DNA of 64,000 nt. Source: an uncultured virus (IMG/VR IMGVR_UViG_3300024999_000046) (Duplodnaviria; Heunggongvirae; Uroviricota; Caudoviricetes). This document shows positions 1-64,000 of the stretch, piece after piece. Location of the stretch: the IMG/VR virus record IMGVR_UViG_3300024999_000046; one strand, written 5' to 3'. Position numbers and translations under genes: made by a program. The number at the start of each line of letters is the position of its first letter. Position 1 is the stretch's first letter. The notes under the pieces are model-generated. The model was not told where the DNA came from. It worked only from the letters and a program-made list of their open reading frames with translations, and did not search any database.

Positions 1-1
1 T

Positions 2-160
2 ATGTTTAAAAATTACCAAGATAAAATAATATTAAAGAATAATTATTACCAATCTAGGGTTGATATAATTTTTATAGATTTATATCCATATGACTTAAAA
101 AATAATTGTGAAGGCGTAAAGAATAAATTAACTGAAGTTTTATTAAGTTTAAATAAATAA
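2..160 (+). CDS. 3' end of a CDS cut by the window edge, possibly a Vsr/DUF559-like nuclease C-terminus
   Basis: Open frame ..FKNYQDKIILKNNYYQSRVDIIFIDLYPYDLK..LNK* read by hand. Confidence 0.4.
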   Translation: MFKNYQDKIILKNNYYQSRVDIIFIDLYPYDLKNNCEGVKNKLTEVLLSLNK

Positions 161-188
161 TAAATATAATAAGAAAGAAGGAAATATA

Positions 189-653
189 ATGGCAAATGTT
201 AAAAAATTAAATGAGGTATCTTTAAACAAAGGATTTAGTAAGTTCAATGAGAAAGTCACAGAAAGAGTTACAGATCGTTTTGGTGAGGAATATGAAGTGG
301 AGTTCTCTAAATATCTCAAAAAGACAGACACACAAAAGATTATGATTGATTATATGAATATCATCGAAGAACTTGAAGGCATGGAAGGTATTGATAATCT
401 AAAGGATAGTATTATACTTCCTATGCTTATGATAAAATACTTTACAAATATTCCAATTCAAGATGAAGGAGAAAAATTATTAATAATGGCAGATAAATTA
501 ATTGAATTAGAATTGTTTAATAGTATTCTTGATTTATTACCTGAAAACGAACTTTTAAATATGGGAAATATTGCAGAACAATTTAAAAAAAGTGTTGAAT
601 TTATGGTAGCAGAAAAAGAAAAAGAAAAAGAATCAAGCAATAACGAAGAGTAA
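189..653 (+). CDS. hypothetical phage protein, possible tail assembly chaperone
   Basis: 154-aa acidic ORF with RBS, upstream of tail genes. Confidence 0.55.
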   Translation: MANVKKLNEVSLNKGFSKFNEKVTERVTDRFGEEYEVEFSKYLKKTDTQKIMIDYMNIIEELEGMEGIDNLKDSIILPMLMIKYFTNIPIQDEGEKLLIMADKLIELELFNSILDLLPENELLNMGNIAEQFKKSVEFMVAEKEKEKESSNNEE

Positions 654-675
654 GTATATTAAAGAAAACAATGTA

Positions 676-705
676 AAAGAACCCATAGAAAATATGGGTT
701 CTTTT
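676..705. terminator. bidirectional intrinsic terminator
   Basis: aaaagaacccata-gaaaa-tatgggttctttt between convergent genes. Confidence 0.8.
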
Positions 706-710
706 ATTAT

Positions 711-1217
711 TCAATATGCATTTAAAGCATTTTTTAATCTAGGGATTACAGATTCATCCTCTGCAGAAAATATAGCAGTTTTACTATTCCCATACTCTTT
801 ATAATTAATAGTTATTATCCATATCATTGTTGTTTCTTTTTGTGTTCCTACACCTGATATTCCTCCGACTACTGCACCAACTGGCCCTAATAAGAGTCCT
901 CCAACTAATGATCTTCCTATAATACTTTTTTGATGTTCGGTAAGTTCTTTGGAGGAGTTAAATATGGTTGATTCTATATTTTTTGTAGGAATAGAATAGG
1001 TTTTATCAATGATAATTTCTTCTATGTTTTTAGAAAACTTCACCTCTACTCCTTTGCCATATCCTGACAAACCATCTATATGAGTTAAAGTAATTGGTCT
1101 TATAGTTTGATTTGTAATTTTTATTCTTTCTGCTTTTTTGCTTTTTGGTTCATTAATCATTTCCATAATAACCATTACTATAATAAATATTATTGTTGCT
1201 AATATTATTTTAATCAA
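711..1217 (-). CDS. membrane-anchored moron protein with glycine zipper
   Basis: N-terminal TM helix, KSIIGRSLVGGLLLGPVGAVVGGISG motif, opposite strand to tail genes. Confidence 0.7.
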   Translation of the reverse strand: MIKIILATIIFIIVMVIMEMINEPKSKKAERIKITNQTIRPITLTHIDGLSGYGKGVEVKFSKNIEEIIIDKTYSIPTKNIESTIFNSSKELTEHQKSIIGRSLVGGLLLGPVGAVVGGISGVGTQKETTMIWIITINYKEYGNSKTAIFSAEDESVIPRLKNALNAY

Positions 1218-1290
1218 AATATCAACTCCTTTTTATTCCCAATTATATACTAAAATATATGGTTTTGTAAAGAAAATATTGTAAAAGGCG

Positions 1291-1770
1291 GTGAAAAAGT
1301 TGCCTAAAGATATATCATTTTTGGCAAATGATTTAATTAAAAAATTAGAACAAGAATTATCAAGTCAGTTAAAAACTATTGGAACTATATTAGTTGATGA
1401 TGTAAAAGAACATATTGATTCTGATGTTCTAACTGTGTATGATCCTTTGGTATATGAAAGAACTGGAAACCTTAAAAAATCTATAACAAAATCTATCGTA
1501 GATAAGAATGTAAATGGAATAAGTATAGATATTTATTCCGATGACGATATAGCAAAAAGTCATCATATGAACGATATTAATAATCCATTAGAATCATATG
1601 CTCAAATTGTTGAAAGTGGAATAGGGTATGATTATGGTTCATGGAATGGATCACAGTGGCCTTACCAAACTCTTCAAAGACCATTTATGAAAAACGCAAT
1701 AGAAAAAAATTCTGATAATATTTTAAATTTAATTGATAAAGCTGTAGGTGATGCGATTAAAAAATTATAA
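1291..1770 (+). CDS. HK97 gp10-like tail completion protein
   Basis: YERTGNLKKSI, YAQIVESG and QRPFM motifs; precedes tape measure. Confidence 0.7.
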   Translation: MKKLPKDISFLANDLIKKLEQELSSQLKTIGTILVDDVKEHIDSDVLTVYDPLVYERTGNLKKSITKSIVDKNVNGISIDIYSDDDIAKSHHMNDINNPLESYAQIVESGIGYDYGSWNGSQWPYQTLQRPFMKNAIEKNSDNILNLIDKAVGDAIKKL

Positions 1771-1784
1771 GGTGGTGATGTTTA

Positions 1785-4700
1785 ATGGGTACAACATATA
1801 CTGTTGGTGCAAAAATAATAATTAATTATGATCAATCAGAAATAAAGTCTACAATCGAACGTTTACAAAATTTTGTTAAAGCGAATCCAATTACTATTAA
1901 TAATATTAAAATAGATTCAGCCTCTTTAAACAATATAAAAACAAATTTGGAAAAACTTTCTATAAAATTAGATAATGTATCAATAAATAATATTAAGATT
2001 CCTTCTAATGCAACAAAAGAGATTAAGAGTAAGATTGAGTCAATATCTTTTAAATTAGGAAATTTAAAACTTGATACTTCTAAAATTGATGGCAAGAAAA
2101 TTGATATATCTTTACGTGTTCCCAATTCTGAAATAACAAAATTAAAAGAACAGATAGAAGGACTTAGACCAGTAATTAAGGTTCAAGTTCAGGGACAAAA
2201 TACAGTTTCTACCCCAGGAGCAGGTTCTTTAGCACAAGCAAAAACTTTTGCAGATAGTTTAACTTCTGCTGGACAATATAAAGGAAATACAGTAATTAGT
2301 TATGATTATGATCAAGCAGGAAAATTAATTGCTGTATTAAAAAACGCCCAGAATGAAACTATAAGACTAAAATATCAGTTCGATGAAGCGAGTAAATCAT
2401 TTCAACAAATAGGATCAAGTACAAAAGTTCCAGATTTACTTAATCAATCAACGATATCCGCACAAAAAACTTTTAGTGATTTAAAAAATATTACTACTCA
2501 ATTCAATGTTCTCAAACAACAATCAGGAAGCAATCCTATTGATTTTAAAACTCAAAAATTAATACCAGATTTAGAGATGTTGAATGCAAAATTAAAAACA
2601 TTAAGTACAGGTATGCAACAAGTTACTCAAACTTACAAACTTAATGATACTCAAACAATGAGTGTTTCTGGTAATTATAATATGCTTAGAGGACAAATGG
2701 ACTCTTTAAGCACATCTACAGGAAACTTAGCAAATAGACAAATAGGATTAGGAGAAGCCACATCTGTGGCCCTGCAACGGTTTCCACTATGGATAGCAGT
2801 ATCTACGCTAGTGATGTCTAGCCTACATAAATTGCAGGAATCTTTCGAATTTATGTCTGGGCAAAGTAAATTATTCACAAATCTACAATTGGAAATGTCT
2901 GACACTAATTTAGTTTTTAGCGAAATAACTAATACGGCAAATAAATTTGCAACTGAAATGGGAGCAACAACGGATACGGTTATGAAAGCCATAGCTGTAT
3001 TCGGAACATACACCTCTACAATTGATGAGGTTTTAACTAAGAGTCGAAGTGCGGTAACTCTTAGTTCCATCACTGGACAGGGAATCGAGCAGACCAGTGA
3101 TGAACTTATGGGGGTAATGACACAATATCGTTTAACTGCAAATGAAATTACAGGTGTAACAGATTCTATTCTTGGTGCTGCTCGTATGCTCCAATTGGAC
3201 TTCCCTAAAGGTGTGGCAGAAATTTCCAGTGGATTAAGAACTGTTGGTAGTGTGGCAAAAGATGCAGGGTTGAATATTGCCGAAACAACGGGGATTTTGT
3301 CGACAATGATCGAAGTCACAAGACGTAGTGGAAGTGAAAATGCCAACGCATTGAGAACGGTTATCAGTAGAATATCAAACGTAGGTGAAGAATCAAATCC
3401 AGAAGAGTTTAAAGGTATCGAAAAGAAATTCAATGACATTGGAGTGGCAATTAAATCATCCTCTGATACAATTTTACCAATGGGAAATATTTTGTCGAAT
3501 CTTAGCGAAAAATGGAAGGTTTTAAATGATGTCGAACGTCAGTCAATAGCTACCGCAGCCGCGGGAATTTATAGAAGAAATGCATTCATTAGTCTTATGA
3601 CTAATTACGACAAAGTTCTACAAAATACTACTGCTGCCCAAGAAAGTGAGGGCGTAACAGCACAAAAACAAGAAATATATAATAATTCTTTGGCTGCCTC
3701 TGTTCAAAGATTGACATCTGCGTGGGAATTGTTTTATTTAAATTCAATAAACACTGATACTTGGAAAAACATGGTAGATGGCTTAACTGTTGTAATATCT
3801 GGTTTTGCAAAATTTGCTGATGTGATTGGTGGAATACCTACGATATTATCTACAGTTGTTCTAACAGCATCGTTATTTTCCACTAAATTCCAAGGATTTA
3901 TGAGCAGGTCGTTTTTAATTGCCCCAATGTTAGCCTTTAAAGCTTCCGTATTAGAAACGGTAGTGGTTATGAGGCAATTTAGTGGATACGCTAACACTTG
4001 GAGGGCAAATCCATTTATTGTTGGTTTTGAAATGGCAAAAACATCAGTTTTAAGTTATATAACGAGTATTCGTTTGGCAACTGTGCAACAAACAGCAATG
4101 GGCAGGACTGGATGGGCCAATGCATTAGGCGTTGCTATTACAGGAATTAGCACAGCAATGAGATCGTTAACAACTTCGACAATTGCAGCAAGAGTTGCTA
4201 TGTCTGCATTTCAGGCAGTTTCTACATTAGGATTGTCAGTTGCTCTTATGTTCATAATTGGAAAAGTAATGAGTCTTGCTGATTCTTGGATTCACGCAGA
4301 TGAAAAGGCAAAAGAAGCATTTGATACTTTAACAAAATCAATTCAATCTTTAAAACAAGAAACTTCTGAATTACCTTCTCTTATATCTTCTTATGAAGAA
4401 TTATTTGATAAGTTAGGAAAAACTACCGAGGAAAAGGAAGAATTAGCAACAACAACGGCAAAATTATCAGCACTTTTTGGAGATTCTATAACTAAATTAG
4501 ATTCTGAAGGAAAAGCTATTGAGGTTGATATTGAATATGTTAAACAATTAACTCAAGCTAAAAAAGATTTATTAATTGCGCAGCAAGAAGAATTAGGTTC
4601 TAAATTTAATTCTATGGGGAAAGATCAATATGATGAAATATTAGCTAAACAAACTAGAATTAAAGAAATAAATGCAGAAATTGCTGAAAATGATAAAAAG

Positions 4701-7700
4701 ACTGTATCTTTAGAAAATGCTAGTGACCCAATAACTGGGTATATAAATGAAAATGGTATGCTTGGAATAAAAGGTATTAAAGATTATCAAGACGCAACCG
4801 CAGAATTAGCATCCGAAAGAACAAAATTGATTGGTGAAAGTGCTGAAATTCAACAAGAATTATCCAAAGAAGCATATGCTTTTGATCAATCAAGAGAATC
4901 GGCAAATAAATTAAGTCAAAGTTTAATTAATAATTTATCTAAAGCTACTTTTGATTCTGAAAAAGGATTTAGTGATTTAGCATCTGTAATGGATGTATTC
5001 GGCAAATCTGATGTATCTGAAGTATTTAAAAGAATCTCTGAGGATATATCTAAAGGTACTACTACTGAAAAAGCAAAAGAAGATATTAAAGATATGGAAT
5101 CTGCTTTAAATAAATATGGTGTTGAGGCAGGTATAGTAACTAATATTATTAAATATTTTAATAATGCTATAAAATTAAATAATGCTCCAAAAACTACTAA
5201 TTCTATTTTAGACATGACAGTATCATCAAAAGAATTAACAGATAGTCTTAAAGATGTTACTTCTGTAGCAACAGATGTTTCAAAAGCTATGGAAGAATAT
5301 AATGAGACAGGAAAGTTATCGGCATCAACAATTGTAGATTTAGTTACAAAATATCCAGAACTAATTGATCAATTGAAAGTCGAGAATGGACAATTAACAC
5401 TCAATAAAGAAGCAGTTCAGGGTTTATTAGATGTCCGTATCAATGGGATGATAACTGCTCTTGAGGCAGAAAAAACATACACCTCTAATCAAGCTGAACA
5501 AACTAAAATAAGAATTAGCAATCTTATTGCAGAAGCAGAAGCAATCAGACAAAGAAATAATGCTCTTAATGCACTTCCTACATTTTTAAGTAAACCAACT
5601 TTAAACCCTAGCACTGGAACTATATGGCTTAATGAAGAAGATAAGATAAGAGCAGAAGCAAGTGCTTTACAGTCACAACTTAATGCAGATAATGGTGTAG
5701 ATGATAAGATTAGTGCAATGAAAGCATTGCTTGGAAATATAAAATCAGCAGCAAATTCTGGAAGTTATCCTTCATCAAAAAAAGAAAAATCATCTCCAAC
5801 AACCCCACTCTCAGAATTCGTCTCAATAGAAGAATCATTAATTCGTTCATTCTTAACCGAATCAAAAATTACAGAAGAATCCAACAAACTACTCGAAAAA
5901 CAACTCCAAATAGCAAAATCTGCAAAAGACTACAATAAAGAACTCACTCTCTCTAAACAATTAATAGAAGGTGAAACCAAGCAAATCCAACAATTATCAC
6001 AAGCTCGTTCAAAAATGGAAGATGAATTTGCAAAAGTTTCATCTGAAGGTGGATATTCAGTCAGAGAAACTTTATCATGGTTTGATCCAAAAGGTGAAGA
6101 CACACTCGCTTATCAAACAAAGTTTAAAAATTCAAGTGTAGAAACTAGAAAAACCATGGGAATGACTCATGACGAATTACAAAAATTAGAAAAAGCATAT
6201 CATGAAACAGGTGTATCTATTGATACACTTACAGATTCTCTAGTAGCACTAAAAAATTCTTTAGTTCAAATTGAAATTAATAAATTTGAACAATCAATGA
6301 CCGATTTAGATAAAAAAATGAATCTATCTAAATCTGCTATGGATTTATATGATAAAGCATCTGAAGAATATTCTAAAGAACAAGCAAAGCAAATTACTAT
6401 ATTAAAAGAAAAAGAAGATGCAATTTTTAATGAAATTGTAACTATTGGTCATTTATTAAAAGCAACAGATTTAACTACAGAATCTCAAAAAGCCTTAAAT
6501 GATGAAATGGCAAATCTAAAACTCACACTTAATCAGAATCAAAAATCAATGCAAGATTACGCTAATAATATAGTTCAAACCTTAAAAGATGCAGCAAAAA
6601 TAAAAAAAGAAATTGATATATCAGTAATAAATGTGGAAATGATATCCGAAGATAGAAGACATCAGCAAGTTTTAGATGATATTGACAGCGAAGAAAAGGC
6701 CAGAGAAGATTCAATAAATGCTCAAATTTCTGCAATAGATCGTCTTGCAGATGCAGAGAATTATGATAAGAATCTAAATAAATCTCAATCAGAAGTTCAA
6801 GTGCTCCAAAACGAACAGAATTATCTTGTTTTAGATACATCAAATGAGGGAAGAGCCAGATCAGCAGAATTACAAAAACAGATTGATGAGAAAAATAGTT
6901 CTATTGATGATATGCAAAATTCTCATACTAATGATCTTCGCAAACAAAATCTACAAGATGCTTTAGATGCTATTAAAAAAGAATCAGACGCAAAGAAAAA
7001 ATCAGAAAATGAAGTTTATGAGGCAAAAAAGCAATCCTTAGAAGATCAAAAAACTGATATTGAAACAGCATTTAATGAATTAATGTTAAATGATGAAATT
7101 TGGTCAGCAAAAGTTCAAGAAATTCTTGATGGAAATATTGAAGGAATTAAAACAAGTCTTGATACTTTTTCTAATGAATTTACCAATACCTTAACAACAA
7201 AAGCTGGACAAATTGATACAAGTTTTCAAGCAATTATTAATACGATAAAACAAATAAAATCTGCTGCAAATGAACTTGACGCATTCCCAAATTACGCATA
7301 TGGTACAAAATCCCATCCTCATCCTGGTGGATTAGCAAAAATATCTGAATTAGGCCCAGAATTAGTAACAACTCCAGATGGGCATTCATTTCTTAGTGGT
7401 GATAATGGCCCAGAAATTGTAAATTTACCTAAAGATTCGGAAGTTCTTCCTGCAGATTTAACAAAAAAACTCCTTAAAAATTCTTCCATTCCTTCTTATG
7501 CAACTGGAATAGGAAATATAAGTTCTAATAGTGTTCTTGCAGATATTTTATCAAAAGTAGATATATCTAATTTGCTTAATTCTGTATCATTGCCATCATT
7601 TTCTGTTCCACAGTTTCAAGCACCGCAATTGGCTAATAATATTTCATCATCGAATGTTACTATTCCTCAAATTAATTTCAATGTTACATCGACAGATGGA

Positions 7701-7784
7701 ATAATATCCAATAAAGAGTTGGATAGATGTGCTAAATATACTATCAAACAAATTGAGAGAGCACAGACAGTTAGAGGGAGATAA
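1785..7784 (+). CDS. tail tape measure protein
   Basis: 1999 aa, TP901-type core (RRSGSENANALRTVISRI), coiled coils, C-terminal YAYGT..GGLAKISELGPEL. Confidence 0.93.
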   Translation: MGTTYTVGAKIIINYDQSEIKSTIERLQNFVKANPITINNIKIDSASLNNIKTNLEKLSIKLDNVSINNIKIPSNATKEIKSKIESISFKLGNLKLDTSKIDGKKIDISLRVPNSEITKLKEQIEGLRPVIKVQVQGQNTVSTPGAGSLAQAKTFADSLTSAGQYKGNTVISYDYDQAGKLIAVLKNAQNETIRLKYQFDEASKSFQQIGSSTKVPDLLNQSTISAQKTFSDLKNITTQFNVLKQQSGSNPIDFKTQKLIPDLEMLNAKLKTLSTGMQQVTQTYKLNDTQTMSVSGNYNMLRGQMDSLSTSTGNLANRQIGLGEATSVALQRFPLWIAVSTLVMSSLHKLQESFEFMSGQSKLFTNLQLEMSDTNLVFSEITNTANKFATEMGATTDTVMKAIAVFGTYTSTIDEVLTKSRSAVTLSSITGQGIEQTSDELMGVMTQYRLTANEITGVTDSILGAARMLQLDFPKGVAEISSGLRTVGSVAKDAGLNIAETTGILSTMIEVTRRSGSENANALRTVISRISNVGEESNPEEFKGIEKKFNDIGVAIKSSSDTILPMGNILSNLSEKWKVLNDVERQSIATAAAGIYRRNAFISLMTNYDKVLQNTTAAQESEGVTAQKQEIYNNSLAASVQRLTSAWELFYLNSINTDTWKNMVDGLTVVISGFAKFADVIGGIPTILSTVVLTASLFSTKFQGFMSRSFLIAPMLAFKASVLETVVVMRQFSGYANTWRANPFIVGFEMAKTSVLSYITSIRLATVQQTAMGRTGWANALGVAITGISTAMRSLTTSTIAARVAMSAFQAVSTLGLSVALMFIIGKVMSLADSWIHADEKAKEAFDTLTKSIQSLKQETSELPSLISSYEELFDKLGKTTEEKEELATTTAKLSALFGDSITKLDSEGKAIEVDIEYVKQLTQAKKDLLIAQQEELGSKFNSMGKDQYDEILAKQTRIKEINAEIAENDKKTVSLENASDPITGYINENGMLGIKGIKDYQDATAELASERTKLIGESAEIQQELSKEAYAFDQSRESANKLSQSLINNLSKATFDSEKGFSDLASVMDVFGKSDVSEVFKRISEDISKGTTTEKAKEDIKDMESALNKYGVEAGIVTNIIKYFNNAIKLNNAPKTTNSILDMTVSSKELTDSLKDVTSVATDVSKAMEEYNETGKLSASTIVDLVTKYPELIDQLKVENGQLTLNKEAVQGLLDVRINGMITALEAEKTYTSNQAEQTKIRISNLIAEAEAIRQRNNALNALPTFLSKPTLNPSTGTIWLNEEDKIRAEASALQSQLNADNGVDDKISAMKALLGNIKSAANSGSYPSSKKEKSSPTTPLSEFVSIEESLIRSFLTESKITEESNKLLEKQLQIAKSAKDYNKELTLSKQLIEGETKQIQQLSQARSKMEDEFAKVSSEGGYSVRETLSWFDPKGEDTLAYQTKFKNSSVETRKTMGMTHDELQKLEKAYHETGVSIDTLTDSLVALKNSLVQIEINKFEQSMTDLDKKMNLSKSAMDLYDKASEEYSKEQAKQITILKEKEDAIFNEIVTIGHLLKATDLTTESQKALNDEMANLKLTLNQNQKSMQDYANNIVQTLKDAAKIKKEIDISVINVEMISEDRRHQQVLDDIDSEEKAREDSINAQISAIDRLADAENYDKNLNKSQSEVQVLQNEQNYLVLDTSNEGRARSAELQKQIDEKNSSIDDMQNSHTNDLRKQNLQDALDAIKKESDAKKKSENEVYEAKKQSLEDQKTDIETAFNELMLNDEIWSAKVQEILDGNIEGIKTSLDTFSNEFTNTLTTKAGQIDTSFQAIINTIKQIKSAANELDAFPNYAYGTKSHPHPGGLAKISELGPELVTTPDGHSFLSGDNGPEIVNLPKDSEVLPADLTKKLLKNSSIPSYATGIGNISSNSVLADILSKVDISNLLNSVSLPSFSVPQFQAPQLANNISSSNVTIPQINFNVTSTDGIISNKELDRCAKYTIKQIERAQTVRGR

Positions 7785-7962
7785 TTTAATTTCATTATTC
7801 TTCCTCTTTTTATAATGATAAATTAATATTGATAATTTTACTAAATGGCTGATGGAATTAATTAATCCATTAAAAAGAAGGTGTCCTTTCCTTCGCCATT
7901 TAGTTTTTTATATTGCCAAATAAAGGACAACAAAATAGAAAAAATAATAAAAAGAAAAGGAC

Positions 7963-9164
7963 GTGTTAAAAATGGAAAAGAACAATGAGAAAAACGAGAA
8001 TAATGAGTTACAAGTATTTACAAGTGAACAGTTTGGTCAAGTAAGAATTATGACAATTGATGGAGAAGATCATTTTAATCTTTATGACATTGGAATGGGT
8101 TTAGGCCATACTAGACCAAATGCAAAAGGTAAAATGTATTTAAGAAAAGATGATTATGTAAAACTATGCGAAACCCTTGGAGTTTTAGGTGTGACGGAGT
8201 CTGTCACAGGTATAATTATAGATAAAGACACTGATTTTGAAAATACATATGTATCAGAAGATGCATTTTTTGATTTATGCTTAGAGAGTAAAGCTAAAAA
8301 TGCCAAAACTTTTAGAAAATGGGTCACATCTGAAGTCCTACCTTCTCTTCGGAAACGTGGAGTATATATTATGGAACATGCGAAGGAAGAAACAATTGAT
8401 AATGAGAAACTATTTGGGAAACGTAGAGTTAAAAATACATTTGCTAATGCAGATGCTCATGAGGTTGAGAAACTATACGAAGATTGTATAAATTATATAA
8501 ACGATGAATATAATACAAAAGATAAAATTAAAATATGTCAAAGTATATTTAATGGCTTGAGTGAGTTAAACTTAAAATTAGCAGAAGATGCAGTACGAAA
8601 CATTGGTAAGTGCTACGATGTTTCTTTATTACAAAATAGGGTTCTTGGTGATAAAGCAAAATATCAAAACAAGAGAAATGGTGGAATTAAGAGTTCTAAA
8701 ACTAAAGAAATAGATAAACAAGGCAAATTAATTAGTGAACAAGATGAAATCATAAGAGAACAACAAAACAAACTTGATTTTTTAAATCCAGATATTGAAG
8801 ATTTTACAATTATACCTCGGCATGGGTTTTCAGTAAATTATATGACAAAAACAATTATTGATAATAACGGAAAAATGAAAACGGTAACATCTGATGAATA
8901 TAGAAAATGGCAAAATAATTTTCCTAATGAAATTATATCACATGAAGAACATATTGATTGGGATAAAAAATATACATATGGTTAAGATTTGATGCCATAG
9001 AGTCTATGGATTGTGACAATATGTGTAAATCTGCAATCGATCAAATTGCAAGGCAATATAACGCCAACGATGGGAATGTGCAGATTAGAGAAGCAACAAT
9101 AAATAAAATAGTAAAATCATATGGTGAAGGTAGAATTTATTATATTATAAGAAATGTAGATTAA
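7963..9164 (+). pseudogene. BRO-N protein fused to a RusA-like domain, frameshifted at A6 run 8965-8970
   Basis: BRO-N motifs FTSEQFGQVR and FRKWVTSEVLPSLRKRG; -1 frame continues IYIWLRFDAIESMDCDNMCKSAIDQI.. to TAA at 9164. Confidence 0.7.
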
Positions 9165-9250
9165 TAAATAATATTTTATAAGAGGACAGAAGTTACTGAT
9201 ATCTCTGTCCTCCTTAATCACAAAATAATTATGGAGGTGAAACCACAAAC

Positions 9251-10012
9251 ATGCCAATATCAGAATCTCTCTCATTCCAATTTAATAATCAATCTTCAAC
9301 AGACTACAATATCATTAACTGTAAAATAGACTCAGGGTTATTCCAAGAGTCTTTCTTTTCAGATAGAGAAATAAAAGAAGTTATAACTCGTAAATCAAAT
9401 TATTTAGTAGAAGTAAAATCTTCTCCAAGAATACTTACCCTAACTATCGCATTTACAGAAGATTTTGATGAAGACAAACTTCGTTCAGTGAAACGTTGGT
9501 TATCGACAGAAAGTTTTTCTCCATTAGTTTTTGAATCAATGCCAGACATGATTTTCTATGCAATTGTAATAGATAGTTCAGAATTAATGCATAATGGTTA
9601 TTCGGGGTACATAAATCTTCAAATGCGTTGTAAAGATGAATATATCTACTCTCCAACATTTATTTCTCCTATCTACGATCTATCAACAAATAATTCTTCA
9701 GTTACAATACAATTTATAAATAATGGAGATGTGGATTGTCAACCAATGTTGTCTTTACAGAAGATAGAAAATGGAAATATTTCGATAATTAATTTGTCTG
9801 ACGGAGGAAAAGAATTTGGTTTAACATCTCTTGTAGATAATGAAGATTTATATATTGACAATGAAAATGAATCAATTACAACATCAATACCAAATACTTA
9901 TCGTTATGATAACCATGTAGGTGATTTTATTAATATGAAACGGGGAATTAACAATTTACAATGTTTTGGTAAGATGAAATTTCAATTTAAATATCAGTTT
10001 CGCACACTATAA
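9251..10012 (+). CDS. distal tail protein (phage tail family)
   Basis: 253 aa after tape measure; FNNQSSTDY and NNGDVDCQP motifs. Confidence 0.8.
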   Translation: MPISESLSFQFNNQSSTDYNIINCKIDSGLFQESFFSDREIKEVITRKSNYLVEVKSSPRILTLTIAFTEDFDEDKLRSVKRWLSTESFSPLVFESMPDMIFYAIVIDSSELMHNGYSGYINLQMRCKDEYIYSPTFISPIYDLSTNNSSVTIQFINNGDVDCQPMLSLQKIENGNISIINLSDGGKEFGLTSLVDNEDLYIDNENESITTSIPNTYRYDNHVGDFINMKRGINNLQCFGKMKFQFKYQFRTL

Positions 10013-10041
10013 TAAATAAAATTTAAGAGAGAAGGATATAA

Positions 10042-13000
10042 ATGTTCATAGATATAGACTTAACTAAAACCCCTCAAAGACCAAAACTTTATCTTTGTAA
10101 ACCCAATAAAACAATTATTGCATCATTAAAGGAACATTATAATAGTAGTTTAAAGCTAAATTTAACTACTTTAAATGAATTAACTTTTGATTTACCATAT
10201 ATGATAGATATAAATCATCAATTCCAACGTAATATTAATTGTGACTTAATTAAAAACAGATATCTAATTAAATTAATTCTAGGAGAATACACTGAATTTT
10301 TCATCATTAATAACCCTTCATCCAATGCTGATGATAATTCTGACTTTTATCAAATTAATTGTTATTCATTAGAATATGAATTAAAGGATAAGAATATAAG
10401 GTCTTATAAAATCGATTCTGTAAAATTATCTGAAATTATGAGTGTAACTGGTTTTGATAGATCAGTCACAACAATTACTGACGGAATTTCTACAACAGTT
10501 GTAACTCACACAGACGGAATTCTCAAAGAAACAGCATGGACTTTGGGCTCTTATCCTGAAACTCTAAATTCTGTTTATCGTTCATTCGATGTTTCAGTAA
10601 AAACAAAACTTGATTTCATATTAGAAATTGCAGAGAAGTTTAATCTCGTTGCCAAATTTGATTCTGTGAATAGAAAAATAAATTTTTATACAATAGATGA
10701 TATTGGAATTTACAAAGGATTAATAATTTCAGATAAAAGATATTTGCGTACAATTGTTCAAAATATTGATTCTGAAACATTTTGCACAAGATTAAAAGTT
10801 TATGGTAAAGATGGTTTAACAATTAATTCAATTAATCCAACTGGACAGTCCCCGATCGAGGACTATTCATATTTTTTATTTCCTTTTGAAAGAGATGAGA
10901 TTACTAGAACTGTCTTTAAACATAGTGATTATATGTCCGATGATTTGTGTCATAAGCTTTTAGATTATCAAATATTATTATCTCAAAATAGAGATGGTTT
11001 TAGTACATTATTATCACAATTAACAACCTATCAATCTAATTTGACTACTAAACAAAATGAAATGACATTATTGACAGATGCTATGAAAATTATTGATGAT
11101 AATATTGAATCTGCGAAAAATACAGGTCATAGTACAACAACTTTAATTGCTGAAAAAGTTGCCCAACAATTATTAATAGACGCTAAACAATTAGAAATTG
11201 ATGGGATAAATTCTCAAATTACAGGAGTAAAATCTTCAATTACAGAAATTCAAACCACTTTATCTTATGAGGGATATTTCTCTTCTACCCCTGAATTATT
11301 GTTAGAACTTCAAACATCGTATCAGATTGACAAAGATTGGACGAATGATAGTTTGCTAAGTTCTACAGATTTGTATATTTACGGATTAGATGAAATGGAG
11401 AAACGGAAAAATCCAACAGTAATTATTCAAATGAATATTGTAAATTTTCTAGAGATTTTAAGTGAACAATCTAATTGGGATAAAATAAATATAGGAGATT
11501 CAATTTCTATTAAACATGAGCAATTAGGAATTGATTTGACAGCTAGAATTATTGAATGCAACTTTGACTTCGAAAGTGCTGAAATACAATTAACAATTTC
11601 TAATGTTAAAAGTAAAAATTCAAAATTAGAAGATATATTGTACAATACAACATCAGTTGTAGATATAGTTGATGTAAACAGGTTAAGATGGGATTCCTCA
11701 TTAATCAACGCCACAGAATACGTAGACCAACAAATACAAGAAATGACTGGAACATTATTAAATCTAAATATTGACATTAATAGATTTGCTGCGGATGGAT
11801 ATATAACACTGACAGAAAGCCAAGCACTAGAACTCACTCTAGAACAAGCAATTTCTGAATCACAAGATATTTTAACTATTGCTTATAATCTTGATATTTC
11901 TACAGAGAGGATTGCTTATAGTAACGCCTTAGATGCTCTAGAAACAGAACTTAGAAGCAAATGGATTGATCAACCAAGTTATAACCCTCCTATTGTTGTT
12001 CTTGATACAGAAAGAGTTATTATTACTAATTTATTTAAAGATGTAGAAAATAAAAAATCTATATTAATAAATTTAATTGGATTAACTCGTCAAAATGATG
12101 GCAAAAGATATGTTGAGGATCAAGTAACAGAACTCAATACAGTATTAAGTGAATTACAACTTCAAGTAAATGAATTTATTGATAATGATAAAATTACAGA
12201 ATTAGAAGCAACAGATATATTAAGTCCATTAGTTGCTCAAGTTACATTAGAGTCTAATGATATTGTTGCTATCGCAGTTCAATTGGATGATATAGTTGAC
12301 CATACAGAAAAAACAATTGATGTTAGTAAATATGATTATCAGATTTTAGAATCAGCAAAAAATAATTATCAAACTGCGTTTAGTGCTCTTATTGGTGAAA
12401 TTGATGATTGGTTGAATCAGTTATCTTCAGATTATCCAATTGAGATATCTGTAAGTAAAGGGAAAACAGTTAATAAGAAATTCAAAAATGTTGAAAATGC
12501 TAAAAATTTATTAGAATCAACAATTGCTACAATTCAAAGTAATAATGAACTTACTTATGTTGACCAACAGGTATTTGAAGCAAATGTAGCGATTACAGCT
12601 ATGCAAACTGATATTACTTCATTTGCAAAAGATAACTATATTACTTATGATGAATATATCTCATTAAAGGGATCATTCGATAATATAGTTGCTGAAAGTG
12701 CTGATATAATTGATATTGCACAAAGCATGTCTGTTTCTACTACTCTAATAAACAATTATCAAAATTCATTAACTGGAACTATAGCATCGTGTGGTGTTGA
12801 TGGTTTACAAGTAGAATTAGAAAAATGGATAATATTGTTACCAACAAGTCCAGATAAGAAAATTACAAAAAAGCAAAAAGATACATTGCTTAATAAGTTT
12901 AAATTAGTTATGAGTACAAAATTAAAATTAAATAATGCAATTACATTAGCAACGCCAGAATATAGTGTTGATGGTGAAATATCTATAAGGGGAACTGGTG

Positions 13001-16000
13001 CTAATCATAATTCAGACCGTTTGTTAAGGATTAATAGAAAGAAAAAAACTGCTAGTAGTGCTGATGGTAGAGGACTAATGTTAACAGTTATTAGTAGAGA
13101 AGATTTGTCTATAATATTTACTCAATTATATGATACTTATAATTCTGATGAAGTAGGAAGAAATTTATTAGCAACAAAATTAGATTCATTAGACGATACG
13201 GTGATTGTGACATTAACTTCTTATAATTCAATTGGATGGAATTCTACACTATTGACTGCAATGATTAAATGTGGTGGTACAGGAACAGATACAGGAGCAG
13301 GTAAATTTCCATTCGCATTTATTGGTATTCCAGGATTATTCAAAGGTTCTGCATTAGAAGTATTTTCTGATTCAGGAATTAAAGCTCCATATGCAGATAT
13401 ATTTACAAAAGTAATAGATGGTACACCACAAGGAATAGCAGTAGGAACGTCTGTAATTTCAGCACAAGCAATACTGGCTGTTCAAACAGCAGAATCAGAT
13501 AAAGTTGTTGCAATGGTGGATATTAATAAAGTTGCTTTAAATACTACTATTACATCTTCTGAAAAGAAAACTGTAAAAAAATATTGGGATGCAATAGTTG
13601 CTGAAAAAACAGATATAGATAGTCAAGCTAATTATTGGAATACAATTGATTACCCAGATGTTCAAAGTGCATTAATTAATTATGATTCAAATTATAGTAC
13701 ATTTTATGCTTATATTACTCCAATATTATCTGATATGACATCTAGTTCTACAATTGTTAGTGCTACTTTTATTGCAAATTTTACTAATTATTATAACTTT
13801 AAAATAGCATTACTTAAAGCAATTATGGGAGTAGCAAGAAATTATATTGGAGATGCAATCTCAGGTTTAGCTGAATCTATGATTTCTTTAGGGGCAGAAA
13901 TTAATGATGCTTTTAGTGATAGTAAAATATATGAACCAGAAGCAAGTAGACTTGCGAGTGATTTAGCATCGGTTAAATCTGAATCAGAGCCATTAATTTT
14001 ACTTGCTACTAATTTAGGTTTAGATAAAACAGGGGACTATGAAAAATTTAATTATCAAAAAGCATTAGATGATTTAACTACTTTATTAGGAACTTGGATA
14101 GGTAAAGATAGTAGTGACTATCCAATTGATGTAACAGCAGATGAAAAAACAGCAGTATCTACTGGGTTTTCTACTGTTCAAACTACAAAATCCTTTCTTC
14201 TTAACAAAATATCTAACGTTCAAGTTGACAATGCTAATTTAGTTATAGTAAACTCTCTAAAAACATTCGTAGATACCATTTACACAGCAGATCCTACTAA
14301 TTTTTCAAGTCAAACTGATGGTTTAATTGAGTGTTGGTTTTATGGGTATGCTCCATTATTAACTAATCTTCCAAGCAGTGATTGGACTACAAATACAATA
14401 AAGGTAAAGCATTTAGGAGATTTGTTTTATGATATAGTTTCTGGAAATGCTTACAGATTCTCATATACAACTGCTTATGAATGGACTCCAATAACTGATA
14501 CAACTGTAATTGCAACATTATTAGAAGATTCAAGGTCGCAAGGTTCATTAGATACAAAAAGAAGAATATTTATTACTCAACCTATTCCTCCTTATAGTAT
14601 TGAAGATTTATGGAGACAGATCAATGGTGATATAAAAATCTGTATAGTTGAAAAACCAACAGGAAGTTATGTTACTACTGATTGGATTGATTCTACTGAT
14701 TACACAGATAATATTGTTGCAAAAATGACAAAATCAATAGCAAATCAAGCAAAGACAGACGCTACTTCTGCATTAGATGATTTATCAGATATTGCCAATG
14801 ATAATAAAATTAAGAAAGATGAGAAAGTTAGAACATTAAAACCAAGATGGGATATAATTGTTTCAGAAAAAGCAAATATAGATGCACAAGTTTTATTATA
14901 TCCTTCTGGTGCAATGACAGCGTTATATGGTACATATGTAAGTAATCATGGTATTTTGAATGCGTATTTAAATGTTACGGTTCTTTCTGGTAATTCAACT
15001 GCTATTCTTGCAGATTTAACAACATTCTCAATGATTGATCGTGATCTTTTCAATTTGAATTTTAATAATTATTATAATGCAAGAGAAGCATTGTTAAATT
15101 TTATCGCATCTGCAGCAAAAGCATATGCTGAATCTAGAACTCCTATCCTTGGATTTTTGGATAATGATAGTGTAACTATTGCTACTGATTCTGCAGGTAA
15201 TGGTGGAGTTTATACTAATGCAGTTTCTAGAATTTATATTTATATTGGAGGAACTGATGATTCTGTAAATTGGTCAGTTACAACTTCGCCAAGCTCTGGT
15301 GTTAGTGGCAGTTTATCTGGAAAAACATATACAGTTAGTAATATGACAGTTGATAATGGATTTGTAGATTTTACGGCTACTAAGAGTGGAAATGCAAATG
15401 TTGTTAAAAGGTTTTCAATATCTAAGGCAAAATCTGGTACGATTGGACAAAATGCAACTTCTTATTGGTTGGTTACGTCTGTTCCAGCAATTGGTAAATC
15501 AATATCAGGAGTGTATACACCAACTAGTTTTACAATAACAGGAAAATCACAAACTGGAACTGGAAGTCCTGCAAATTATTCAGGAAGATTTGTCATTGAT
15601 GATTCAATGGATGGAGTTAATTATACCAATCGCTATACAAGTGCTAGTGATGAATCTATAAAAAGTTATACGCCATTAGCAGGAATTAAAACATTGAAGG
15701 TTAGTATGTATTTAGCAGGAGGAACATCTTCATTATTAGATCAACAGATAATTCCGATTGTAAGCGATGGTAGTAACGGAAGTAATGGGACAAACGGAAC
15801 AAATGGAACTAACGGTAGTTATGTAAGCAATATATTTATAAGAAGTAGCTCTAATCCTCCTGCAACGCCTACTGGAACTACAGGAGCAATACCTTCTGGA
15901 TGGTACGATGTTCCTCCGACTGGAACAACTCCTCCATTGTGGTTTTCTAAAGGTACTGTTTTAAATAATGTATTAACTATACCATGGAGTGACCCAGTTA

Positions 16001-16611
16001 GATTAGATGGAGCAATTGGAGCAACAGGAGATTCTATTATTGCAGAATATTCTATTGATGGTTCAACTTTGTGGCATTCTACATTTACTTCTGGTGATAA
16101 ATATATGCATACTAAAATCGGAATAAATGGAACTTTTGGAACAGCAATTAAAATTGTTGGAGATAATGGAGTTGATGGTTCAATAGTAACAGAAGCATAT
16201 ATTCCATTATTTTATCCTGCACATTCATCATATGTTTCTACTACAGATGTAACAAATTTTAAATTGCTTACTATGGGATCTACTGCATTAACTACTTTTG
16301 TTAGTGGTTTTGCTATATCTTCTGCAAATATCCTTCACAATATAGGAGTTTGGCCTGTAGGAACTACATTTGCACTTGAAGCTATTTGGTATTCGACAAA
16401 CAGTTCTTATCATGCGGAAGTAGAATTGTTTAATGGAGTTGGGTCTGGTTTTCCATCATCATATATGAATACAGCACTTACTTCTCCAAAAAAAATAAGA
16501 AGTGGGACATTTTCCATTGCCAATGGAACTACAATAGCAGTTGGCATCAGTTGTGATGGAGGGGCTTGCCGTATTTGTAGAGCAGATTTAGTAGTGTTTC
16601 CACCAGTATAA
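10042..16611 (+). CDS. large tail spike/host-specificity protein with prophage-tail N-terminus, helical repeats, ILEI-like domain and collagen-like stretch
   Basis: Follows distal tail gene; TRLKVYGKDGL motif; repeated D..IT..E...L units; GSNGSNGTNGTNG. Confidence 0.85.
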   Translation: MFIDIDLTKTPQRPKLYLCKPNKTIIASLKEHYNSSLKLNLTTLNELTFDLPYMIDINHQFQRNINCDLIKNRYLIKLILGEYTEFFIINNPSSNADDNSDFYQINCYSLEYELKDKNIRSYKIDSVKLSEIMSVTGFDRSVTTITDGISTTVVTHTDGILKETAWTLGSYPETLNSVYRSFDVSVKTKLDFILEIAEKFNLVAKFDSVNRKINFYTIDDIGIYKGLIISDKRYLRTIVQNIDSETFCTRLKVYGKDGLTINSINPTGQSPIEDYSYFLFPFERDEITRTVFKHSDYMSDDLCHKLLDYQILLSQNRDGFSTLLSQLTTYQSNLTTKQNEMTLLTDAMKIIDDNIESAKNTGHSTTTLIAEKVAQQLLIDAKQLEIDGINSQITGVKSSITEIQTTLSYEGYFSSTPELLLELQTSYQIDKDWTNDSLLSSTDLYIYGLDEMEKRKNPTVIIQMNIVNFLEILSEQSNWDKINIGDSISIKHEQLGIDLTARIIECNFDFESAEIQLTISNVKSKNSKLEDILYNTTSVVDIVDVNRLRWDSSLINATEYVDQQIQEMTGTLLNLNIDINRFAADGYITLTESQALELTLEQAISESQDILTIAYNLDISTERIAYSNALDALETELRSKWIDQPSYNPPIVVLDTERVIITNLFKDVENKKSILINLIGLTRQNDGKRYVEDQVTELNTVLSELQLQVNEFIDNDKITELEATDILSPLVAQVTLESNDIVAIAVQLDDIVDHTEKTIDVSKYDYQILESAKNNYQTAFSALIGEIDDWLNQLSSDYPIEISVSKGKTVNKKFKNVENAKNLLESTIATIQSNNELTYVDQQVFEANVAITAMQTDITSFAKDNYITYDEYISLKGSFDNIVAESADIIDIAQSMSVSTTLINNYQNSLTGTIASCGVDGLQVELEKWIILLPTSPDKKITKKQKDTLLNKFKLVMSTKLKLNNAITLATPEYSVDGEISIRGTGANHNSDRLLRINRKKKTASSADGRGLMLTVISREDLSIIFTQLYDTYNSDEVGRNLLATKLDSLDDTVIVTLTSYNSIGWNSTLLTAMIKCGGTGTDTGAGKFPFAFIGIPGLFKGSALEVFSDSGIKAPYADIFTKVIDGTPQGIAVGTSVISAQAILAVQTAESDKVVAMVDINKVALNTTITSSEKKTVKKYWDAIVAEKTDIDSQANYWNTIDYPDVQSALINYDSNYSTFYAYITPILSDMTSSSTIVSATFIANFTNYYNFKIALLKAIMGVARNYIGDAISGLAESMISLGAEINDAFSDSKIYEPEASRLASDLASVKSESEPLILLATNLGLDKTGDYEKFNYQKALDDLTTLLGTWIGKDSSDYPIDVTADEKTAVSTGFSTVQTTKSFLLNKISNVQVDNANLVIVNSLKTFVDTIYTADPTNFSSQTDGLIECWFYGYAPLLTNLPSSDWTTNTIKVKHLGDLFYDIVSGNAYRFSYTTAYEWTPITDTTVIATLLEDSRSQGSLDTKRRIFITQPIPPYSIEDLWRQINGDIKICIVEKPTGSYVTTDWIDSTDYTDNIVAKMTKSIANQAKTDATSALDDLSDIANDNKIKKDEKVRTLKPRWDIIVSEKANIDAQVLLYPSGAMTALYGTYVSNHGILNAYLNVTVLSGNSTAILADLTTFSMIDRDLFNLNFNNYYNAREALLNFIASAAKAYAESRTPILGFLDNDSVTIATDSAGNGGVYTNAVSRIYIYIGGTDDSVNWSVTTSPSSGVSGSLSGKTYTVSNMTVDNGFVDFTATKSGNANVVKRFSISKAKSGTIGQNATSYWLVTSVPAIGKSISGVYTPTSFTITGKSQTGTGSPANYSGRFVIDDSMDGVNYTNRYTSASDESIKSYTPLAGIKTLKVSMYLAGGTSSLLDQQIIPIVSDGSNGSNGTNGTNGTNGSYVSNIFIRSSSNPPATPTGTTGAIPSGWYDVPPTGTTPPLWFSKGTVLNNVLTIPWSDPVRLDGAIGATGDSIIAEYSIDGSTLWHSTFTSGDKYMHTKIGINGTFGTAIKIVGDNGVDGSIVTEAYIPLFYPAHSSYVSTTDVTNFKLLTMGSTALTTFVSGFAISSANILHNIGVWPVGTTFALEAIWYSTNSSYHAEVELFNGVGSGFPSSYMNTALTSPKKIRSGTFSIANGTTIAVGISCDGGACRICRADLVVFPPV

Positions 16612-16627
16612 AAAAAAGGGGTGAAAT

Positions 16628-17182
16628 ATGTATTTATTTTATAATTCAGAAGGAACATTTGAATGGTGTGTAGGTGATTCTCCAATTGATAATTTAACAG
16701 TTCCCGAAGGATACATAGCATTATATTTAGATGATGTTAATGAAAAAGATATAATAAAAAATTATTCCAATTATAAAATGAAAGATGGGGTTATTGTATA
16801 TGACCCCATTCCTGAATCAATAAGATTATCTTTTGAACAACAATCAAAGATAGAAGAACTTAATATAGCTTGTAATTTAGATATTTTAGATGGATTTTAT
16901 TCATCAGTTCTAGGAGGAGAAAAACACAAATATAAATTTAATTTAGAGTGGCAAAATAACTTCAATAGACAAATGAATAGTTTGATATTAGATTCAACAG
17001 TAAATGAAGTAATATGGAATACTATAGATATTGGAACAATTAAACTGACGCGAGAACAGTTTATAAATTTATACCAAGATTCTAAAAAGTTTATAGATGA
17101 CAAAATGAATAGATATTATAGTTTAAAAGAAACTATAATAAATTGTAAAAATACTGATGAAATAAAAATAATTAATTGGTGA
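16628..17182 (+). CDS. DUF4376-like tail fibre assembly protein
   Basis: KIEELNIACNLDILDGF and LTREQFINL motifs, ends IKIINW. Confidence 0.7.
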   Translation: MYLFYNSEGTFEWCVGDSPIDNLTVPEGYIALYLDDVNEKDIIKNYSNYKMKDGVIVYDPIPESIRLSFEQQSKIEELNIACNLDILDGFYSSVLGGEKHKYKFNLEWQNNFNRQMNSLILDSTVNEVIWNTIDIGTIKLTREQFINLYQDSKKFIDDKMNRYYSLKETIINCKNTDEIKIINW

Positions 17183-17194
17183 TTAATTATATAT

Positions 17195-17223
17195 TTGCAA
17201 TTCCCTCTTCTTTCCTATATAAT
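17195..17223 (+). promoter_or_regulatory. sigma-A promoter of moron 1
   Basis: TTGCAA-17-TATAAT. Confidence 0.7.
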
Positions 17224-17255
17224 GATTACAATAATAGTAAAGGGAGGGAATATCT

Positions 17256-18246
17256 ATGAAGATCAAAAAAACTATTAACAACTATTACATTATCATTAAC
17301 TTTATTATCTATTTCAATATTTCCAGTATATGCTTCAGAACCAATAAACTCAGATAGTATACCACAATCAATCTCTAGCACAAATTTAATAAATCAATCA
17401 AAGGTAACAAAGGTAGCACTAAATTGTAAAACAAAAAATTTGATCGTAGGAGCAAATGAAACCTTAGTTGCGACTGTTTCTCCATTTGCTGCAAAAAATA
17501 AGTCGGTTACATGGAAATCTAGCAACACAAAAATAGCTACAGTAGATTCAAATGGAAATGTTAAAGGTTTGAGAACTGGAAAGGCAACCATTACTGTAAC
17601 TACAGTGGATGGTAAAAAGACAGCCAAATGTACTGTTACGGTGGTAAATGGCAGTCAAGTTACATTTAATGATATTAATTTAGAGAGAACCGTAAGAGAT
17701 ATTATCAATAAACCAACAGGTACTTTATATACTATAGATGTCCAAGGTATTACTAGTTTAGAGTTACAAGGTTCGGATTTAATTGACCTTACAGGGATTG
17801 AATCTTTAATAAATTTACAAGGAATTTGTTTTAATAATAATAAAATTGTAAATATTAGTCCATTGAAGGGGTTGAAGAAGTTACAAGGTATAAGTTTATT
17901 TGGTAACAAAATTGAAGATATTAATGATTTAAAAGGATTAACCAATTTAACTTTTTTACACTTGGGACAGAATGAAATTAGTGATATCACTGCATTAAGT
18001 GGAATGACAAAGTTAACAAAACTTGTATTGAATAATAATCATGTAACCGATATTAGTAGTTTACAAGGGATGAAAAAATTAATAAATCTTGAATTAGAAG
18101 GGAATCAAATAACTGATATTAGTAGTTTGTATGAACTTGATAAATTAAGATATCTTGTTTTGAATGGGAATCCAATAAGTGATGATCAGATACAAACTCT
18201 AAGAGATGCTTTGCCGGATTGTGGGCATATATCTTTTGGTAATTAA
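17256..18246 (+). pseudogene. secreted Big_2 Ig + internalin-type LRR protein; signal peptide out of frame at A7 run 17265-17271
   Basis: Removing one A gives MKIKKLLTTITLSLTLLSISIFPVYA.. in frame with ORF 17440-18246 (VTWKSSN..ATVD..G.V; 22-aa LRRs). Confidence 0.8.
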
Positions 18247-18262
18247 TTTTATATTTGTTACA

Positions 18263-18293
18263 AGAAAAGACCATTATTTAAAATGGTCTTTTT
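18263..18293. terminator. intrinsic terminator
   Basis: aaaagaccatt-attta-aaatggtctttttt. Confidence 0.75.
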
Positions 18294-18377
18294 ATTTTAA
18301 GTTAAATTTCTTTTGATTGCATTTTCCTCCACTTTAGTATATTCTTATTACAGAAAAAGTAAAGGGAGGAAAATTTA

Positions 18378-19808
18378 ATGAAAAAATTATTAACTATTAT
18401 CACATTATCTCTTGCTCTATTATTCACATCTATTGTTCCAGTGTTTGCAACAGGAGATAATTTAAATTCCAACCAAACATTAGATATGGCAATCTTAAAT
18501 AGCACGAACTCTTCTTTTGATATTTATGAAAGTGAACCGAATGACATAAGAGATGAAGCAAACAAAATTCAGCTTAATAAAAAAATTCATGGAGAAATAA
18601 ATGGCCGATGGGAAGATGATTATTATGAGATCGTCTTAACAAAAAATGAGAATTTAACAATTATTGGATCTATGGTTCCTAATCCTCATATACAGTCAGA
18701 TTTAACTAATGATTTTTTATTATATTTAAGTAATAGTGATACTGAAGATATTGGATGTAGCGAATTAAAAATAGATGATGTTACAGGAGTTTTAACTCAA
18801 GAATTAAGAATTAATGTAAATGCTGGCACTTATTATATTGATGCATGTCAAACTGTAAGTTGTGTTGGTGAAAAATATGTGTTTACAGTAAATGGTACTA
18901 AGGCAATAAAAGTATCTAAAGTTAGTTTAAATAAGAAAACAACATCTCTAAATTTAAGAGATTTTGAAACATTAATTCCTACAGTTTCGCCTCCCAATGC
19001 AACAAATCAGAATACTACTTGGAAATCAAGTAAAACATCAGTAGCGACAGTTGACTCAAATGGTAAAGTTGTAGGCGTAAAAGCTGGAACAGCAGTTATC
19101 ACAGTAACAACAGTGGACGGTAAAAAGAGAGCTACCTGTAAGGTTACAGTGAATAATATTCCTTCCACTGAAATTTATGAAAATGAACAAAATGATGAAG
19201 AGTCTAATGCAAATATTATTCAACTAAATAAAAATATTCATGGAGAAATTAATGAATCAATGGATTTTGATTATTATAAAATTAATTTTCTGAAAGATGG
19301 TAATTTAACAGTTTTAGGATCAATGGATAATGGGGAAGGGAATTCCAGTTTTCAATTATGTTTAGTTGATAGTAATTTGGAAGAAATAGGTTATAGTTCA
19401 GATGTATTTATAAATGATAAAATTACTGGACAAGAATTAAAATTCAAAGTAAATACAGGAACTTATTATATTCTTGCGGTTCAATGGAATGATGATTGTA
19501 TTAATGCAAAATATTCATTTATTGGAAATCTTATTTCTTCTTCTGATCTAAAAGAATTAAACGCTAGCACAACTTCATTAAATATGAAGCAAGGTGCAAG
19601 CAAAGAGATATCTCTTATAGCAACACTTATAGATAAAACAATAAAAGATGTATCATTAGATGCTACATGGGTTTCTAACGATACAGATGTTGCTGTAGTT
19701 GATATTGTAGATAGGACTGTAATAATAGATGCAATTTTAAAAGGATCTGCTGTAATTACTGGTGAATATTTAGGTAAAAAAGTAAGTATTAAAGTTACAG
19801 TTATGTAA
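18378..19808 (+). CDS. secreted protein with two PPC-like domains and Big_2 Ig domains
   Basis: Signal peptide; duplicated YE.E.ND...AN.IQLNK.IHGEIN..D.YY; Big_2 motif. Confidence 0.8.
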   Translation: MKKLLTIITLSLALLFTSIVPVFATGDNLNSNQTLDMAILNSTNSSFDIYESEPNDIRDEANKIQLNKKIHGEINGRWEDDYYEIVLTKNENLTIIGSMVPNPHIQSDLTNDFLLYLSNSDTEDIGCSELKIDDVTGVLTQELRINVNAGTYYIDACQTVSCVGEKYVFTVNGTKAIKVSKVSLNKKTTSLNLRDFETLIPTVSPPNATNQNTTWKSSKTSVATVDSNGKVVGVKAGTAVITVTTVDGKKRATCKVTVNNIPSTEIYENEQNDEESNANIIQLNKNIHGEINESMDFDYYKINFLKDGNLTVLGSMDNGEGNSSFQLCLVDSNLEEIGYSSDVFINDKITGQELKFKVNTGTYYILAVQWNDDCINAKYSFIGNLISSSDLKELNASTTSLNMKQGASKEISLIATLIDKTIKDVSLDATWVSNDTDVAVVDIVDRTVIIDAILKGSAVITGEYLGKKVSIKVTVM

Positions 19809-20027
19809 ATCTAAATTATAGTAAGAATATAGTATAAAGGGAAGACCTGATTAAAAGGTCTTTTTCTTTGTGTTGATTTGCGTGGGTTTTATTGTAATTG
19901 TAATGTAGAAATGTAATGAGAGTCGCGAGGATTGTCTGTGTTGAGTTTGAATTGTGATTTGGTATGATTGTATGGGTCGAATTGATTTGGAGAGTTTTAG
20001 GGATGTTAAATGATAAAATTAACAAAG

Positions 20028-20058
20028 AAAAGAGACTCTAGTTCTAGTAGAGTCTCTA
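20028..20058 (-). terminator. intrinsic terminator downstream of the tnpB locus
   Basis: agagactcta-gttctag-tagagtctct preceded by an A-run on + strand. Confidence 0.65.
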
Positions 20059-20264
20059 GATAATACAATATATTTATTTCTTAATTATAGCTTATCCCAA
20101 TACAACTAAATTCTTACCTTTCTCCTTTATATCCAATAACACATCATAAATGTAATCAATACCAATAGTTTTAACTCTAGTCAATTCTGAATCAATATCG
20201 TCCCTATCACTTTCACAAGAAATATTAAAATAATTTTCAAATCCTTTATTTGGTAAATTCTTAT

Positions 20265-20481
20265 CTGAATCACTGCACACGCTTCCCTACGGTCGTATGG
20301 CAGGTTCTACATTAATTAACTCGTCTCTAAGCTCTCATTTACAGGCATTATACTCATCTGTATTTTACAACATCTTAGCTATTGAATTAATTATCCATAG
20401 ACTTTTACTATCAATATCTCCATTGAGACAATTAGCGATAGCATAAGGCTCGATTCTAAACCTTTTTGATTTTTAATAATT
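20265..20481 (-). ncRNA. putative TnpB omegaRNA/reRNA scaffold and element right end
   Basis: ~215 nt non-coding directly 3' of tnpB, ending in GC-richer hairpin GAACCTGC..GCAGTGATTC then TCAG. Confidence 0.55.
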
Positions 20482-21957
20482 TTAAATTACATTCCTTAAT
20501 GCAATAGTTAATTGTGAATTTCTTAATCTTTCAACTTCAATATCATGTAAAACCTTAAATTCATTAAATTTATCAAAACATTTATCTCTATCCACTTTAT
20601 CTGCTAGATTATTTACATTCATAATTAGAAAACTTGAATACATATCCCTTTGAATTTTAATGGCTTCTCCATCAATATTGAAAGTATTCCATCTTTCACT
20701 TAAATCCTTCTTAACATAAGTATCATTAATATGATTATATTGACTTGCCTTAACCGTATATGTGTTGATTTTCTTAATCTCTGTGCCAAAATATTTTAAC
20801 TTTCTATTGATAATTTCAATTAGCATAGCTGGAGCTTTATTCGCTAAGCTTTTACCAAATCGTTTCTTTTTATTGAATTTACCTGTTTTCTTACTAATAG
20901 TAGTTTTCTTTGCTCGTTTTTGCAATCCTGAATAATTCATTTTTTCTACATAAAACTTATCCCCTAGTTTTAAAATATGATTAGCTAATTTGTTATGAGA
21001 TTGTTTCCTTATGTCTGCTTGTTTTTGCTGTAAGCATTTTAATTCTGTTTGAAGTAAAACATAGTGATTAGATTTTACCCATTTATCTCGATTGCCTTTG
21101 ATAATAGTGCCATCTTCATTGAATTTATTAGGATTTGTTGCTCGTCTTGATCTATCCATTTTACGTTGTAATATCCGTTTTTGATCTTCAATATTTTTAA
21201 CTTCTGGTGCTAATTCTAATAATTTAACCTCTGTGTTAGAACAATAAGCAATAGTTTGAGTTCCAATATCAATTCCAACATCCCCTTGAGTGATATATAA
21301 ATTAACTTCTCCAGTTTCTTTATTTGCTTTCATGGGTGGGATACCTTCTAAAACTAATTGAACATAATAGTATTCTTTACCTTTAATATCTTTCTTAATA
21401 AATCTGCAATATTTTACTCTATCTTGAATTGCCTTTTGAGCATAAATGTCATTATTCTCAATAATAATTGGCATTTTAAGTTTGTTAAAAATTATAACTC
21501 CATCTCTATATTTAATTGCTTGTTTATTATCTGCACCTTCTATGGAGTACATTTCGCTATATCTTACAAAATTAACTTTTTTAGCATTTCCAAATCTCAA
21601 TTTATTTGCTGCCTCAAATGCTCTTTTAACTAATTTTGCCTTAATATGACTTCCTAGACTAGAATACTCATTAATCATAAGTTTGGTGGCGAATTTACTT
21701 ATGTCGTATTCTCTAAAACCATATTTAATTTCGACTTCAATAAATAGTTTCTGTTTTAGTTTTTTATCAGTTTCTTTTCTTGCTTGTTGATACAATTTAC
21801 TCTCGCGCATAAGATTGAATCTTCTCAAAGTTTCGCCAAGAATAGCATTATATAGTCTTCTTGATAATTCAAAATATTTATCTAATGCAGAATTATCTGA
21901 AGTCGTATATTTCATTTTGAGCGTTAAGACATAAGATGAAGTTTTAGCTTTTGCCAT
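20482..21957 (-). CDS. tnpB: TnpB family RNA-guided endonuclease
   Basis: RuvC motifs GIDIG, FYVEKM and QRDMY; YYVQLVLEG; QRKMDRSRRATNP; no tnpA nearby. Confidence 0.88.
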   Translation of the reverse strand: MAKAKTSSYVLTLKMKYTTSDNSALDKYFELSRRLYNAILGETLRRFNLMRESKLYQQARKETDKKLKQKLFIEVEIKYGFREYDISKFATKLMINEYSSLGSHIKAKLVKRAFEAANKLRFGNAKKVNFVRYSEMYSIEGADNKQAIKYRDGVIIFNKLKMPIIIENNDIYAQKAIQDRVKYCRFIKKDIKGKEYYYVQLVLEGIPPMKANKETGEVNLYITQGDVGIDIGTQTIAYCSNTEVKLLELAPEVKNIEDQKRILQRKMDRSRRATNPNKFNEDGTIIKGNRDKWVKSNHYVLLQTELKCLQQKQADIRKQSHNKLANHILKLGDKFYVEKMNYSGLQKRAKKTTISKKTGKFNKKKRFGKSLANKAPAMLIEIINRKLKYFGTEIKKINTYTVKASQYNHINDTYVKKDLSERWNTFNIDGEAIKIQRDMYSSFLIMNVNNLADKVDRDKCFDKFNEFKVLHDIEVERLRNSQLTIALRNVI

Positions 21958-22174
21958 AATAAATTCACTCCTTTCTATCCTCTTATACTATTATACCTCA
22001 TAGGATTGAATTTGTAAAGTGTAAAATAAATATATTTGACAACAATGTATCTTATATGATATTATGCTGATATAGAGATAGGGTTACTGATTATTGATTT
22101 ATTTCTCTCCTTATACATATGTTTATGATTTTTGATAGGCATATGATTCATGTGGTATAATAGAGTGATAAGGA

Positions 22175-22417
22175 GTGATTGAAATGAAAATTATTATAAA
22201 AAACAGAATTGAAGAAAAGGTAACTGAGTATCAAGAACGTACTGGTGCAAGCAAGGTGTGGATAGCAGATAAAATGAGTATCAGTCCACAAAATTTAAAT
22301 AAGACTTTTAAATCAGTAAATATGCCTATAGAAACACTTATCAAACTTAGTATTGTATTAGACTGTGATATATTTGATCTTTTTGAATATGAAGTAATAA
22401 ATAATGTTAAATTATAG
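22175..22417 (+). CDS. XRE/Cro-like HTH regulator
   Basis: WIADKMSISPQNL..IETLIKLSIVLDCDIFDLFEY. Confidence 0.8.
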   Translation: MIEMKIIIKNRIEEKVTEYQERTGASKVWIADKMSISPQNLNKTFKSVNMPIETLIKLSIVLDCDIFDLFEYEVINNVKL

Positions 22418-22459
22418 TTTGTGTTTATAAATTAATTTTCTATATTTATAAACTTTTAG

Positions 22460-22488
22460 TTGACATTATTAAACTAAACCCCTATACT
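22460..22488 (+). promoter_or_regulatory. sigma-A promoter
   Basis: TTGACA-17-TATACT. Confidence 0.8.
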
Positions 22489-22546
22489 ATAAATGTAAGG
22501 CATAATAAAACACGGCCTTAACAAAATTAGTGGAGGGGATTTTATT

Positions 22547-23020
22547 ATGAGAGAGATCAAAATTCAAGAGATGTTCCAAGTATTAGATGGTTATTCAGGA
22601 AAGAAAGTTGAGGTAGGTACTAATCCTATTTGGTCAGTGAATACATATCAGTCTTTTAGATATGCTGATAAAGATAGTGTATTAGTATTTAGTGATGGAG
22701 ATTATAGTGGTCGTCAAGAGATATTAATCGATAAAGACCAAATTACCGAGATTATGCTAACTGAAGGAAAAGACATCTATGGTTCTGTTGTGAGCATTGA
22801 ATTGATTAATGGGAAAATTGATTTATGTATTAGTGAAAATCCTACTAAATGCCGTTTATGCCATAATATTATTGACTTGCCATATGAAACAAAATGGTCG
22901 ATTCAAGGAAGAGGAAACTATGGTTCAAAGTTCGAAGATGAAAAACTAGATATTCCAATTTGTGACTCATGCTTATATTACAATATTTTAGGATATAAGG
23001 ATGGGCAATTTGATGAGTAA
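22547..23020 (+). CDS. hypothetical protein with C-terminal Zn-binding CxxC pairs
   Basis: CRLC..CDSC; good RBS. Confidence 0.6.
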   Translation: MREIKIQEMFQVLDGYSGKKVEVGTNPIWSVNTYQSFRYADKDSVLVFSDGDYSGRQEILIDKDQITEIMLTEGKDIYGSVVSIELINGKIDLCISENPTKCRLCHNIIDLPYETKWSIQGRGNYGSKFEDEKLDIPICDSCLYYNILGYKDGQFDE

Positions 23021-23771
23021 TTTAATATTATTTAGAAAAGAGAATTTCAATGGTGTTGAGTGTGATTTATGGAAAGATGAGAATGGTGAAGTTTGGATGA
23101 CAAGAGAGCAAATTGGAAAATCTCTTGAATATGGTAATCCAAGAGAATCAATCAAAACTATTCATAATAGGAACAAAGAAAGGTTGGATAAGTTTTCAAG
23201 GAAGGTTCAGATTGATACCCCCTTGGGAGGAAAGCAAGAATCGTATCTGTATAGTGCAAAAGGGGTTTATGAGGTTTGCAGATTCAGCAAACAACCAAAA
23301 GCCAATGATTTTTATGATTGGGTATATGATTTATTAGAGGGAATAAGGTTAGGCAATATTGAACTAAAATTCACCATTCCCAAAACATTATCTGAAGCTT
23401 TACAATTAGCATCTGATTTATCTAAACAATTAGAGGATCAGAAACCAAAAGTACAAATGTATGACGATTTTATGAATTCTGATTCATTAATGAATTTTAA
23501 ACAAGTTGCTGATACATTAGGATACGGTAGAAATTCCTTAATGAAAATATTGAGGGAGGAAAAAATTCTTTCAGATGGAAGTTTTAATAAGAATCATCCG
23601 TATTCTCAATATATTAAAGCCAACTTGTTCACAGTTAAGATTACTCCTATGAGAACAAGCAATGGATTGGAGAATGTTTGCACCACGCTTTGTACGGCAA
23701 AAGCATTGAAATTTATTAGAAAGATTTTAGACAAAAAGAAAAGCTCGCTGTTAGAGCAGCAAGCAGGATAG
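23001..23771 (+). CDS. phage antirepressor (BRO-N + KilA-C/ANT)
   Basis: MTREQIG.SLEY, KANDFYDWV, IPKTLSEALQLA, KPKV..YD motifs; likely start 23013. Confidence 0.85.
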   Translation: MGNLMSNLILFRKENFNGVECDLWKDENGEVWMTREQIGKSLEYGNPRESIKTIHNRNKERLDKFSRKVQIDTPLGGKQESYLYSAKGVYEVCRFSKQPKANDFYDWVYDLLEGIRLGNIELKFTIPKTLSEALQLASDLSKQLEDQKPKVQMYDDFMNSDSLMNFKQVADTLGYGRNSLMKILREEKILSDGSFNKNHPYSQYIKANLFTVKITPMRTSNGLENVCTTLCTAKALKFIRKILDKKKSSLLEQQAG

Positions 23772-24029
23772 GGAATTCATGCATTAGAATTATACCACAA
23801 TTAAAGGAAAGAATCAATTATAAGGTTCTTTCCTTTATTCTATAAAATTTCCAAAAACACTTTTCATTACATTGCCTTTTATGGTAAGATATGTGTATGG
23901 AAGAAGGCGATTATCATGAGAGTAAAAGCACGAGTAAGAGTAAAAAAAGTAAGACATAATTCTCATAAACCAATAGTAAAAACTGGGGAATGTAAAGTAA
24001 AACCAAAATTGTGGAGAGGAGGAGTAAAG

Positions 24030-24167
24030 ATGAATGTAGTTGTAGAAAGTCCTATAAAAATAGGAACTATGGCAAAAATGAGACAGATGGCACAAGAAGC
24101 AATGAAAGCAAAAGGTATGAATGAGAAGGATGTCAGAAAGATATTGGGTATTAAGAAATATGAGTAA
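24030..24167 (+). CDS. small putative antitoxin
   Basis: RBS ggagga, 45 aa, overlaps PIN gene start. Confidence 0.5.
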   Translation: MNVVVESPIKIGTMAKMRQMAQEAMKAKGMNEKDVRKILGIKKYE

Positions 24168-24606
24168 AATTAAAGTAGTTGCAGATACTAATATTTTTAT
24201 CAATTCATGGTTTTCTAGCAATCATTTTTATTGTGACGCAGTAATTGATCTAATAGACAACAAAAAAATTGAATTGGTTTTCTCGCAGGATACCATTGGA
24301 GAATTGTTTTATGTAGTAAAGAATTTTGTTTATCATGCTTTTAATGATAAACAAATCCAATTTGAATATATGCATATGTTATCTGAAATATTTTTTGAGT
24401 CAAGTTCGGTTAATACATCTAAAACTGAATGTCCAAAGATTAAAGATAGTTCAGATGAAATGTTTTTAAAAACAGCGATTGAAAGCAATGCTGATTATAT
24501 TGTTAGCGATGATAAGGAAAGTGGTATGCATATTGTTAAATTAGACAGTATAAAAATTGTCAATTCTAAACAATTTGTTTCAATGTATGAAAGATTATGT
24601 GTTTGA
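24160..24606 (+). CDS. PIN-domain toxin (VapC-like)
   Basis: KVVADTNIFI..EL..DSSDEMFLKTA..ADYIVSDD. Confidence 0.85.
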   Translation: MSKIKVVADTNIFINSWFSSNHFYCDAVIDLIDNKKIELVFSQDTIGELFYVVKNFVYHAFNDKQIQFEYMHMLSEIFFESSSVNTSKTECPKIKDSSDEMFLKTAIESNADYIVSDDKESGMHIVKLDSIKIVNSKQFVSMYERLCV

Positions 24607-24704
24607 GTCATTTAGTTAGAAATTTAATATTTAGTTATAAAAAAGAATCCACTTAAAATTAGTGGATTCTTTCTAATTATAAAAATGAAAGGAGGTGAAA
24701 CATA

Positions 24705-24833
24705 ATGATAGAAAACAAAAAAGAAACTGCTCTTGAAGAACAGTCAAGAATTGATATCAATAAATATTCTTGGAATAAGGCAGAACAGTGTGTAATCAAC
24801 ATAAATAAATGCTCTTGGAATCAAACAAATTAA
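24705..24833 (+). CDS. 42-aa peptide with internal INKxSWN repeat
   Basis: Strong RBS aaggaggtg; below the ORF-track cutoff. Confidence 0.4.
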   Translation: MIENKKETALEEQSRIDINKYSWNKAEQCVININKCSWNQTN

Positions 24834-25036
24834 TTTTCTCTAAATAGCATTACATAATTACATTTGTCGCAAATAATAGGAAACAATCCTAATACTTTTG
24901 TAGCATTAGGAATGAATTTTCCATCTTGATTTTTGATTGCTGAAGTTAAGATAGCATAAGGAGTTCCATCTCCTGCTAAAGCTCCAAATGTATTGTTTCC
25001 ACAGTTAGGACAATGGTTTGTTTTAGGTAGATTCAT
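24830..25036 (-). CDS. small Zn-ribbon protein
   Basis: CPNC..CDKCNYVMLF; RBS aaggag. Confidence 0.65.
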   Translation of the reverse strand: MNLPKTNHCPNCGNNTFGALAGDGTPYAILTSAIKNQDGKFIPNATKVLGLFPIICDKCNYVMLFREN

Positions 25037-25211
25037 AATATTTTCTCCTTTCTTTAGTTTGTATAAGTGGTTATGAAATTCATTTATATCTTATCATAAA
25101 TTAAATAAATTTAGGGAGATTCGACAATATTTGTCAAATTAATAATAATTAAAGATTAGAGAGATAATTTATTTTATCTCTCTTTTTATAATGTAAAAAG
25201 GAGGTAAATTA

Positions 25212-25667
25212 ATGGCTTTTGAATTTAATGATCCACTTTTATACGAGCTTAGAGCCGGAACACAGGAAGACCCATATATTGACAAAATCGACTCAAGATT
25301 GATTGTAAATAATAATATTGTATTAGATGAATTGCCAGATAGTTTTAATGGTGTGATTATTAATGGATATACAGAAGTAAGAAAAATAATTGATTTAACT
25401 GCAACAAATTTCTTTGTAAATTATTTGAATGGAATAATAACTTTTACTTCTTCGGAAAATAGCAAAACTGTTGTTGCAAATTATAAAGGTCGTGGAGTAA
25501 TCCAAATGCCAAGTTCAAGATCATATTATACTAATGGAGTTGGTGATGTAGTAGGAACCATTCAGAGTTTAATAGACACATCTGCAAAATCAATTACTTT
25601 TCATACCACAACTCCATTATCTTCAGATGGTGAAGATGGAGATATTTGGTTTGTTTATAATGCATAA
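25212..25667 (+). CDS. tail fibre/baseplate-associated structural protein
   Basis: FFVNYLNGIITF..YKGRG and DGEDGDIWF motifs. Confidence 0.55.
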   Translation: MAFEFNDPLLYELRAGTQEDPYIDKIDSRLIVNNNIVLDELPDSFNGVIINGYTEVRKIIDLTATNFFVNYLNGIITFTSSENSKTVVANYKGRGVIQMPSSRSYYTNGVGDVVGTIQSLIDTSAKSITFHTTTPLSSDGEDGDIWFVYNA

Positions 25668-25700
25668 ATAATTATACTAAATGAAAGGAGGAAAAATTTT

Positions 25701-25838
25701 ATGAATAATGAAAACACAGGAATTAAAATGAAAGCAATTGTAAAATTAGAGAGATATGAAGATGGAGTTTCTGAAGAAGATATTAAAAATGGTTTAGTAC
25801 AGCCTATCGAAGTTATCGAATATGAAGAAGAAGTTTAA
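25701..25838 (+). CDS. 45-aa hypothetical protein
   Basis: RBS aaggagg; MNNENTGIKMKAIVKLERYE.. Confidence 0.55.
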   Translation: MNNENTGIKMKAIVKLERYEDGVSEEDIKNGLVQPIEVIEYEEEV

Positions 25839-25902
25839 TAATTTTTAGTAAAAAAGTTTTAATAATAAATAAAAAATAAATAATAGAAAGAGGTAATATA
25901 AA

Positions 25903-26283
25903 ATGGCTTTAACAAATTCTGGAAGAGATTTTATTGCATCCGCAATCGTAAACGCTGATACTCCTACTTTTTTTACAAATACAACTTCCTATCTTTGCGT
26001 AGGAGATTCCGCTACTGCTTTTGCAGTAACACAAACTGATTTACAAGCAGCAACAAATAAACTTAGAAAAGGAATGGACTCAACTTATCCTACTAGAACA
26101 GCAAATGCTTTGGTATTTAAAGCAACTTTTGCTACAGGTGAAGCTAATTTTGCATGGAATGAATGGGGAATATTTAATGCAGCAAGTGGTGGAGTAATGT
26201 TGAATAGAGTAGTTTCTGGGCTTGGGGTGAAATCGTCAGGAACTTGGTCATTAACAGTAACTTTAACAGTTGTAACATCTTAA
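25903..26283 (+). CDS. phage tail-fibre-associated structural protein
   Basis: LTNSGRDFIA..ATFATGEANFAWNEWGIFNAASGG.MLNR. Confidence 0.65.
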   Translation: MALTNSGRDFIASAIVNADTPTFFTNTTSYLCVGDSATAFAVTQTDLQAATNKLRKGMDSTYPTRTANALVFKATFATGEANFAWNEWGIFNAASGGVMLNRVVSGLGVKSSGTWSLTVTLTVVTS

Positions 26284-26388
26284 ATATTAATCACTAATAA
26301 TACATATCTATGTGCGATAGTTAAACTTAAATTTCTATTACACATAGATTAACAACTTTAACTTTTAAATAAGAAAGGAGGTTTTAAT

Positions 26389-27774
26389 TTGTTTAATAAT
26401 GGTTCATTCAATAATATGAAATTTAACATATCTCCTGATAAAATATTAACAAATTCTGATAATTGTAATTTATCAATTAACGAAGATTCGGTAGTATCTT
26501 TTTCGTCTAGCGATACGTTAAATATTAATATTGATGGAAATTCAAGTTTTAATGTTGATCCTGTCAATTTTAACAATGGTTCATTTAATAATGGTTCATT
26601 CAATAATATGAAATTTAACATATCTCCTGATAAAATATTAACAAATTCTGATAATTGTAATTTATCAATTAACGAAGATTCGGTAGTATCTTTTTCGTCT
26701 AGCGATACGTTAAATATTAATATTGATGGAAATTCAAGTTTTAATGTTGATCCTGTCAATTTTAACAATGGTTCATTTAATAATAGTGGATTCAATAATA
26801 TGCCATTCAACATATCTCCTAATAATACAATATCTGATTATGATGATTGTAATCTATCAATTGATGAAGATTTAGAAATTAATATTGAGCAAAGTGATAT
26901 ATTAAACATCAATATTGATGATAGTGACCAGTTAATAACAAAAGTAATTGAATCTAATGATAATTTCATTTGCATTATTAACGAGGACGCAACTTTATTA
27001 GTAAGTGCTTCAGGTATAGACCCACCCATTATTACTCTGATTGAAACATCGGAATTACAAGTTAATATTGTTTCTAGCGATTCTTTAAATGTTAATTTAA
27101 GTGAATTTTCTAGTATTGAAGCAATTTTATTAAGTAATGATGCTTTAAATATAAATGAAACTTCTACTACTTATACAAATTTATTTGTTAATGATGATTT
27201 GAATCTCAATTTGTTAGAGTCTTCAAGTATTAATGCAGAATTAATTAGCAATGATAGTTTAAACATTGTACTAAATGAATTATCTAATATTAATGCTAAT
27301 TTAGAAAATGTCGATTCATTAAGTATTGGTTTATTCGAAAGTTCAGTAATTAATATTGATCAAAATGATTCATTAAACATTATTGTAACTGAATCTTCTA
27401 GTGTTAATGCTAATTTAAATAGCAATGATAATTTAAATGCTCTTTTAAATGAATTATCTAATATCAATGCTAATTTAACAAACAGTGATTTATTAAATTT
27501 AGGGCTAAGTGAACAAAACTCTTTAGTAGCAAGTGTTTTATCTAATGATAATTTAATGGTAAATCTAACAAAAAATGAATCTATAGAACTAAATGAAAAT
27601 GATATTTTGCCGATTAGTTTTATAGAAAATTCATCAATTGGTACTTCTATTAATTATAAACTAAACGGTAATTGGGTAAATATCTCAAATATTTATGTAA
27701 AAGTAAATGGCGAATGGAAAAGTATTACGAGTGTTAAGAAAAAAATAAACAATGAATGGAAAAGTTCAATTTAA
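26389..27774 (+). CDS. Asn/Ser-rich repetitive structural protein
   Basis: ~20-aa D.LN..L.E.S.I repeats; C-terminal YVKVNGEWK. Confidence 0.6.
   Translation: MFNNGSFNNMKFNISPDKILTNSDNCNLSINEDSVVSFSSSDTLNINIDGNSSFNVDPVNFNNGSFNNGSFNNMKFNISPDKILTNSDNCNLSINEDSVVSFSSSDTLNINIDGNSSFNVDPVNFNNGSFNNSGFNNMPFNISPNNTISDYDDCNLSIDEDLEINIEQSDILNINIDDSDQLITKVIESNDNFICIINEDATLLVSASGIDPPIITLIETSELQVNIVSSDSLNVNLSEFSSIEAILLSNDALNINETSTTYTNLFVNDDLNLNLLESSSINAELISNDSLNIVLNELSNINANLENVDSLSIGLFESSVINIDQNDSLNIIVTESSSVNANLNSNDNLNALLNELSNINANLTNSDLLNLGLSEQNSLVASVLSNDNLMVNLTKNESIELNENDILPISFIENSSIGTSINYKLNGNWVNISNIYVKVNGEWKSITSVKKKINNEWKSSI
26392..26775 (+). repeat. perfect 192-bp tandem duplication
   Basis: 26392-26583 is identical to 26584-26775 (64 codons). 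Confidence 0.9.
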
Positions 27775-27794
27775 GGATATAAGGATGTGATTAA

Positions 27795-30065
27795 ATGTCT
27801 CAAATTCAAATGTTCTCTGGAAAAATAAATTCACCCGTAACTACTTTATCTATTGGTATAGATAGTAGTGTAACAACTATTTCAGTAACAGATGCTAGTA
27901 AATTATCATTGGCACCTAACCTTTGTACAATTTCAGGTGGAGAAAATGCAGAAACAATTAAATATACAGGTATAAGTGGAAATGATTTAACTGGGTGTAT
28001 AAGAGGATTTCAAGGCACAGCACAGTCATGGAATATGGGAGTTTCTGTAATGAGGGCATTTACTGCCTATGACCATGATACGTTTAAAAATAATATAGAA
28101 GATCATGCCGATCAAATTAATGAACATTTATCAGAAACTATGTCATACGAAGGTAATAAATTCACAATAAACAACCCCTATTCTTTTGGTGGTTCTTTAT
28201 CTCTAAAAGGTCAGTTACATTGTCATACTGCTAATAGTGACGGGGCAAATACTCCTATTGAATTAGTAACAGCTTATAAAAATGCGGGATTTGATTTTAT
28301 TACTATTACAGATCATGATGTAATTACTGCTGATCCATCAGTTAGCGGAATAACATGGATTGGTACAAGTTGTGAAGAAACAATTTATAGACATATTGTT
28401 GCTTATGATATTGATGTTCAGAGTACAAGCTTGAATGTTCAAGATGTTATGACATTTCATAGGAATAATAATAAAATGACATCAATTGCTCATCCGACTT
28501 GGGCGAATCAATATATTGTGGGAAGCAATGAAATAAAGTCATATTTTGATTTTAATTTTATTGAGGTATATAACGCATTGGTTACAGGAAACGGAGAGGC
28601 ACAATGGGATATAGCTTTAAGTTTTGGGAAAAAAGTATTTGTTACGGCTGTAGATGATTGCCACAACATAATTACTGATTTAGGCAAAGCTTGGGTAGTT
28701 GTTAAAACTAATGCAAATACAAAATCAGATATATTAGATTCGATTCGTAAAGGTAATTTTTATGCATCAACCGGAAACGATATTTCAATTTCCCAAACAG
28801 GAAACGTTATTACTGCATTAAGTATTTCGAGTAGTAATATTTATTTTATAGGTCGCGATGGAAGAGTTTTACAATCTACGGTAGGCGTTACATCTGCGTC
28901 TTATACTATTAAAGGCGATGAAGTTTATGTCAGGGTAAAATCGACAAAGGTATCCGATTCAACAATTGCGTGGTCTCAACCCATTTTTATTGATATAATT
29001 GGAGATAATGCAAAGGTATTAACAGATATTAATAATACAAAAAGTGTTAGCGGAGTAACTAAACAAGCTATCGTAAACGGCAATTTTGATATTTGGCAAT
29101 CAGGAAGTGTATGGACTAATCCAATCTCATCATCTTCGTACCATAATTGTTTAGCTGATAGATGGGGTATTGAGTATCCTACATTTATAGGGACTCCACC
29201 GACCACAATTACCCATTCAACAGAAGCTTGTTACGGGACTGTTCCAGAGTCAATGTTAAACTACAGAATAACAACTAATGGTGCAGGAAGTGGATATGGG
29301 GTAAACGATTTCTATCTACTTTCTCAATTAATTGAACATGGAACTAGAAACTTGTGTGGAAATAATAAAAAAGTAACAATTTCATTTTGGGCAAGAAGTT
29401 CTATAGCAAATAAAAAATTAGGAGTATATATAGCACAAAGATATGGGACTGGTGGAACCCCGACCGCACAGGAGAATATTATTGGTAACTATTTTACATT
29501 AACATCCGACTTTAGGGAATATACACTTACTATTGACACCAATACCATAGCAACAAAATCATTTGGCACAGATTTTAATGATGAACTTAAATTGTTATTT
29601 GTTTATATGTATGGTTCAACCTTTGCCAGTAGAGTAAATGATACCGTTACAGAAACATTCGGAGGAAGTGGATACACAGATATTGCACATATCCAAGTTG
29701 GGAATGTATTAAGTCCATTTTACCCAAATTCATATTTAAATGAGTTAATTCAGTGCCAAAGGTATAAATACCAAGCAGAAATAGGTAGTTACTTTTTGTC
29801 AGTTGGTTATACAGATTCTATTCTTTATTTTTGGATACCATTGCCTGTTCCCTTAAAAAAGGTGGCAACAATTTTATTCGGAGTAGAAGGGACAGACTGG
29901 CAATTATCAACCCCTGCTATGGTTGGACAAACAGGATTTGTATTGGCTATTGTTAGCGGAAATGCCAAGGGGATTTTAATAAGTGCGACAAAAACATCTC
30001 ATGGGTTAACTTCTGCCTCTTTAAAAATTATAACAAGTAACAATTATATTGTTGCAAATTTTTAA
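27795..30065 (+). CDS. tail fibre/receptor-binding protein with PHP metallohydrolase domain
   Basis: Fibre-type N-terminus (LTGCIRGFQGTAQSW); PHP motifs LHCHT..SDG, ITDH, AHP, DDCH; CBM-like IVNGNFDIWQ. Confidence 0.75.
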   Translation: MSQIQMFSGKINSPVTTLSIGIDSSVTTISVTDASKLSLAPNLCTISGGENAETIKYTGISGNDLTGCIRGFQGTAQSWNMGVSVMRAFTAYDHDTFKNNIEDHADQINEHLSETMSYEGNKFTINNPYSFGGSLSLKGQLHCHTANSDGANTPIELVTAYKNAGFDFITITDHDVITADPSVSGITWIGTSCEETIYRHIVAYDIDVQSTSLNVQDVMTFHRNNNKMTSIAHPTWANQYIVGSNEIKSYFDFNFIEVYNALVTGNGEAQWDIALSFGKKVFVTAVDDCHNIITDLGKAWVVVKTNANTKSDILDSIRKGNFYASTGNDISISQTGNVITALSISSSNIYFIGRDGRVLQSTVGVTSASYTIKGDEVYVRVKSTKVSDSTIAWSQPIFIDIIGDNAKVLTDINNTKSVSGVTKQAIVNGNFDIWQSGSVWTNPISSSSYHNCLADRWGIEYPTFIGTPPTTITHSTEACYGTVPESMLNYRITTNGAGSGYGVNDFYLLSQLIEHGTRNLCGNNKKVTISFWARSSIANKKLGVYIAQRYGTGGTPTAQENIIGNYFTLTSDFREYTLTIDTNTIATKSFGTDFNDELKLLFVYMYGSTFASRVNDTVTETFGGSGYTDIAHIQVGNVLSPFYPNSYLNELIQCQRYKYQAEIGSYFLSVGYTDSILYFWIPLPVPLKKVATILFGVEGTDWQLSTPAMVGQTGFVLAIVSGNAKGILISATKTSHGLTSASLKIITSNNYIVANF

Positions 30066-30193
30066 AGTGTTAATTTTATCCAAATGAACTTGTAAATTTA
30101 ATGAATAATAAAATTTAAAAAACAGAAATAAATAAGAGTATGAGAGAGAAGATTGAATTTCTTCTCTCTTTTTTGTATTGGAGGTGAATTAAA

Positions 30194-30673
30194 ATGATTA
30201 AACAAGCCGATATTATTGCTTATCGAGGAAATTATTCTTTAGTGAGTATGCTAATTAGGAAAATTTCTAAATCAAATTATTCCCATGTTGGAATTTCTGT
30301 AGGGAATGGTCTTGTTGTAGAAAGTGATGGTTATGTTGGTAAAGTTGCATATAGATCACTCAATGACTATCAAGGAACAATAGATATTTATTCTTGTGAA
30401 CAACTAACAGACGAACAGAGACAAAGAATATGTGATTATGCAATAAGTAAAATTGGCGATAAATATTCTTATTTTCTTACTTTATGGATTGGAGTTAAAT
30501 ATTTATTTCACATTTTACTTCCCTACTATGATACTCAAAATAGCGAAAACTGTAGTGAATTAGTTAATTTGGTTTATTTAAATGCTACAGGTTTAAGACT
30601 ATGCTCTGATATGTATCCATCACCAGAGCAAATTGTTAAGAGCGATTTATTAGCAAAGGTTGGAGAATATTAA
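30194..30673 (+). CDS. permuted papain-like NlpC/P60 amidase (YaeF/YiiX family)
   Basis: YSHVGI precedes CSELV; IGDKY. Confidence 0.8.
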   Translation: MIKQADIIAYRGNYSLVSMLIRKISKSNYSHVGISVGNGLVVESDGYVGKVAYRSLNDYQGTIDIYSCEQLTDEQRQRICDYAISKIGDKYSYFLTLWIGVKYLFHILLPYYDTQNSENCSELVNLVYLNATGLRLCSDMYPSPEQIVKSDLLAKVGEY

Positions 30674-30749
30674 TAATAAATAAAAATAAATTCAAAGGAT
30701 AGATTTAATGGTTAAGAAAATAAAAAATCTATAGGAGTGAAAATAAATA

Positions 30750-31643
30750 ATGACAAATAAAGTTATAGTTCTTGACCCAGGGCATCAATCAATTCCTAAT
30801 GCTGATACTGGTTGTCAAGGTTTTAGTCTTCATGAAGAAGATATAGTTTTAGATATTTGTAAGCGTGCAAAAACATTAATTGAATTAAATGGAATAAAAG
30901 TTATTATGACTAGGGATGGGGCAAAAGTGAATGGTGATGGATCTTCTGTTAATGCTTCATTAAATACAAGATGTAAAATTGCCAATTCAAATAAAGCAGA
31001 CTTGTTCCTTAGTGTACATTGTGATGCCTTTAATTCTACTGCTTATGGAACATCATGTCATATATTTAGTTTAGGAGGAAATGCAGAAAGATTTGCTAAG
31101 ATTTTAAATCCTATGATGGGACAATTATTTTATAACAGAGGAATTAAGGTGTCAAATTTTGCAGTAATCAGGGACACAAATATGCCAGCAGTATTATTAG
31201 AAACTGCGTTTTTAGACAATAAAAATGACAATGCTAAATTAGCAGATGTAAATGTAAGACAACAAATTGCTGTGAATATTGCTAAATCTGTTTGTATTTA
31301 TCTCTTTGGAACCGATTATGTTTATAAAGATAATTCTTCAGTTTCGATTATTCAATCAACAACAATAAATAATAATCAAGGAGATGACAATGTGTTAGAA
31401 GTTTGTGTACTTTTATATTCAAAAGAGGACTATTGGAGTGGAACTGATGTAGCAGAAAAGAATGGTAATTGTGCTATTTTTATTAGACCAGTTGATAAAA
31501 GTGTTCCAAAGGACGCTATGAGTGCAAAAAAGTTAATTGTGGTAGGAGGCAGTTCAGTTAAACATCCTAATGAGATTTTGTTAAGTGGAAATACAAAATA
31601 CGACACAGCACAAAAAGTTAATAGTTATCTTTTTGGTAAGTAA
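30750..31643 (+). CDS. endolysin, N-acetylmuramoyl-L-alanine amidase (Amidase_3) with C-terminal cell-wall-binding domain
   Basis: LDPGH, E, SVHCD and PAVLLETAF motifs. Confidence 0.92.
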   Translation: MTNKVIVLDPGHQSIPNADTGCQGFSLHEEDIVLDICKRAKTLIELNGIKVIMTRDGAKVNGDGSSVNASLNTRCKIANSNKADLFLSVHCDAFNSTAYGTSCHIFSLGGNAERFAKILNPMMGQLFYNRGIKVSNFAVIRDTNMPAVLLETAFLDNKNDNAKLADVNVRQQIAVNIAKSVCIYLFGTDYVYKDNSSVSIIQSTTINNNQGDDNVLEVCVLLYSKEDYWSGTDVAEKNGNCAIFIRPVDKSVPKDAMSAKKLIVVGGSSVKHPNEILLSGNTKYDTAQKVNSYLFGK

Positions 31644-31873
31644 AAATTAGAAATTTTAGATAAAGATAATTCAAATAAGAGGTGTAATTATTTACATCTC
31701 TTTTAATCTACTAATATTATTTTAATATTTAATAAATCATATTCAGTTTTATTTACTTGGTTGTCATATGTAAGACAAGTCTGATTGCCCTCAGAACTTG
31801 TCATATCTGATTGTAATGTTCGTAGCACTACAACCATTAACGTAAGTATATATCAGAAAGGGGCAAAAGTCAA

Positions 31874-32341
31874 ATGCAAAATAAAAATATTGTTATGGAA
31901 GAGGTGAATAATGTGGCAATCGAGGATGAAGTTAAGGACGCATTAGACAAATTGGACTCACACAAGCAAATTTTAGATACACATGATCATAAAATTAATA
32001 TTCATGATGATAAGATTCAAAATCTTGAAACAAATACCAGTGTTCTAAAAGAAAAAATGATAAATTTGGAAGGTATTGTCACCAGATTTGAATCCAATTC
32101 TTACCAGACACAAAATAGTATGATGCAACTACTTTCACAAGTAATTGTCAACACTAGTAATAGTTCTGTCGAAATTATGAAAAATGCCACCCAAAGCGAA
32201 GTGCAATTTAATAAAAATAAAACAGAAATAGCAAAAGTAAAAAATACAAACAATATGACAATAATTGTCAAAACTCTTGCAGTGGTTTCTGTTATTGTAT
32301 TGGGGTATTTTTCTATAAGATATGGTATTTCAATAAAATAA
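31874..32341 (+). CDS. XhlA-like lysis accessory protein
   Basis: Coiled coil plus C-terminal TM helix, in lysis cassette. Confidence 0.55.
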   Translation: MQNKNIVMEEVNNVAIEDEVKDALDKLDSHKQILDTHDHKINIHDDKIQNLETNTSVLKEKMINLEGIVTRFESNSYQTQNSMMQLLSQVIVNTSNSSVEIMKNATQSEVQFNKNKTEIAKVKNTNNMTIIVKTLAVVSVIVLGYFSIRYGISIK

Positions 32342-32351
32342 AATTTAAGGA

Positions 32352-32609
32352 TTGATTAATATGAACATATTGAAGAAACTTAAAAATTACTTCATATCAA
32401 AAATAACATCAAGAATCATAATTACATTAACTGCAGAAATAAATAAAGAAATCTCAAAACAAAATGAAGACCTCTACGCACTACTCGAAGAAGAATTTGC
32501 AATTGCAATTGCAAGAGAACAACATATATTTAATAAAATACAATCACAAGAGATATTTAAACAATTGGATGTAATTGGGAGAACATTAAGAGGAAAAGGA
32601 TTTAATTAA
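32352..32609 (+). CDS. hypothetical protein
   Basis: ORF with RBS in lysis cassette. Confidence 0.5.
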   Translation: MINMNILKKLKNYFISKITSRIIITLTAEINKEISKQNEDLYALLEEEFAIAIAREQHIFNKIQSQEIFKQLDVIGRTLRGKGFN

Positions 32610-32651
32610 AAATATAAAACAAATAAAATAAATTTAAGGAGATGTATTAAT

Positions 32652-33038
32652 ATGGATATCGCAACAGCGTTACAAAGTTTTATGATGCTAAGTACATTAA
32701 CACTTGGAATAACACAAGTATATAAAGAAGTAATTTCTAACAAGAACACTCAAAAGGCAAGTGTAATTATTGCCATGATTTTATCTTTGGTTACAGGAAC
32801 TAGTATTTTACAACCTTTAGGATTTGTTCCTGCTCATAATTTTGTGGATTTAATAAGTCAATTTAAAATAGGATATGATGTGCTTTATTGGATTGTTGAT
32901 ATTGCTGTAACAGGATTCTTAGCGAGTAAGGGATCTAGTTTCACTGTTGATTTGTTTAATAAGAGAAATGCAGTAGACAGTATTGCTATACCAGTAATTA
33001 AAGAAGATACGGTAGAAGAGAAAGAAGAAACAAAATAA
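32652..33038 (+). CDS. holin-like membrane protein
   Basis: Three hydrophobic segments, TGFLASKGSSFTVDL, charged tail. Confidence 0.7.
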   Translation: MDIATALQSFMMLSTLTLGITQVYKEVISNKNTQKASVIIAMILSLVTGTSILQPLGFVPAHNFVDLISQFKIGYDVLYWIVDIAVTGFLASKGSSFTVDLFNKRNAVDSIAIPVIKEDTVEEKEETK

Positions 33039-33636
33039 CCCACAATAATCAATTTTAAACAGCATATAAGCGTTTCAAATATAAGAGTGGAATAATCTTA
33101 TACAAACACTATTTGAAACGCTTAGAGGAGTATTGTGATTTCTGCAACCATTGCTACAGTAGGGTTTTGTATATTAATAAATTTAAAAAGTAATCGAGGA
33201 TAAGTTAATAATATGACTTATATTTAATTTGCTATAGAAGAATCATAAACTAAAATGAATTTCTCATTTTATAGGGTGAGTATAGACTATGCAGTAAATT
33301 GAAGTAATCAAGAGTTAATGGAAGCATGGGATAGGTAAAATAGGGTATAAAACGTAATATTAGGTCATTTAGTTCGATTTGAGAGAATTTTATTAATTTA
33401 AAGTTCTCTCTTATTTATTATGGTCAGATTTAATTAAGATAACTTCCAAAAATCACTTAGAGAGTAGTGAAAACTATTCTAACACATTTTCTTTCATTTC
33501 TTATTAGTAAGAACGGCGAAGAGAAGAGTTAGGATTTTCTTAACTTTTCTCTAAGTGATTTTTGTATATAAAAACAATTCTTCGCCGTTTTGTTTTTGTA
33601 TTGAAATTACTAATAAAAAAGAAAGAAGTGATAAAA

Positions 33637-34314
33637 ATGAGTAATGGTAATGTATTACAAATATTAAATAATGTAAAAAACATAAATATTTTGTCTGGAA
33701 ACAATTACATTGTTACTTCAGATATTATTGCAGACTATTTTGAAGCAAATAAGGATTTAATTAGATACTTTATTAAAAGCAATAAGCAAGAATTAGATTT
33801 ATTAGGACTGCGAGTTATAAAAGGACAAGAGTTGAAAGAATTCAAATTATCAACGGGATTTAATTTAGTGTCTTCTAAAAATAATTATTCTGCATTAACA
33901 ATTTTCCCTTTAAAAATAATGTTGAAGTTTAGTATTCTTTTAGCTGGTTCTGATATTGCGAAATTAGTTAGAGAAGAACTTATAAAACAAAATCCAAAAT
34001 TGTATGAAGAGTTGTCAAATGGTCATAGATTGAAATTCAAGAAATTTGAACAAAAATATTGGGATTATCTATCTTTCTCATTCGGAGATGAATATATTCA
34101 GAAGCAAGTAAGTTGTGGTAGTTATTTGATAGACTTTGTTTTATATGAAAATATAGCTATAGAAATAGATGAGAATGGACATTCTTCATACTCTGGTGAA
34201 AAAGAAATGATTAGAGAGGAATATATAAGGAGTAATGGGTATAAATTAGTTAGATTTAATCCTCATAGACAAAAACCATATGAATTGATAGACATGATTC
34301 TTAAATCAAAATGA
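33637..34314 (+). CDS. antirepressor-like N-terminus fused to DUF559/Vsr-like endonuclease
   Basis: VT..IADYFE N-terminus; YLIDF..IAIEIDENGH..E..RE..I..G..VRFN. Confidence 0.7.
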   Translation: MSNGNVLQILNNVKNINILSGNNYIVTSDIIADYFEANKDLIRYFIKSNKQELDLLGLRVIKGQELKEFKLSTGFNLVSSKNNYSALTIFPLKIMLKFSILLAGSDIAKLVREELIKQNPKLYEELSNGHRLKFKKFEQKYWDYLSFSFGDEYIQKQVSCGSYLIDFVLYENIAIEIDENGHSSYSGEKEMIREEYIRSNGYKLVRFNPHRQKPYELIDMILKSK

Positions 34315-34586
34315 TGGTAGGTAGTTTCAGTACCCACCATAAATATACATAATTATTATATACCAATGACTTGAGATGGGTTGGAAAGTTTCGCTATCTA
34401 ACCTTTAATAGAAAATGCTTATAAATCAATATTTTTAAATAGGGTTAATCAAATTATTATCTAACCTTTAGACTGATGAACAATATGAGAAGATTAGAGA
34501 CCATTGGAGAAAATATCATATTGTTTTAGATTTAGATATTTAATAATACATAAATAAAATAATTTAAAATATAGGAGGAATACAAT

Positions 34587-34793
34587 ATGAAAAAATCTAA
34601 AATTGAAGAAATTAAATTATTATTAAAAGTTAATGAGGATTACTTTATTGATATGCAGATTGATTATTTAGAACATACATTTAATGTAAATATAAGTGAT
34701 GAGAATCATGAAATTGTTGACACTTATACAATTGGTTTTACTGAATTATATAATAAGTTATTTGAAGATGATGTTGAATTTAACTGGGATTAG
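34587..34793 (+). CDS. hypothetical protein
   Basis: RBS aggagg. Confidence 0.55.
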   Translation: MKKSKIEEIKLLLKVNEDYFIDMQIDYLEHTFNVNISDENHEIVDTYTIGFTELYNKLFEDDVEFNWD

Positions 34794-34882
34794 TATAAAT
34801 GATTTAAATAATATTAATATTGTGGGGTTGCTATTTATTAGTGACTCCTTTAATAATTAAAAATTAAAGGAGATTAAGGCAT

Positions 34883-35071
34883 ATGATGATTACTAAAGAA
34901 AGAGAATTCGTTTATATTTACAATCCTCAACAATCACAATTCTATTTTTCTAAAGGAATCCTACCCATTAAAGTTGGAACTGGTAGTAAGGGTGATCCTT
35001 ACACAATGTTTAAAAACAATGAAGATACAAAACAAGCGTTCACCGAATGGTGTACTCGTCGTAAGAAATAA
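34883..35071 (+). CDS. small hypothetical protein (DUF5659-like)
   Basis: YIYNPQQSQFY..G..F..W; directly upstream of primase. Confidence 0.5.
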   Translation: MMITKEREFVYIYNPQQSQFYFSKGILPIKVGTGSKGDPYTMFKNNEDTKQAFTEWCTRRKK

Positions 35072-35118
35072 AAATTCTTACATGATATGAAGAGATATGA
35101 AAGGAATAGTGAATTTAT

Positions 35119-36648
35119 GTGGAAGAGGTATCAGCAAAAAAGAAAGTCTATATTAAAAATGGTATTGAAATAGCACAAAAGATAGGTAAATTATATGTGA
35201 CTTATAGAAAGAAATTCATTGAACAATACCATAATACAGAAAAAGATATTATTACATATAGAGAAAATAAATTTCCATTGAATGACTCTATGATATTGAA
35301 GCATCTTACACAACAAAAGACCATTGGAGTATTTTCAGGAAATATAATAACTTCATTTATGTGTTTTGATGTGGATATAAAAGATGAAGCAATGTGTAAA
35401 TGGGCAGTAGATAAAATAGTTGATGCGTTACAAAATATAGGTATAGCAGGAAAGTATATTCATATTAGTCTAAGTGGGTCAAAAGGTTATCATATAGAGA
35501 TATTCTTTGATGAACCAGTTTATAATAGTGATATACATAAAATATATCTAATGATTCTTAATGCTACGGATTTACTTAATATTGATTATGGAGAAGTAGA
35601 ATTAAGACCATGTCTAACTAAAACAGGAAAGACACTAGGCGTAAAATTACCTTTAGGAGTAAATCTTAAAACTAATAACATTTGTTGGTTTTGTGATTAT
35701 GACAAAGGATTAAAACCAATTAAGGATTATAATTATGTTTTATCAATTGAAACAATGCCAAAAGAAATATTGCTAGATATATTAGAAAAAGAAGAAGATA
35801 TTTTAGTTACTCCTGAACAACAATACAAAATAGAAGCAATCACAGAAAAACATAAACCATTGCCTGAATATAAAAATAATGTTGATGAGAAATATACAGT
35901 TGAGCAAGTTGAAAATGTAATTACTAATGGATTACAAATAGCAGGATCAAGACATAATGCTTTGTTTAATATTATCAAGTATTATAAACATTTAGGTGTA
36001 TCTGAGGAAGATAATAAGGAATGGGTTACAGAATGGATGAATCAGCAAGATAAAACAACTTATTCTACTAAATGGGATGCAGTGTTACTAGATATTGCAG
36101 AAATTATTGATTATGTTTATACAAATAATTGTAGTTTTGTGATTAAGAATTTAAACATTGATGTTAGTATGGAAGAAATAATGGAAATTATTAAAATCAA
36201 AGGCAAGAATAATCAATTAGTATTATATTCTTTGCTTGTCCATAGTAAAAGATATTCTGTGAAAAGTGGTCAATTTTATATGTCATACAATCAGATGACA
36301 CAAGTGACTGGAATAAAGTCTAGGACTACTTTAGTAAAAGTGATTAAACAATTAGAAGAATTAGAGTTAATTACAGTGACTAGAGGAGAAGTTCCGAAAT
36401 ATAATAATAAATTAAGTAAACCAATTTCTGAGACAAATAAATATATAATAAAGCTATTGTGTCCAATTTTGGAAATTGAGAATAATAAGTTATTTAAAGT
36501 ATGCGACAAGAATTGTGTAAATTGTTTTAATGCTTGTCTTTGTAATATGTATTCTAATAAAGAATTAAAAGTTATGTTAACTGATTGGGATTATAGAGAG
36601 GTAACAAAGTATAGAGAATACTGTACTAATATTATGGTAATGGTTTAA
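35119..36648 (+). CDS. AEP primase-polymerase replicase with PriCT and winged HTH domains
   Basis: CFDVD, SGSKGYH, KLPLG; GSRHNALF; SYNQMTQVTGIKSRTTLVKVIKQLEE. Confidence 0.8.
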   Translation: MEEVSAKKKVYIKNGIEIAQKIGKLYVTYRKKFIEQYHNTEKDIITYRENKFPLNDSMILKHLTQQKTIGVFSGNIITSFMCFDVDIKDEAMCKWAVDKIVDALQNIGIAGKYIHISLSGSKGYHIEIFFDEPVYNSDIHKIYLMILNATDLLNIDYGEVELRPCLTKTGKTLGVKLPLGVNLKTNNICWFCDYDKGLKPIKDYNYVLSIETMPKEILLDILEKEEDILVTPEQQYKIEAITEKHKPLPEYKNNVDEKYTVEQVENVITNGLQIAGSRHNALFNIIKYYKHLGVSEEDNKEWVTEWMNQQDKTTYSTKWDAVLLDIAEIIDYVYTNNCSFVIKNLNIDVSMEEIMEIIKIKGKNNQLVLYSLLVHSKRYSVKSGQFYMSYNQMTQVTGIKSRTTLVKVIKQLEELELITVTRGEVPKYNNKLSKPISETNKYIIKLLCPILEIENNKLFKVCDKNCVNCFNACLCNMYSNKELKVMLTDWDYREVTKYREYCTNIMVMV

Positions 36649-36849
36649 TACTTCTATCTCTTATACTTATACTTATAATAATAATAATAGTGAAGGATTA
36701 AGACCTAAGAGACCAAGGGAACGAAGAACGCAACGTGGGTTCTATATAATAAACCTATTGTGTTCAAATTCCAACGCGTTTTCGGAAAATGGGTTGTAGT
36801 AAGGGATAGGAGAGAAACCTTAAAACAAACCAATAAATAAACACCACAC

Positions 36850-36982
36850 TTGACACAACTATAAAAATAATGTTACAATACAAATGTAAATGATTTATTA
36901 TTATTTTCCATTTCATTTACACTCTCTTTCTTTCATCCTTGTGAGGGAGTTCTAATATTGGATTAGGATTCCCTCTATTTTT
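36850..36982 (+). ncRNA. candidate small RNA (promoter, hairpin, CU-rich tract, terminator)
   Basis: TTGACA-18-TACAAT with extended TG; terminator gagggagttctaat..attaggattccctc-T run; no ORF. Confidence 0.5.
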
Positions 36983-37300
36983 TACCTTTATTAGTTTCTA
37001 AATATTATTATGAATCATAATTCAAATCATGTTTCATAAAAAAAATATTGTGATTTTAATTTAATCATAGCTAATGGAACTATTATGCAAGGACTAGATG
37101 TTCATTTTGCAATAGAAGATTGGATTAAGAAGGAAAATTTATCTCAATATGCAATTGAACAAATGGATAATCGTATGGAGCAAGAATGTGAAGAAGAAAT
37201 GAAAAGAGAAAGTAGGGAACATTTAAAAGTTGTTAAATAAAGGGAATAGTGATTCATTCCCTTTTCCCTTTTTCTTCTGTATAAATTGTAAAATAAATAT

Positions 37301-37330
37301 TTGACATTGGAATAGTCCGTATGGTATAGT
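37301..37330 (+). promoter_or_regulatory. sigma-A promoter
   Basis: TTGACA-18-TATAGT with extended TG. Confidence 0.75.
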
Positions 37331-37359
37331 TAAGACAAGGAAAGCGAGGTGAGAGAGAA

Positions 37360-37725
37360 GTGAAACAATTAATTAAATATCAATGTGAAATATGTAAAAA
37401 GGTATATGACACCTTAAAAGAAGCTATAAAATGTGAATCACGAGGCAAAGGATTACCTTTGGTTGAATTAGGAAAGACAATTTTATATAAAGATGATTGG
37501 AATGGTGGATTTGGCACTTGTTTTGATAAATTAGAAGTTGTCGAAATTAATGATAGAGGTCATTATCTTTATTATCAACTTGGAGATTGGAAAACTAAAC
37601 ATTCACAAGAGTATGTAACTGGGAACGATGAATTTAAAGAATTGTGTACTATTGTGGAAGATCAAAGTCTTTTAGTAAATAAAGGTAGTTTAAATGGTGG
37701 ATGGGAATATAAAATTGATATCTAG
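37360..37725 (+). CDS. hypothetical protein with N-terminal Zn-finger-like motif
   Basis: YQCEICKKVY..EAIKCE. Confidence 0.6.
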   Translation: MKQLIKYQCEICKKVYDTLKEAIKCESRGKGLPLVELGKTILYKDDWNGGFGTCFDKLEVVEINDRGHYLYYQLGDWKTKHSQEYVTGNDEFKELCTIVEDQSLLVNKGSLNGGWEYKIDI

Positions 37726-37871
37726 ACACTGTAAAAATTATAAAATTCACGAGTGTATAAAATAAATAAATATTAATCTATTATCCAATTAATAAGTTAT
37801 TAACTCCTTACCCACCAAGGATTAATATAAATAGGGTTGTGACCTACACAAAATTAGAAAGGGGCAAAATT

Positions 37872-38411
37872 ATGTCTAAAAATATTAATACTATAATTAA
37901 AGCTCAATTAGATGGAAAAAGTAATACTATTCTTCGTGACAAACTAAAAACTTATAATCTAGATATTGAAATGAATTATGCTGTTGCGGTGATAAAATTG
38001 CTAATTACAAATTCAGAAACTAAAAATAGTAATGAATTAAGTATTAATATCGTGCCTAAAGTTCATTATGTTACTCCTTTTGTTACAAAAAAGTTAGCAG
38101 AGGAATATATTGCAGAATTATCTAAAGTAGATAAAATGACAATGTTTCTTCATGTTGATAAAGGTAATATTATTGTGAAAAATGATGAAGTTGAAGAGTT
38201 CATAGATTCTGTAGAAAGAAGTTCTTCGGCAAGAGAGTATAATAATACAGAATATGGTGAAATGTCTTATATTAGTTCTCTCAATATAGTTGCTTATGGT
38301 TGGTTAAATACTTATTCAGAAAAAGAAAAAGAAGAATGTGCTTTTAAATTAGGTGGAATGAAAAATTATCAAGAGATTAGGGATATATTTGACAATTGGG
38401 AATTTAAGTAG
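37872..38411 (+). CDS. hypothetical protein
   Basis: RBS gaaagggg then ATG at 37872. Confidence 0.65.
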   Translation: MSKNINTIIKAQLDGKSNTILRDKLKTYNLDIEMNYAVAVIKLLITNSETKNSNELSINIVPKVHYVTPFVTKKLAEEYIAELSKVDKMTMFLHVDKGNIIVKNDEVEEFIDSVERSSSAREYNNTEYGEMSYISSLNIVAYGWLNTYSEKEKEECAFKLGGMKNYQEIRDIFDNWEFK

Positions 38412-38510
38412 AATTTATTAATTAATAACTAATGAGTAATATCTACTGAGGTGGGCAGTAGAATAAATAAAATTTAATGTAAAATTAAAAATTAGAAAGA
38501 GGTAATAAAA

Positions 38511-38756
38511 ATGAATTCAAATATAACCAATGCGAAAGTTCAAATTATTAATGTTGATGGAAAAGAATATATCCAATTAGAAGGCGATACAATGTTTGAT
38601 GAAATGAGTGGTAAAATATTTGTTGCAAGAATAAGCTTAGAGAATATTACATATTCTGTTGGTATGGGTGAGGACGGCAATAGAACTGGAGAAATTGTGT
38701 TTAAACTTTTACCTGATGAAAGTCATCAAATGGTAAGTTATAGTTTTGGTAGGTAG
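38511..38756 (+). CDS. hypothetical protein
   Basis: RBS gaaagaggt. Confidence 0.6.
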   Translation: MNSNITNAKVQIINVDGKEYIQLEGDTMFDEMSGKIFVARISLENITYSVGMGEDGNRTGEIVFKLLPDESHQMVSYSFGR

Positions 38757-38810
38757 GATAGTTAGAATTTTCGTTCAAATTAGAAATAAATAATGAAAGA
38801 GGTAATAAAA

Positions 38811-39161
38811 ATGGAATATACAAAATCAATTAAGTATGAGATCAATGGGGTTTATGGTAATGTTACATATGCAGACATTAATTTAAATGGAGAATATTAT
38901 CCTTCTAGACATAATTCAGAAGAAAGAGATATTAATACTCATAAAACTATTTCGTTAACAGATGAAACCAATGGATTACCAAATGGAATTAGTATGGATG
39001 ATTATTTCAAAATGGCATTGTTACAGAAACTTGATAATATTGAAAAGAAACTTAATACTCCGCAGAATATTACTGTAAATGTTGCATTAGATAATATTTC
39101 AAATGAAGTTCTTGCTAAATTGGCATCGCTTGTTTATGGAGAGAATGTTAAAATAAATTAA
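38811..39161 (+). CDS. hypothetical protein
   Basis: Same RBS context gaaagaggtaataaaaATG. Confidence 0.6.
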   Translation: MEYTKSIKYEINGVYGNVTYADINLNGEYYPSRHNSEERDINTHKTISLTDETNGLPNGISMDDYFKMALLQKLDNIEKKLNTPQNITVNVALDNISNEVLAKLASLVYGENVKIN

Positions 39162-39261
39162 ATTGTTAATCCCATAGCAGAGGGGCTGATACTCTGCTTA
39201 ATTATTAAGAGATGCACAAGTTATACACACACAAGTAAATTAAAATTTAAGGAGAGATAAA

Positions 39262-39558
39262 ATGGAAAAGTTTGATCTTGTAAAACATTGGGAAAAATTT
39301 ATGAATAATAAACTGGTAGTTAATTGTAGGACTCAGGAATTAGCCGATGAATTCTTTATATTTTGTGATAGTAAAAATCTAAAGTGGAGAGCTGATAATG
39401 AAAGTTTATTGGTACAAGGGAATTTATTTTACAGGTTAAATGAAGAAACTTGCTACACTTATGATAACGGAACGGATAAATGCAAAGGTATACATTATTC
39501 TGACATAGATTGGTTTAAAAACAAAAATATAGACATTGTAGAATTTCAAGGTCTTTAG
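39262..39558 (+). CDS. hypothetical phage protein
   Basis: RBS aaggag; VVNCRTQELADEF. Confidence 0.6.
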   Translation: MEKFDLVKHWEKFMNNKLVVNCRTQELADEFFIFCDSKNLKWRADNESLLVQGNLFYRLNEETCYTYDNGTDKCKGIHYSDIDWFKNKNIDIVEFQGL

Positions 39559-39714
39559 AAATCGCCAAATAAAACCCATAGTAGAGGACTCTGTTGATTA
39601 ATTGCAAAATACAAAGTGATATGAATTGTTAAATTAAGAAATAAATATAATGTGGAGAACTTGCAAGTTTACATAGCGTAGCTACGCCTCCCTGATCAGG
39701 AGGAGAGAAAGAGA

Positions 39715-40857
39715 ATGGGCATCAATAATATTAAAATAACATTAGATCATGCTAGGCAGGAATTTATCGATAGAGGATATATTCCATTATTCAACCATTA
39801 TAACAACGCAAAAGAAAAACTACTAGCAAAAACGATAGAAGGATATAAAGTTTTGATAAGTTTAGATAAATTAAAACAAGGAAGAACCCCGCCTATATTT
39901 GCGAAATATAATCCATATACAATTGAAAATATTAAATTATATCTAGTTGTAAACAATATAGACTTAAAATTTCTATCTGGAGAATACATAAATAATTCGA
40001 GTAAATTTAATTTTATTACTTCACAAGGATTTAAAATTTCATCTACTTACAAAGAGTTACATAATCAACATGCTATAGTTGGAATGTATAATCCGCACAG
40101 TATAGATAATATTGAATTGTGGTTAAAAACACATAATATTTATCTTAAAGTAATTGAAAAAGAATATAATTATCTAAATGAAAAAATAGAGCTAATTGAT
40201 GATGATGGATATAGAGTGAATATATGGTGGAGGTCTTTGCAAATTGGAGACATTCCTGAATTATTTAGCACGTATAATCCATATACCATAGAGAATATAA
40301 AATTATGGTTAACAAATTCCAATTTAGGATACACATTGATAAGTAAAAAATATGAAAATACTCACAGTAAATTAATATTGAAATGCCAAAAACATGGTTA
40401 TTTTAAAATTAGTTGGTCAGAATTATATACTCAAAAGCACAGATGTCCATTATGTTCACTAGAAAATAGAAGTGGAAATAATCATTATAATTGGAAAGGT
40501 GGCCTATCCTCTGATAATGAGATGTTTAGAAAATCTTTGGAATATAAAAATTGGAGAACAGAAGTATTCAAAAGGGATAATTATACTTGTCAATGTTGTG
40601 GAAATAAAAAAAGGAAACTAAATGCTCATCATATAAAAAACTTTAGCTCTAATGAAGAATCAAGGCTAGATTTAGATAATGGAATTACATTATGTGATTC
40701 GTGTCATAATCCTAGTCAACGTGGTTCATTTCACAATATGTATGGAACTTATAACAATTCAAAAGAGCAATTAACTGAATACATGAAATCAACTCGTGTA
40801 TTACTACCAATCGTTATCCGATTATACATAAACAAAAATAAGGAGCGAATAAAGTGA
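39715..40857 (+). CDS. HNH endonuclease with N-terminal repeats
   Basis: Three NP(Y/H)(T/S)I(E/D)NI.L.L repeats; WRTEVFKRDNYTCQCC..AHHI..NGITLCDSCH. Confidence 0.9.
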   Translation: MGINNIKITLDHARQEFIDRGYIPLFNHYNNAKEKLLAKTIEGYKVLISLDKLKQGRTPPIFAKYNPYTIENIKLYLVVNNIDLKFLSGEYINNSSKFNFITSQGFKISSTYKELHNQHAIVGMYNPHSIDNIELWLKTHNIYLKVIEKEYNYLNEKIELIDDDGYRVNIWWRSLQIGDIPELFSTYNPYTIENIKLWLTNSNLGYTLISKKYENTHSKLILKCQKHGYFKISWSELYTQKHRCPLCSLENRSGNNHYNWKGGLSSDNEMFRKSLEYKNWRTEVFKRDNYTCQCCGNKKRKLNAHHIKNFSSNEESRLDLDNGITLCDSCHNPSQRGSFHNMYGTYNNSKEQLTEYMKSTRVLLPIVIRLYINKNKERIK

Positions 40858-41753
40858 CAGAGAATGAATTTAGTGTTGAATACATATTGCTAAATAATTT
40901 GAATGCTTACGGGTTTATATATATTACAACGAATATAATAAATGGAAATAAATATATTGGGCAAAAGATTTTTAATAGAAATTGGAAAAGTTACTTAGGT
41001 AGTGGTAAATATCTTAAAAATGCTATTAGAAAATACGGAAAAGAGAATTTCACCAGAAAAATATTAGAAATAGCATATTCCAAAGAAGAATTAAACATAT
41101 TAGAGATTAAATATATTAAAAATTACAGAGCTGTCGAAAATGAAGATTATTATAATATAAGTGTCGGTGGTGATGATACATTTCTTTTTAAAGGCCATTT
41201 TCATTCAAAAGAATCAAAGCTAAAAATAAGTGAATCATTGAGAGGTCATTATGTATCGGAAGGCACAAGATATAAGTTACAAACAGCCTTAAAAGGTAAA
41301 AACAATCCTATGTATGGTAAAAATTTTTCAGAGAAAACAAGATTAAAAATGAGTAAAACTAGAAAAAAACTCAATAGTACACAAACTAAAGAAATTAGAA
41401 ATAAATATGCTACAGGCAGTTATTATCAAAAAGATTTAGCAGAAGAATACTTGGTGTGTTTAAGAACTATTTCTGATATTATTAATTTTAAAGGTGTATA
41501 TGATGAACAGATAATTTTAAAACAAAATAGACCACACGGCAATATTACTGGTCGTCCTCCGATATCAATAATACAACTGTCTCAAAATGAAACAATTATA
41601 AAAATATGGAATTCAATGACAGAGATAATGAAGTCTTTAAATATTCACAAATCTCGCATTTCTGAATGCTGTAACCACAAACGAGAAACGACTGGTGGCT
41701 TTAAATGGCAATACTACTCAGAATACATAAATAATTATTATTCACTTAAATAA
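40854..41753 (+). CDS. GIY-YIG homing endonuclease with NUMOD3/NUMOD1 motifs
   Basis: GFIYITTN.INGNKYIGQ; HSKESKLKISES; NPMYGK; ISECC..GGFKW. Confidence 0.9.
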   Translation: MTENEFSVEYILLNNLNAYGFIYITTNIINGNKYIGQKIFNRNWKSYLGSGKYLKNAIRKYGKENFTRKILEIAYSKEELNILEIKYIKNYRAVENEDYYNISVGGDDTFLFKGHFHSKESKLKISESLRGHYVSEGTRYKLQTALKGKNNPMYGKNFSEKTRLKMSKTRKKLNSTQTKEIRNKYATGSYYQKDLAEEYLVCLRTISDIINFKGVYDEQIILKQNRPHGNITGRPPISIIQLSQNETIIKIWNSMTEIMKSLNIHKSRISECCNHKRETTGGFKWQYYSEYINNYYSLK

Positions 41754-41780
41754 ATAAGCTCAGAAAGGATTTAATTAACA

Positions 41781-42248
41781 ATGTACTCTACATATGATGC
41801 GTTCCATAAAATATTCATAGATGGATTGGATAAAATTGATGAACTTTTACTCCAAATGAGATTAGAAGCAGATAAGTGGGAAAAGGAAGGTGATAAATTG
41901 ACAGTAGAAAGGAATGAAAGTTATTATACTGGCATGATATTTGGAGGAATAAACGCATATTGCTATATGGTAAGTAGGGGTTGTAAACCTGTGGCTGAAA
42001 CAGCTTTGCAAAATAGACATTTAAAAGAGGTTAGAGAGATTGTTGAAAAAGCTTCATTATATTTTTACTCTGAATTTCTTTATGAAGGATGGTCAACTAT
42101 TTATATTTATAAACATAGCCATATGCTTGAAATTATTAAAAATACATTACATGAACCAAAAACAATTTACGAACATTAGATACTAGGTAAAATGTTTGGT
42201 TATTCGGACGAAGAAATAGGAAAGTTTATTGAGTCACAAGAAATATAA
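41781..42248 (+). pseudogene. hypothetical protein (DUF2023-like) with in-frame TAG at 42177-42179
   Basis: Frame continues EH*ILGKMFGYSDEEIGKFI to TAA at 42248. Confidence 0.55.
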
Positions 42249-42285
42249 CTTTATGAATTCTATTAATTTAAGGAGGTGATACAAA

Positions 42286-42408
42286 ATGGAAACTATAACT
42301 ATTAAACTATCTACTGAAGAAGTTATTGAAATGTTAGGAGGAATGGAAAAAGCTAAGGAATTTTTAGAGAAGGTTAAAGAAGAAACGTGTGGTAGTAAAA
42401 TAATTTAG
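42286..42408 (+). CDS. 40-aa hypothetical protein
   Basis: RBS aaggaggtg. Confidence 0.55.
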   Translation: METITIKLSTEEVIEMLGGMEKAKEFLEKVKEETCGSKII

Positions 42409-42438
42409 TATTGTTGGAGTGAAAGGATGAAATAATTA

Positions 42439-42540
42439 ATGAAATTTTTTATAATCGTATTTGTAGTGATTATTTTGTTTAAGATTTTCTTAAAGGATAA
42501 ATTAGTATCGCGTTGGAAGAAAAATGATTATAGTAGGTGA
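42439..42540 (+). CDS. 33-aa single-TM basic peptide
   Basis: MKFFIIVFVVIILFKIFLKDKLVSRWKKNDYSR; RBS aaagga. Confidence 0.45.
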   Translation: MKFFIIVFVVIILFKIFLKDKLVSRWKKNDYSR

Positions 42541-42572
42541 TATATAAATTATTAAATTAAGGAGGTGATAAA

Positions 42573-42773
42573 ATGAAAAAGATTGGAAAAGTAGGTTTTG
42601 ATTTTGAGTTTCTTAAAAAGCATTATAATTTTCCTTCTGATGCTTTATTGAAGAATATTAGTGTTGACAACGAATTAGGAACAATAGACATAACTTTTTA
42701 TACCAATGAAGATGGTGCTTCTAAAATAGAAGATGTAGCAACTATTAGAAGAGAACTACTATATGAAAAATAA
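42573..42773 (+). CDS. hypothetical protein
   Basis: RBS aaggaggtg. Confidence 0.6.
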   Translation: MKKIGKVGFDFEFLKKHYNFPSDALLKNISVDNELGTIDITFYTNEDGASKIEDVATIRRELLYEK

Positions 42774-42787
42774 ATTTATGTTTTTTA

Positions 42788-43033
42788 TTGAAAGGATGTG
42801 ATGCAAAAATGAAAGAAATTAAAATTAAAACTATGACCATAGAAGAAATAGAAGAAGCAAAAAAGATTGGTTATGTTGCAGTGTTAAAAGGATACAAAAT
42901 GGAAGAATTCTACAGCAAATTAAAATCAGTATGGTCTACATTTTCAGATGAAGCAAGAGATAATTGGACAATGATGCTTGGTGGTTTGGAGGGTAAAAGT
43001 GAAGTTATGGCTTTGATGAGTAAGGAAGATTAA
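42788..43033 (+). CDS. hypothetical protein
   Basis: ORF track; probable start at downstream ATG. Confidence 0.55.
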   Translation: MKGCDAKMKEIKIKTMTIEEIEEAKKIGYVAVLKGYKMEEFYSKLKSVWSTFSDEARDNWTMMLGGLEGKSEVMALMSKED

Positions 43034-43099
43034 GGGTAATAGATTATTAAATAACAAAATGGGTAGTGACCGACCACTATAATAAAGGAGGAAATTATA

Positions 43100-43615
43100 A
43101 TGGAAATTAAAGATTTTGAGAGATATTTAGAATTGGTAAAAATTAAAGAAGAATATGGAAATGCTTATTCGGAGTCAAAAAACGAGGATGACTTTCAACT
43201 GTATTTAAAAGTTGGAAGTGAATTAAGTAAATTAAAAGATAATATATTAAAGTTTATTTTTGAAAATCAAAGTAATATGGAAACTACAGTAGATAAATTA
43301 AAACTTACTCTTAATAAGATTGGATTGAGTGAGTACGGTTATGGATCTTATAATGATTTAAATAAAACATTTAATGAAATTAAAATAGTTAAAGAAATAT
43401 TGAATTTACTTGAGATGTATGATTGGAAATTAATGTATTCTAATTATGGTACTATAGATAATGAAGGAAATTGGATTAGACAAGTTGCCGTTTGGGAACA
43501 AAATGGCGAAGGGTTAATTAGAAAACATAAGATTTGGAATGTCGTAGACGCATTAGATGTTGGGAATAGTGTTGGAGAATCTTTGAAAAGTGTTTCTGAA
43601 AATATTAATAAATAA
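43100..43615 (+). CDS. hypothetical protein
   Basis: RBS aaggagg. Confidence 0.6.
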   Translation: MEIKDFERYLELVKIKEEYGNAYSESKNEDDFQLYLKVGSELSKLKDNILKFIFENQSNMETTVDKLKLTLNKIGLSEYGYGSYNDLNKTFNEIKIVKEILNLLEMYDWKLMYSNYGTIDNEGNWIRQVAVWEQNGEGLIRKHKIWNVVDALDVGNSVGESLKSVSENINK

Positions 43616-43618
43616 AAT

Positions 43619-44155
43619 TTGAAAGAAGGAAATAAAATAATGAGCGAGACAGAGAGCAAGCAACAACAAACGCAAACTGAATATATAGAGGAAAAATTTG
43701 CATTTTGGAATGAAAAATATAATATTCCTTATAATTCAGTATTTATAATTAGATCATTATTTGAGTTGGAATATCAATTTATGATGACTCCACTAGAACA
43801 TGTAAAAACAAAAAGAGATATCTTAGATATGATTCATAAAATTAACCAAAGTATAAGATTGAATCCAAAAATTGAATGTGCTGAACCAATGTATATTGAT
43901 TGTATATGGACTGAAGGCAGGGATAGCAACAAAGTATTAATATATGTTGACAGAAAATTAGTTGTTTTAGATCCTAGAAGATATCAGCAACCAGTAAATA
44001 TAAAAAGTTATGCCAATATGATTCATGATATGGCTTTTAAAAAGGGATATGAGATATATGTAAATACTCAAGGATTTGGAATGGGATTGTATGATTGTTT
44101 AATGGAATTTGGAGATTTGAAGGTTTGTGAATTGGTGGTTAGTAGAAAAGGTTAA
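43619..44155 (+). CDS. hypothetical protein; C-terminus resembles a terminase RNase H-fold fragment
   Basis: IYVNTQGFGMGLYDCL. Confidence 0.45.
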   Translation: MKEGNKIMSETESKQQQTQTEYIEEKFAFWNEKYNIPYNSVFIIRSLFELEYQFMMTPLEHVKTKRDILDMIHKINQSIRLNPKIECAEPMYIDCIWTEGRDSNKVLIYVDRKLVVLDPRRYQQPVNIKSYANMIHDMAFKKGYEIYVNTQGFGMGLYDCLMEFGDLKVCELVVSRKG

Positions 44156-44176
44156 ATAGTTGTAATAGCAAATAAA

Positions 44177-44212
44177 GAACTCCTAACTACTTTTATAGTG
44201 GTTAGGAGTTTT
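44177..44212. terminator. terminator between convergent blocks
   Basis: aactcctaactact..agtggttaggagtttt. Confidence 0.75.
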
Positions 44213-44219
44213 AATATAA

Positions 44220-44459
44220 TTAGTCCCAATTAACCTGTCCTTCGGAATCCCTACTGCGTTTTATAAAAAGCATAAGATATCCACATTTATTACATACATG
44301 AGCGATAGTTGGCATTGTAACAGAAAGTTCATTTGCTCTAAATGTAAAACCTATATCCATGCCTAATGGTTGTACTTTATCACTGTTACACATTGGACAT
44401 TTTATGGTTATGGGTTGATTGTTAATGATTTGTGTATTAGTTTTCATATTGTTTTTCAT
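44220..44459 (-). CDS. small Zn-ribbon protein
   Basis: CPMC..CNKCGYLMLF. Confidence 0.65.
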   Translation of the reverse strand: MKNNMKTNTQIINNQPITIKCPMCNSDKVQPLGMDIGFTFRANELSVTMPTIAHVCNKCGYLMLFIKRSRDSEGQVNWD

Positions 44460-45306
44460 TCTCCTTTAATTTTAATAACTCGCCATTTATAACTTCTGTG
44501 TTAAATTTTAAAAATAATTTCTTATATAATTTATCATGTTTTATCTTAAATATAGAAGGAGCAATTTCTAATTTAATCATAATTTGTTTGAATTCAAATA
44601 AATCAAGTTTCTTTTTGCCTGATTCTATCTTTTGCAATTCAACTGTTTTGAGATTAATAATATTAGCAAAATTTAAAACAGATAACTTTTTAAACAGTCT
44701 TAACATTCTAAAATTAAATCCGAAATAATTACCTGTATTTTTGAGTTCATTAATTTCTAATTGGAGATAAAAATCTTTAACACTAATTTGTTTTTCTTTT
44801 TCAGTTAGTGTAGTTTCTTGAGGAGTTTTAGTTTTAGGTTTCGGTTTAGTTTTCTTTATGATGGTTTGTCTGTTTTGTAGTTTCTTTTGCTTTGCTTTAT
44901 CGCTTGAATTTTTAGCATTTCTTTTCCTACTTTCTATTTTACATGTAGGACAGTATTTGCCAAATACATCGACTAAAGCACCACATCCTCCTTTACATAG
45001 TTTAGGTGCTTTAGATTTACGGTCTAATTTATCATTATAAGGAATTTGAGTTATGCGAGCTTTTTCATAACATTTATGGCATTTAAAATATTCCGTATTG
45101 GATAGAGGTTTAAGACATAAAAAACAGATATTTTGTTCTTTACAGTATTCTTTTTTGAATTGATAATTTTGAGTTATAATTTTTCTGCATTTCTCACAGT
45201 GCTTTTTTGTTTCTTCTGGATGTAAAGGAGAATTGCATTTTAGACAGAGACGAAGTTTCTTTTTTCTTTCATAGATTGTTTCTGGAATTGTGTCTGTGCG
45301 TTTCAT
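44437..45306 (-). CDS. Cys-rich multi-Zn-finger protein with C-terminal XRE HTH
   Basis: Six CxxC-type pairs; FGFNFRMLR..FANII..LQKIESGKK. Confidence 0.65.
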   Translation of the reverse strand: MKRTDTIPETIYERKKKLRLCLKCNSPLHPEETKKHCEKCRKIITQNYQFKKEYCKEQNICFLCLKPLSNTEYFKCHKCYEKARITQIPYNDKLDRKSKAPKLCKGGCGALVDVFGKYCPTCKIESRKRNAKNSSDKAKQKKLQNRQTIIKKTKPKPKTKTPQETTLTEKEKQISVKDFYLQLEINELKNTGNYFGFNFRMLRLFKKLSVLNFANIINLKTVELQKIESGKKKLDLFEFKQIMIKLEIAPSIFKIKHDKLYKKLFLKFNTEVINGELLKLKENEKQYEN

Positions 45307-45736
45307 TTATGATTGTCCTCCGTTGTGAGAATTGGTTTGGGTGTTAGGAATTATATGATTATTATAGCATAATTAGATGTTTTGTTCAAATTAGAGGGCA
45401 ATAAAAAGAAAGGAAGAATTTGGCTGTACAGCACCAAAAATCTTCCTTTGAAGTATAAACGATAGATAGAATGATAGAAGTATTGATAGAAATTGAAGTT
45501 GAGTTAGATGATAGAAGTTGATTTTATTATAGCATGGAGTGGGGGTTTTGGGAAGGGAGAGAGAAATTACTCTCTTTTTTGGGTTGTGGAGGGTTGTTTA
45601 TAAAATAATAATTTTGGTTGAATTGTTGGATTTGCAAGTTTGGCAATTTGTAATTAAGAAGACGCTTGAACTTTCCTTAGAGTTTGAGTGTCTTCTTCCC
45701 ATTTTTTAGCTTATTAAGGAAGGCGGTATAAGAATT

Positions 45737-47959
45737 ATGTTAATTAGTAAAGAAGTTGAGGTAGAATTATCAGGTACTAATATAGAATACTTTGAGAATA
45801 AGGGGTATTTTATACCAAGACGAGTAGACAAACAAGGGAGAACAAATGTTAAAAGAGGGACAAAAATAATTGTAAAGGTTGAAGACTTAAAAGATAATTC
45901 AGATGTGTTAGTTAGTGTTCAATGTGATGATAACGGAGAAATATTAGAAAATGTAGAATGGAAAGTTTATAAATACCATGTAAAAGAAGATGGAAAATAT
46001 TATTACAAACCTCATAATAATTCATCTAGAAAAATAAGTAAAAAATATTTAGGAAGAGGTTTGTCGTTTTATGATTGGTGTTATAAATACCTACCAAAAT
46101 ATATGGCAGATTATATACTATCTCGTTGGGACTATGAGAAAAATATAGATAAAGAAGGAAATATAATAAGTCCTAAAAATGTTGGACATGGTTCAGATGG
46201 TTTTGATAAAAAGAAAAGAGGTTATTGGTTTAAATGCCTCGATCATCCAGAGCATGGGTCAGAATTGAAAAGCATTTGTCGTTTTACTAATAATTTTAAG
46301 GGTTTTATGGGTAGTATTGAATGTATTCAGTGTAACGTTGTTGCATTAACTCATCCCCATTTGGTGAAGTATTTTGCTATTAAAGAAGATGCTTATAAGT
46401 ATTCTTTTGGTTCAAGTGAAATTGTTCTTATGAAATGTCCTGATTGTGGTTGTGAAAGAGAAATTAGAGTTAGCGATTTATCAAACAAGGGATTTTCGTG
46501 CAGAATTTGTTCAGATAAAATTCCTTATACTGAAAAGTTTTTTGCTAATTTCTTAAAACAAATATTACAAGAAAATTATATAATGCAATTATCAACAAAG
46601 ACTTTCAAATGGTGCGATAGGTATCAATATGACTTTTACATAGATAAAATGAACGGAATCATATGTGAAATTATGGGTAATCAGCATTATGAAGAAAATC
46701 ATGGTAATTGGAAAATGTCATTAGATGAAATACAAATTAACGATTTTGACAAGGAATGGTTAGCTAGAATAAATAAAGTTAAAAACTACATAATCATTGA
46801 CTGTAGAAAGTCGGAAATGAAATGGATTAAGAGAAGTATCATGCAGTCAAGATTACCAAAACTTTTAAATTTTAAAGAATCAGATATTGATTGGTTAGAG
46901 TGTCATGAGGCAGGATGTAAAAATATGATCAAGGAAGTTTGTGACTTGTATAATGACACTCGTAACGTATTAAAAATTTCTGAATTATTTAAAATAGGAA
47001 CTCAAACCGTTGGTAAATATCTCAAGCAAGGAGCAGAATTAGGTTGGTGTGACTATAATTCAAAAACAAGAGTCGTGTGCGTGACAACGGGAGAAGTTTT
47101 TGAATCACAAACAGAAGCAGGTAAGAAATATAATACCACTGGGATCTCAAAATGTTGCAGTGATAATGATATTAGAAGAACAGCAGGTAAATTATTGGAC
47201 GGTACAAAATTAATTTGGATGTTCTACGAAGAGTATATTATGAAAACAAAAGATGAAATTGAAAATATATTAAAAGAAGAATTGGAAGAACCGCATGGAA
47301 TGGTAATCAAAGTTATTTGTTTAACAAATGGAGAAATATTTAGCACAATGACTTCTGCTGCTGAAGAATATAATATATCATACAATAGTATATCTTCATG
47401 TTGTAGAAAATCAAGTTTTTCAGCAGGAACTGACTTGATTACAGGTAAACCTTTAGTCTGGATGTATTACGATGAGTATGTTTTAAAAACCAAAGATGAG
47501 ATCCAAAGTATATTGAATAATAAAAGAATTAAAACAAGATTTAAAGGAGAAATAATTTGTTTAACAACAAGAGAAACATTCAATGATGTCTATGAAGCCG
47601 GAATTAAATATAATATACGAGCAGATGCCATATCATTTTGCTGTGATAAAGATAAAACTAATAAGTCAGCAGGGAAACTTTCAGATGGAACAAAAATGGT
47701 TTGGATGTATTATAAGGATTATATATTAAAAACCAAAGATGAAATAGAAGAGATTTTACTGCCTAGTAATTTTGTTAAGGTAATATGTTTAACGACTGGA
47801 GAAATATTTAATTCTTTAGCAGAAGCACAAAGAAAATATAAGAATGCATCTCATATAGGGCATTGTTGTAAAGGTAAAGCAAAATCATCAGGAAGTTTGT
47901 TAGACGGAGTAAGACTCACATGGATGTATTATGATGAATATTTAGAAAGTAATAAATAA
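45737..47959 (+). CDS. Zn-ribbon / PD-(D/E)XK (Vsr-like) endonuclease with four NUMOD1-like repeats
   Basis: YDFYI..ICEIMGNQHY; four copies of (V/I)C(L/V)T.GE.F..CC..AG..WM(Y/F)Y. Confidence 0.75.
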   Translation: MLISKEVEVELSGTNIEYFENKGYFIPRRVDKQGRTNVKRGTKIIVKVEDLKDNSDVLVSVQCDDNGEILENVEWKVYKYHVKEDGKYYYKPHNNSSRKISKKYLGRGLSFYDWCYKYLPKYMADYILSRWDYEKNIDKEGNIISPKNVGHGSDGFDKKKRGYWFKCLDHPEHGSELKSICRFTNNFKGFMGSIECIQCNVVALTHPHLVKYFAIKEDAYKYSFGSSEIVLMKCPDCGCEREIRVSDLSNKGFSCRICSDKIPYTEKFFANFLKQILQENYIMQLSTKTFKWCDRYQYDFYIDKMNGIICEIMGNQHYEENHGNWKMSLDEIQINDFDKEWLARINKVKNYIIIDCRKSEMKWIKRSIMQSRLPKLLNFKESDIDWLECHEAGCKNMIKEVCDLYNDTRNVLKISELFKIGTQTVGKYLKQGAELGWCDYNSKTRVVCVTTGEVFESQTEAGKKYNTTGISKCCSDNDIRRTAGKLLDGTKLIWMFYEEYIMKTKDEIENILKEELEEPHGMVIKVICLTNGEIFSTMTSAAEEYNISYNSISSCCRKSSFSAGTDLITGKPLVWMYYDEYVLKTKDEIQSILNNKRIKTRFKGEIICLTTRETFNDVYEAGIKYNIRADAISFCCDKDKTNKSAGKLSDGTKMVWMYYKDYILKTKDEIEEILLPSNFVKVICLTTGEIFNSLAEAQRKYKNASHIGHCCKGKAKSSGSLLDGVRLTWMYYDEYLESNK

Positions 47960-47962
47960 TAG

Positions 47963-48004
47963 TATAGAGGATATCTGCTTTAATTGTAGATATCCTCTAT
48001 TTTT
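47963..48004. terminator. terminator between convergent genes
   Basis: tagaggatatctgc..gtagatatcctcta-T run. Confidence 0.8.
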
Positions 48005-48010
48005 ACCGTT

Positions 48011-49552
48011 TTACTTAACTTCTTCCCTTCCAATTTCTTCTAAACTTTTACCTTCTAAAATGTATTCATTAAATACCTTATTAACCCAAGTTACTGAAGA
48101 AGAAGTCGAAATCATTTTGTTTCCCTCTCGCATTATTTTTCTGAAAATAGGATTTTCTTTATCTAGGAAATTTCCTATAAATCCTCTGTAATTCACTTTG
48201 GAATTAAACTTAGAAAGTATACTTAACATCTCTTCTTTGCTCTTTCCTTGCAATGATTTGGAAATATAAAAATACCCACTCCAAGCAAGGGCTTCCATTG
48301 TGAGACTATTTTCGCGAAGAATTTTTCTCTCTATAAGATCCTTACTTGCCATAAATTTAGGAAAGTTTTGAATTATAGCATCTACAAAAGCTATAAGATG
48401 TTTGCTACACTCTTCAACGTCTATCTTTGTTTTTGGATTATAATTATCTTTAATATTTTTTGAAAGTACACCAAATGTGATAATATTTTCTGAGGTAGCT
48501 TTAATGGATGTGCTTACTACCTCTACCTTTAAGTCAGATTTTTTCATAACATCTCTACATAATTTGTTTGTATAATCTTCTACATTTAAATATTCCCCAC
48601 GGCTACGAGAAATTTTTAAACCTTTAGTTGCGTATTCAGAGAATAGACTTTTTGCTGAATCGTCATCTAATAATTCGATTACAATTCCAATTTGATAATC
48701 AGCAGGATTAGGAATTGTCTCTGGTGATTTACGATAAGCCTTTAAAACCTTCAAAAATGCAGAAAGTCTGTGTTGCCCGTCTAAAATATCCAACTTTTGG
48801 TCAATAGAACCAGAAAGGGTACGCTCATCTTCATCATAATTAATATCACCCTTTTCAGGATTCCAATTAAATGTTATGAAACCACCATGCATCTTATTTT
48901 TAATAATACTTGAGTAGATCAAATCGATTTGCTTCTTTGAGCGTACAGCTAATAAATCTCCGTTTTTCCCTTTGCGATAGCCTCTTTGAAGCTCTCCATT
49001 ATAAGAAAGTACACCTCGTTCAAAAAGAGCACTTAATACTTCGATATTTGCAACTCCTTGGTATTTTACTAATTCATTATTTCTAAAAACCTCGATTACG
49101 TTATCAAATTTCCATTCCTCCGAATTATTCAATTTTTCCAATCTACTTTTCATTTCCTTCTTCAATTTGTTTTGCTCACGTTTAATTTTTAACTCATCTT
49201 TTTTCCTTTGAGCTTCATTCCTCTCTTCTTCAGTTTCATCTTCACCACTAAAATCAGTTTCTTCTTTTACCTGTCCACTTAAACTACTCAAACTACCAAA
49301 AGGAGGCATCACCTTCTCACTCTCAACCTCTCCGTCTTTACTCCCTTTATCCCAAACCTTATCATTCTCATCCAAAATCTCATTGAACCCAACAGCAACT
49401 TGACTTTGAGTTTCATTTACCATCCCCATCACCTCTTCCTTCACAGCATTAACTAAACCAATATCCATCTGTGCAAACCTATCCTTCTTCTTAGCCATTT
49501 CATTATCTCCTTCCATATTCATGTTTCCACCTTTATCAAATTTAAAAATCAT
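48011..49552 (-). CDS. DGQHR (DndB-like/ParB-fold) domain protein
   Basis: YNGELQRG and ILDGQHRL; acidic low-complexity N-terminus. Confidence 0.8.
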   Translation of the reverse strand: MIFKFDKGGNMNMEGDNEMAKKKDRFAQMDIGLVNAVKEEVMGMVNETQSQVAVGFNEILDENDKVWDKGSKDGEVESEKVMPPFGSLSSLSGQVKEETDFSGEDETEEERNEAQRKKDELKIKREQNKLKKEMKSRLEKLNNSEEWKFDNVIEVFRNNELVKYQGVANIEVLSALFERGVLSYNGELQRGYRKGKNGDLLAVRSKKQIDLIYSSIIKNKMHGGFITFNWNPEKGDINYDEDERTLSGSIDQKLDILDGQHRLSAFLKVLKAYRKSPETIPNPADYQIGIVIELLDDDSAKSLFSEYATKGLKISRSRGEYLNVEDYTNKLCRDVMKKSDLKVEVVSTSIKATSENIITFGVLSKNIKDNYNPKTKIDVEECSKHLIAFVDAIIQNFPKFMASKDLIERKILRENSLTMEALAWSGYFYISKSLQGKSKEEMLSILSKFNSKVNYRGFIGNFLDKENPIFRKIMREGNKMISTSSSVTWVNKVFNEYILEGKSLEEIGREEVK

Positions 49553-49653
49553 CTCAAATCAACCCTTTCATATAATATATAATCATTTTATGACTTTCGC
49601 AAGTTTTTATCACATATTTATGAAATTTTATTAAAAAAGATGAGCATGTCCAA

Positions 49654-50211
49654 TCACTCATCTTTAAACTCATCAATATTCTGTGGTAAATATTTATTAG
49701 CATCAAAATCGGATACGTCATCCATTTTATAACTCTTAATGATATCTAAATTTTTATTTACAAAATCCATTGGATTGTAGCAAATTCCCCCTTTTCGATA
49801 CTCAAAATGACAGTGGATTCCAAAACTCCTTCCTGAATTTCCTGAGTTTGCAATAACATCTCCTTGCTTAACTTTATCTCCAACCTCAACTAAATTTTCA
49901 CTATTATGACCATATAATGTTTCTACATTATTATTGTGTAATATCATAATACAATTGCCATATACTCCTTTCCATCCAGAAAACGAAACTATCCCATCGT
50001 TTGATGCATGAATAGAAGTTGTCCCACAGCCTATATCAATTCCATGATGCTTATCACCTTTAAACTCTTGAGTAATTACTCCCTCTACAGGCATAATCCA
50101 AGTATCGCTTGAATCATTATATAAATGCTTCCTACTACATATATAAATCAACAAAACCATTACAATAATAAAAAATTTATTGTTCCTTAATGTATCCATA
50201 ATAATACCCAT
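49654..50211 (-). CDS. membrane-anchored M23 metallopeptidase
   Basis: N-terminal TM; HHGIDI, YGH, HCHFE. Confidence 0.9.
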   Translation of the reverse strand: MGIIMDTLRNNKFFIIVMVLLIYICSRKHLYNDSSDTWIMPVEGVITQEFKGDKHHGIDIGCGTTSIHASNDGIVSFSGWKGVYGNCIMILHNNNVETLYGHNSENLVEVGDKVKQGDVIANSGNSGRSFGIHCHFEYRKGGICYNPMDFVNKNLDIIKSYKMDDVSDFDANKYLPQNIDEFKDE

Positions 50212-50214
50212 AAA

Positions 50215-52587
50215 TCACACTCCCTTTATAGGAGCAGGTAATTTAGTAATAAACTTTGCATATCCTTCTTTGCATTTGATTAAATTCAAACTATGATACC
50301 TTGGTAGTTTTAACAAATCTTCCATTTCATAAGGTTGAAGTTCATCCTTTAATTCATTGTAATTTTGCTTATCACAACCTGATAATAACATATAGCTTGC
50401 GTTTGCACTTCTTAATTCATCTCTAATTCCTTTTATTTGATTGAGATAATGACATGATATAATAGGTTTAAGCCGGAATTTAGCGAGTCTCGATAATTTA
50501 TCTGTTAAAAATAATTCTGTATTATTTACTTGATATAATTCATCAATAAATAGATTGACCTTGACTCTATCTCCTTTATCTCTAAATTTTTCTGCTCTTA
50601 ACTGTAACGACAACCATAATTTAGTCATCCAATAAGTGCAATATACATCTCTTTCTTCATCAGTTGAAAACATTGATTCTGGCATTCTAAGACAAATTAG
50701 TTGTGGTTTTTGAAGTTCATCAATTAAATTAATATTATCTTCAGTTCCTTTTTTCAACATTAATTCCATATAAGTATTTGATTTAAGTTTTTGCAAACGA
50801 TCTAAAATTCCAGTAATAAAACTAAATTTAGTGCCTACAAGATTTCCTTGTTTGTCATATTCATTAAGTTCGTCCAAAGCGATAATATATTCACCTAGAT
50901 TTTCTTTTTGATTTGATGGAATTTTACTCATATATCGTTCTCTTACTTTGTGATTAGTCAATACATCAAAAACAGATTTAATATTTCCATCTTGAATAAA
51001 AGTAATCAAAGAAGCCGAACACAACATTCTTTCCATTCTTGGAGCAAGAGTTTTTTCATCAGAATTTACAGAATTAATAAGGGTTAATAATTGAGTAGTT
51101 TGCTTTTTAGCATTGTCATATTGAATAAAAACATCAGAATCTATTCCTACTTCATTATAACCAAGTCCTTGAAGTTTGCTTATATCTCCACATTCAATAA
51201 TTTTAACTCTTTCTTCAGGAAATACACTAGCAATTTCCATTGATAATTCACAATTTTCAATAAAATCAAAAATTATACAGCATTCATTATGTTGCATAGC
51301 ATTTCGTGCAAGATTAGAAATTAGGACACTCTTTCCACTTCTTGTAGGGCCAACTAAGACTAGACATAACTGAGAATATTCTCTATCTGTACTAAGGAAT
51401 GCTTCCTGATGAATTCCTCTATACGTGTTTGTTCCTACACTCATTACACCAGTTCTTAAATCTTCTGGAACTTGAGTTTCCTGAGTATTGACTTTATCAA
51501 TAAAATTAAATCTATCAAGTATTTTTCTACCTGCTAAAGCAATAAAATTTTGACATTCTCCAGATGAAATTTTGTTGATTTCTGCTCCTTTTATAGAATA
51601 ATCATTAGGATTAAATTTTTGACTATAATACTTTGCTTTTAGAGAATTGCCACCATCCTCTTCATTTATCACTTCAAAACTTTGAGATAAACTTTTAACA
51701 TGATTAATTTCTCTTAATTTATCTATGCTTTCTGACAATATAATAATTTGAGTGTTTAATATAATATCTGTTGCTTTGGAATAAGTTGATTTACTGACTG
51801 CTGATTTGTTCATTCTCTCGATTACTCTCTCCATTTGTACCAAACTATCAGTTGATAATCCTTTCTTTTTAGATGGTTTTCCAGAAGTAACTTCTCCTAG
51901 TAAATCACTAATCTCAACAACAATGGAAACAATGATTTTACCTAAATACCATATATTTGCCTTTTGTCTGTCAGTTGGTAAACCATCTCTTACTTTTTGA
52001 ATCGTGTTTTTATACTCAGATTTCCATGGAAATTGATTAGTAGGAATAAAATTGTAGAATATCCCTACTTTATCACCATCCTCTAATACATCTATAACAT
52101 TAAGATTTGAACTAAGAAGTTCGCTACTACGCTTATCAATAGATAAACTAAGTGCATTTTCTTTAGAATAAACCAACTGATATTTTGTTGATTTTTCACT
52201 AAATAAAGGAATTGCATCAACTTCTTTAATAGTAACATTTGCCCATGAATCTTTAATCTTTTCTTTCAATAGTGATAAGTAATTTTTTGGAATAATAAAA
52301 TAGAATTCTACATTTTCTTTTTCAATAAAAATAAAATATGAAACTTTTTCTGGCAATTGATAACTGTATTTAGTTCCAACCATAAATTGTCTTTTAAATG
52401 GATATAGTTTAATTAATTTTCCTTCTTCTACTTTGATATGGCGAGATACACCTTGAAAGATTGTAGAAATTGATTTAGCAATTCGATCTGTACTTTTGTT
52501 TTCAATGGAATTATTTGGAGTTAATTTTAGATAGACATACTCAGGGTGAATAATTTCAAAATAATTACTTAATTTAATTCCTTTCAT
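50215..52587 (-). CDS. FtsK/HerA/VirD4-superfamily ATPase
   Basis: Walker A GPTRSGKS, Walker B LFIDELYQ; 790 aa. Confidence 0.8.
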   Translation of the reverse strand: MKGIKLSNYFEIIHPEYVYLKLTPNNSIENKSTDRIAKSISTIFQGVSRHIKVEEGKLIKLYPFKRQFMVGTKYSYQLPEKVSYFIFIEKENVEFYFIIPKNYLSLLKEKIKDSWANVTIKEVDAIPLFSEKSTKYQLVYSKENALSLSIDKRSSELLSSNLNVIDVLEDGDKVGIFYNFIPTNQFPWKSEYKNTIQKVRDGLPTDRQKANIWYLGKIIVSIVVEISDLLGEVTSGKPSKKKGLSTDSLVQMERVIERMNKSAVSKSTYSKATDIILNTQIIILSESIDKLREINHVKSLSQSFEVINEEDGGNSLKAKYYSQKFNPNDYSIKGAEINKISSGECQNFIALAGRKILDRFNFIDKVNTQETQVPEDLRTGVMSVGTNTYRGIHQEAFLSTDREYSQLCLVLVGPTRSGKSVLISNLARNAMQHNECCIIFDFIENCELSMEIASVFPEERVKIIECGDISKLQGLGYNEVGIDSDVFIQYDNAKKQTTQLLTLINSVNSDEKTLAPRMERMLCSASLITFIQDGNIKSVFDVLTNHKVRERYMSKIPSNQKENLGEYIIALDELNEYDKQGNLVGTKFSFITGILDRLQKLKSNTYMELMLKKGTEDNINLIDELQKPQLICLRMPESMFSTDEERDVYCTYWMTKLWLSLQLRAEKFRDKGDRVKVNLFIDELYQVNNTELFLTDKLSRLAKFRLKPIISCHYLNQIKGIRDELRSANASYMLLSGCDKQNYNELKDELQPYEMEDLLKLPRYHSLNLIKCKEGYAKFITKLPAPIKGV

Positions 52588-52599
52588 TTGATAACCTCC

Positions 52600-52842
52600 T
52601 CATCCTAGTAAATACTTAATCATGGCATAACTAACAGTAATAATACCTAATTTTTGAAGTCCTGATTTATATCCTCCAATATAAAGAATAATTAGAATTC
52701 CTCCTCCAACTAATGCAACGGCATGGGATACATATATGATATTTGAAATAATTCCTGTCATAATCCAATTAAAGCTTTCAGTAACACTTTCTTTTAATGC
52801 AGTTTTTATAGCAGTAGTAAACCAATCTGCGTAATTTACCAT
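52600..52842 (-). CDS. small membrane protein
   Basis: Two hydrophobic helices; operon with ATPase. Confidence 0.7.
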   Translation of the reverse strand: MVNYADWFTTAIKTALKESVTESFNWIMTGIISNIIYVSHAVALVGGGILIILYIGGYKSGLQKLGIITVSYAMIKYLLG

Positions 52843-53184
52843 TCACTTTAAACCTCCTATCATGGCATCGATTTGATCTAGGCCGTAAGGAAGTAATAGT
52901 AAAAGAGCATACATACCTAAGTAACTTAGAATTGTTTTCTTCGTTGCTTGGAAATCTCCGGCAAGGGCATGTTGAACTATTTCCAATCCTCCTTTAATTA
53001 AAATTACTGCCCTGCCAAGACCTAATACTTTCCTGTAAAATTGATCTGATGTTTGCTCAATTGTTGCTACTCCAAGGGCAACAGAAGGATCAATTAGGAC
53101 AATATAACCAATTATTAATCCTCCTTGTAAATATTTAATTCCATGCTTTTTTAAGTGAATTTTAATTGAATTTTTCTTTAACAT
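52843..53184 (-). CDS. small membrane protein, VirB2/TrbC pilin-like topology
   Basis: Leader ending SVALG/VA followed by two TM helices. Confidence 0.55.
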   Translation of the reverse strand: MLKKNSIKIHLKKHGIKYLQGGLIIGYIVLIDPSVALGVATIEQTSDQFYRKVLGLGRAVILIKGGLEIVQHALAGDFQATKKTILSYLGMYALLLLLPYGLDQIDAMIGGLK

Positions 53185-53323
53185 AAATTACCACTCCTTA
53201 CTTTAAGGAAATAGGATAAAAGAGTTCTAAATTGAATGTGTCGTGGCATATTGTTAGGTATAACTCGTTATGCCGAACAAATTTAGCATAAGTATACCCA
53301 ATTTTTATAATCTCATCTCTTTT

Positions 53324-53353
53324 GTATATTTTTTATGATTGTTGGTAATAATA
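53324..53353 (+). promoter_or_regulatory. sigma-F-type (forespore) promoter
   Basis: GTATA-15-GGTAATAATA matches the B. subtilis sigma-F consensus. Confidence 0.6.
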
Positions 53354-53384
53354 CAGTCATAATTAATTTTAAGGAGATGAGATT

Positions 53385-53471
53385 ATGCCATTAGTTGCAG
53401 GATTTTATGTCTTACTAGGAAGTGGAATGGTTTACTCAGGACTTTTAACATTAGCAAGTTTATTGAATTAG
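53385..53471 (+). CDS. 28-aa hydrophobic peptide
   Basis: RBS aaggag; MPLVAGFYVLLGSGMVYSGLLTLASLLN; followed by terminator aatcccc..ggggatt-T run. Confidence 0.6.
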   Translation: MPLVAGFYVLLGSGMVYSGLLTLASLLN

Positions 53472-53573
53472 GATTATATTGCCTCACCAAATCCCCACTA
53501 TTGGGGATTATTTTTTTGCTAATTTATAATAAAACATTCAAAACATAACCAAATTATCACTCAACAACTCCTT

Positions 53574-53822
53574 TTATTTCACTTTCCCTTGACCATAATC
53601 ATTCCATTCGTTTTCACAATCTTTACACACATAACCCCAATATCTTGGATCAATATCATTTAACTCAACATCACTACTTGAATCAATTTCATCAATGCTC
53701 TTATCTGCTAGGTTAATGTAAGCATGAGTAACAACTTGAGCATATCCTATAATATTTTTAGAACCACATTCAGGACATCCACTAGGAATTACAAAAGGTT
53801 TTCTTTTTAAAATTTCATCTAT
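53574..53822 (-). CDS. 82-aa Zn-ribbon protein with ATA start
   Basis: RBS ggagg then ATA; CPECGS..CKDC; absent from ORF track. Confidence 0.5.
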   Translation of the reverse strand: MDEILKRKPFVIPSGCPECGSKNIIGYAQVVTHAYINLADKSIDEIDSSSDVELNDIDPRYWGYVCKDCENEWNDYGQGKVK

Positions 53823-53845
53823 TCTCTTCCTCCTTAATTTAAACT

Positions 53846-54094
53846 TTACACCATCTCGTTCTCATCAATTCCTTTACTTAAATAATATGTCTCTCCATTC
53901 CCATCTCTCCTCCCCTTTTTGCAAATGTTAGCGATATAAAATGCTTTGATAATGTTCCTAACAATAAAATAACTTAATCCAGTTTTTTCTGATAATGTTG
54001 ATATTTTCATAGCATTCATATCATTAGTGATATTTGATTCCTGAAGAACTTGAAGAACTTTAATCTCTGATTTATTGAGTTTATCAGTTAGCAA
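53846..54094 (-). CDS. winged-HTH protein
   Basis: LNKSEIKVLQ.L..ISTLSEKTGLSY..G.RDGNGETYY. Confidence 0.65.
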   Translation of the reverse strand: MLTDKLNKSEIKVLQVLQESNITNDMNAMKISTLSEKTGLSYFIVRNIIKAFYIANICKKGRRDGNGETYYLSKGIDENEMV

Positions 54095-54403
54095 TGCCTT
54101 GTGACCTCCTTTGTGTGATGTTGATATGTTTAATCTTTATTAGTGGTTGATTGTCTAATATGTTAGTTAATTTATCCCAAATATTCTTGTCAAACATAAT
54201 CGTGAGTATACCAATTGTTTACCAGAATACCAAGGTATACTTTTGTCATAGTTGTATACCCTAGAAAAAGAAAACCCTCCAATTCTCAGAACTATATACC
54301 AACATAAACAAACTTGTCCTATTATACATATATACATTTGCATACCTACGTTTATCTGTAAATATATCTGTCTACAAATGTATATCTACCTACAACTGAA
54401 AAC

Positions 54404-54432
54404 TTGTAAAAGTACACAATTAATGATACACT
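54404..54432 (+). promoter_or_regulatory. sigma-A promoter of the parM operon
   Basis: TTGTAA-17-TACACT with extended TG. Confidence 0.6.
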
Positions 54433-54472
54433 ATCTCACATACATTAAAATATTATTAAGGGGGATTTAAAA

Positions 54473-55459
54473 ATGAATGAGATGAACGAGATGAACGATG
54501 AAGAAATATTAGGTCTTGATGCAGGAAATTCATACTACAAAACCAGCACCGGCGTAGTATTAAGAGCAAGAATTAAGTTTAATACTGAGGGTGATGGTCT
54601 ACTCAAAAGCAATACTTACCTAGTTAAAAAAGATGGTTTAAGTCATCTTGTAGGAGATCCAGAAGGAAAAATCTATATCAATCCAGATAAATACACCACA
54701 ACACATTTTGATTTATGTACATTAACTTCTATTGCTTTAAGTTTTCCAGACTGTAAAGATATTAAAGTAAAATTAGTAGTTGGTACTCCTGCTGGCTACT
54801 ATAAGCAACACGCCACGGCCTATCTCGATAAGTTAAAATCTATGGGAGTTCAAACAATTAATATTGGTGATGGTAGAGGTAATATCAATATTGAAATAAC
54901 TGATTCTATTTGTTACATTCAATCTGGAATAACTGATTCTCAAAAAGGAAAATATGAATATCCCCTATTAGTTTTAGATTTTGGTGGAGGAACTTTAGAT
55001 GCTTCATTGTGGCGTAAAGGTGATGATATTAACCCTGAAAATACTGAAGTAATTTTAGATTCTAAAGTAAGTTATACTCAATTTGGTTTTGATCAAATAT
55101 TAGAGCAAATTACAACGACCTTTAATTCTAAAAATGGAACTAGGTTTAAACCTCATGAATTATTGCAATATCTTAAACGGTCAGAAATTACATTGCGAAA
55201 GCAAAGTTATGACTTAGAAAGGACAAAAGATGAAATTCTTATAGATTATATTGATAATGTAATTTCTTCTTTGGAAAAAACATTTGATTTGCAACAGGCA
55301 TTAGAAACCTGTGTCATGGGAGGCCCTGCAGAAGTAATATTACCTTATCTCAATATTAAACTTGATAATACGGCAAAATTATCTAGTGAACATCCTCAAT
55401 TAACTAATGCTTTGGCATATCTTGATGGTGGAAAGCAATATTGGGATATGGATGAGTAA
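54473..55459 (+). CDS. parM: ParM/StbA actin-like segregation ATPase
   Basis: GLDAGNSYYK, LVVGTP, VLDFGGGTLD, MGGPA, NALAY. Confidence 0.88.
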   Translation: MNEMNEMNDEEILGLDAGNSYYKTSTGVVLRARIKFNTEGDGLLKSNTYLVKKDGLSHLVGDPEGKIYINPDKYTTTHFDLCTLTSIALSFPDCKDIKVKLVVGTPAGYYKQHATAYLDKLKSMGVQTINIGDGRGNINIEITDSICYIQSGITDSQKGKYEYPLLVLDFGGGTLDASLWRKGDDINPENTEVILDSKVSYTQFGFDQILEQITTTFNSKNGTRFKPHELLQYLKRSEITLRKQSYDLERTKDEILIDYIDNVISSLEKTFDLQQALETCVMGGPAEVILPYLNIKLDNTAKLSSEHPQLTNALAYLDGGKQYWDMDE

Positions 55460-55461
55460 TT

Positions 55462-55830
55462 ATGGGTAGTTTAAGAAAATATGTTGGCACAAACCTTAGT
55501 TCAAAAAATGATAAAATCCTAATTGATTATGTAAATCAAATTGAAGAACAAGGAATTTCTAATTCGCAGTTGGTTAAAACATGTTTAAAGTTTTATATGG
55601 ATTATTATCCTAAAAAACTTAAACTAGATGAATTTAATGAAAAAATCACAGATAATATTGTATCAGGGAATATTAAGGTTTCTGTAAATAGTGTAAATCC
55701 AAGAAAAATTAGAAAGAAAAATGAAGTTATTGTGAATGAGATTGAAATAGTTGAGGAAACTACTGTGACTCCTGATAAAAAGAAAGATAGTATTTTTCTT
55801 AAAACTATGAACAATCTCATGTCAGAGTAA
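55462..55830 (+). CDS. ParR-like adaptor
   Basis: Directly after parM; RHH-like N-terminus (SQLVKTCLKFYM), low-complexity C-terminus. Confidence 0.6.
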   Translation: MGSLRKYVGTNLSSKNDKILIDYVNQIEEQGISNSQLVKTCLKFYMDYYPKKLKLDEFNEKITDNIVSGNIKVSVNSVNPRKIRKKNEVIVNEIEIVEETTVTPDKKKDSIFLKTMNNLMSE

Positions 55831-55932
55831 TTAATTTCATTGAATTTATAAAAGCCACACCAGAATACTTAATTGTATCTGAGTGTGGCTTATTTTTTTC
55901 TTATTAGTCTCCGGCCCAATAACTTATCAGCA

Positions 55933-56014
55933 TGTGGATAAAACTTTCTAAACATATATACCTGTGGACAAATTTCATGTATACTTAGAAGGAGAATTGT
56001 ATCAACCTGTCGAA
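55933..56014. promoter_or_regulatory. DnaA boxes and Spo0A box upstream of rep
   Basis: TGTGGATAA at 55933, TGTGGACAA at 55963, TGTCGAA at 56008. Confidence 0.6.
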
Positions 56015-56432
56015 TATATCTATTTAGTAACAGTCCAATATACAATAAGCAAACCCACTAGCCTTTGCAAGAGACTAATGGGTTCTGATCCAGCAAATGT
56101 TCATCACAACATTGCTTAGACTTCTTATATGATTAATTATAATCAAGTATAGAAAAAAATCAAGTCTATATTTGAGTAATAATTTAGTAAGTATTGTCAA
56201 AGTTGGTAGTGTGGTGTAGAAAATACATTGTGCTATCAACTTTTTTATTGGGCAAGACCACTAATTTAATAAGTAAATGCAAAACCCACCTATGATGCTG
56301 TGTCGGCAAACTCGACATCATAGGTGGGCAACAAGGCAAAAGTGTTTTAATCTCTTTTTAAATTATAACACCTTCTGCCTAGCATTGCTACACAATTTTT
56401 CAGAAAATGCTAGAAAGTAGTGATTAATTTTT

Positions 56433-57185
56433 ATGATGGATCTTATAATTGAAAATGAATTACCAATTGTTGTGCAACCTACTGTAGTTAATGTTTTTGG
56501 TCAGACCCAAGCTGAATTATTATCTCGTTTAAAATATTGGATGAATAGAGCAACAAAATATCGTGATGGTTTTCTGTGGGTATACAAGACTGTAGAACAG
56601 TGGGCCTCAGAACTCAATAAATCTACTAAAACAATTCAAAGAGCAATAAAGGATCTAGAGGATAAGAAAGTTCTTATTTCAGAACAATTTGAATCTAAAG
56701 ATTGGTATCATGGAAAATCATATAGAATTGATTTAGATGTATTATATATATTATTGGGAATACCTAAACCTTCAGATGTAAAATCAAATGAATCTAAACC
56801 TGTGGATAAAAAAAGACAAGATGTCCAAGAAGTTGAACAAAATGTCTCAATCATTACACTTAATACCACAATATCTAATAATGTATGTATGGATAAATCA
56901 GAAAAAGAAAATAAAAATGCAAAAGAAGAATTCTGGAAAGATGAAGATTGGCCTCTAATTAAAACGCTTGGGGATTGTCATATAGATCCGGATTCCAATT
57001 TTGCGATTACTGTTACTAAGATTGCTAAGGAATTAATGGTTAACGCAGACCAATTAAAGGAGGCACTTTACATATTATTTAATGCTAAATTTCATATTAA
57101 GAATCCATTTGGTTTTGTGAAAAAAGTTCTTAGAGATTTTATTTCAGGAGAAAGTGCATATTTTAATTATCATTATAAAACATGA
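56433..57185 (+). CDS. replication initiator protein (winged HTH)
   Basis: AELLSRLKYW..DGFLWVYKT.EQWASEL..S.KTIQRAIKDLE; internal DnaA box at 56801. Confidence 0.75.
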   Translation: MMDLIIENELPIVVQPTVVNVFGQTQAELLSRLKYWMNRATKYRDGFLWVYKTVEQWASELNKSTKTIQRAIKDLEDKKVLISEQFESKDWYHGKSYRIDLDVLYILLGIPKPSDVKSNESKPVDKKRQDVQEVEQNVSIITLNTTISNNVCMDKSEKENKNAKEEFWKDEDWPLIKTLGDCHIDPDSNFAITVTKIAKELMVNADQLKEALYILFNAKFHIKNPFGFVKKVLRDFISGESAYFNYHYKT

Positions 57186-57427
57186 AACATAAAAAGGAGT
57201 TCACAATGCAAAGATTAAGAACATGGGAGTTAAAAGAATGTAAAGATTCATATTTAGAATTAATTAATTCAGTTGAAGCAATGGAAATTCCAGTAAGCGA
57301 AAGAATGAAAGTTATTGCTAAAGAAATAGCAATAACCTCATATTTGAATAATTTAAAACCTAATTTAGAAAATTTTAAGAATAGGGTTATTAGGGAGAAT
57401 AGGATTATGAATAATTCTGATTGTTAA
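57182..57427 (+). CDS. hypothetical protein
   Basis: Overlaps rep stop codon. Confidence 0.5.
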   Translation: MKHKKEFTMQRLRTWELKECKDSYLELINSVEAMEIPVSERMKVIAKEIAITSYLNNLKPNLENFKNRVIRENRIMNNSDC

Positions 57428-57431
57428 CATT

Positions 57432-57881
57432 TTAACATCCATTACCACAAGCAAAATATCTCTCACTCACAATCCCATCTTCCATTTCTATAAATTCCTT
57501 TAAAGGCATTTTACATTCTGAACAGATACCTTCTTGTTTACAAAAATTCTCATATTCACTGGAAATATAGTCATAAACTGCATTTTGATCAAATAATTCT
57601 ATGAGTGGAATTTCCTTGTCAATAATTTTATTCCACATATCATCAGAAACTTCATATTCAAAATAGTCTTCGATGTTACTTTTGCAATTTATACAATTTG
57701 ACAATAATTTATTTTCTATTCCTACAGGAATATTTTTCATTAATGATAAATTGATTATGTAATCTGTATACGGTTCACACGGGTAGTCACATAGATTGAT
57801 TCGATTACATTTTATGTTTTCACAATAATTCATTGAATTCTCCTTTACAACAACTCTTTTGCCACATCTGTCCAATTCCAT
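57432..57881 (-). CDS. Cys-rich hypothetical protein
   Basis: Several Cys clusters; true start probably 57833. Confidence 0.55.
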   Translation of the reverse strand: MELDRCGKRVVVKENSMNYCENIKCNRINLCDYPCEPYTDYIINLSLMKNIPVGIENKLLSNCINCKSNIEDYFEYEVSDDMWNKIIDKEIPLIELFDQNAVYDYISSEYENFCKQEGICSECKMPLKEFIEMEDGIVSERYFACGNGC

Positions 57882-58420
57882 AATCTCTTATAATCATTAG
57901 TTTTACTCCACGGATAATCTTTGCCAAACACATATTTGTTTACAGCATTGCTAGAAATTAAATTTGATACATGGTCATCAATGAAAATTGAATCAGGATA
58001 ATCCATTTTGATTATTTCTTTGTTCATTTTAATTCCATTATTATACATGAGAATATAGTCTTTAATGAATGGTAAATTTTCTTGTAAGTATAATGCTTTT
58101 AAAGATAAATTAATCGGAGTTCCAATTGATGCAATAATTATCTGATATTTTTCATTCAATTCTTTTAATATTTCAAATGTATTATCATTTATTAATTCAA
58201 GACAATCAAAAAATAGTGGATTTTCAAATATATCTAATACGTCTGAATCAGATTTGAGGATAGAACATTGATTGCTGAAATTCCATGTATTAACCAATTC
58301 CCAATTAGCAGGAGTAAAATCTTTATGATATTCATATATGAAATTATAAGAAGTGCAGAAACTTCTGGTTGAATTTACAAGAGTGTTGTCAAAATCTACG
58401 AACAATTTAATTTTAGACAT
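57845..58420 (-). CDS. HAD-family 5'(3')-deoxyribonucleotidase-like protein
   Basis: FVDFDNTL and IFIDDH..NL. Confidence 0.8.
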   Translation of the reverse strand: MSKIKLFVDFDNTLVNSTRSFCTSYNFIYEYHKDFTPANWELVNTWNFSNQCSILKSDSDVLDIFENPLFFDCLELINDNTFEILKELNEKYQIIIASIGTPINLSLKALYLQENLPFIKDYILMYNNGIKMNKEIIKMDYPDSIFIDDHVSNLISSNAVNKYVFGKDYPWSKTNDYKRLWNWTDVAKELL

Positions 58421-58952
58421 TAAATCTCTCCTTTAAATATTCTACAAATTTAATAACTTCTTGTTCTTTTTCTTCTTTAGTTTCACATTTTATGTAATAA
58501 TCAAAATTATAATTATCCAATGCTGTTTCTGATATATGCGATCTTTGTTCTGGAGTAAGTTTATTTTCATGATTAAGTCTTTCAATTCTTAATGACACAA
58601 AAAGAAAATCATTATCTAATCTTTCTATCTCATTGGAAAATCGTGTGTCTGGAATAAGGACATAATCATAATCATCCTCAAAAACCTTAACTAATTCAAT
58701 TACATTATCTACCCAATAATTATTATTTTTTGCCCTTACTTTTTCAGTTCCAATTTTTTGTAATAGTTCTCTTCCTTTGACATCTTTTTCACCATTCCAA
58801 TTAAAATATTTTTGACAAATAAATTTTAGTTGATCAGCGTAATTTATGATTAATACTCTTTTATTTTGCTTTTGTAATTCTATTTTAAGAAGCATAGCAG
58901 TAAAGTCCTTGCCAGATTCTGCTTTTCCTGAAATCGGTATAATGATTGGCAT
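58413..58952 (-). CDS. deoxynucleoside monophosphate kinase
   Basis: SGKAESGKD, YADQLK, RELLQKIGTE, PDTRFSNE, HISE. Confidence 0.85.
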   Translation of the reverse strand: MPIIIPISGKAESGKDFTAMLLKIELQKQNKRVLIINYADQLKFICQKYFNWNGEKDVKGRELLQKIGTEKVRAKNNNYWVDNVIELVKVFEDDYDYVLIPDTRFSNEIERLDNDFLFVSLRIERLNHENKLTPEQRSHISETALDNYNFDYYIKCETKEEKEQEVIKFVEYLKERFNV

Positions 58953-58955
58953 TAT

Positions 58956-59702
58956 TTATTTCTCTCCTTTCAATAACATTTCTTTAGTCGGATATTTTCC
59001 ACAGCACCTATTTTTCTCAGGACACCATAAAAGGTATTCACATTGAGCAACCAACCTATCTTTTACTTGAGGTAATAATTTCAATACTTCATCCTTCATA
59101 AGATTTGCTATTTGCCTATGAAAATATTGTGTTCTTGTACATAATCTTTTGTGTAGATAATGAATAAATGCTTCTAATGTAAAAGCAATAACAAGTGAAG
59201 TATTTGTAGCTCTTGGTAGAGAATAATTTGCATCTTCTATTGCTTGTTTTTCATTGATATCATTCTGCACCAGAATATCTTTAATTTGAATTCTTTCTGT
59301 ATTTATATACTCCATTAATTTATTATATTTATTTAATGCTTTAGGAATACTTTCAATTGTTTTAGGAATTGTATAATCAAAATTCTCCATATCAACATAT
59401 CTAAAAGATTTAAGATTTTTCACAATATTCATTGGATTTTCATCATATGTATTATCGTCAATAAAATTATATCTAACACCAATTTCATGACGCATAGCTT
59501 GCTCGCTCACGCCTCTATCCACACCTTCAATTTTGAACTTAATAAATTCAGTTCTACTACCACTATAATGTTCATCTTGATAGCATGAATTCCCTACTTT
59601 TTCAGCAAGTTCTTGTGGTGTATCGTAGCAAGTAGCTGCGAATTCTCCCCATGATTTAAAGATGTTTTTAATTTGATCTGGATTTAATAATGTTACTTGC
59701 AT
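58956..59702 (-). CDS. thyX: FAD-dependent thymidylate synthase, atypical motif
   Basis: FKIEGVDR..Q..RH, SFRYV, EDANYSLP, RLCTR, CPE. Confidence 0.8.
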   Translation of the reverse strand: MQVTLLNPDQIKNIFKSWGEFAATCYDTPQELAEKVGNSCYQDEHYSGSRTEFIKFKIEGVDRGVSEQAMRHEIGVRYNFIDDNTYDENPMNIVKNLKSFRYVDMENFDYTIPKTIESIPKALNKYNKLMEYINTERIQIKDILVQNDINEKQAIEDANYSLPRATNTSLVIAFTLEAFIHYLHKRLCTRTQYFHRQIANLMKDEVLKLLPQVKDRLVAQCEYLLWCPEKNRCCGKYPTKEMLLKGEK

Positions 59703-59716
59703 ATAATCTTCCTCTC

Positions 59717-60229
59717 TTAATTAAACTTGGCTTTTTTATAGTCAAATTTGTTCTCATATACACACTTCGATTTATACCCACACGAATCACAGTCCATATA
59801 ATGGAAATTTAAAGGCGAGAGACAAGAATGATAATTCTTATGACTTTCTATACCATTCTTAATCATTTCTAACTCAATTTCAGGTAAATCACTATGATCA
59901 TCTTCATCTTCATCTTTATTTTTCTGTTCTTCTAATTCTAGTTCATATTGTTCAGGAGTTCTTAAAAACCCATAAACAACAGATTCAATTATCTTCCCAT
60001 CATCGAATTTTACAACATAATAATCTGTGGTTTTCTTTTTCATATTTCTTTTTGTAATAGTACATTCCATACCCCTATAGTCACTAACCAATCCTAAAAA
60101 TACAACTCTATCATCTATATTAAATTCATATTCTTTTACAATAGATGATGTTTCATCATACTTATCTTGCTTTTTAGGTTTGGTTGATGTTTGACTCAAT
60201 AAACTTTTACCCTTCGCTATAATTTTCAC
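59717..60229 (-). CDS. hypothetical protein with SH3/KOW-like region
   Basis: FNIDDRVVF..YVVKFDDG; C-terminal Cys cluster. Confidence 0.55.
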   Translation of the reverse strand: MKIIAKGKSLLSQTSTKPKKQDKYDETSSIVKEYEFNIDDRVVFLGLVSDYRGMECTITKRNMKKKTTDYYVVKFDDGKIIESVVYGFLRTPEQYELELEEQKNKDEDEDDHSDLPEIELEMIKNGIESHKNYHSCLSPLNFHYMDCDSCGYKSKCVYENKFDYKKAKFN

Positions 60230-60339
60230 ATCCTTTACAATTTATTTACTTCATATGTACTACCTATAAGTATTATATCTTAATTAATCTACAAAGTCAA
60301 AATAATTATTTATGTATTCATAATCATAACTCTCATAAA

Positions 60340-60663
60340 TCAATATTGAGGGAATCCAATAATCATATCATCTACCCAACTATTACCTTCTGGCAGATAA
60401 ATATTAGTCAATGCATCTCCATTACGATACATGCTTAAACAATTGCTATCAAAGGAATCAATTTCAAATTTTTCAAAATAAATTTGTATATCTTCATTAA
60501 TGGTTAAAACATCAAAGCAACTATTACCTTGAATTCTAGCATCATTTATAACCAATTTAATTTTAGATAGCAAATTACCATCTGATGCTGATTCTATTGT
60601 AATTGACTTGTTTAATGTTCGACGCATAAACCACTCTAAATTAAATTCTTGCATAATAGTCAT
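60340..60663 (-). CDS. hypothetical protein
   Basis: ORF with RBS. Confidence 0.55.
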   Translation of the reverse strand: MTIMQEFNLEWFMRRTLNKSITIESASDGNLLSKIKLVINDARIQGNSCFDVLTINEDIQIYFEKFEIDSFDSNCLSMYRNGDALTNIYLPEGNSWVDDMIIGFPQY

Positions 60664-60671
60664 CCTTTCTA

Positions 60672-60941
60672 TTAAGACAATTCAAATTTACCATTGAATT
60701 CTTCTTGTTCTCGAACATAAAAATCTTTACTATTTGAATATAGATACATTTTCTGTCCATCTTGTGCATTTGTAGCATTGGTAACTTCCCCTAGACAAAT
60801 ATAATCAGTTTCATTTTTAATACTGATACAATCTTTAAAATCTTCACATTGTATTATGTAAACTTTTTGATTTTGGTTATGATGCTGTTTGGTAAATATT
60901 CTTAATTTCTTATCAATTAAAGCAAAAGTTCTTAGTTTAAT
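60672..60941 (-). CDS. DUF1653-like protein with ATT start
   Basis: RBS gaggag; YICLGEVTNATNAQDGQKMYLY..FYVREQEEFNGKF. Confidence 0.5.
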   Translation of the reverse strand: MKLRTFALIDKKLRIFTKQHHNQNQKVYIIQCEDFKDCISIKNETDYICLGEVTNATNAQDGQKMYLYSNSKDFYVREQEEFNGKFELS

Positions 60942-61060
60942 ATTTAATCAACTCCTCTAAATTTGCTCTTCTAAACCTTCGCAAACAAATCCTAACATAA
61001 TTCCACCCTAACAAAATTACAACTCATTCTAGATACCATTCTGTCGCTCTCAAAGCATTT

Positions 61061-61255
61061 TTACTTTAATACATCAGGTTCATTTAATAGATCATATGCT
61101 ACTTTAATGGTTTGTCTGAGAATAATATCACACTCATTAAAATCTTTACCTTCAAAATTTGTAATAAAAAATTCCATCATTTTGTCATAATGTTTTGATT
61201 CTAATTCTTTATTTGTGAATAGTACAGTATTTTTAATATTTGTCATATTAATCAA
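61061..61255 (-). CDS. hypothetical protein
   Basis: RBS aaggag. Confidence 0.5.
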   Translation of the reverse strand: MINMTNIKNTVLFTNKELESKHYDKMMEFFITNFEGKDFNECDIILRQTIKVAYDLLNEPDVLK

Positions 61256-61349
61256 ACTCCTTTTTATTTACATTATTATTTCATTTTTATTGCTAAAATG
61301 AAATAATAATCATATTAATCAAATCTTATTTCACTGATACATATTGATA

Positions 61350-61535
61350 CTAATTTCTCCTCAATACAAACTTTGTTCTAATTCCAAATTCCTTACTGGC
61401 CTCTGGATGACTACAATCGCAATCATTACAATCACAATTTAAACAATCAATAGTGCAACCAAAATATTCTAAATTCATTTTTGCAAATTCTCAATGGATA
61501 CAATCCTTGCATACGACAAAAGTATCATCATTCAC
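61350..61535 (-). pseudogene. Cys-rich small protein with in-frame TGA at codon 15
   Basis: MNDDTFVVCKDCIH*EFAKMNLEYFGCTIDCLNCDCNDCDCSHPE.. Confidence 0.45.
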
Positions 61536-61554
61536 GTTATTAAAACACTCCTTT

Positions 61555-63273
61555 TTATATTTGAGATTTATATACTCTGTAAAGCATCCATCTTAATTTC
61601 TCTCCGGTTTCTGGATGTATTCCTGTATACTTTAAGTCTTGGTAATTTAAAATGGTATAAATACGATTGATATTATATTTATCACCTGCCTCTTTTAATG
61701 ATTCAAATATTTCTCCAGTAGTCAAGCAAATTACCTTATAATAATCAAAAATATTTTTCATATATGTATCTTTCCAACCTAAAATTTTGTTTTTAATTAT
61801 AAATTCATCATAATACATCCATATAAGATTTTCTCCTGTGTGTGGATGCACTCCAGAGGATTTATATACTCCTTTACAGCATTGTGAAATACTTGTAGTA
61901 TTATATCGTTTGTTTGCCTCATTTATATAATTGAATATTTCACCTGTATTTAAACAAATTATTTGTCTTCTAATTTTTTTAGCGTTTTTCATAAATTCTT
62001 TCTGTCCATTGTAATCACACCATTCTAATTTTTTTCCTTGTTCTAAATATCTTCTAATTGTCGCAGAACTCTTTTTTAATTTTACAGATATTTTAATAAT
62101 ATCTAACCCGTTATTCCATAAATCACAAGAAACTTTAACTAAACTTTTTAATCCTATTTCATGACATTTTAACCAATCAATATCTTCTTCTTTAAAATTA
62201 AGTAATTGTGGTAAATCAGAATTCATAATGCTATGCCTAATCCATTTAATATCAGACCTTCTACAATCCAATATTATGTAATTTTTAATATTATTACTTC
62301 TAGCTAACCACTCTTTATCAAAATCACTATTCTGCGTTTCTGTTAATGACCTCCAATTACTTTTTACTTCTTCATAATGTTGAATTCCATGAGTTTCAAT
62401 TATGCAATTAATTTTTTCTATATAGTTATCATATTTATAACTACCACACCATTTTAAAGTAGTTTTATTTAATTGAACTATAAAATCCTTATTTAATAAT
62501 TGCTCTAAAAATCCGAACAAAAACTTTTCTGGATATGAACCTCCATCTGAACATTTGGGACAACAAACTCCGTTTCTTATTAAATCATACATCGCACTCT
62601 CTTTTTCATATCCGCAATCGAGACATTTAATAGGTAATTTTCTTTCTGCAATAGAATATTTTGAAGCGTCTTCCTTATTGGTTAAATATTTTACTAATTC
62701 CGGATGAGTAATTATTATTTTATTGCATTGATCACAATAAATAAAATTTTTACTAAGATCATGTCTTATAGAATTGATAATGCTTTTTTGCTCTGATTTA
62801 TGTTCTGGATAATTTAAACAATTAAACCAATATCCTTTCCCATTTAAACCACGGGAATTAAAATCTATATCTTCAGGTCGAATTACATTACCATCCTTAT
62901 CAATATTTAACTCATAATCCCACCTTGATAAAATCCAATCGGCTAATTCTTTAGTTAATTTATAATAACACCATTGTTTAAAAGATAATCTAATGTTATT
63001 ATTTTTAATATTAACTGCACATTTTTGGCAGTAGTATTTACCATTGTTTTTACTAGTACTCCTTTTATAATAGAACCATTTTAAATTTATTATAGGTTTA
63101 TTACAATAGTCACCATCACATTTTATATTTACGAAAACATTTGAACCATCGGATAAATCTTCGACTTTAACTTCAAATTCATCTTTATATTTTGTAAATA
63201 TATGTCCTTTTGATTCATACCATTTTTTATTATTTGAACTCCATTTTGTAATTGCAACTTTATTTATTATCAA
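61555..63273 (-). CDS. Zn-ribbon / PD-(D/E)XK endonuclease with two NUMOD1-like repeats; paralog of 45737-47959
   Basis: Shared ILSRWDYE.NIDK.GN, DFDKEWLAR, LLNFKE.DIDWL.CHE. Confidence 0.78.
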   Translation of the reverse strand: MIINKVAITKWSSNNKKWYESKGHIFTKYKDEFEVKVEDLSDGSNVFVNIKCDGDYCNKPIINLKWFYYKRSTSKNNGKYYCQKCAVNIKNNNIRLSFKQWCYYKLTKELADWILSRWDYELNIDKDGNVIRPEDIDFNSRGLNGKGYWFNCLNYPEHKSEQKSIINSIRHDLSKNFIYCDQCNKIIITHPELVKYLTNKEDASKYSIAERKLPIKCLDCGYEKESAMYDLIRNGVCCPKCSDGGSYPEKFLFGFLEQLLNKDFIVQLNKTTLKWCGSYKYDNYIEKINCIIETHGIQHYEEVKSNWRSLTETQNSDFDKEWLARSNNIKNYIILDCRRSDIKWIRHSIMNSDLPQLLNFKEEDIDWLKCHEIGLKSLVKVSCDLWNNGLDIIKISVKLKKSSATIRRYLEQGKKLEWCDYNGQKEFMKNAKKIRRQIICLNTGEIFNYINEANKRYNTTSISQCCKGVYKSSGVHPHTGENLIWMYYDEFIIKNKILGWKDTYMKNIFDYYKVICLTTGEIFESLKEAGDKYNINRIYTILNYQDLKYTGIHPETGEKLRWMLYRVYKSQI

Positions 63274-63385
63274 TCATTAATTCAACTCCTATCAGTTTCT
63301 CTTTTAATTCATTCCAATTGATACAATCTGTACATGAAACTTTAGTATCTTTATCCACTCATCTCCACATCCTTTAATTTAATAT

Positions 63386-63577
63386 TTATTTTACTACTTT
63401 TAATTCCAATGCCACATGTTCTGGATAACCAGTAATTCTGTATTTATTGATGTCAACCACTTTATAGTTTTTACTTTCATCTTTGATAGTGATTTGATCG
63501 TTGAGGTCATAGTTAGGAATATTTGAAGTATACGCGGTTACTACTTCGTTCTTTGAGTTGTATAGTAGAATATCCAA
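63386..63577 (-). CDS. hypothetical protein
   Basis: RBS aaggag. Confidence 0.5.
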   Translation of the reverse strand: MDILLYNSKNEVVTAYTSNIPNYDLNDQITIKDESKNYKVVDINKYRITGYPEHVALELKVVK

Positions 63578-63769
63578 TTAGTTTTTCTCCTTTAATTCTG
63601 ATTCTAATGAACCATTTTCATCTTTTACCTTACAGGAATAACAAATGTTTTTATTATATTCTGTACGATATGATCTTGATTGTGGTTTATTACATTCATG
63701 GCAAGTTAATTTAGGTGATTTGATTCCATCTGGGATTATGCTTCTTCCTGAGAGATATTTGTATTTCAT
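63578..63769 (-). CDS. small Zn-finger protein
   Basis: CHEC..CYSC; RBS aaggag. Confidence 0.5.
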   Translation of the reverse strand: MKYKYLSGRSIIPDGIKSPKLTCHECNKPQSRSYRTEYNKNICYSCKVKDENGSLESELKEKN

Positions 63770-64000
63770 TTTGTTTTCTCCTTTATATTCTAATAAATTA
63801 TATTTCTTCTAACACATTAATCCACTTGTAATTAACCATAGTCTAATTATGTATGGCATTTGTTTTACTCCCTCCTACATCATTTAAAGTTTTTATTTTA
63901 TTTAACAACTTCTAAATGAGTTTTTTGACTTTCTTTGTCTTGCTTATTAAATATATTTGTAATATTTTCAAATGTTCTCTTATATATATCTAATTCTGAC

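Follow-up and report, generated by a model that had tools for sequence, protein, structure and literature searches.

The preQ1-II and SAM-II riboswitches are pseudoknots that sequester the Shine-Dalgarno (SD) sequence, and in IS10, fold-back inhibition shields a mobile gene from transcription entering from outside. For phages, the excerpted text of PMC2988022 describes hairpins that sequester the ribosome-binding site (RBS), together with a late promoter, for I-TevI, I-TevII, I-TevIII, segB and mobE (Aeh1) as well as for the T4 genes soc, e, 39, 25 and 26. The promoter-early stem-loop (PeSL) is presented, in the part of PMC4122927 used here, as a small conserved cassette of terminator/promoter type that flanks variable genes and serves as a point of modular exchange in T4-like phages.

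Here we analyze a stretch of 64,000 nt (the window) from the IMG/VR record IMGVR_UViG_3300024999_000046 (Caudoviricetes), in which 64 gene starts were ranked and compared. The window belongs to a phage or phage-plasmid that is large and AT-rich and has metagenome contigs as its sole source, and the phages carrying the leaders discussed below look AT-rich and Firmicutes-like. The original prediction described five leaders, unrelated in sequence, in which a loop or junction strand complements the SD region. These complementarities are all present (L1 to L5, plus strand), and the downstream gene classes hold as well: a BRO-N gene, an XhlA-like gene (weak match), a DUF559 gene, an HNH gene and a gene for 740 residues with a homing-endonuclease-like part. 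Judged by sequence comparison, L1 to L5 are five mutually unrelated 5'-leader families, each conserved among related phages. The original prediction is partly supported: the leaders are several new families with a common anti-SD logic, not one RNA class. We think it probable that two of them (L1 and L2) are cis-acting RNAs in which an upstream apical loop pairs with the SD, that L5 probably works in this way too and L4 probably by a short local hairpin, and that L3 is different.

Leaders of the BRO-N and lysis genes

Conservation in the L1 family begins at a 5' box, TTGATAATTTT (7829..7839), whose -10-like sequence TTGATAAT at 7829 may set the transcript start at the stem. It is followed by a Y-shaped element (7840..7909) consisting of an outer stem (7840-7849/7895-7904), hairpin 1 (7850-7872) and hairpin 2 (7877-7881/7890-7894), the latter with the loop TGTCCTTT at 7882-7889; a T-run (7904-7909) lies at the 3' side. 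Box 1, AAAGGACA (7922..7929), is a perfect 8-nt complement of this loop, and box 2, AAAGGAC, is the SD itself, followed by the ATG at 7972 (7956..7974) of the BRO-N gene (7972-8985). The loop segment GTCCTTT (7883-7889) thus matches AAAGGAC at 7956-7962 and a second copy at 7922-7928, which the original prediction had overlooked.

Eight distinct copies of L1 could be compared. The Y fold, predicted earlier as a three-way junction, is kept in five of them (z -3.8 to -5.9). In the outer stem and hairpin 2, 90/90 cells are paired versus 31-53% in slid controls, with two compensatory pairs; two further ones come from the change of the hairpin 2 stem from GAAGG/CCTTC to GAGAG/CTCTC in relative L078, and G-C becomes G-U in the stems of two copies. 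Loop and boxes occur in three codes, in each of which the loop is complementary to both boxes (loop / box 1 / box 2): TGTCCTTT / AAAGGACA / AAAGGAC, TTCCAACCTA / AGGTTGGA / AGGTTGGG in relative L059, and TCCTCAA / TTGAGG / TTGAGGA in relative L079, a type III code (TTGAGG) whose decoy match is just 6 nt long. The other five weak matches to the L1 model have no comparable loop matches in or near the SD, two of them showing one stray 6-nt loop match each. Box spacing varies (36-42 and 34-40 nt), so that RNA pairing fits better than phased protein sites. The covariation of the loop with both the SD box and box 1 supports an anti-SD loop.

The L1 element sits at the tape-measure/Dit junction in the window and in relative L079, and directly 3' of the lysis-block terminator in relative L021; types I and III retain its U-tract, which is weak in type II. 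The Y shape with a U-tract behind it would make L1 terminator-like, and the U-tract may shield the BRO-N gene from upstream (tail operon) transcription. The second loop could either mask the SD or be drawn off by the decoy box, masking or titration being possible because the loop is complementary to both. A more far-reaching version, which we hold to be quite improbable, makes L1 an addressable riboregulator: a promoter in the 5' box would yield a Y RNA of ~65 nt that mostly ends at the U-tract and whose exposed second loop acts in cis and in trans. If true, this short RNA would act on every leader with matching decoy and SD boxes, and the scattered mobile nuclease and BRO genes of a phage would come under common, code-specific translational control.

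L2 lies in the lysis region. A terminator-like hairpin with a T-run (31678..31704), conserved in relatives, is found 3' of the amidase endolysin gene; then comes the L2 hairpin P1 (31774..31802), with the anti-SD motif TTGCCC (31785-31790) as apical loop in predicted folds, and a second hairpin (31809..31836), an exchangeable module of which relatives carry at least three unrelated versions. The XhlA-like gene (31874-32341) has its ATG at 31874, preceded by the SD GGGGCAA, whose GGGCAA part occupies 31861-31866 (SD to ATG, 31860..31876), and putative holin genes (32352-33038) follow 3' of it. Whether L2 forms the three-way junction ascribed to it is uncertain.

The comparison covered 16 distinct leaders, the window and 15 further loci. 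The anti-SD motif occupies an apical loop in the predicted folds of 16/16, despite differing stems, and has shifted to the second hairpin in relatives of the L041/L049/L053 type. Between loop UUGCCC and SD GGGCAA, 95/96 core cells are paired. Two leaders carry compensatory double changes, TTACCC/GGGTAA (relative L050) and TTGCCA/TGGCAA (relative L040), and two carry wobble changes: GGGCAG (U-G) in relative L053, and relative L042, which partly breaks the pairing (GGGCGT, with five pairs, one of them a wobble, before a mismatch). The flanks lengthen the pairing in a leader-specific way (ACTTGCCC/GGGCAAGT, ATTGCCC/GGGCAAT, TTGCCCTC/GAGGGCAA), and loops fit their own SD better than those of other leaders (own-versus-cross permutation, p=0.008) at loop-to-SD distances of 41-98 nt. 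That loop and SD covary with the pairing kept lends support to an anti-SD loop here too; L2 would control the xhlA-like/holin lysis block by placing its UUGCCC loop on the GGGCAA at the SD.

Taken together, loop-SD co-evolution in at least two leaders points to RNA switches that would restrain translation. In L1 and L2, the loop and the SD region may form a long-range pseudoknot, lowering or gating 30S binding. The comparative sequences were drawn from a few related metagenome contigs, and the lineages are therefore not fully independent.

Leaders of the nuclease-type genes

The leader of the 740-aa gene, L5, consists of a hairpin (45656..45697) with the loop region TTCCTTA (45673-45679), a T-run (45702-45707) and the SD TAAGGAAGG with the ATG at 45737 (45715..45739). 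TTCCTTA matches TAAGGAA at 45715-45721, a pairing possible only once the uppermost 2-3 pairs of the stem have opened. In three sequences, 94.7% of the hairpin cells are paired versus 28-58% in slid controls, with two compensatory pairs and G-U pairs. Relatives L089 and L090 have an unchanged loop and SD on either side of a divergent linker, and the loop-SD pairing is without informative variation. This conservation is compatible with an anti-SD loop, and L5 probably shares the loop-SD logic. The T-run is confined to this genome, being absent from L089 and L090; homologues of the gene at 43-49% identity (L005-L007) are without the leader altogether.

At the HNH gene, the L4 cassette (39646..39717) runs from a TATAAT (39646-39651) to the ATG at 39715 and contains two palindromes, AACTTGCAAGTT (39658-39669) and GCGTAGCTACGC (39676-39687), and the local hairpin CCTCC (39687-39691) / GGAGG (39699-39703). 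The six distinct copies (window and five others, 81-86% identity) stand before HNH or GIY-YIG genes; their SD hairpin lacks informative covariation. With 5 bp and an opening energy of 5.2 kcal/mol (rank 15/64), the CCUCC/GGAGG stem is a weak, ordinary local hairpin, and no U-tract accompanies it. Its conservation is compatible with anti-SD pairing, and L4 would probably use this short local anti-SD hairpin. A conserved SD and pyrimidine-rich loop could have other causes in L4 and L5. The loop-SD pseudoknot proposed for four leaders accordingly divides: covariation speaks for it in L1 and L2, conservation agrees with it in L5, and L4 has a local hairpin, not a loop pairing or pseudoknot.

L3, ahead of the DUF559 gene, had been seen as a three-way junction whose closing arm pairs with the SD. 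The junction is ruled out: a long hairpin P1, followed by TTTTT (33447..33563), is crossed by a second helix (33512-33522 with 33579-33589), which is followed by TTTTGTTTTT (33512..33599). Paired cells amount to 93.1% in P1 (slid controls 47-58%; four compensatory pairs, many G-U pairs) and 84.6% in the second helix (38-56%; two compensatory pairs), which reads GTTGCGA/TCGCAAC in relative L027. The arm ATCACTT is complementary over 7 nt to AAGTGAT in the SD region (AGAAAGAAGTGAT, with the ATG at 33637; 33620..33639), and this match survives in the window and relative L027 alone; L022 retains part of it, and L001/L024 do not show it. The arm-SD pairing is thus lost in relatives and drops out as a feature. 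The second helix would form a pseudoknot or else act as an alternative terminator, and U-tracts vary among relatives. L3 would be a different, strongly structured RNA, possibly an attenuator.

Chance matches and competing readings

Within the window, loop-SD matches are neither commoner nor stronger than in shuffles. Loops (+2 nt) complement the SD over at least 6 nt in 12/64 genes versus 7.58±2.41 in shuffles, and over at least 7 nt in 3/64 versus 1.82±1.45; these counts do not show a genome-wide excess. By loop-SD duplex energy, L2, L1 and L5 rank 1, 2 and 4 among the 64 genes, and equally good top energies are reached in 6 and 5 of 40 shuffle rounds. The single-genome matches are real but not above chance, and for this reason the case is raised by the comparative data only: loop-SD covariation is found in L2 and L1 and not in L3; L5 and L4 are uninformative. 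Folding z-scores are -2.5 (L1), -1.1 (L2), -7.1 (L3), -0.2 (L4) and -3.3 (L5). In the nested-fold model SD accessibility of the five leaders looks unremarkable (opening energy ranks 14, 15, 48, 58 and 63 of 64 genes), and the gene whose SD is sequestered most strongly in the window is the tail gene at 18378 and not a toxic one. Promoter-like matches are at chance level (131 versus 127.8±11.8 expected).

Could the leaders be ordinary intrinsic terminators or operon-boundary hairpins, with the SD match a by-product of pyrimidine-rich loops and purine-rich SDs? T-runs 3' of the stem in L1, L3 and L5, the last being the best terminator-like site within 30000-48000, fit this reading, as do the chance-level single-genome statistics and the position of L1 at the tape-measure/Dit junction (window, L079) or after the lysis-block terminator (L021). 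It leaves unexplained, however, the compensatory loop/SD changes in L2 and the three loop/box codes in L1; moreover, the L2 hairpins are without a T-run, and that of L5 is missing in L089 and L090 though hairpin and loop are kept. We therefore regard it as unlikely. Even less probable appears a T4-type arrangement of two transcripts, in which read-through RNA containing the anti-SD is silent and a late promoter between anti-SD and SD gives short translatable mRNAs. This mechanism is described for T4 genes in the excerpted PMC2988022, and L2 does have a conserved block, cTTGAcGTAAnTATAnCA, between its hairpins and the SD; yet the block lacks the spacing of a sigma-70 promoter and is not repeated elsewhere in the window (13 matches versus 10.4±3.0 expected), and the L1 decoy box would be left without a role.

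The repeated boxes might instead be DNA sites of sequence-specific proteins, changing with the specificity of each phage's regulator and not with RNA pairing. Their layout would allow this: one inverted and two direct boxes in L1, the inverted repeat TTGCCC...GGGCAA in L2 and palindromes in L4. BRO-N and I-TevI-like proteins bind DNA, and autorepression by I-TevI is on record in the excerpted PMC2988022. The swap of the whole motif in all three L1 boxes is also expected of co-evolving operators, and the L4 palindromes are perfect over 12 bp, their H2 variants (GCGTAGCTACGC, GGTAGCTACC, GGGTGGCCACCC) being symmetric even at would-be RNA tetraloop positions. Against such sites, in every case the inverted copy coincides exactly with an apical loop whose stem covaries and tolerates G-U on the plus strand, one partner always overlaps the SD, and partner spacing varies (41-98 nt in L2, by 4-6 nt in L1), and wobble-type changes (U-G in L053 for L2; AGGTTGGG versus UCCAACCU in L059 for L1) suit RNA. 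We rate DNA sites as quite unlikely and prefer the reading of pairing RNA loops. What we observe for these leaders are structures, covariation and a modular distribution; from them we infer translational repression, termination and release of the block. The timing or 'safety switch' role put forward in the original prediction would go beyond these observations.

Portable cassettes and described systems

An Rfam 15 search of the whole window on both strands gave no match at the gathering threshold and none at E up to 1, so none of the five leaders matches a described family. The proposal of one undescribed cis-regulatory RNA class survives to this extent, and gives way to five unrelated families in place of a single class. 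The suggested tie to nuclease-type and mobile genes has become stronger. In different phages, the L1 family heads BRO-N, GIY-YIG, T5orf172, DUF4379 and unknown genes, the L3 family DUF559, HNH and BRO-N genes, and the L4 family HNH and GIY-YIG/NUMOD3 genes; the BRO-N gene itself has an L1 leader in the window and an L3-type leader in relative L061. Families 1, 3 and 4 thus behave as portable regulatory cassettes, which may have been recombined ahead of various free-standing nuclease or BRO genes.

This resembles PeSL as given in the excerpted PMC4122927: one short cassette (L1, L3, L4) precedes unrelated genes at different loci and in different phages. PeSL combines an early promoter with a stem-loop (PMC4122927), whereas the promoters of the present cassettes are putative: L1 and in part L3 have a stem-loop with T-run, and candidate -10-like boxes are conserved or present at 7829 (TTGATAAT) and 39646 (TATAAT). 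The present cassettes differ further in including the SD, first codons and anti-SD elements, and belong to another phage group without sequence homology.

With the T4-type hairpins, in the account excerpted from PMC2988022, the leaders share a cis RNA structure that would hide the SD of phage genes for nucleases and lysis-type functions, and the tie to free-standing homing-endonuclease genes. In T4, a stable local hairpin holds the RBS and an internal late promoter relieves it (PMC2988022). Here the SD does not lie inside a stable local hairpin (ranks 14, 15, 48, 58 and 63 of 64), a local stem being found in L4 only. Unlike in T4, the SD of L1, L2 and L5 is predicted to form a pseudoknot with an apical loop that lies 25-98 nt away on its 5' side, and L1 has a decoy box and a U-tract besides; the phage type differs and there is no sequence relation.

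The proposal that a distant upstream segment pairs with the SD and so blocks initiation also recalls the riboswitch pseudoknots and IS10. Compared with preQ1-II and SAM-II, the leaders have no ligand pocket or known family (0 Rfam matches); and unlike both the riboswitches and IS10, they display the anti-SD in a hairpin loop, which in L1 has two alternative partners.

Loop-SD matches within one genome

Five 5' leaders of the window, lying at 7840-7963, 31757-31874, 33447-33637, 39654-39715 and 45656-45737 (leaders 1-5), were proposed to hold a loop or junction strand that pairs with the Shine-Dalgarno (SD) region of the following gene, and the complementarities stated for all five are present in the sequence. 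Do they exceed what arbitrary genes offer? The comparison set comprises the 64 gene starts of the window. Within the upstream 158 nt the longest complement to the SD window measures 7, 6, 7, 5 and 7 nt for leaders 1-5, and 18 of 59 other genes reach 7 nt or more. Complements of at least 6 nt between a predicted hairpin loop (plus 2 nt) and the SD occur in 12 of 64 genes (shuffles 7.58±2.41; 12 or more genes in 8% of 60 shuffle rounds), and those of at least 7 nt in 3 of 64 (shuffles 1.82±1.45). By loop-SD duplex energy leaders 2, 1 and 5 rank 1, 2 and 4 of 64 (-11.6, -9.4 and -7.4 kcal/mol); among 40 shuffle rounds, 6 equal the best energy and 5 the second-best. The cost of opening the SD in nested folds places the five leaders at ranks 14, 15, 48, 58 and 63 of 64. 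Judged from the window alone, arbitrary genes and shuffled sequences thus provide matches as good, and the claim of a loop-SD match above chance fails at this level: the single-genome observation is real, but not significant by itself.

The highest predicted SD opening cost of all 64 genes (21.8 kcal/mol) belongs to the Ig-domain tail gene at 18378, where TTTTCCTCCACTTT pairs with AAAGTAAAGGGAGGAAAA at the SD (18313-18374), followed by the genes at 22547 (14.9) and 53184 on the minus strand (11.3).

The window has a G+C content of 28% and encodes a tape measure protein (1785-7784), Dit (9251), a 2189-aa tail protein, an amidase endolysin (30750-31643), an XhlA-like protein (31874), an AEP primase-like protein (35119), HNH (39715) and GIY-YIG (40854) endonucleases, as well as ParM-like and TnpB-like proteins; no tRNA was found in it. 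The TnpB/OrfB_IS605-like gene (491 aa, 20482-21957, minus strand) lies on the opposite strand within the tail region and matches the phrog_506 transposase and, weakly, Pfam OrfB_IS605. Rfam gave no matches in the window at the gathering score, nor with E allowed up to 1, megablast of 31000-41000 against a phage collection gave none, and no second copy of any of the five leaders was found within the window. Genome-contig scans with the XhlA alignment and with a leader 3 21-mer were likewise without match. All relatives of the window are metagenome-derived viral contigs, with no near relative among the phage records searched.

Co-evolution of loop and SD in leaders 2 and 1

Leader 2 precedes the XhlA-like/holin lysis block and folds in the window with a z-score of -1.1 (200 shuffles for each leader). 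Protein-guided scans located the homologous XhlA-like gene, with its leader, at 16 viral-contig loci, in addition to some found earlier; the set including the window holds 17 sequences, 16 of them distinct. A TT[G/A]CC[C/A] motif occupies the apical loop of a predicted hairpin in 16/16, and the stems that bear it differ widely (GACAAGTCTGA..., GGACAGCCAGA..., GGGAAGAGGG..., GGCAGATA...). In three of the contig loci (L041, L049 and L053) the motif is absent from the first hairpin and carried by the second. Because MAFFT alignments left loop and SD out of register, pairs were counted with an anchored script, which finds 95 of 96 core loop-SD cells paired. Compensatory changes join TTACCC with GGGTAA in L050 and TTGCCA with TGGCAA in L040, L053 shows a U-G wobble, and L042 (GGGCGT) is the sole partial break. 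Leader-specific flanks extend the pairing up to 8-9 bp, the loop-to-SD distance ranges from 41 to 98 nt, and permuting SD regions among the sequences gives p=0.008. Such covariation is what a loop-SD RNA pseudoknot would be expected to show.

Also kept among these relatives are a terminator-like hairpin behind the endolysin gene (31678-31704) and the block TTGACGTAAGTATA between the leader 2 hairpins and the SD, which does not recur elsewhere within the window. The SD context of the XhlA-like gene, AGAAAGGGGCAAAA, recurs before the gene at 37872 (37857-37871), but no TTGCCC lies upstream of that gene on its strand. Further hairpins occupy the 600-nt spacer behind the lysis block (33039-33446), at 33058-33130 and, terminator-like, at 33381-33410; related contigs are 89% identical over 33267-33435 (L013) and 73% over 33034-33365 (L021).

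Along the same lines, leader 1 can be followed across phages. In the window it forms a Y-shaped hairpin (7840-7904) with a T6 run (z -2.5), and a copy of 85% identity stands at a different location, ahead of a GIY-YIG gene, in the contigs L006/L007. Pattern scans returned 16 elements, 7 distinct, of which 5 are real and 2 due to chance, and the loci L059, L078 and L079 came from searching 11 virus records by DNA and by covariance model. The Y fold scores between -3.8 and -5.9 in five type I copies tested. Pairing is complete in the outer stem and hairpin 2, at 90 of 90 cells (slid controls 31-53%), with two compensatory pairs. In addition, the hairpin 2 stem changes from GAAGG/CCTTC to GAGAG/CTCTC in L078, hairpin 1 varies from ATGGA/TCCAT to ATGGG/CCCAT around a variable loop, and G-U stands in two copies at the position of G-C in others.

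The loop itself tells more. Six type I copies share an invariant loop TGTCCTTT, a decoy (box 1, AAAGGACA) and the SD (box 2, AAAGGAC). In the type II element L059 the loop reads TTCCAACCTA and the boxes AGGTTGGA and AGGTTGGG; in type III, L079, the loop TCCTCAA faces TTGAGG and TTGAGGA, the second within the SD GAGGAGG. These swaps indicate that the loop stays complementary to two downstream sites despite full sequence change. Covariation between loop and SD, as the original prediction had it, was therefore found for leader 2, where the loop co-evolved with the SD, and for leader 1, where it did so with the SD plus a decoy. Five of six weak matches to the R1 model were rejected as leader 1 relatives, because none has two box matches of this sort; a single stray 6-nt match, away from any SD, occurs in two of these five.

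In the window and in L079 leader 1 occupies the junction of the tape-measure and Dit genes; in L021 it comes directly after the lysis-block terminator. The genes after it encode BRO-N, GIY-YIG, T5orf172, DUF4379 or unknown products. The junction (window 7785-9250; L008, L009, L079) is a hot spot of gene insertion, with a BRO-N gene in the window, BRO-like and other genes in L008 and L009, and a DUF4379 zinc-finger gene in L079. An AAAGGAC box with an in-frame ATG at 33832 also lies inside the DUF559 gene (33820-33834); it may serve as an internal start in front of the nuclease-like domain, or be due to chance.

Hairpins, terminator-like sites and palindromes in leaders 3, 5 and 4

Leader 3 opens with a 117-nt hairpin (33447-33563, z -7.1) and is represented by six distinct copies plus L061. 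In an alignment of five distinct rows 93.1% of its cells are paired (slid controls 47-58%), with four compensatory and many G-U pairs. A second helix, 33512-33522/33579-33589, crosses it, likewise covaries (84.6% of cells paired versus 38-56%) and reads ACTGCG/CGCAGT in L001 and GTTGCGA/TCGCAAC in L027. Together the two helices make up a pseudoknot, or else they belong to alternative folds, of which one is terminator-like. The proposed pairing of an arm with the SD (ATCACTT/AAGTGAT) did not hold up across these relatives: it is confined to the window and L027, lost in L001/L024 and partial in L022. DUF559, HNH, BRO-N or a short ORF follow the element. The BRO-N gene of the window has a homologue in L061 (1380-1600 of virus record G002) that follows a leader 3-type element instead of leader 1; the final 50 nt of this element are similar to the 3' part of leader 1, so recombination between leaders and genes takes place close to the SD or start codon.

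Could such hairpins simply be terminators at operon boundaries, or the repeats sites for DNA-binding proteins? Leader 5, a 19-bp hairpin with a T-run (z -3.3), ranks first among the terminator-like sites of 30000-48000. Its relatives at 77-78% identity (L089, L090) retain the hairpin, the loop TTCCTTAG and the SD TTAAGGAA, with 94.7% of cells paired (slid controls 28-58%), two compensatory and several G-U pairs; they have another linker and lack the T-run. A hairpin kept while its T-run is gone argues for an RNA structure that is not primarily a terminator. More distant homologues of the gene behind leader 5, at 43-49% identity, adjoin the upstream gene without any leader. For leader 4 (z -0.2), a DNA search of virus records provided five further copies (81-86% identity), and a scan with the HNH protein found identical copies plus one partial match only. 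A 12-bp palindrome AACTTGCAAGTT is conserved, changes in a second palindrome stay symmetrical, and CCTCC-CTGATCA-GGAGG is invariant. The SD hairpin, of modest predicted opening cost, offers no informative variation; the H2/H3 pair count detected no covariation. These palindromes, ahead of HNH or GIY-YIG/NUMOD3 genes, may be protein sites.

L102, a further candidate relative of leader 5, was dismissed as it shares only the SD region. The 740-aa product behind leader 5 (45737-47959) matches phrog_4538 in three stretches, with homing-endonuclease-like residues 209-373 between them, which could be an inserted domain or intein-like arrangement. Upstream lie a second terminator-like hairpin (45554-45580, plus strand) and, in the divergent region before the gene 44437-45306 (minus strand), repeated (T)GATAGAAGT boxes (45440-45560) with a minus-strand TGCTATAAT (extended -10) near 45526-45534; the boxes may be an operator array.

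Proposed mechanism and known systems

The leaders contain conserved plus-strand RNA structures, and their cassettes spread modularly. As for an undescribed RNA class, there are several new leader families, two with covariation-backed anti-SD loops, rather than a single class. Loop-SD pairing would lower initiation, and in leader 2 it would tune or delay XhlA/holin synthesis. The U-tract of leader 1 would shield the inserted gene from tail-operon transcription, while its read-through or own transcript would be gated by decoy and SD competing for the loop. Co-transcriptional order, a factor, processing or a T4-like internal promoter are candidates to shift this balance.

At least two leader RNA families of uncultivated AT-rich phages, both undescribed, combine a distant hairpin loop with an SD that has co-evolved with it; they are candidates for entry into RNA family databases. 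The family ahead of the xhlA/holin block would govern it and so touch on the timing of lysis; the second, which carries its own decoy box and a terminator-like stem, is a portable cassette that moves among free-standing nuclease genes. Both families offer testable models for keeping selfish nuclease genes harmless, for shuffling regulatory modules between phages and for tuning lysis genes in phages of Gram-positive type.

To our knowledge, masking of the ribosome-binding site (RBS) of homing-endonuclease and lysis genes is textbook matter for T4-like phages only, as simple local hairpins, and we found no description of a loop-SD element before xhlA/holin or phage genes in the open-access papers searched. 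T4-type RBS-sequestering hairpins are described for I-TevI, I-TevII, I-TevIII, segB, mobE, soc and e (PMC2988022), and PeSL terminator/promoter cassettes mediate modular shuffling (PMC4122927). Compared with these accounts, the present leaders would work like the T4 hairpins and spread like PeSL cassettes, but differ from both in their distant-loop pseudoknot, decoy box, phage group and sequence.

Follow-up and report, generated by a model that had tools for sequence, protein, structure and literature searches.

The window analysed here, a 64-kb stretch of DNA from an uncultured virus, carries on its minus strand an operon of four co-oriented and tightly linked genes, as the initial annotation had described them. 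They are spaced by 0, 12 and 3 nt, with a fifth gene beyond:

52843..53184, minus strand: TM1, 113 aa, putatively VirB2/TrbC pilin-like, first gene of the operon
52600..52842, minus strand: TM2, 80 aa, membrane protein with two helices, second gene and so placed like VirB3
50215..52587, minus strand: predicted VirB4-type ATPase, 790 aa, soluble, third gene
49654..50211, minus strand: M23 peptidase, 185 aa, with an N-terminal membrane anchor, fourth gene
48011..49552, minus strand: DGQHR/DndB-like ParB-fold protein, 513 aa, 101 nt past the M23 gene

The ATPase matches PHROG 5156, the SPP1 gp32/SPO1 gp27.4 family, at E 5e-77, and its profile matches SPO1 at E 1.4e-116 and SPP1 gp32 at E 8e-104; judged by sequence, the window cassette is of the same family as the published SPP1/SPO1 phage ATPase cassette. 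Its Walker A (GPTRSGKS, 413-420) and Walker B (D682-E683) motifs include four residues, G418, K419, D682 and E683, that are invariant throughout an alignment of 95 homologues, some with as little as 21% identity. The protein had been called VirD4/HerA-like, which is not the best assignment. In the predicted structure (model pLDDT 91.7), the N-terminal part is a 365-aa soluble VirB4-like domain that, taken alone, matches TrwK/VirB4 at Z 14.3 (rmsd 4.2, 240 aligned; next Z 8.6), and the C-terminal domain of the model gives Z 27.4 to VirB4 (rmsd 3.4, 338 aligned), 26.2 to TrwB and 24.6 to HerA. According to these models the ATPase is VirB4-type in both domains. A VirD4/TrwB coupling protein was rejected because the N-terminal domain is soluble, with neither a hydrophobic segment nor an N-terminal transmembrane anchor (a VirD4/TrwB trait) in a scan of the ATPase, and because the TrwB match is limited to the C-terminal domain. 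A HerA helicase was likewise rejected, the N-terminal domain being VirB4-like rather than a HAS barrel and the operon lacking a nuclease gene.

TM1, found in 59 of 62 related loci, combines a leader, a conserved Ala38 and two hydrophobic helices, and is homologous to SPP1 gp31.1 (E 2.8e-4, gp31.1 against the TM1 profile). This architecture and a faint TrbC similarity fit the earlier proposal of a pilin-like first gene: one of 59 family members matches Pfam TrbC (E 1.9e-4), the window TM1 itself being without a Pfam match, and its Atlas neighbour is 'TrbC/VIRB2' (0.89), with TrbC annotated on 17% of that neighbour's members. No PDB sequence matched the TM1 profile significantly, and the similarity weakly suggests a VirB2-pilin-like protein. 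TM2 (56 of 62 related loci), with a basic G-x-K-K-G loop, matches no Pfam family, and the VirB3 family was unmatched in 23 TM2 members; its profile shows a faint likeness to that of TM1 (E 0.0054, probability 6.7%), and SPP1 gp31.2 does not match it significantly (E 1.6). We liken TM2 to VirB3 purely by gene position.

The M23 peptidase (Pfam E 4.9e-28) retains intact zinc motifs (H55xxxD59/H133xH135), which is the zinc-ligand pattern of active endopeptidases, and is predicted to be active. M23 domains with intact motifs occur in 30 of the 62 modules and are missing from 32; in 28 of the 62 loci the domain is fused to TM2, which bears out its proposed membership of the module. The DGQHR protein, by comparison, had been offered as a DNA-binding partner of the ATPase, a role we reject: its gene lies beside the cassette in 1 of 62 clusters, and SPbeta carries its relative YopQ without the ATPase. 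It is a passenger, a clade-specific neighbour outside the module core. Nor does it indicate a Dnd phosphorothioation system, since it scores 26 bits against a DndB equivalog cut-off of 328, has no dnd genes nearby and is instead YopQ-like.

The absence of a relaxase and of a full type IV secretion system, noted in the initial annotation, was confirmed: Pfam-type relaxase, VirD4 and VirB6/8 families are absent from the 52 ORFs scanned across the 64-kb window. VirD4, VirB6 and VirB8 also went unmatched when 137 ORFs of 110 aa or more from the complete relative G002 were searched, a scan that divergent members could escape, and no MobC/Replic_Relax relaxase was found in the window ORFs or G002, with SPO1 matched as a positive control and as the only one of five records searched to contain Replic_Relax. 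A complete conjugative type IV secretion system was therefore rejected, VirD4, a VirB6/VirB8-type channel and a relaxase having gone unmatched in both. In canonical systems pilus construction falls to VirB4, and DNA movement to VirD4 with a relaxase. The cassette resembles the VirB2-VirB3-VirB4 plus VirB1 core (R388 TrwK; Thermoanaerobacter VirB4) in the VirB4 fold of both ATPase domains in the predicted models, in its pilin-like first gene and small membrane second gene, and in the attached wall hydrolase. It differs from that core in that no VirD4, VirB6, VirB8 or relaxase was found, TM2 has no detectable VirB3 similarity, and the cassette family is joined to ParM/TubZ and bears sporulation-type motifs. 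A repeat search of 47500-57500 gave only chance-like pairs.

Relatives of this cassette have been described from several phages. For SPP1, PMC6316719 proposes that gp31, gp31.1, gp31.2 and gp32 form a trans-membrane translocon and reports them dispensable for laboratory growth. It assigns their genes to PE5, an early transcription unit, so growing cells can transcribe them. Gene order is as in the window, with two small membrane genes directly upstream of the ATPase in both, but SPP1 lacks the M23 gene that the window has; the words 'sporulation' and 'spore' are absent from the main text of that paper. A 'DNA translocation operon' has been described in 0305phi8-36 (orf200-207) and SPO1 (gp27.3-27.9), and its deletion gave no laboratory phenotype in 0305phi8-36. 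Like the window, it has membrane genes, a gene for an actin-like protein and a soluble ATPase that is a homologue of SPO1 gp27.4. It differs in carrying a MobC/Replic_Relax relaxase, for which neither the window nor G002 has a counterpart; PMC3357382 labels the ATPase a VirD4-like coupling protein and contains no word beginning 'spor'. The plasmid-like region gp11-gp18 of the large Bacillus phage Tyrovirus encodes ParM, RHH and a type IV secretion ATPase and includes a relaxase, and is interpreted as plasmid-derived in the parts of PMC9703825 consulted; the word 'sporulation' is absent from its main text. Finally, PMC12991052 attributes phage entrapment in spores to 0A boxes and par elements, an outcome (virospores) like that proposed here, and names SPO1 ParM gp27.9 as a possible helper, but in its available sections invokes host-derived segregation functions and gives no role to the ATPase or membrane genes. 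Within the open-access literature, a scope that leaves aside the SPO1 genome paper, subscription journals and supplements, we found no paper tying the ATPase cassette to forespore entry.

Host range points to spore-formers. All 67 phage records matched by the window ATPase, and 145 of the 146 matched by SPO1 gp27.4 (duplicates included in both), either are named for spore-forming genera or belong to the deep-sea thermophilic phage D6E; the lone exception, MaeS, carries an annotated SleB. All 45 genome loci with the cassette are in Bacillota, and among 400 sampled Bacilli genomes it occurs in 25 of 270 spoIIIAE-positive versus 1 of 130 spoIIIAE-negative ones (Fisher p 7e-4, with genomes that are not independent and spore-formers having the larger genomes). 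The initial annotation had named frequent occurrence in non-sporulators as speaking against its view; the single spoIIIAE-negative genome holds a weak, C-terminal-only match without pilin genes. Plain inheritance within phages of Bacillales and Clostridia may also account for the host restriction. The cassette is carried by the lytic phages SPO1, CP-51, TP-84, PBC1 and SPP1 and is therefore not a lysogeny or plasmid-maintenance part; many carriers adjoin integrases, and the chromosome would take these into the spore. A machine for episomal phage genomes, as first suggested, is accordingly too narrow a description, given the integrating relatives and lytic SPO1, SPP1 and TP-84. Distant homologues lie on 32 Clostridium plasmid records, 31 of which are typed non-mobilizable.

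The link to sporulation is thus backed more strongly than the first reading of the window could show, by host range and also by conserved compartment-type promoter motifs. Upstream of TM1 lie the following:

53224..53254, plus strand: sigma-E-type promoter motif GTTCTA-17-CATATTGT, antisense to the operon
53251..53299, strand unspecified: covarying hairpin (53251-53280) overlapping the -10, plus a conserved flank TTAGCA-4-TATACCC
53324..53353, plus strand: sigma-F/G-type promoter motif GTATA-15-GGTAATAATA, a strict match directed away from the operon
53385..53471, plus strand: unannotated hydrophobic 28-aa membrane peptide with an AAGGAG ribosome site
53490..53509, plus strand: terminator-like hairpin, end of the peptide transcript
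53846..54094, minus strand: winged-helix protein, 82 aa, PHROG 17403, upstream of the cassette
54133..54163, minus strand: candidate sense sigma-E-type operon promoter ACATATT ... AATAAAGAT, with an imperfect -10, read by eye
54473-55459, plus strand: ParM-like actin, divergent from the operon
55462-55830, plus strand: ParR-like gene, a plasmid-type partition pair with the ParM-like gene

The sigma-F consensus reported earlier is indeed present, but it is directed away from the operon and precedes the unannotated 28-aa ORF. By the sigma-F/G letter patterns, it is the sole strict sigma-F match in the 64 kb with both strands counted, and the pattern is retained in seven close relatives, with substitutions falling at free positions. 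Promoter, ribosome site and peptide form a unit that lies antisense to the operon in 15 of 78 loci and sense in none (2 in 1,262 kb elsewhere); it was not found in the other 63. Small hydrophobic peptides often serve as type I toxins or in exclusion. The minus-strand ATA-18-CATAATCT at 53408-53380, previously read as a sigma-E-like site pointing into the operon, exists as letters but is a coincidence and not the operon promoter: its CAT is simply the peptide ATG read on the opposite strand, the remainder overlaps the peptide coding sequence and ribosome site, and patterns of this type occur 34 times in the window, at chance level alone. A sigma-70 scan gave 59 sites versus 60 expected.

The plus-strand CATATTGT at 53247 fared better, being the -10 of a conserved antisense element. 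In 29 of 60 loci such an antisense sigma-E-type motif lies 39-72 nt ahead of the start of TM1 (3.7 in shuffles, at most 9; 4 on the sense strand), using -35 alternatives picked after inspection of the same loci. The hairpin overlapping it has a median fold z of -2.7 over 30 copies, and in 21 non-redundant copies, compared with an anchored script, a hairpin's own arms pair 6.5 of 7 versus 3.7 with swapped arms; RNAalifold on a MAFFT alignment of the hairpins found zero consensus pairs, the stems being misaligned there, and Rfam left the element unmatched in the window and 11 loci. The element is probably a short sigma-E RNA or a cis-acting DNA site. Its flanks, GCTAAG...TATGC, resemble an 11-nt tetraloop receptor, a candidate rejected on an uncompensated TATG/TATT change, and the antisense flank resembles a MOBQ nick site, a likeness confined to one Paenibacillus subgroup and also rejected.

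Both well-conserved promoter motifs of the window are directed away from the operon, and its sense promoter is the by-eye candidate listed above, with ATA-17-AATAmRAT read by eye at the corresponding place in loci L008, L009, L011 and L014. Across the family, using letters from the accessible part of PMC3789822 (ATA for sigma-E, AC for sigma-K, CATA for the -10), sense AC-16..18-CATAnnnT precedes 10 of 38 operons headed by ParM, TubZ or RHH genes (shuffles 1.5, maximum 5; control upstream regions 8/258). Before these operon heads, strict ATA-type sigma-E motifs (2/38 versus 1.0; loose, 10 versus 8.4) and Spo0A boxes (1/38 versus 1.2) are unenriched, and the 22 operons starting at TM1 show no sense promoter enrichment. 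Furthermore, sense sigma-E-type sites precede the cassettes of SPO1, TP-84, PBC1, MaeS and SPP1, all five outside the motif-derivation set. Near-confinement to endospore-formers, lytic phages included, and conserved sporulation-type control motifs are what this analysis adds to the published accounts. The 82-aa winged-helix gene, which precedes the cassette in the same orientation both in the window and in 7/7 close relatives, possibly encodes a DNA adaptor or regulator. It is doubtful that the window ParM is the module's own filament: ParM/ParR here are of a subfamily other than the co-oriented ParM of most modules, and have no match in G002, which has its own co-oriented ParM.

From gene content, the predicted VirB4 fold, M23 fusion, host range, promoter-type motifs, peptide and hairpin we infer DNA transport and the steps that follow. 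The cassette would be a machine built by the mother cell that delivers phage DNA into the forespore, with the peptide marking an occupied forespore, a proposal to which we give even odds. The operon would be transcribed by mother-cell sigma-E/K, and a ParM or TubZ filament with an RHH/wHTH adaptor, encoded in the same orientation in roughly half of the modules, would guide phage DNA as far as the septum or the engulfing membrane. There, pilin-like subunits assembled by VirB4 could form a short conduit, septal or cortex peptidoglycan being opened by M23. VirB4 could power DNA passage itself, or host SpoIIIE could take the DNA over, with the DNA perhaps nicked beforehand in lineages that also carry the Replic_Relax relaxase (SPO1). 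A copy in the forespore would let sigma-F/G make the small membrane peptide, stopping further transfer or excluding other phages, and the sigma-E promoter-hairpin unit may be a mother-cell-specific mark or a short RNA with a part in regulating or loading the machine. In its fullest form, to which we assign a probability of roughly 0.4, the cassette would be a widespread, dedicated spore-entry machine, a reduced intracellular type IV secretion system able to take phage DNA through the septum or two engulfment membranes without a coupling protein, governed by a mother-cell promoter-hairpin switch and shut by the forespore peptide, and would constitute the missing active virospore mechanism, in SPO1 and SPP1 as well. 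The laboratory dispensability reported for 0305phi8-36 and SPP1 in PMC3357382 and PMC6316719 is expected of a sporulation-only job. Counting against this reading are the canonical division of labour between VirB4 and VirD4, the early PE5 placement of the SPP1 genes, the integrases beside many carriers, the outward direction of the window's well-conserved promoter motifs, and the modules that lack M23 (32 of 62) or in which the peptide unit was not found (63 of 78).

An unlikely alternative is a septal anchor or protein-secretion device, in which VirB4 and pilin together either mark the septum or send phage proteins across it to steer sporulation, ParM/TubZ pushes DNA poleward before septation and any pumping is left to SpoIIIE. 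VirB4 is a pilus-assembly ATPase, most carriers lack a coupling protein or relaxase, ParM/TubZ segregation filaments are co-oriented with the module in 27 of 59 loci, and the sporulation-type motifs would fit equally; however, the relaxase directly 3' of the ATPase in SPO1 and CP-51 suggests that DNA is the substrate in that lineage, sigma-E/K timing falls after septation, and the ATPase domain is equally close to the DNA translocases TrwB and HerA. Less probable again is conjugation-like transfer of phage or phage-plasmid DNA between cells, timed to sporulating populations and borrowing the missing coupling protein and relaxase from other elements. It draws on the VirB2-VirB3-VirB4 gene order with a wall hydrolase, the relaxase of SPO1-type operons (PMC3357382, in its accessible part) and the 32 Clostridium plasmid records, yet 31 of these are typed non-mobilizable, the cassette is nearly absent from non-sporulating Bacilli and their phages though such Bacilli conjugate freely, conjugation is of little use to lytic phages, and the peptide has a forespore-type promoter. 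A membrane-level exclusion or host-manipulation module that moves no DNA (superinfection exclusion, delayed lysis of sporulating cells), or else the decaying remains of a plasmid, is similarly improbable, for while it would suit the laboratory dispensability (PMC3357382, PMC6316719) and plasmid-derived origin (PMC9703825) given in the accessible texts, the habits of small hydrophobic peptides and an antisense sigma-E unit acting as RNA regulator of such a peptide, Walker A/B remain invariant in 95 homologues down to 21% identity, and a partition filament and a wall hydrolase recur beside the ATPase, joined in some lineages by a relaxase.

The spore-entry machine, if real, would be a type IV secretion system acting between two compartments of one cell and a route to long-term persistence of phages and plasmids in soil, sediment and gut. 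The trapping of phage genomes in endospores is a decades-old question, usually credited to host segregation, and the cassette offers a concrete candidate in two B. subtilis phages (SPP1 gene 32, SPO1 gene 27.4) for which viable deletions are known, making the virospore question testable. Well-studied genomes would also gain a structured non-coding element and a forespore peptide that had escaped notice. The SPP1 sigma-E-type sites, hairpin and 17-aa antisense peptide found here are absent from the account in the accessible text of PMC6316719, and the antisense peptide unit is present in TP-84 too, with an imperfect -35 in both phages.

The window holds a genuine version of a phage cassette whose parts were already known, one that lacks a relaxase and carries M23. 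It has appeared in print as SPP1 gp31-32 (PMC6316719), as the 0305phi8-36/SPO1 DNA translocation operon (PMC3357382) and within the Tyrovirus plasmid-like region (PMC9703825), and the searched main text of these three papers draws no link to sporulation. The SPO1 ParM is mentioned in an entrapment context in the text of PMC12991052, and no paper that gives the ATPase a role in forespore entry turned up in a literature search of freely accessible main texts. Unlike the 0305phi8-36/SPO1 type, the window variant has no relaxase family among the 52 ORFs scanned. Replic_Relax was found in SPO1 and not in TP-84, PBC1, TPDSL_ph2 or G002, a complete relative genome in which no VirD4, VirB6, VirB8 or relaxase family occurs among 137 ORFs of at least 110 aa. 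The analysis adds the restriction to sporulators, with a control, a forespore-type peptide and a promoter-hairpin unit; these give the idea of spore entry a specific form that can be tested in SPP1 and SPO1.

The 790-aa ATPase belongs to PHROG 5156, and its structure model, built from 95 homologues (pLDDT 91.7), aligns to TrwK/VirB4 along its entire length (E 3e-12). While the modelled C-terminal domain lies about equally near VirB4, TrwB, DndH and HerA (Z 27.4, 26.2, 26.1 and 24.6), the N-terminal domain modelled alone places TrwK/VirB4 first among 48,161 chains (Z 14.3 over 240 residues; next Z 8.6). By this predicted fold the ATPase is VirB4-type, not VirD4 or HerA, which displaces the VirD4/HerA-like assignment of the initial annotation.

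Both the four-gene linkage and the DGQHR gene match the first description. Related loci yielded 120 full-length ATPases in 68 clusters at 80% identity; module content was counted in the 62 clusters that had 1.5 kb or more of upstream sequence, four distant phage loci being excluded. TM1 occurs in 59 and TM2 in 56 (their profiles derive from the same loci), M23 in 30, RHH in 29 and DGQHR in one; M23 is thus an optional but real part of the module and DGQHR is not. The M23 domain, whose zinc motifs are intact in the window, is fused to TM2 in 28 of its 30 clusters (26 M23-TM2, two TM2-M23) and separate in two. The proposed DGQHR partner falls away further because SPbeta, whose YopQ represents the phage relatives of DGQHR (29 records in SPbeta-like phages), has no match to the ATPase in profile comparison. 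ParM or TubZ is co-oriented in 27 of the 59 clusters with enough flank. A TrbC match in one of 59 TM1 family members and an Atlas neighbour score of 0.89 hint that TM1 could be pilin-like; TM2 matched no family and, given its basic loop and a slight resemblance to TM1, may be a second pilin-like subunit instead of VirB3.

Host range upholds the proposed sporulation link. Among 50,697 phage records the window ATPase matches 67 and SPO1 gp27.4 matches 146. By name all are from spore-forming genera or are the thermophilic phage D6E, apart from Microcystis phage MaeS; this phage has the same cassette, sporulation-type motifs and an annotated SleB, and its stated cyanobacterial host looks doubtful. 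Neither tally holds a staphylococcal, streptococcal, lactococcal, Listeria or enterococcal phage. All 32 plasmid matches are from Clostridium and all 45 genome loci from Bacillota. A single sample of 400 Bacilli genomes, with the centre left out, has the ATPase in 25/270 spoIIIAE-positive versus 1/130 spoIIIAE-negative genomes (p 7e-4, uncorrected for kinship and genome size). The single exception (G069, L151 6275-9254) is a C-terminal-only match without pilin genes, in an integrative element where relaxase-like and recombinase-like genes adjoin it; this element is a possible outgroup for the origin of the ATPase family. Large Clostridium botulinum/sporogenes plasmids of 150-275 kb, almost all of them typed as non-mobilizable, carry distant homologues (about 24%; H74-H92). 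One 85%-identical protein is labelled as from a spirochaete metagenome bin, probably through mis-binning.

All three promoter strings of the initial annotation are present. The strict sigma-F pattern occurs once in 64 kb; ATA-16..18-CATAnnnT occurs 34 times, so single sigma-E matches are uninformative without comparison. The sigma-F-type site, listed before as lying upstream of the operon, points away from it and probably drives a hydrophobic ORF of 28 aa that has its own ribosome site and terminator. The minus-strand sigma-E-like site pointing into the operon is the reverse complement of this peptide's start and coding sequence, and was rejected as a promoter. Scanned up to 1.6 kb upstream of the ATPase with the familiar sigma-F/G consensus patterns, a motif followed by a ribosome site and a 17-40-aa hydrophobic ORF is found antisense in 15/78 loci, mostly clostridial-type, against none on the sense strand and two in 1,262 kb of other sequence. 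TP-84 and SPP1 have similar peptides with an imperfect -35; that of SPP1 is an antisense 17-aa hydrophobic ORF between genes 31 and 31.1 (L153 1463-1549; ~24460-24550), preceded by a sigma-F/G-type -10.

An antisense sigma-E-type motif stands 39-72 nt before the TM1 start in 29/60 loci, on which the pattern was partly tuned (shuffles 3.7, maximum 9; sense strand 4). Its -10 overlaps a hairpin whose stems vary in sequence yet pair, at six or more of seven positions in 20/21 copies (4% for swapped arms). A conserved flank follows. Beyond it, 11/30 have a terminator-like site (opposite strand 1, shuffles 2.4), but none was detected in the copy of the window. In some other loci, TP-84, PBC1, MaeS and SPP1 among them, the unit is in sense orientation, and a looser scan finds it in 46/78 loci versus 18 matches in 366 kb of control. 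The unit has no Rfam match. It appears to be self-contained, either a short sigma-E RNA or a DNA site. In SPP1 an unannotated sigma-E-type promoter-hairpin-terminator unit precedes gene 31 (L153 1036-1135; ~24035-24135). Two further features lie in or near the window copy:

53271-53277, plus strand: TGCCGAA, a perfect match to the Spo0A-box pattern, within the hairpin; most close relatives keep it, L014 has lost it
53574-53825, minus strand: ~83-aa CxxC zinc-ribbon open frame with a good ribosome site, no ATG/GTG/TTG and a possible ATA start

The Spo0A box is not enriched across the family. Zinc-ribbon homologues with normal starts lie between the winged-helix gene and TM1 in L008, L010, L011 and L014, and also in L026, L040 and L091.

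For sense promoters, with ATA, AC and CATA elements taken from PMC3789822, AC-16..18-CATAnnnT precedes 10/38 ParM/TubZ/RHH-headed operons (shuffles 1.5; controls 8/258) and CATAnnnT 22/38 (shuffles 9.4), with no enrichment of the strict ATA form before these 38. Sense sigma-E-type sites lie ahead of the cassettes of SPO1, TP-84, PBC1, MaeS and SPP1; the window's only candidate, by eye, is an imperfect site at 54163-54133 before the winged-helix gene, clearer in four relatives.

Mother-cell-type motifs on the machine and a forespore-type motif on the opposing peptide, together with the wall hydrolase, the segregation filament and a host range confined to spore-formers even among lytic phages, fit best a device that would move phage DNA from mother cell to forespore, to which we give a probability of about 0.5. 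The machine genes would be expressed under the mother-cell-type motifs, and the peptide may come into play after entry, signalling stop or exclusion, since a forespore promoter on a lytic phage would fire only once its DNA is in the forespore. Several points speak against a DNA-moving device: the usual task of a VirB4 ATPase is assembly, neither a coupling protein nor channel subunits were found, many carriers integrate, and PMC6316719 assigns the SPP1 genes to an early unit of transcription. A septal anchor or protein export is the leading alternative, though an unlikely one; cell-to-cell transfer, which the initial annotation had offered beside septum crossing, is less likely still, and exclusion or a remnant is equally improbable.

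The window derives from a large siphovirus-type phage (tape measure, tail, amidase and thymidylate synthase genes). The SPbeta-like G002 (166.7 kb; ATPase 85% identical) encodes MrpR, two DndB-family proteins and an anaerobic ribonucleotide reductase, and has a serine recombinase beside the cassette; at the same position the window has a divergent ParM, ParR-like and Rep-like set, which makes an episomal prophage plausible. The earlier claim of an episomal phage holds to that extent for the window, whereas in close relatives a recombinase or ParA replaces the set. Among close phages, maintenance modules replace one another in this slot (window 54473-57185; L008-L014): divergent ParM/ParR/Rep in the window, L011 and L013, serine recombinase in L009 and L014, and a ParA pair in L010 and L012.

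Two multi-TM genes, one AgrB-like by eye, directly follow the ATPase in 12-13 Paenibacillus-type loci (e.g. L027, L029, L090, L070); in G002 an AgrB gene lies next to a pair of PemK/MazF genes, DndB and MrpR, which suggests a peptide-signalling lysogeny switch. Regions 45737-47959 (plus) and 61555-63273 (minus) each encode a large homing-endonuclease-like protein of PHROG 4538; one of the two proteins contains several tandem repeats, and the gene at 45737-47959 converges on the end of the operon. After the tail genes, 17440-19808 encodes a pair of Ig-like (Big_2) proteins, of which one has leucine-rich repeats. In related locus L103 (595-736), an RT-14 RNA (Rfam RF02921) at gathering score adjoins an ORF resembling a reverse transcriptase by eye.
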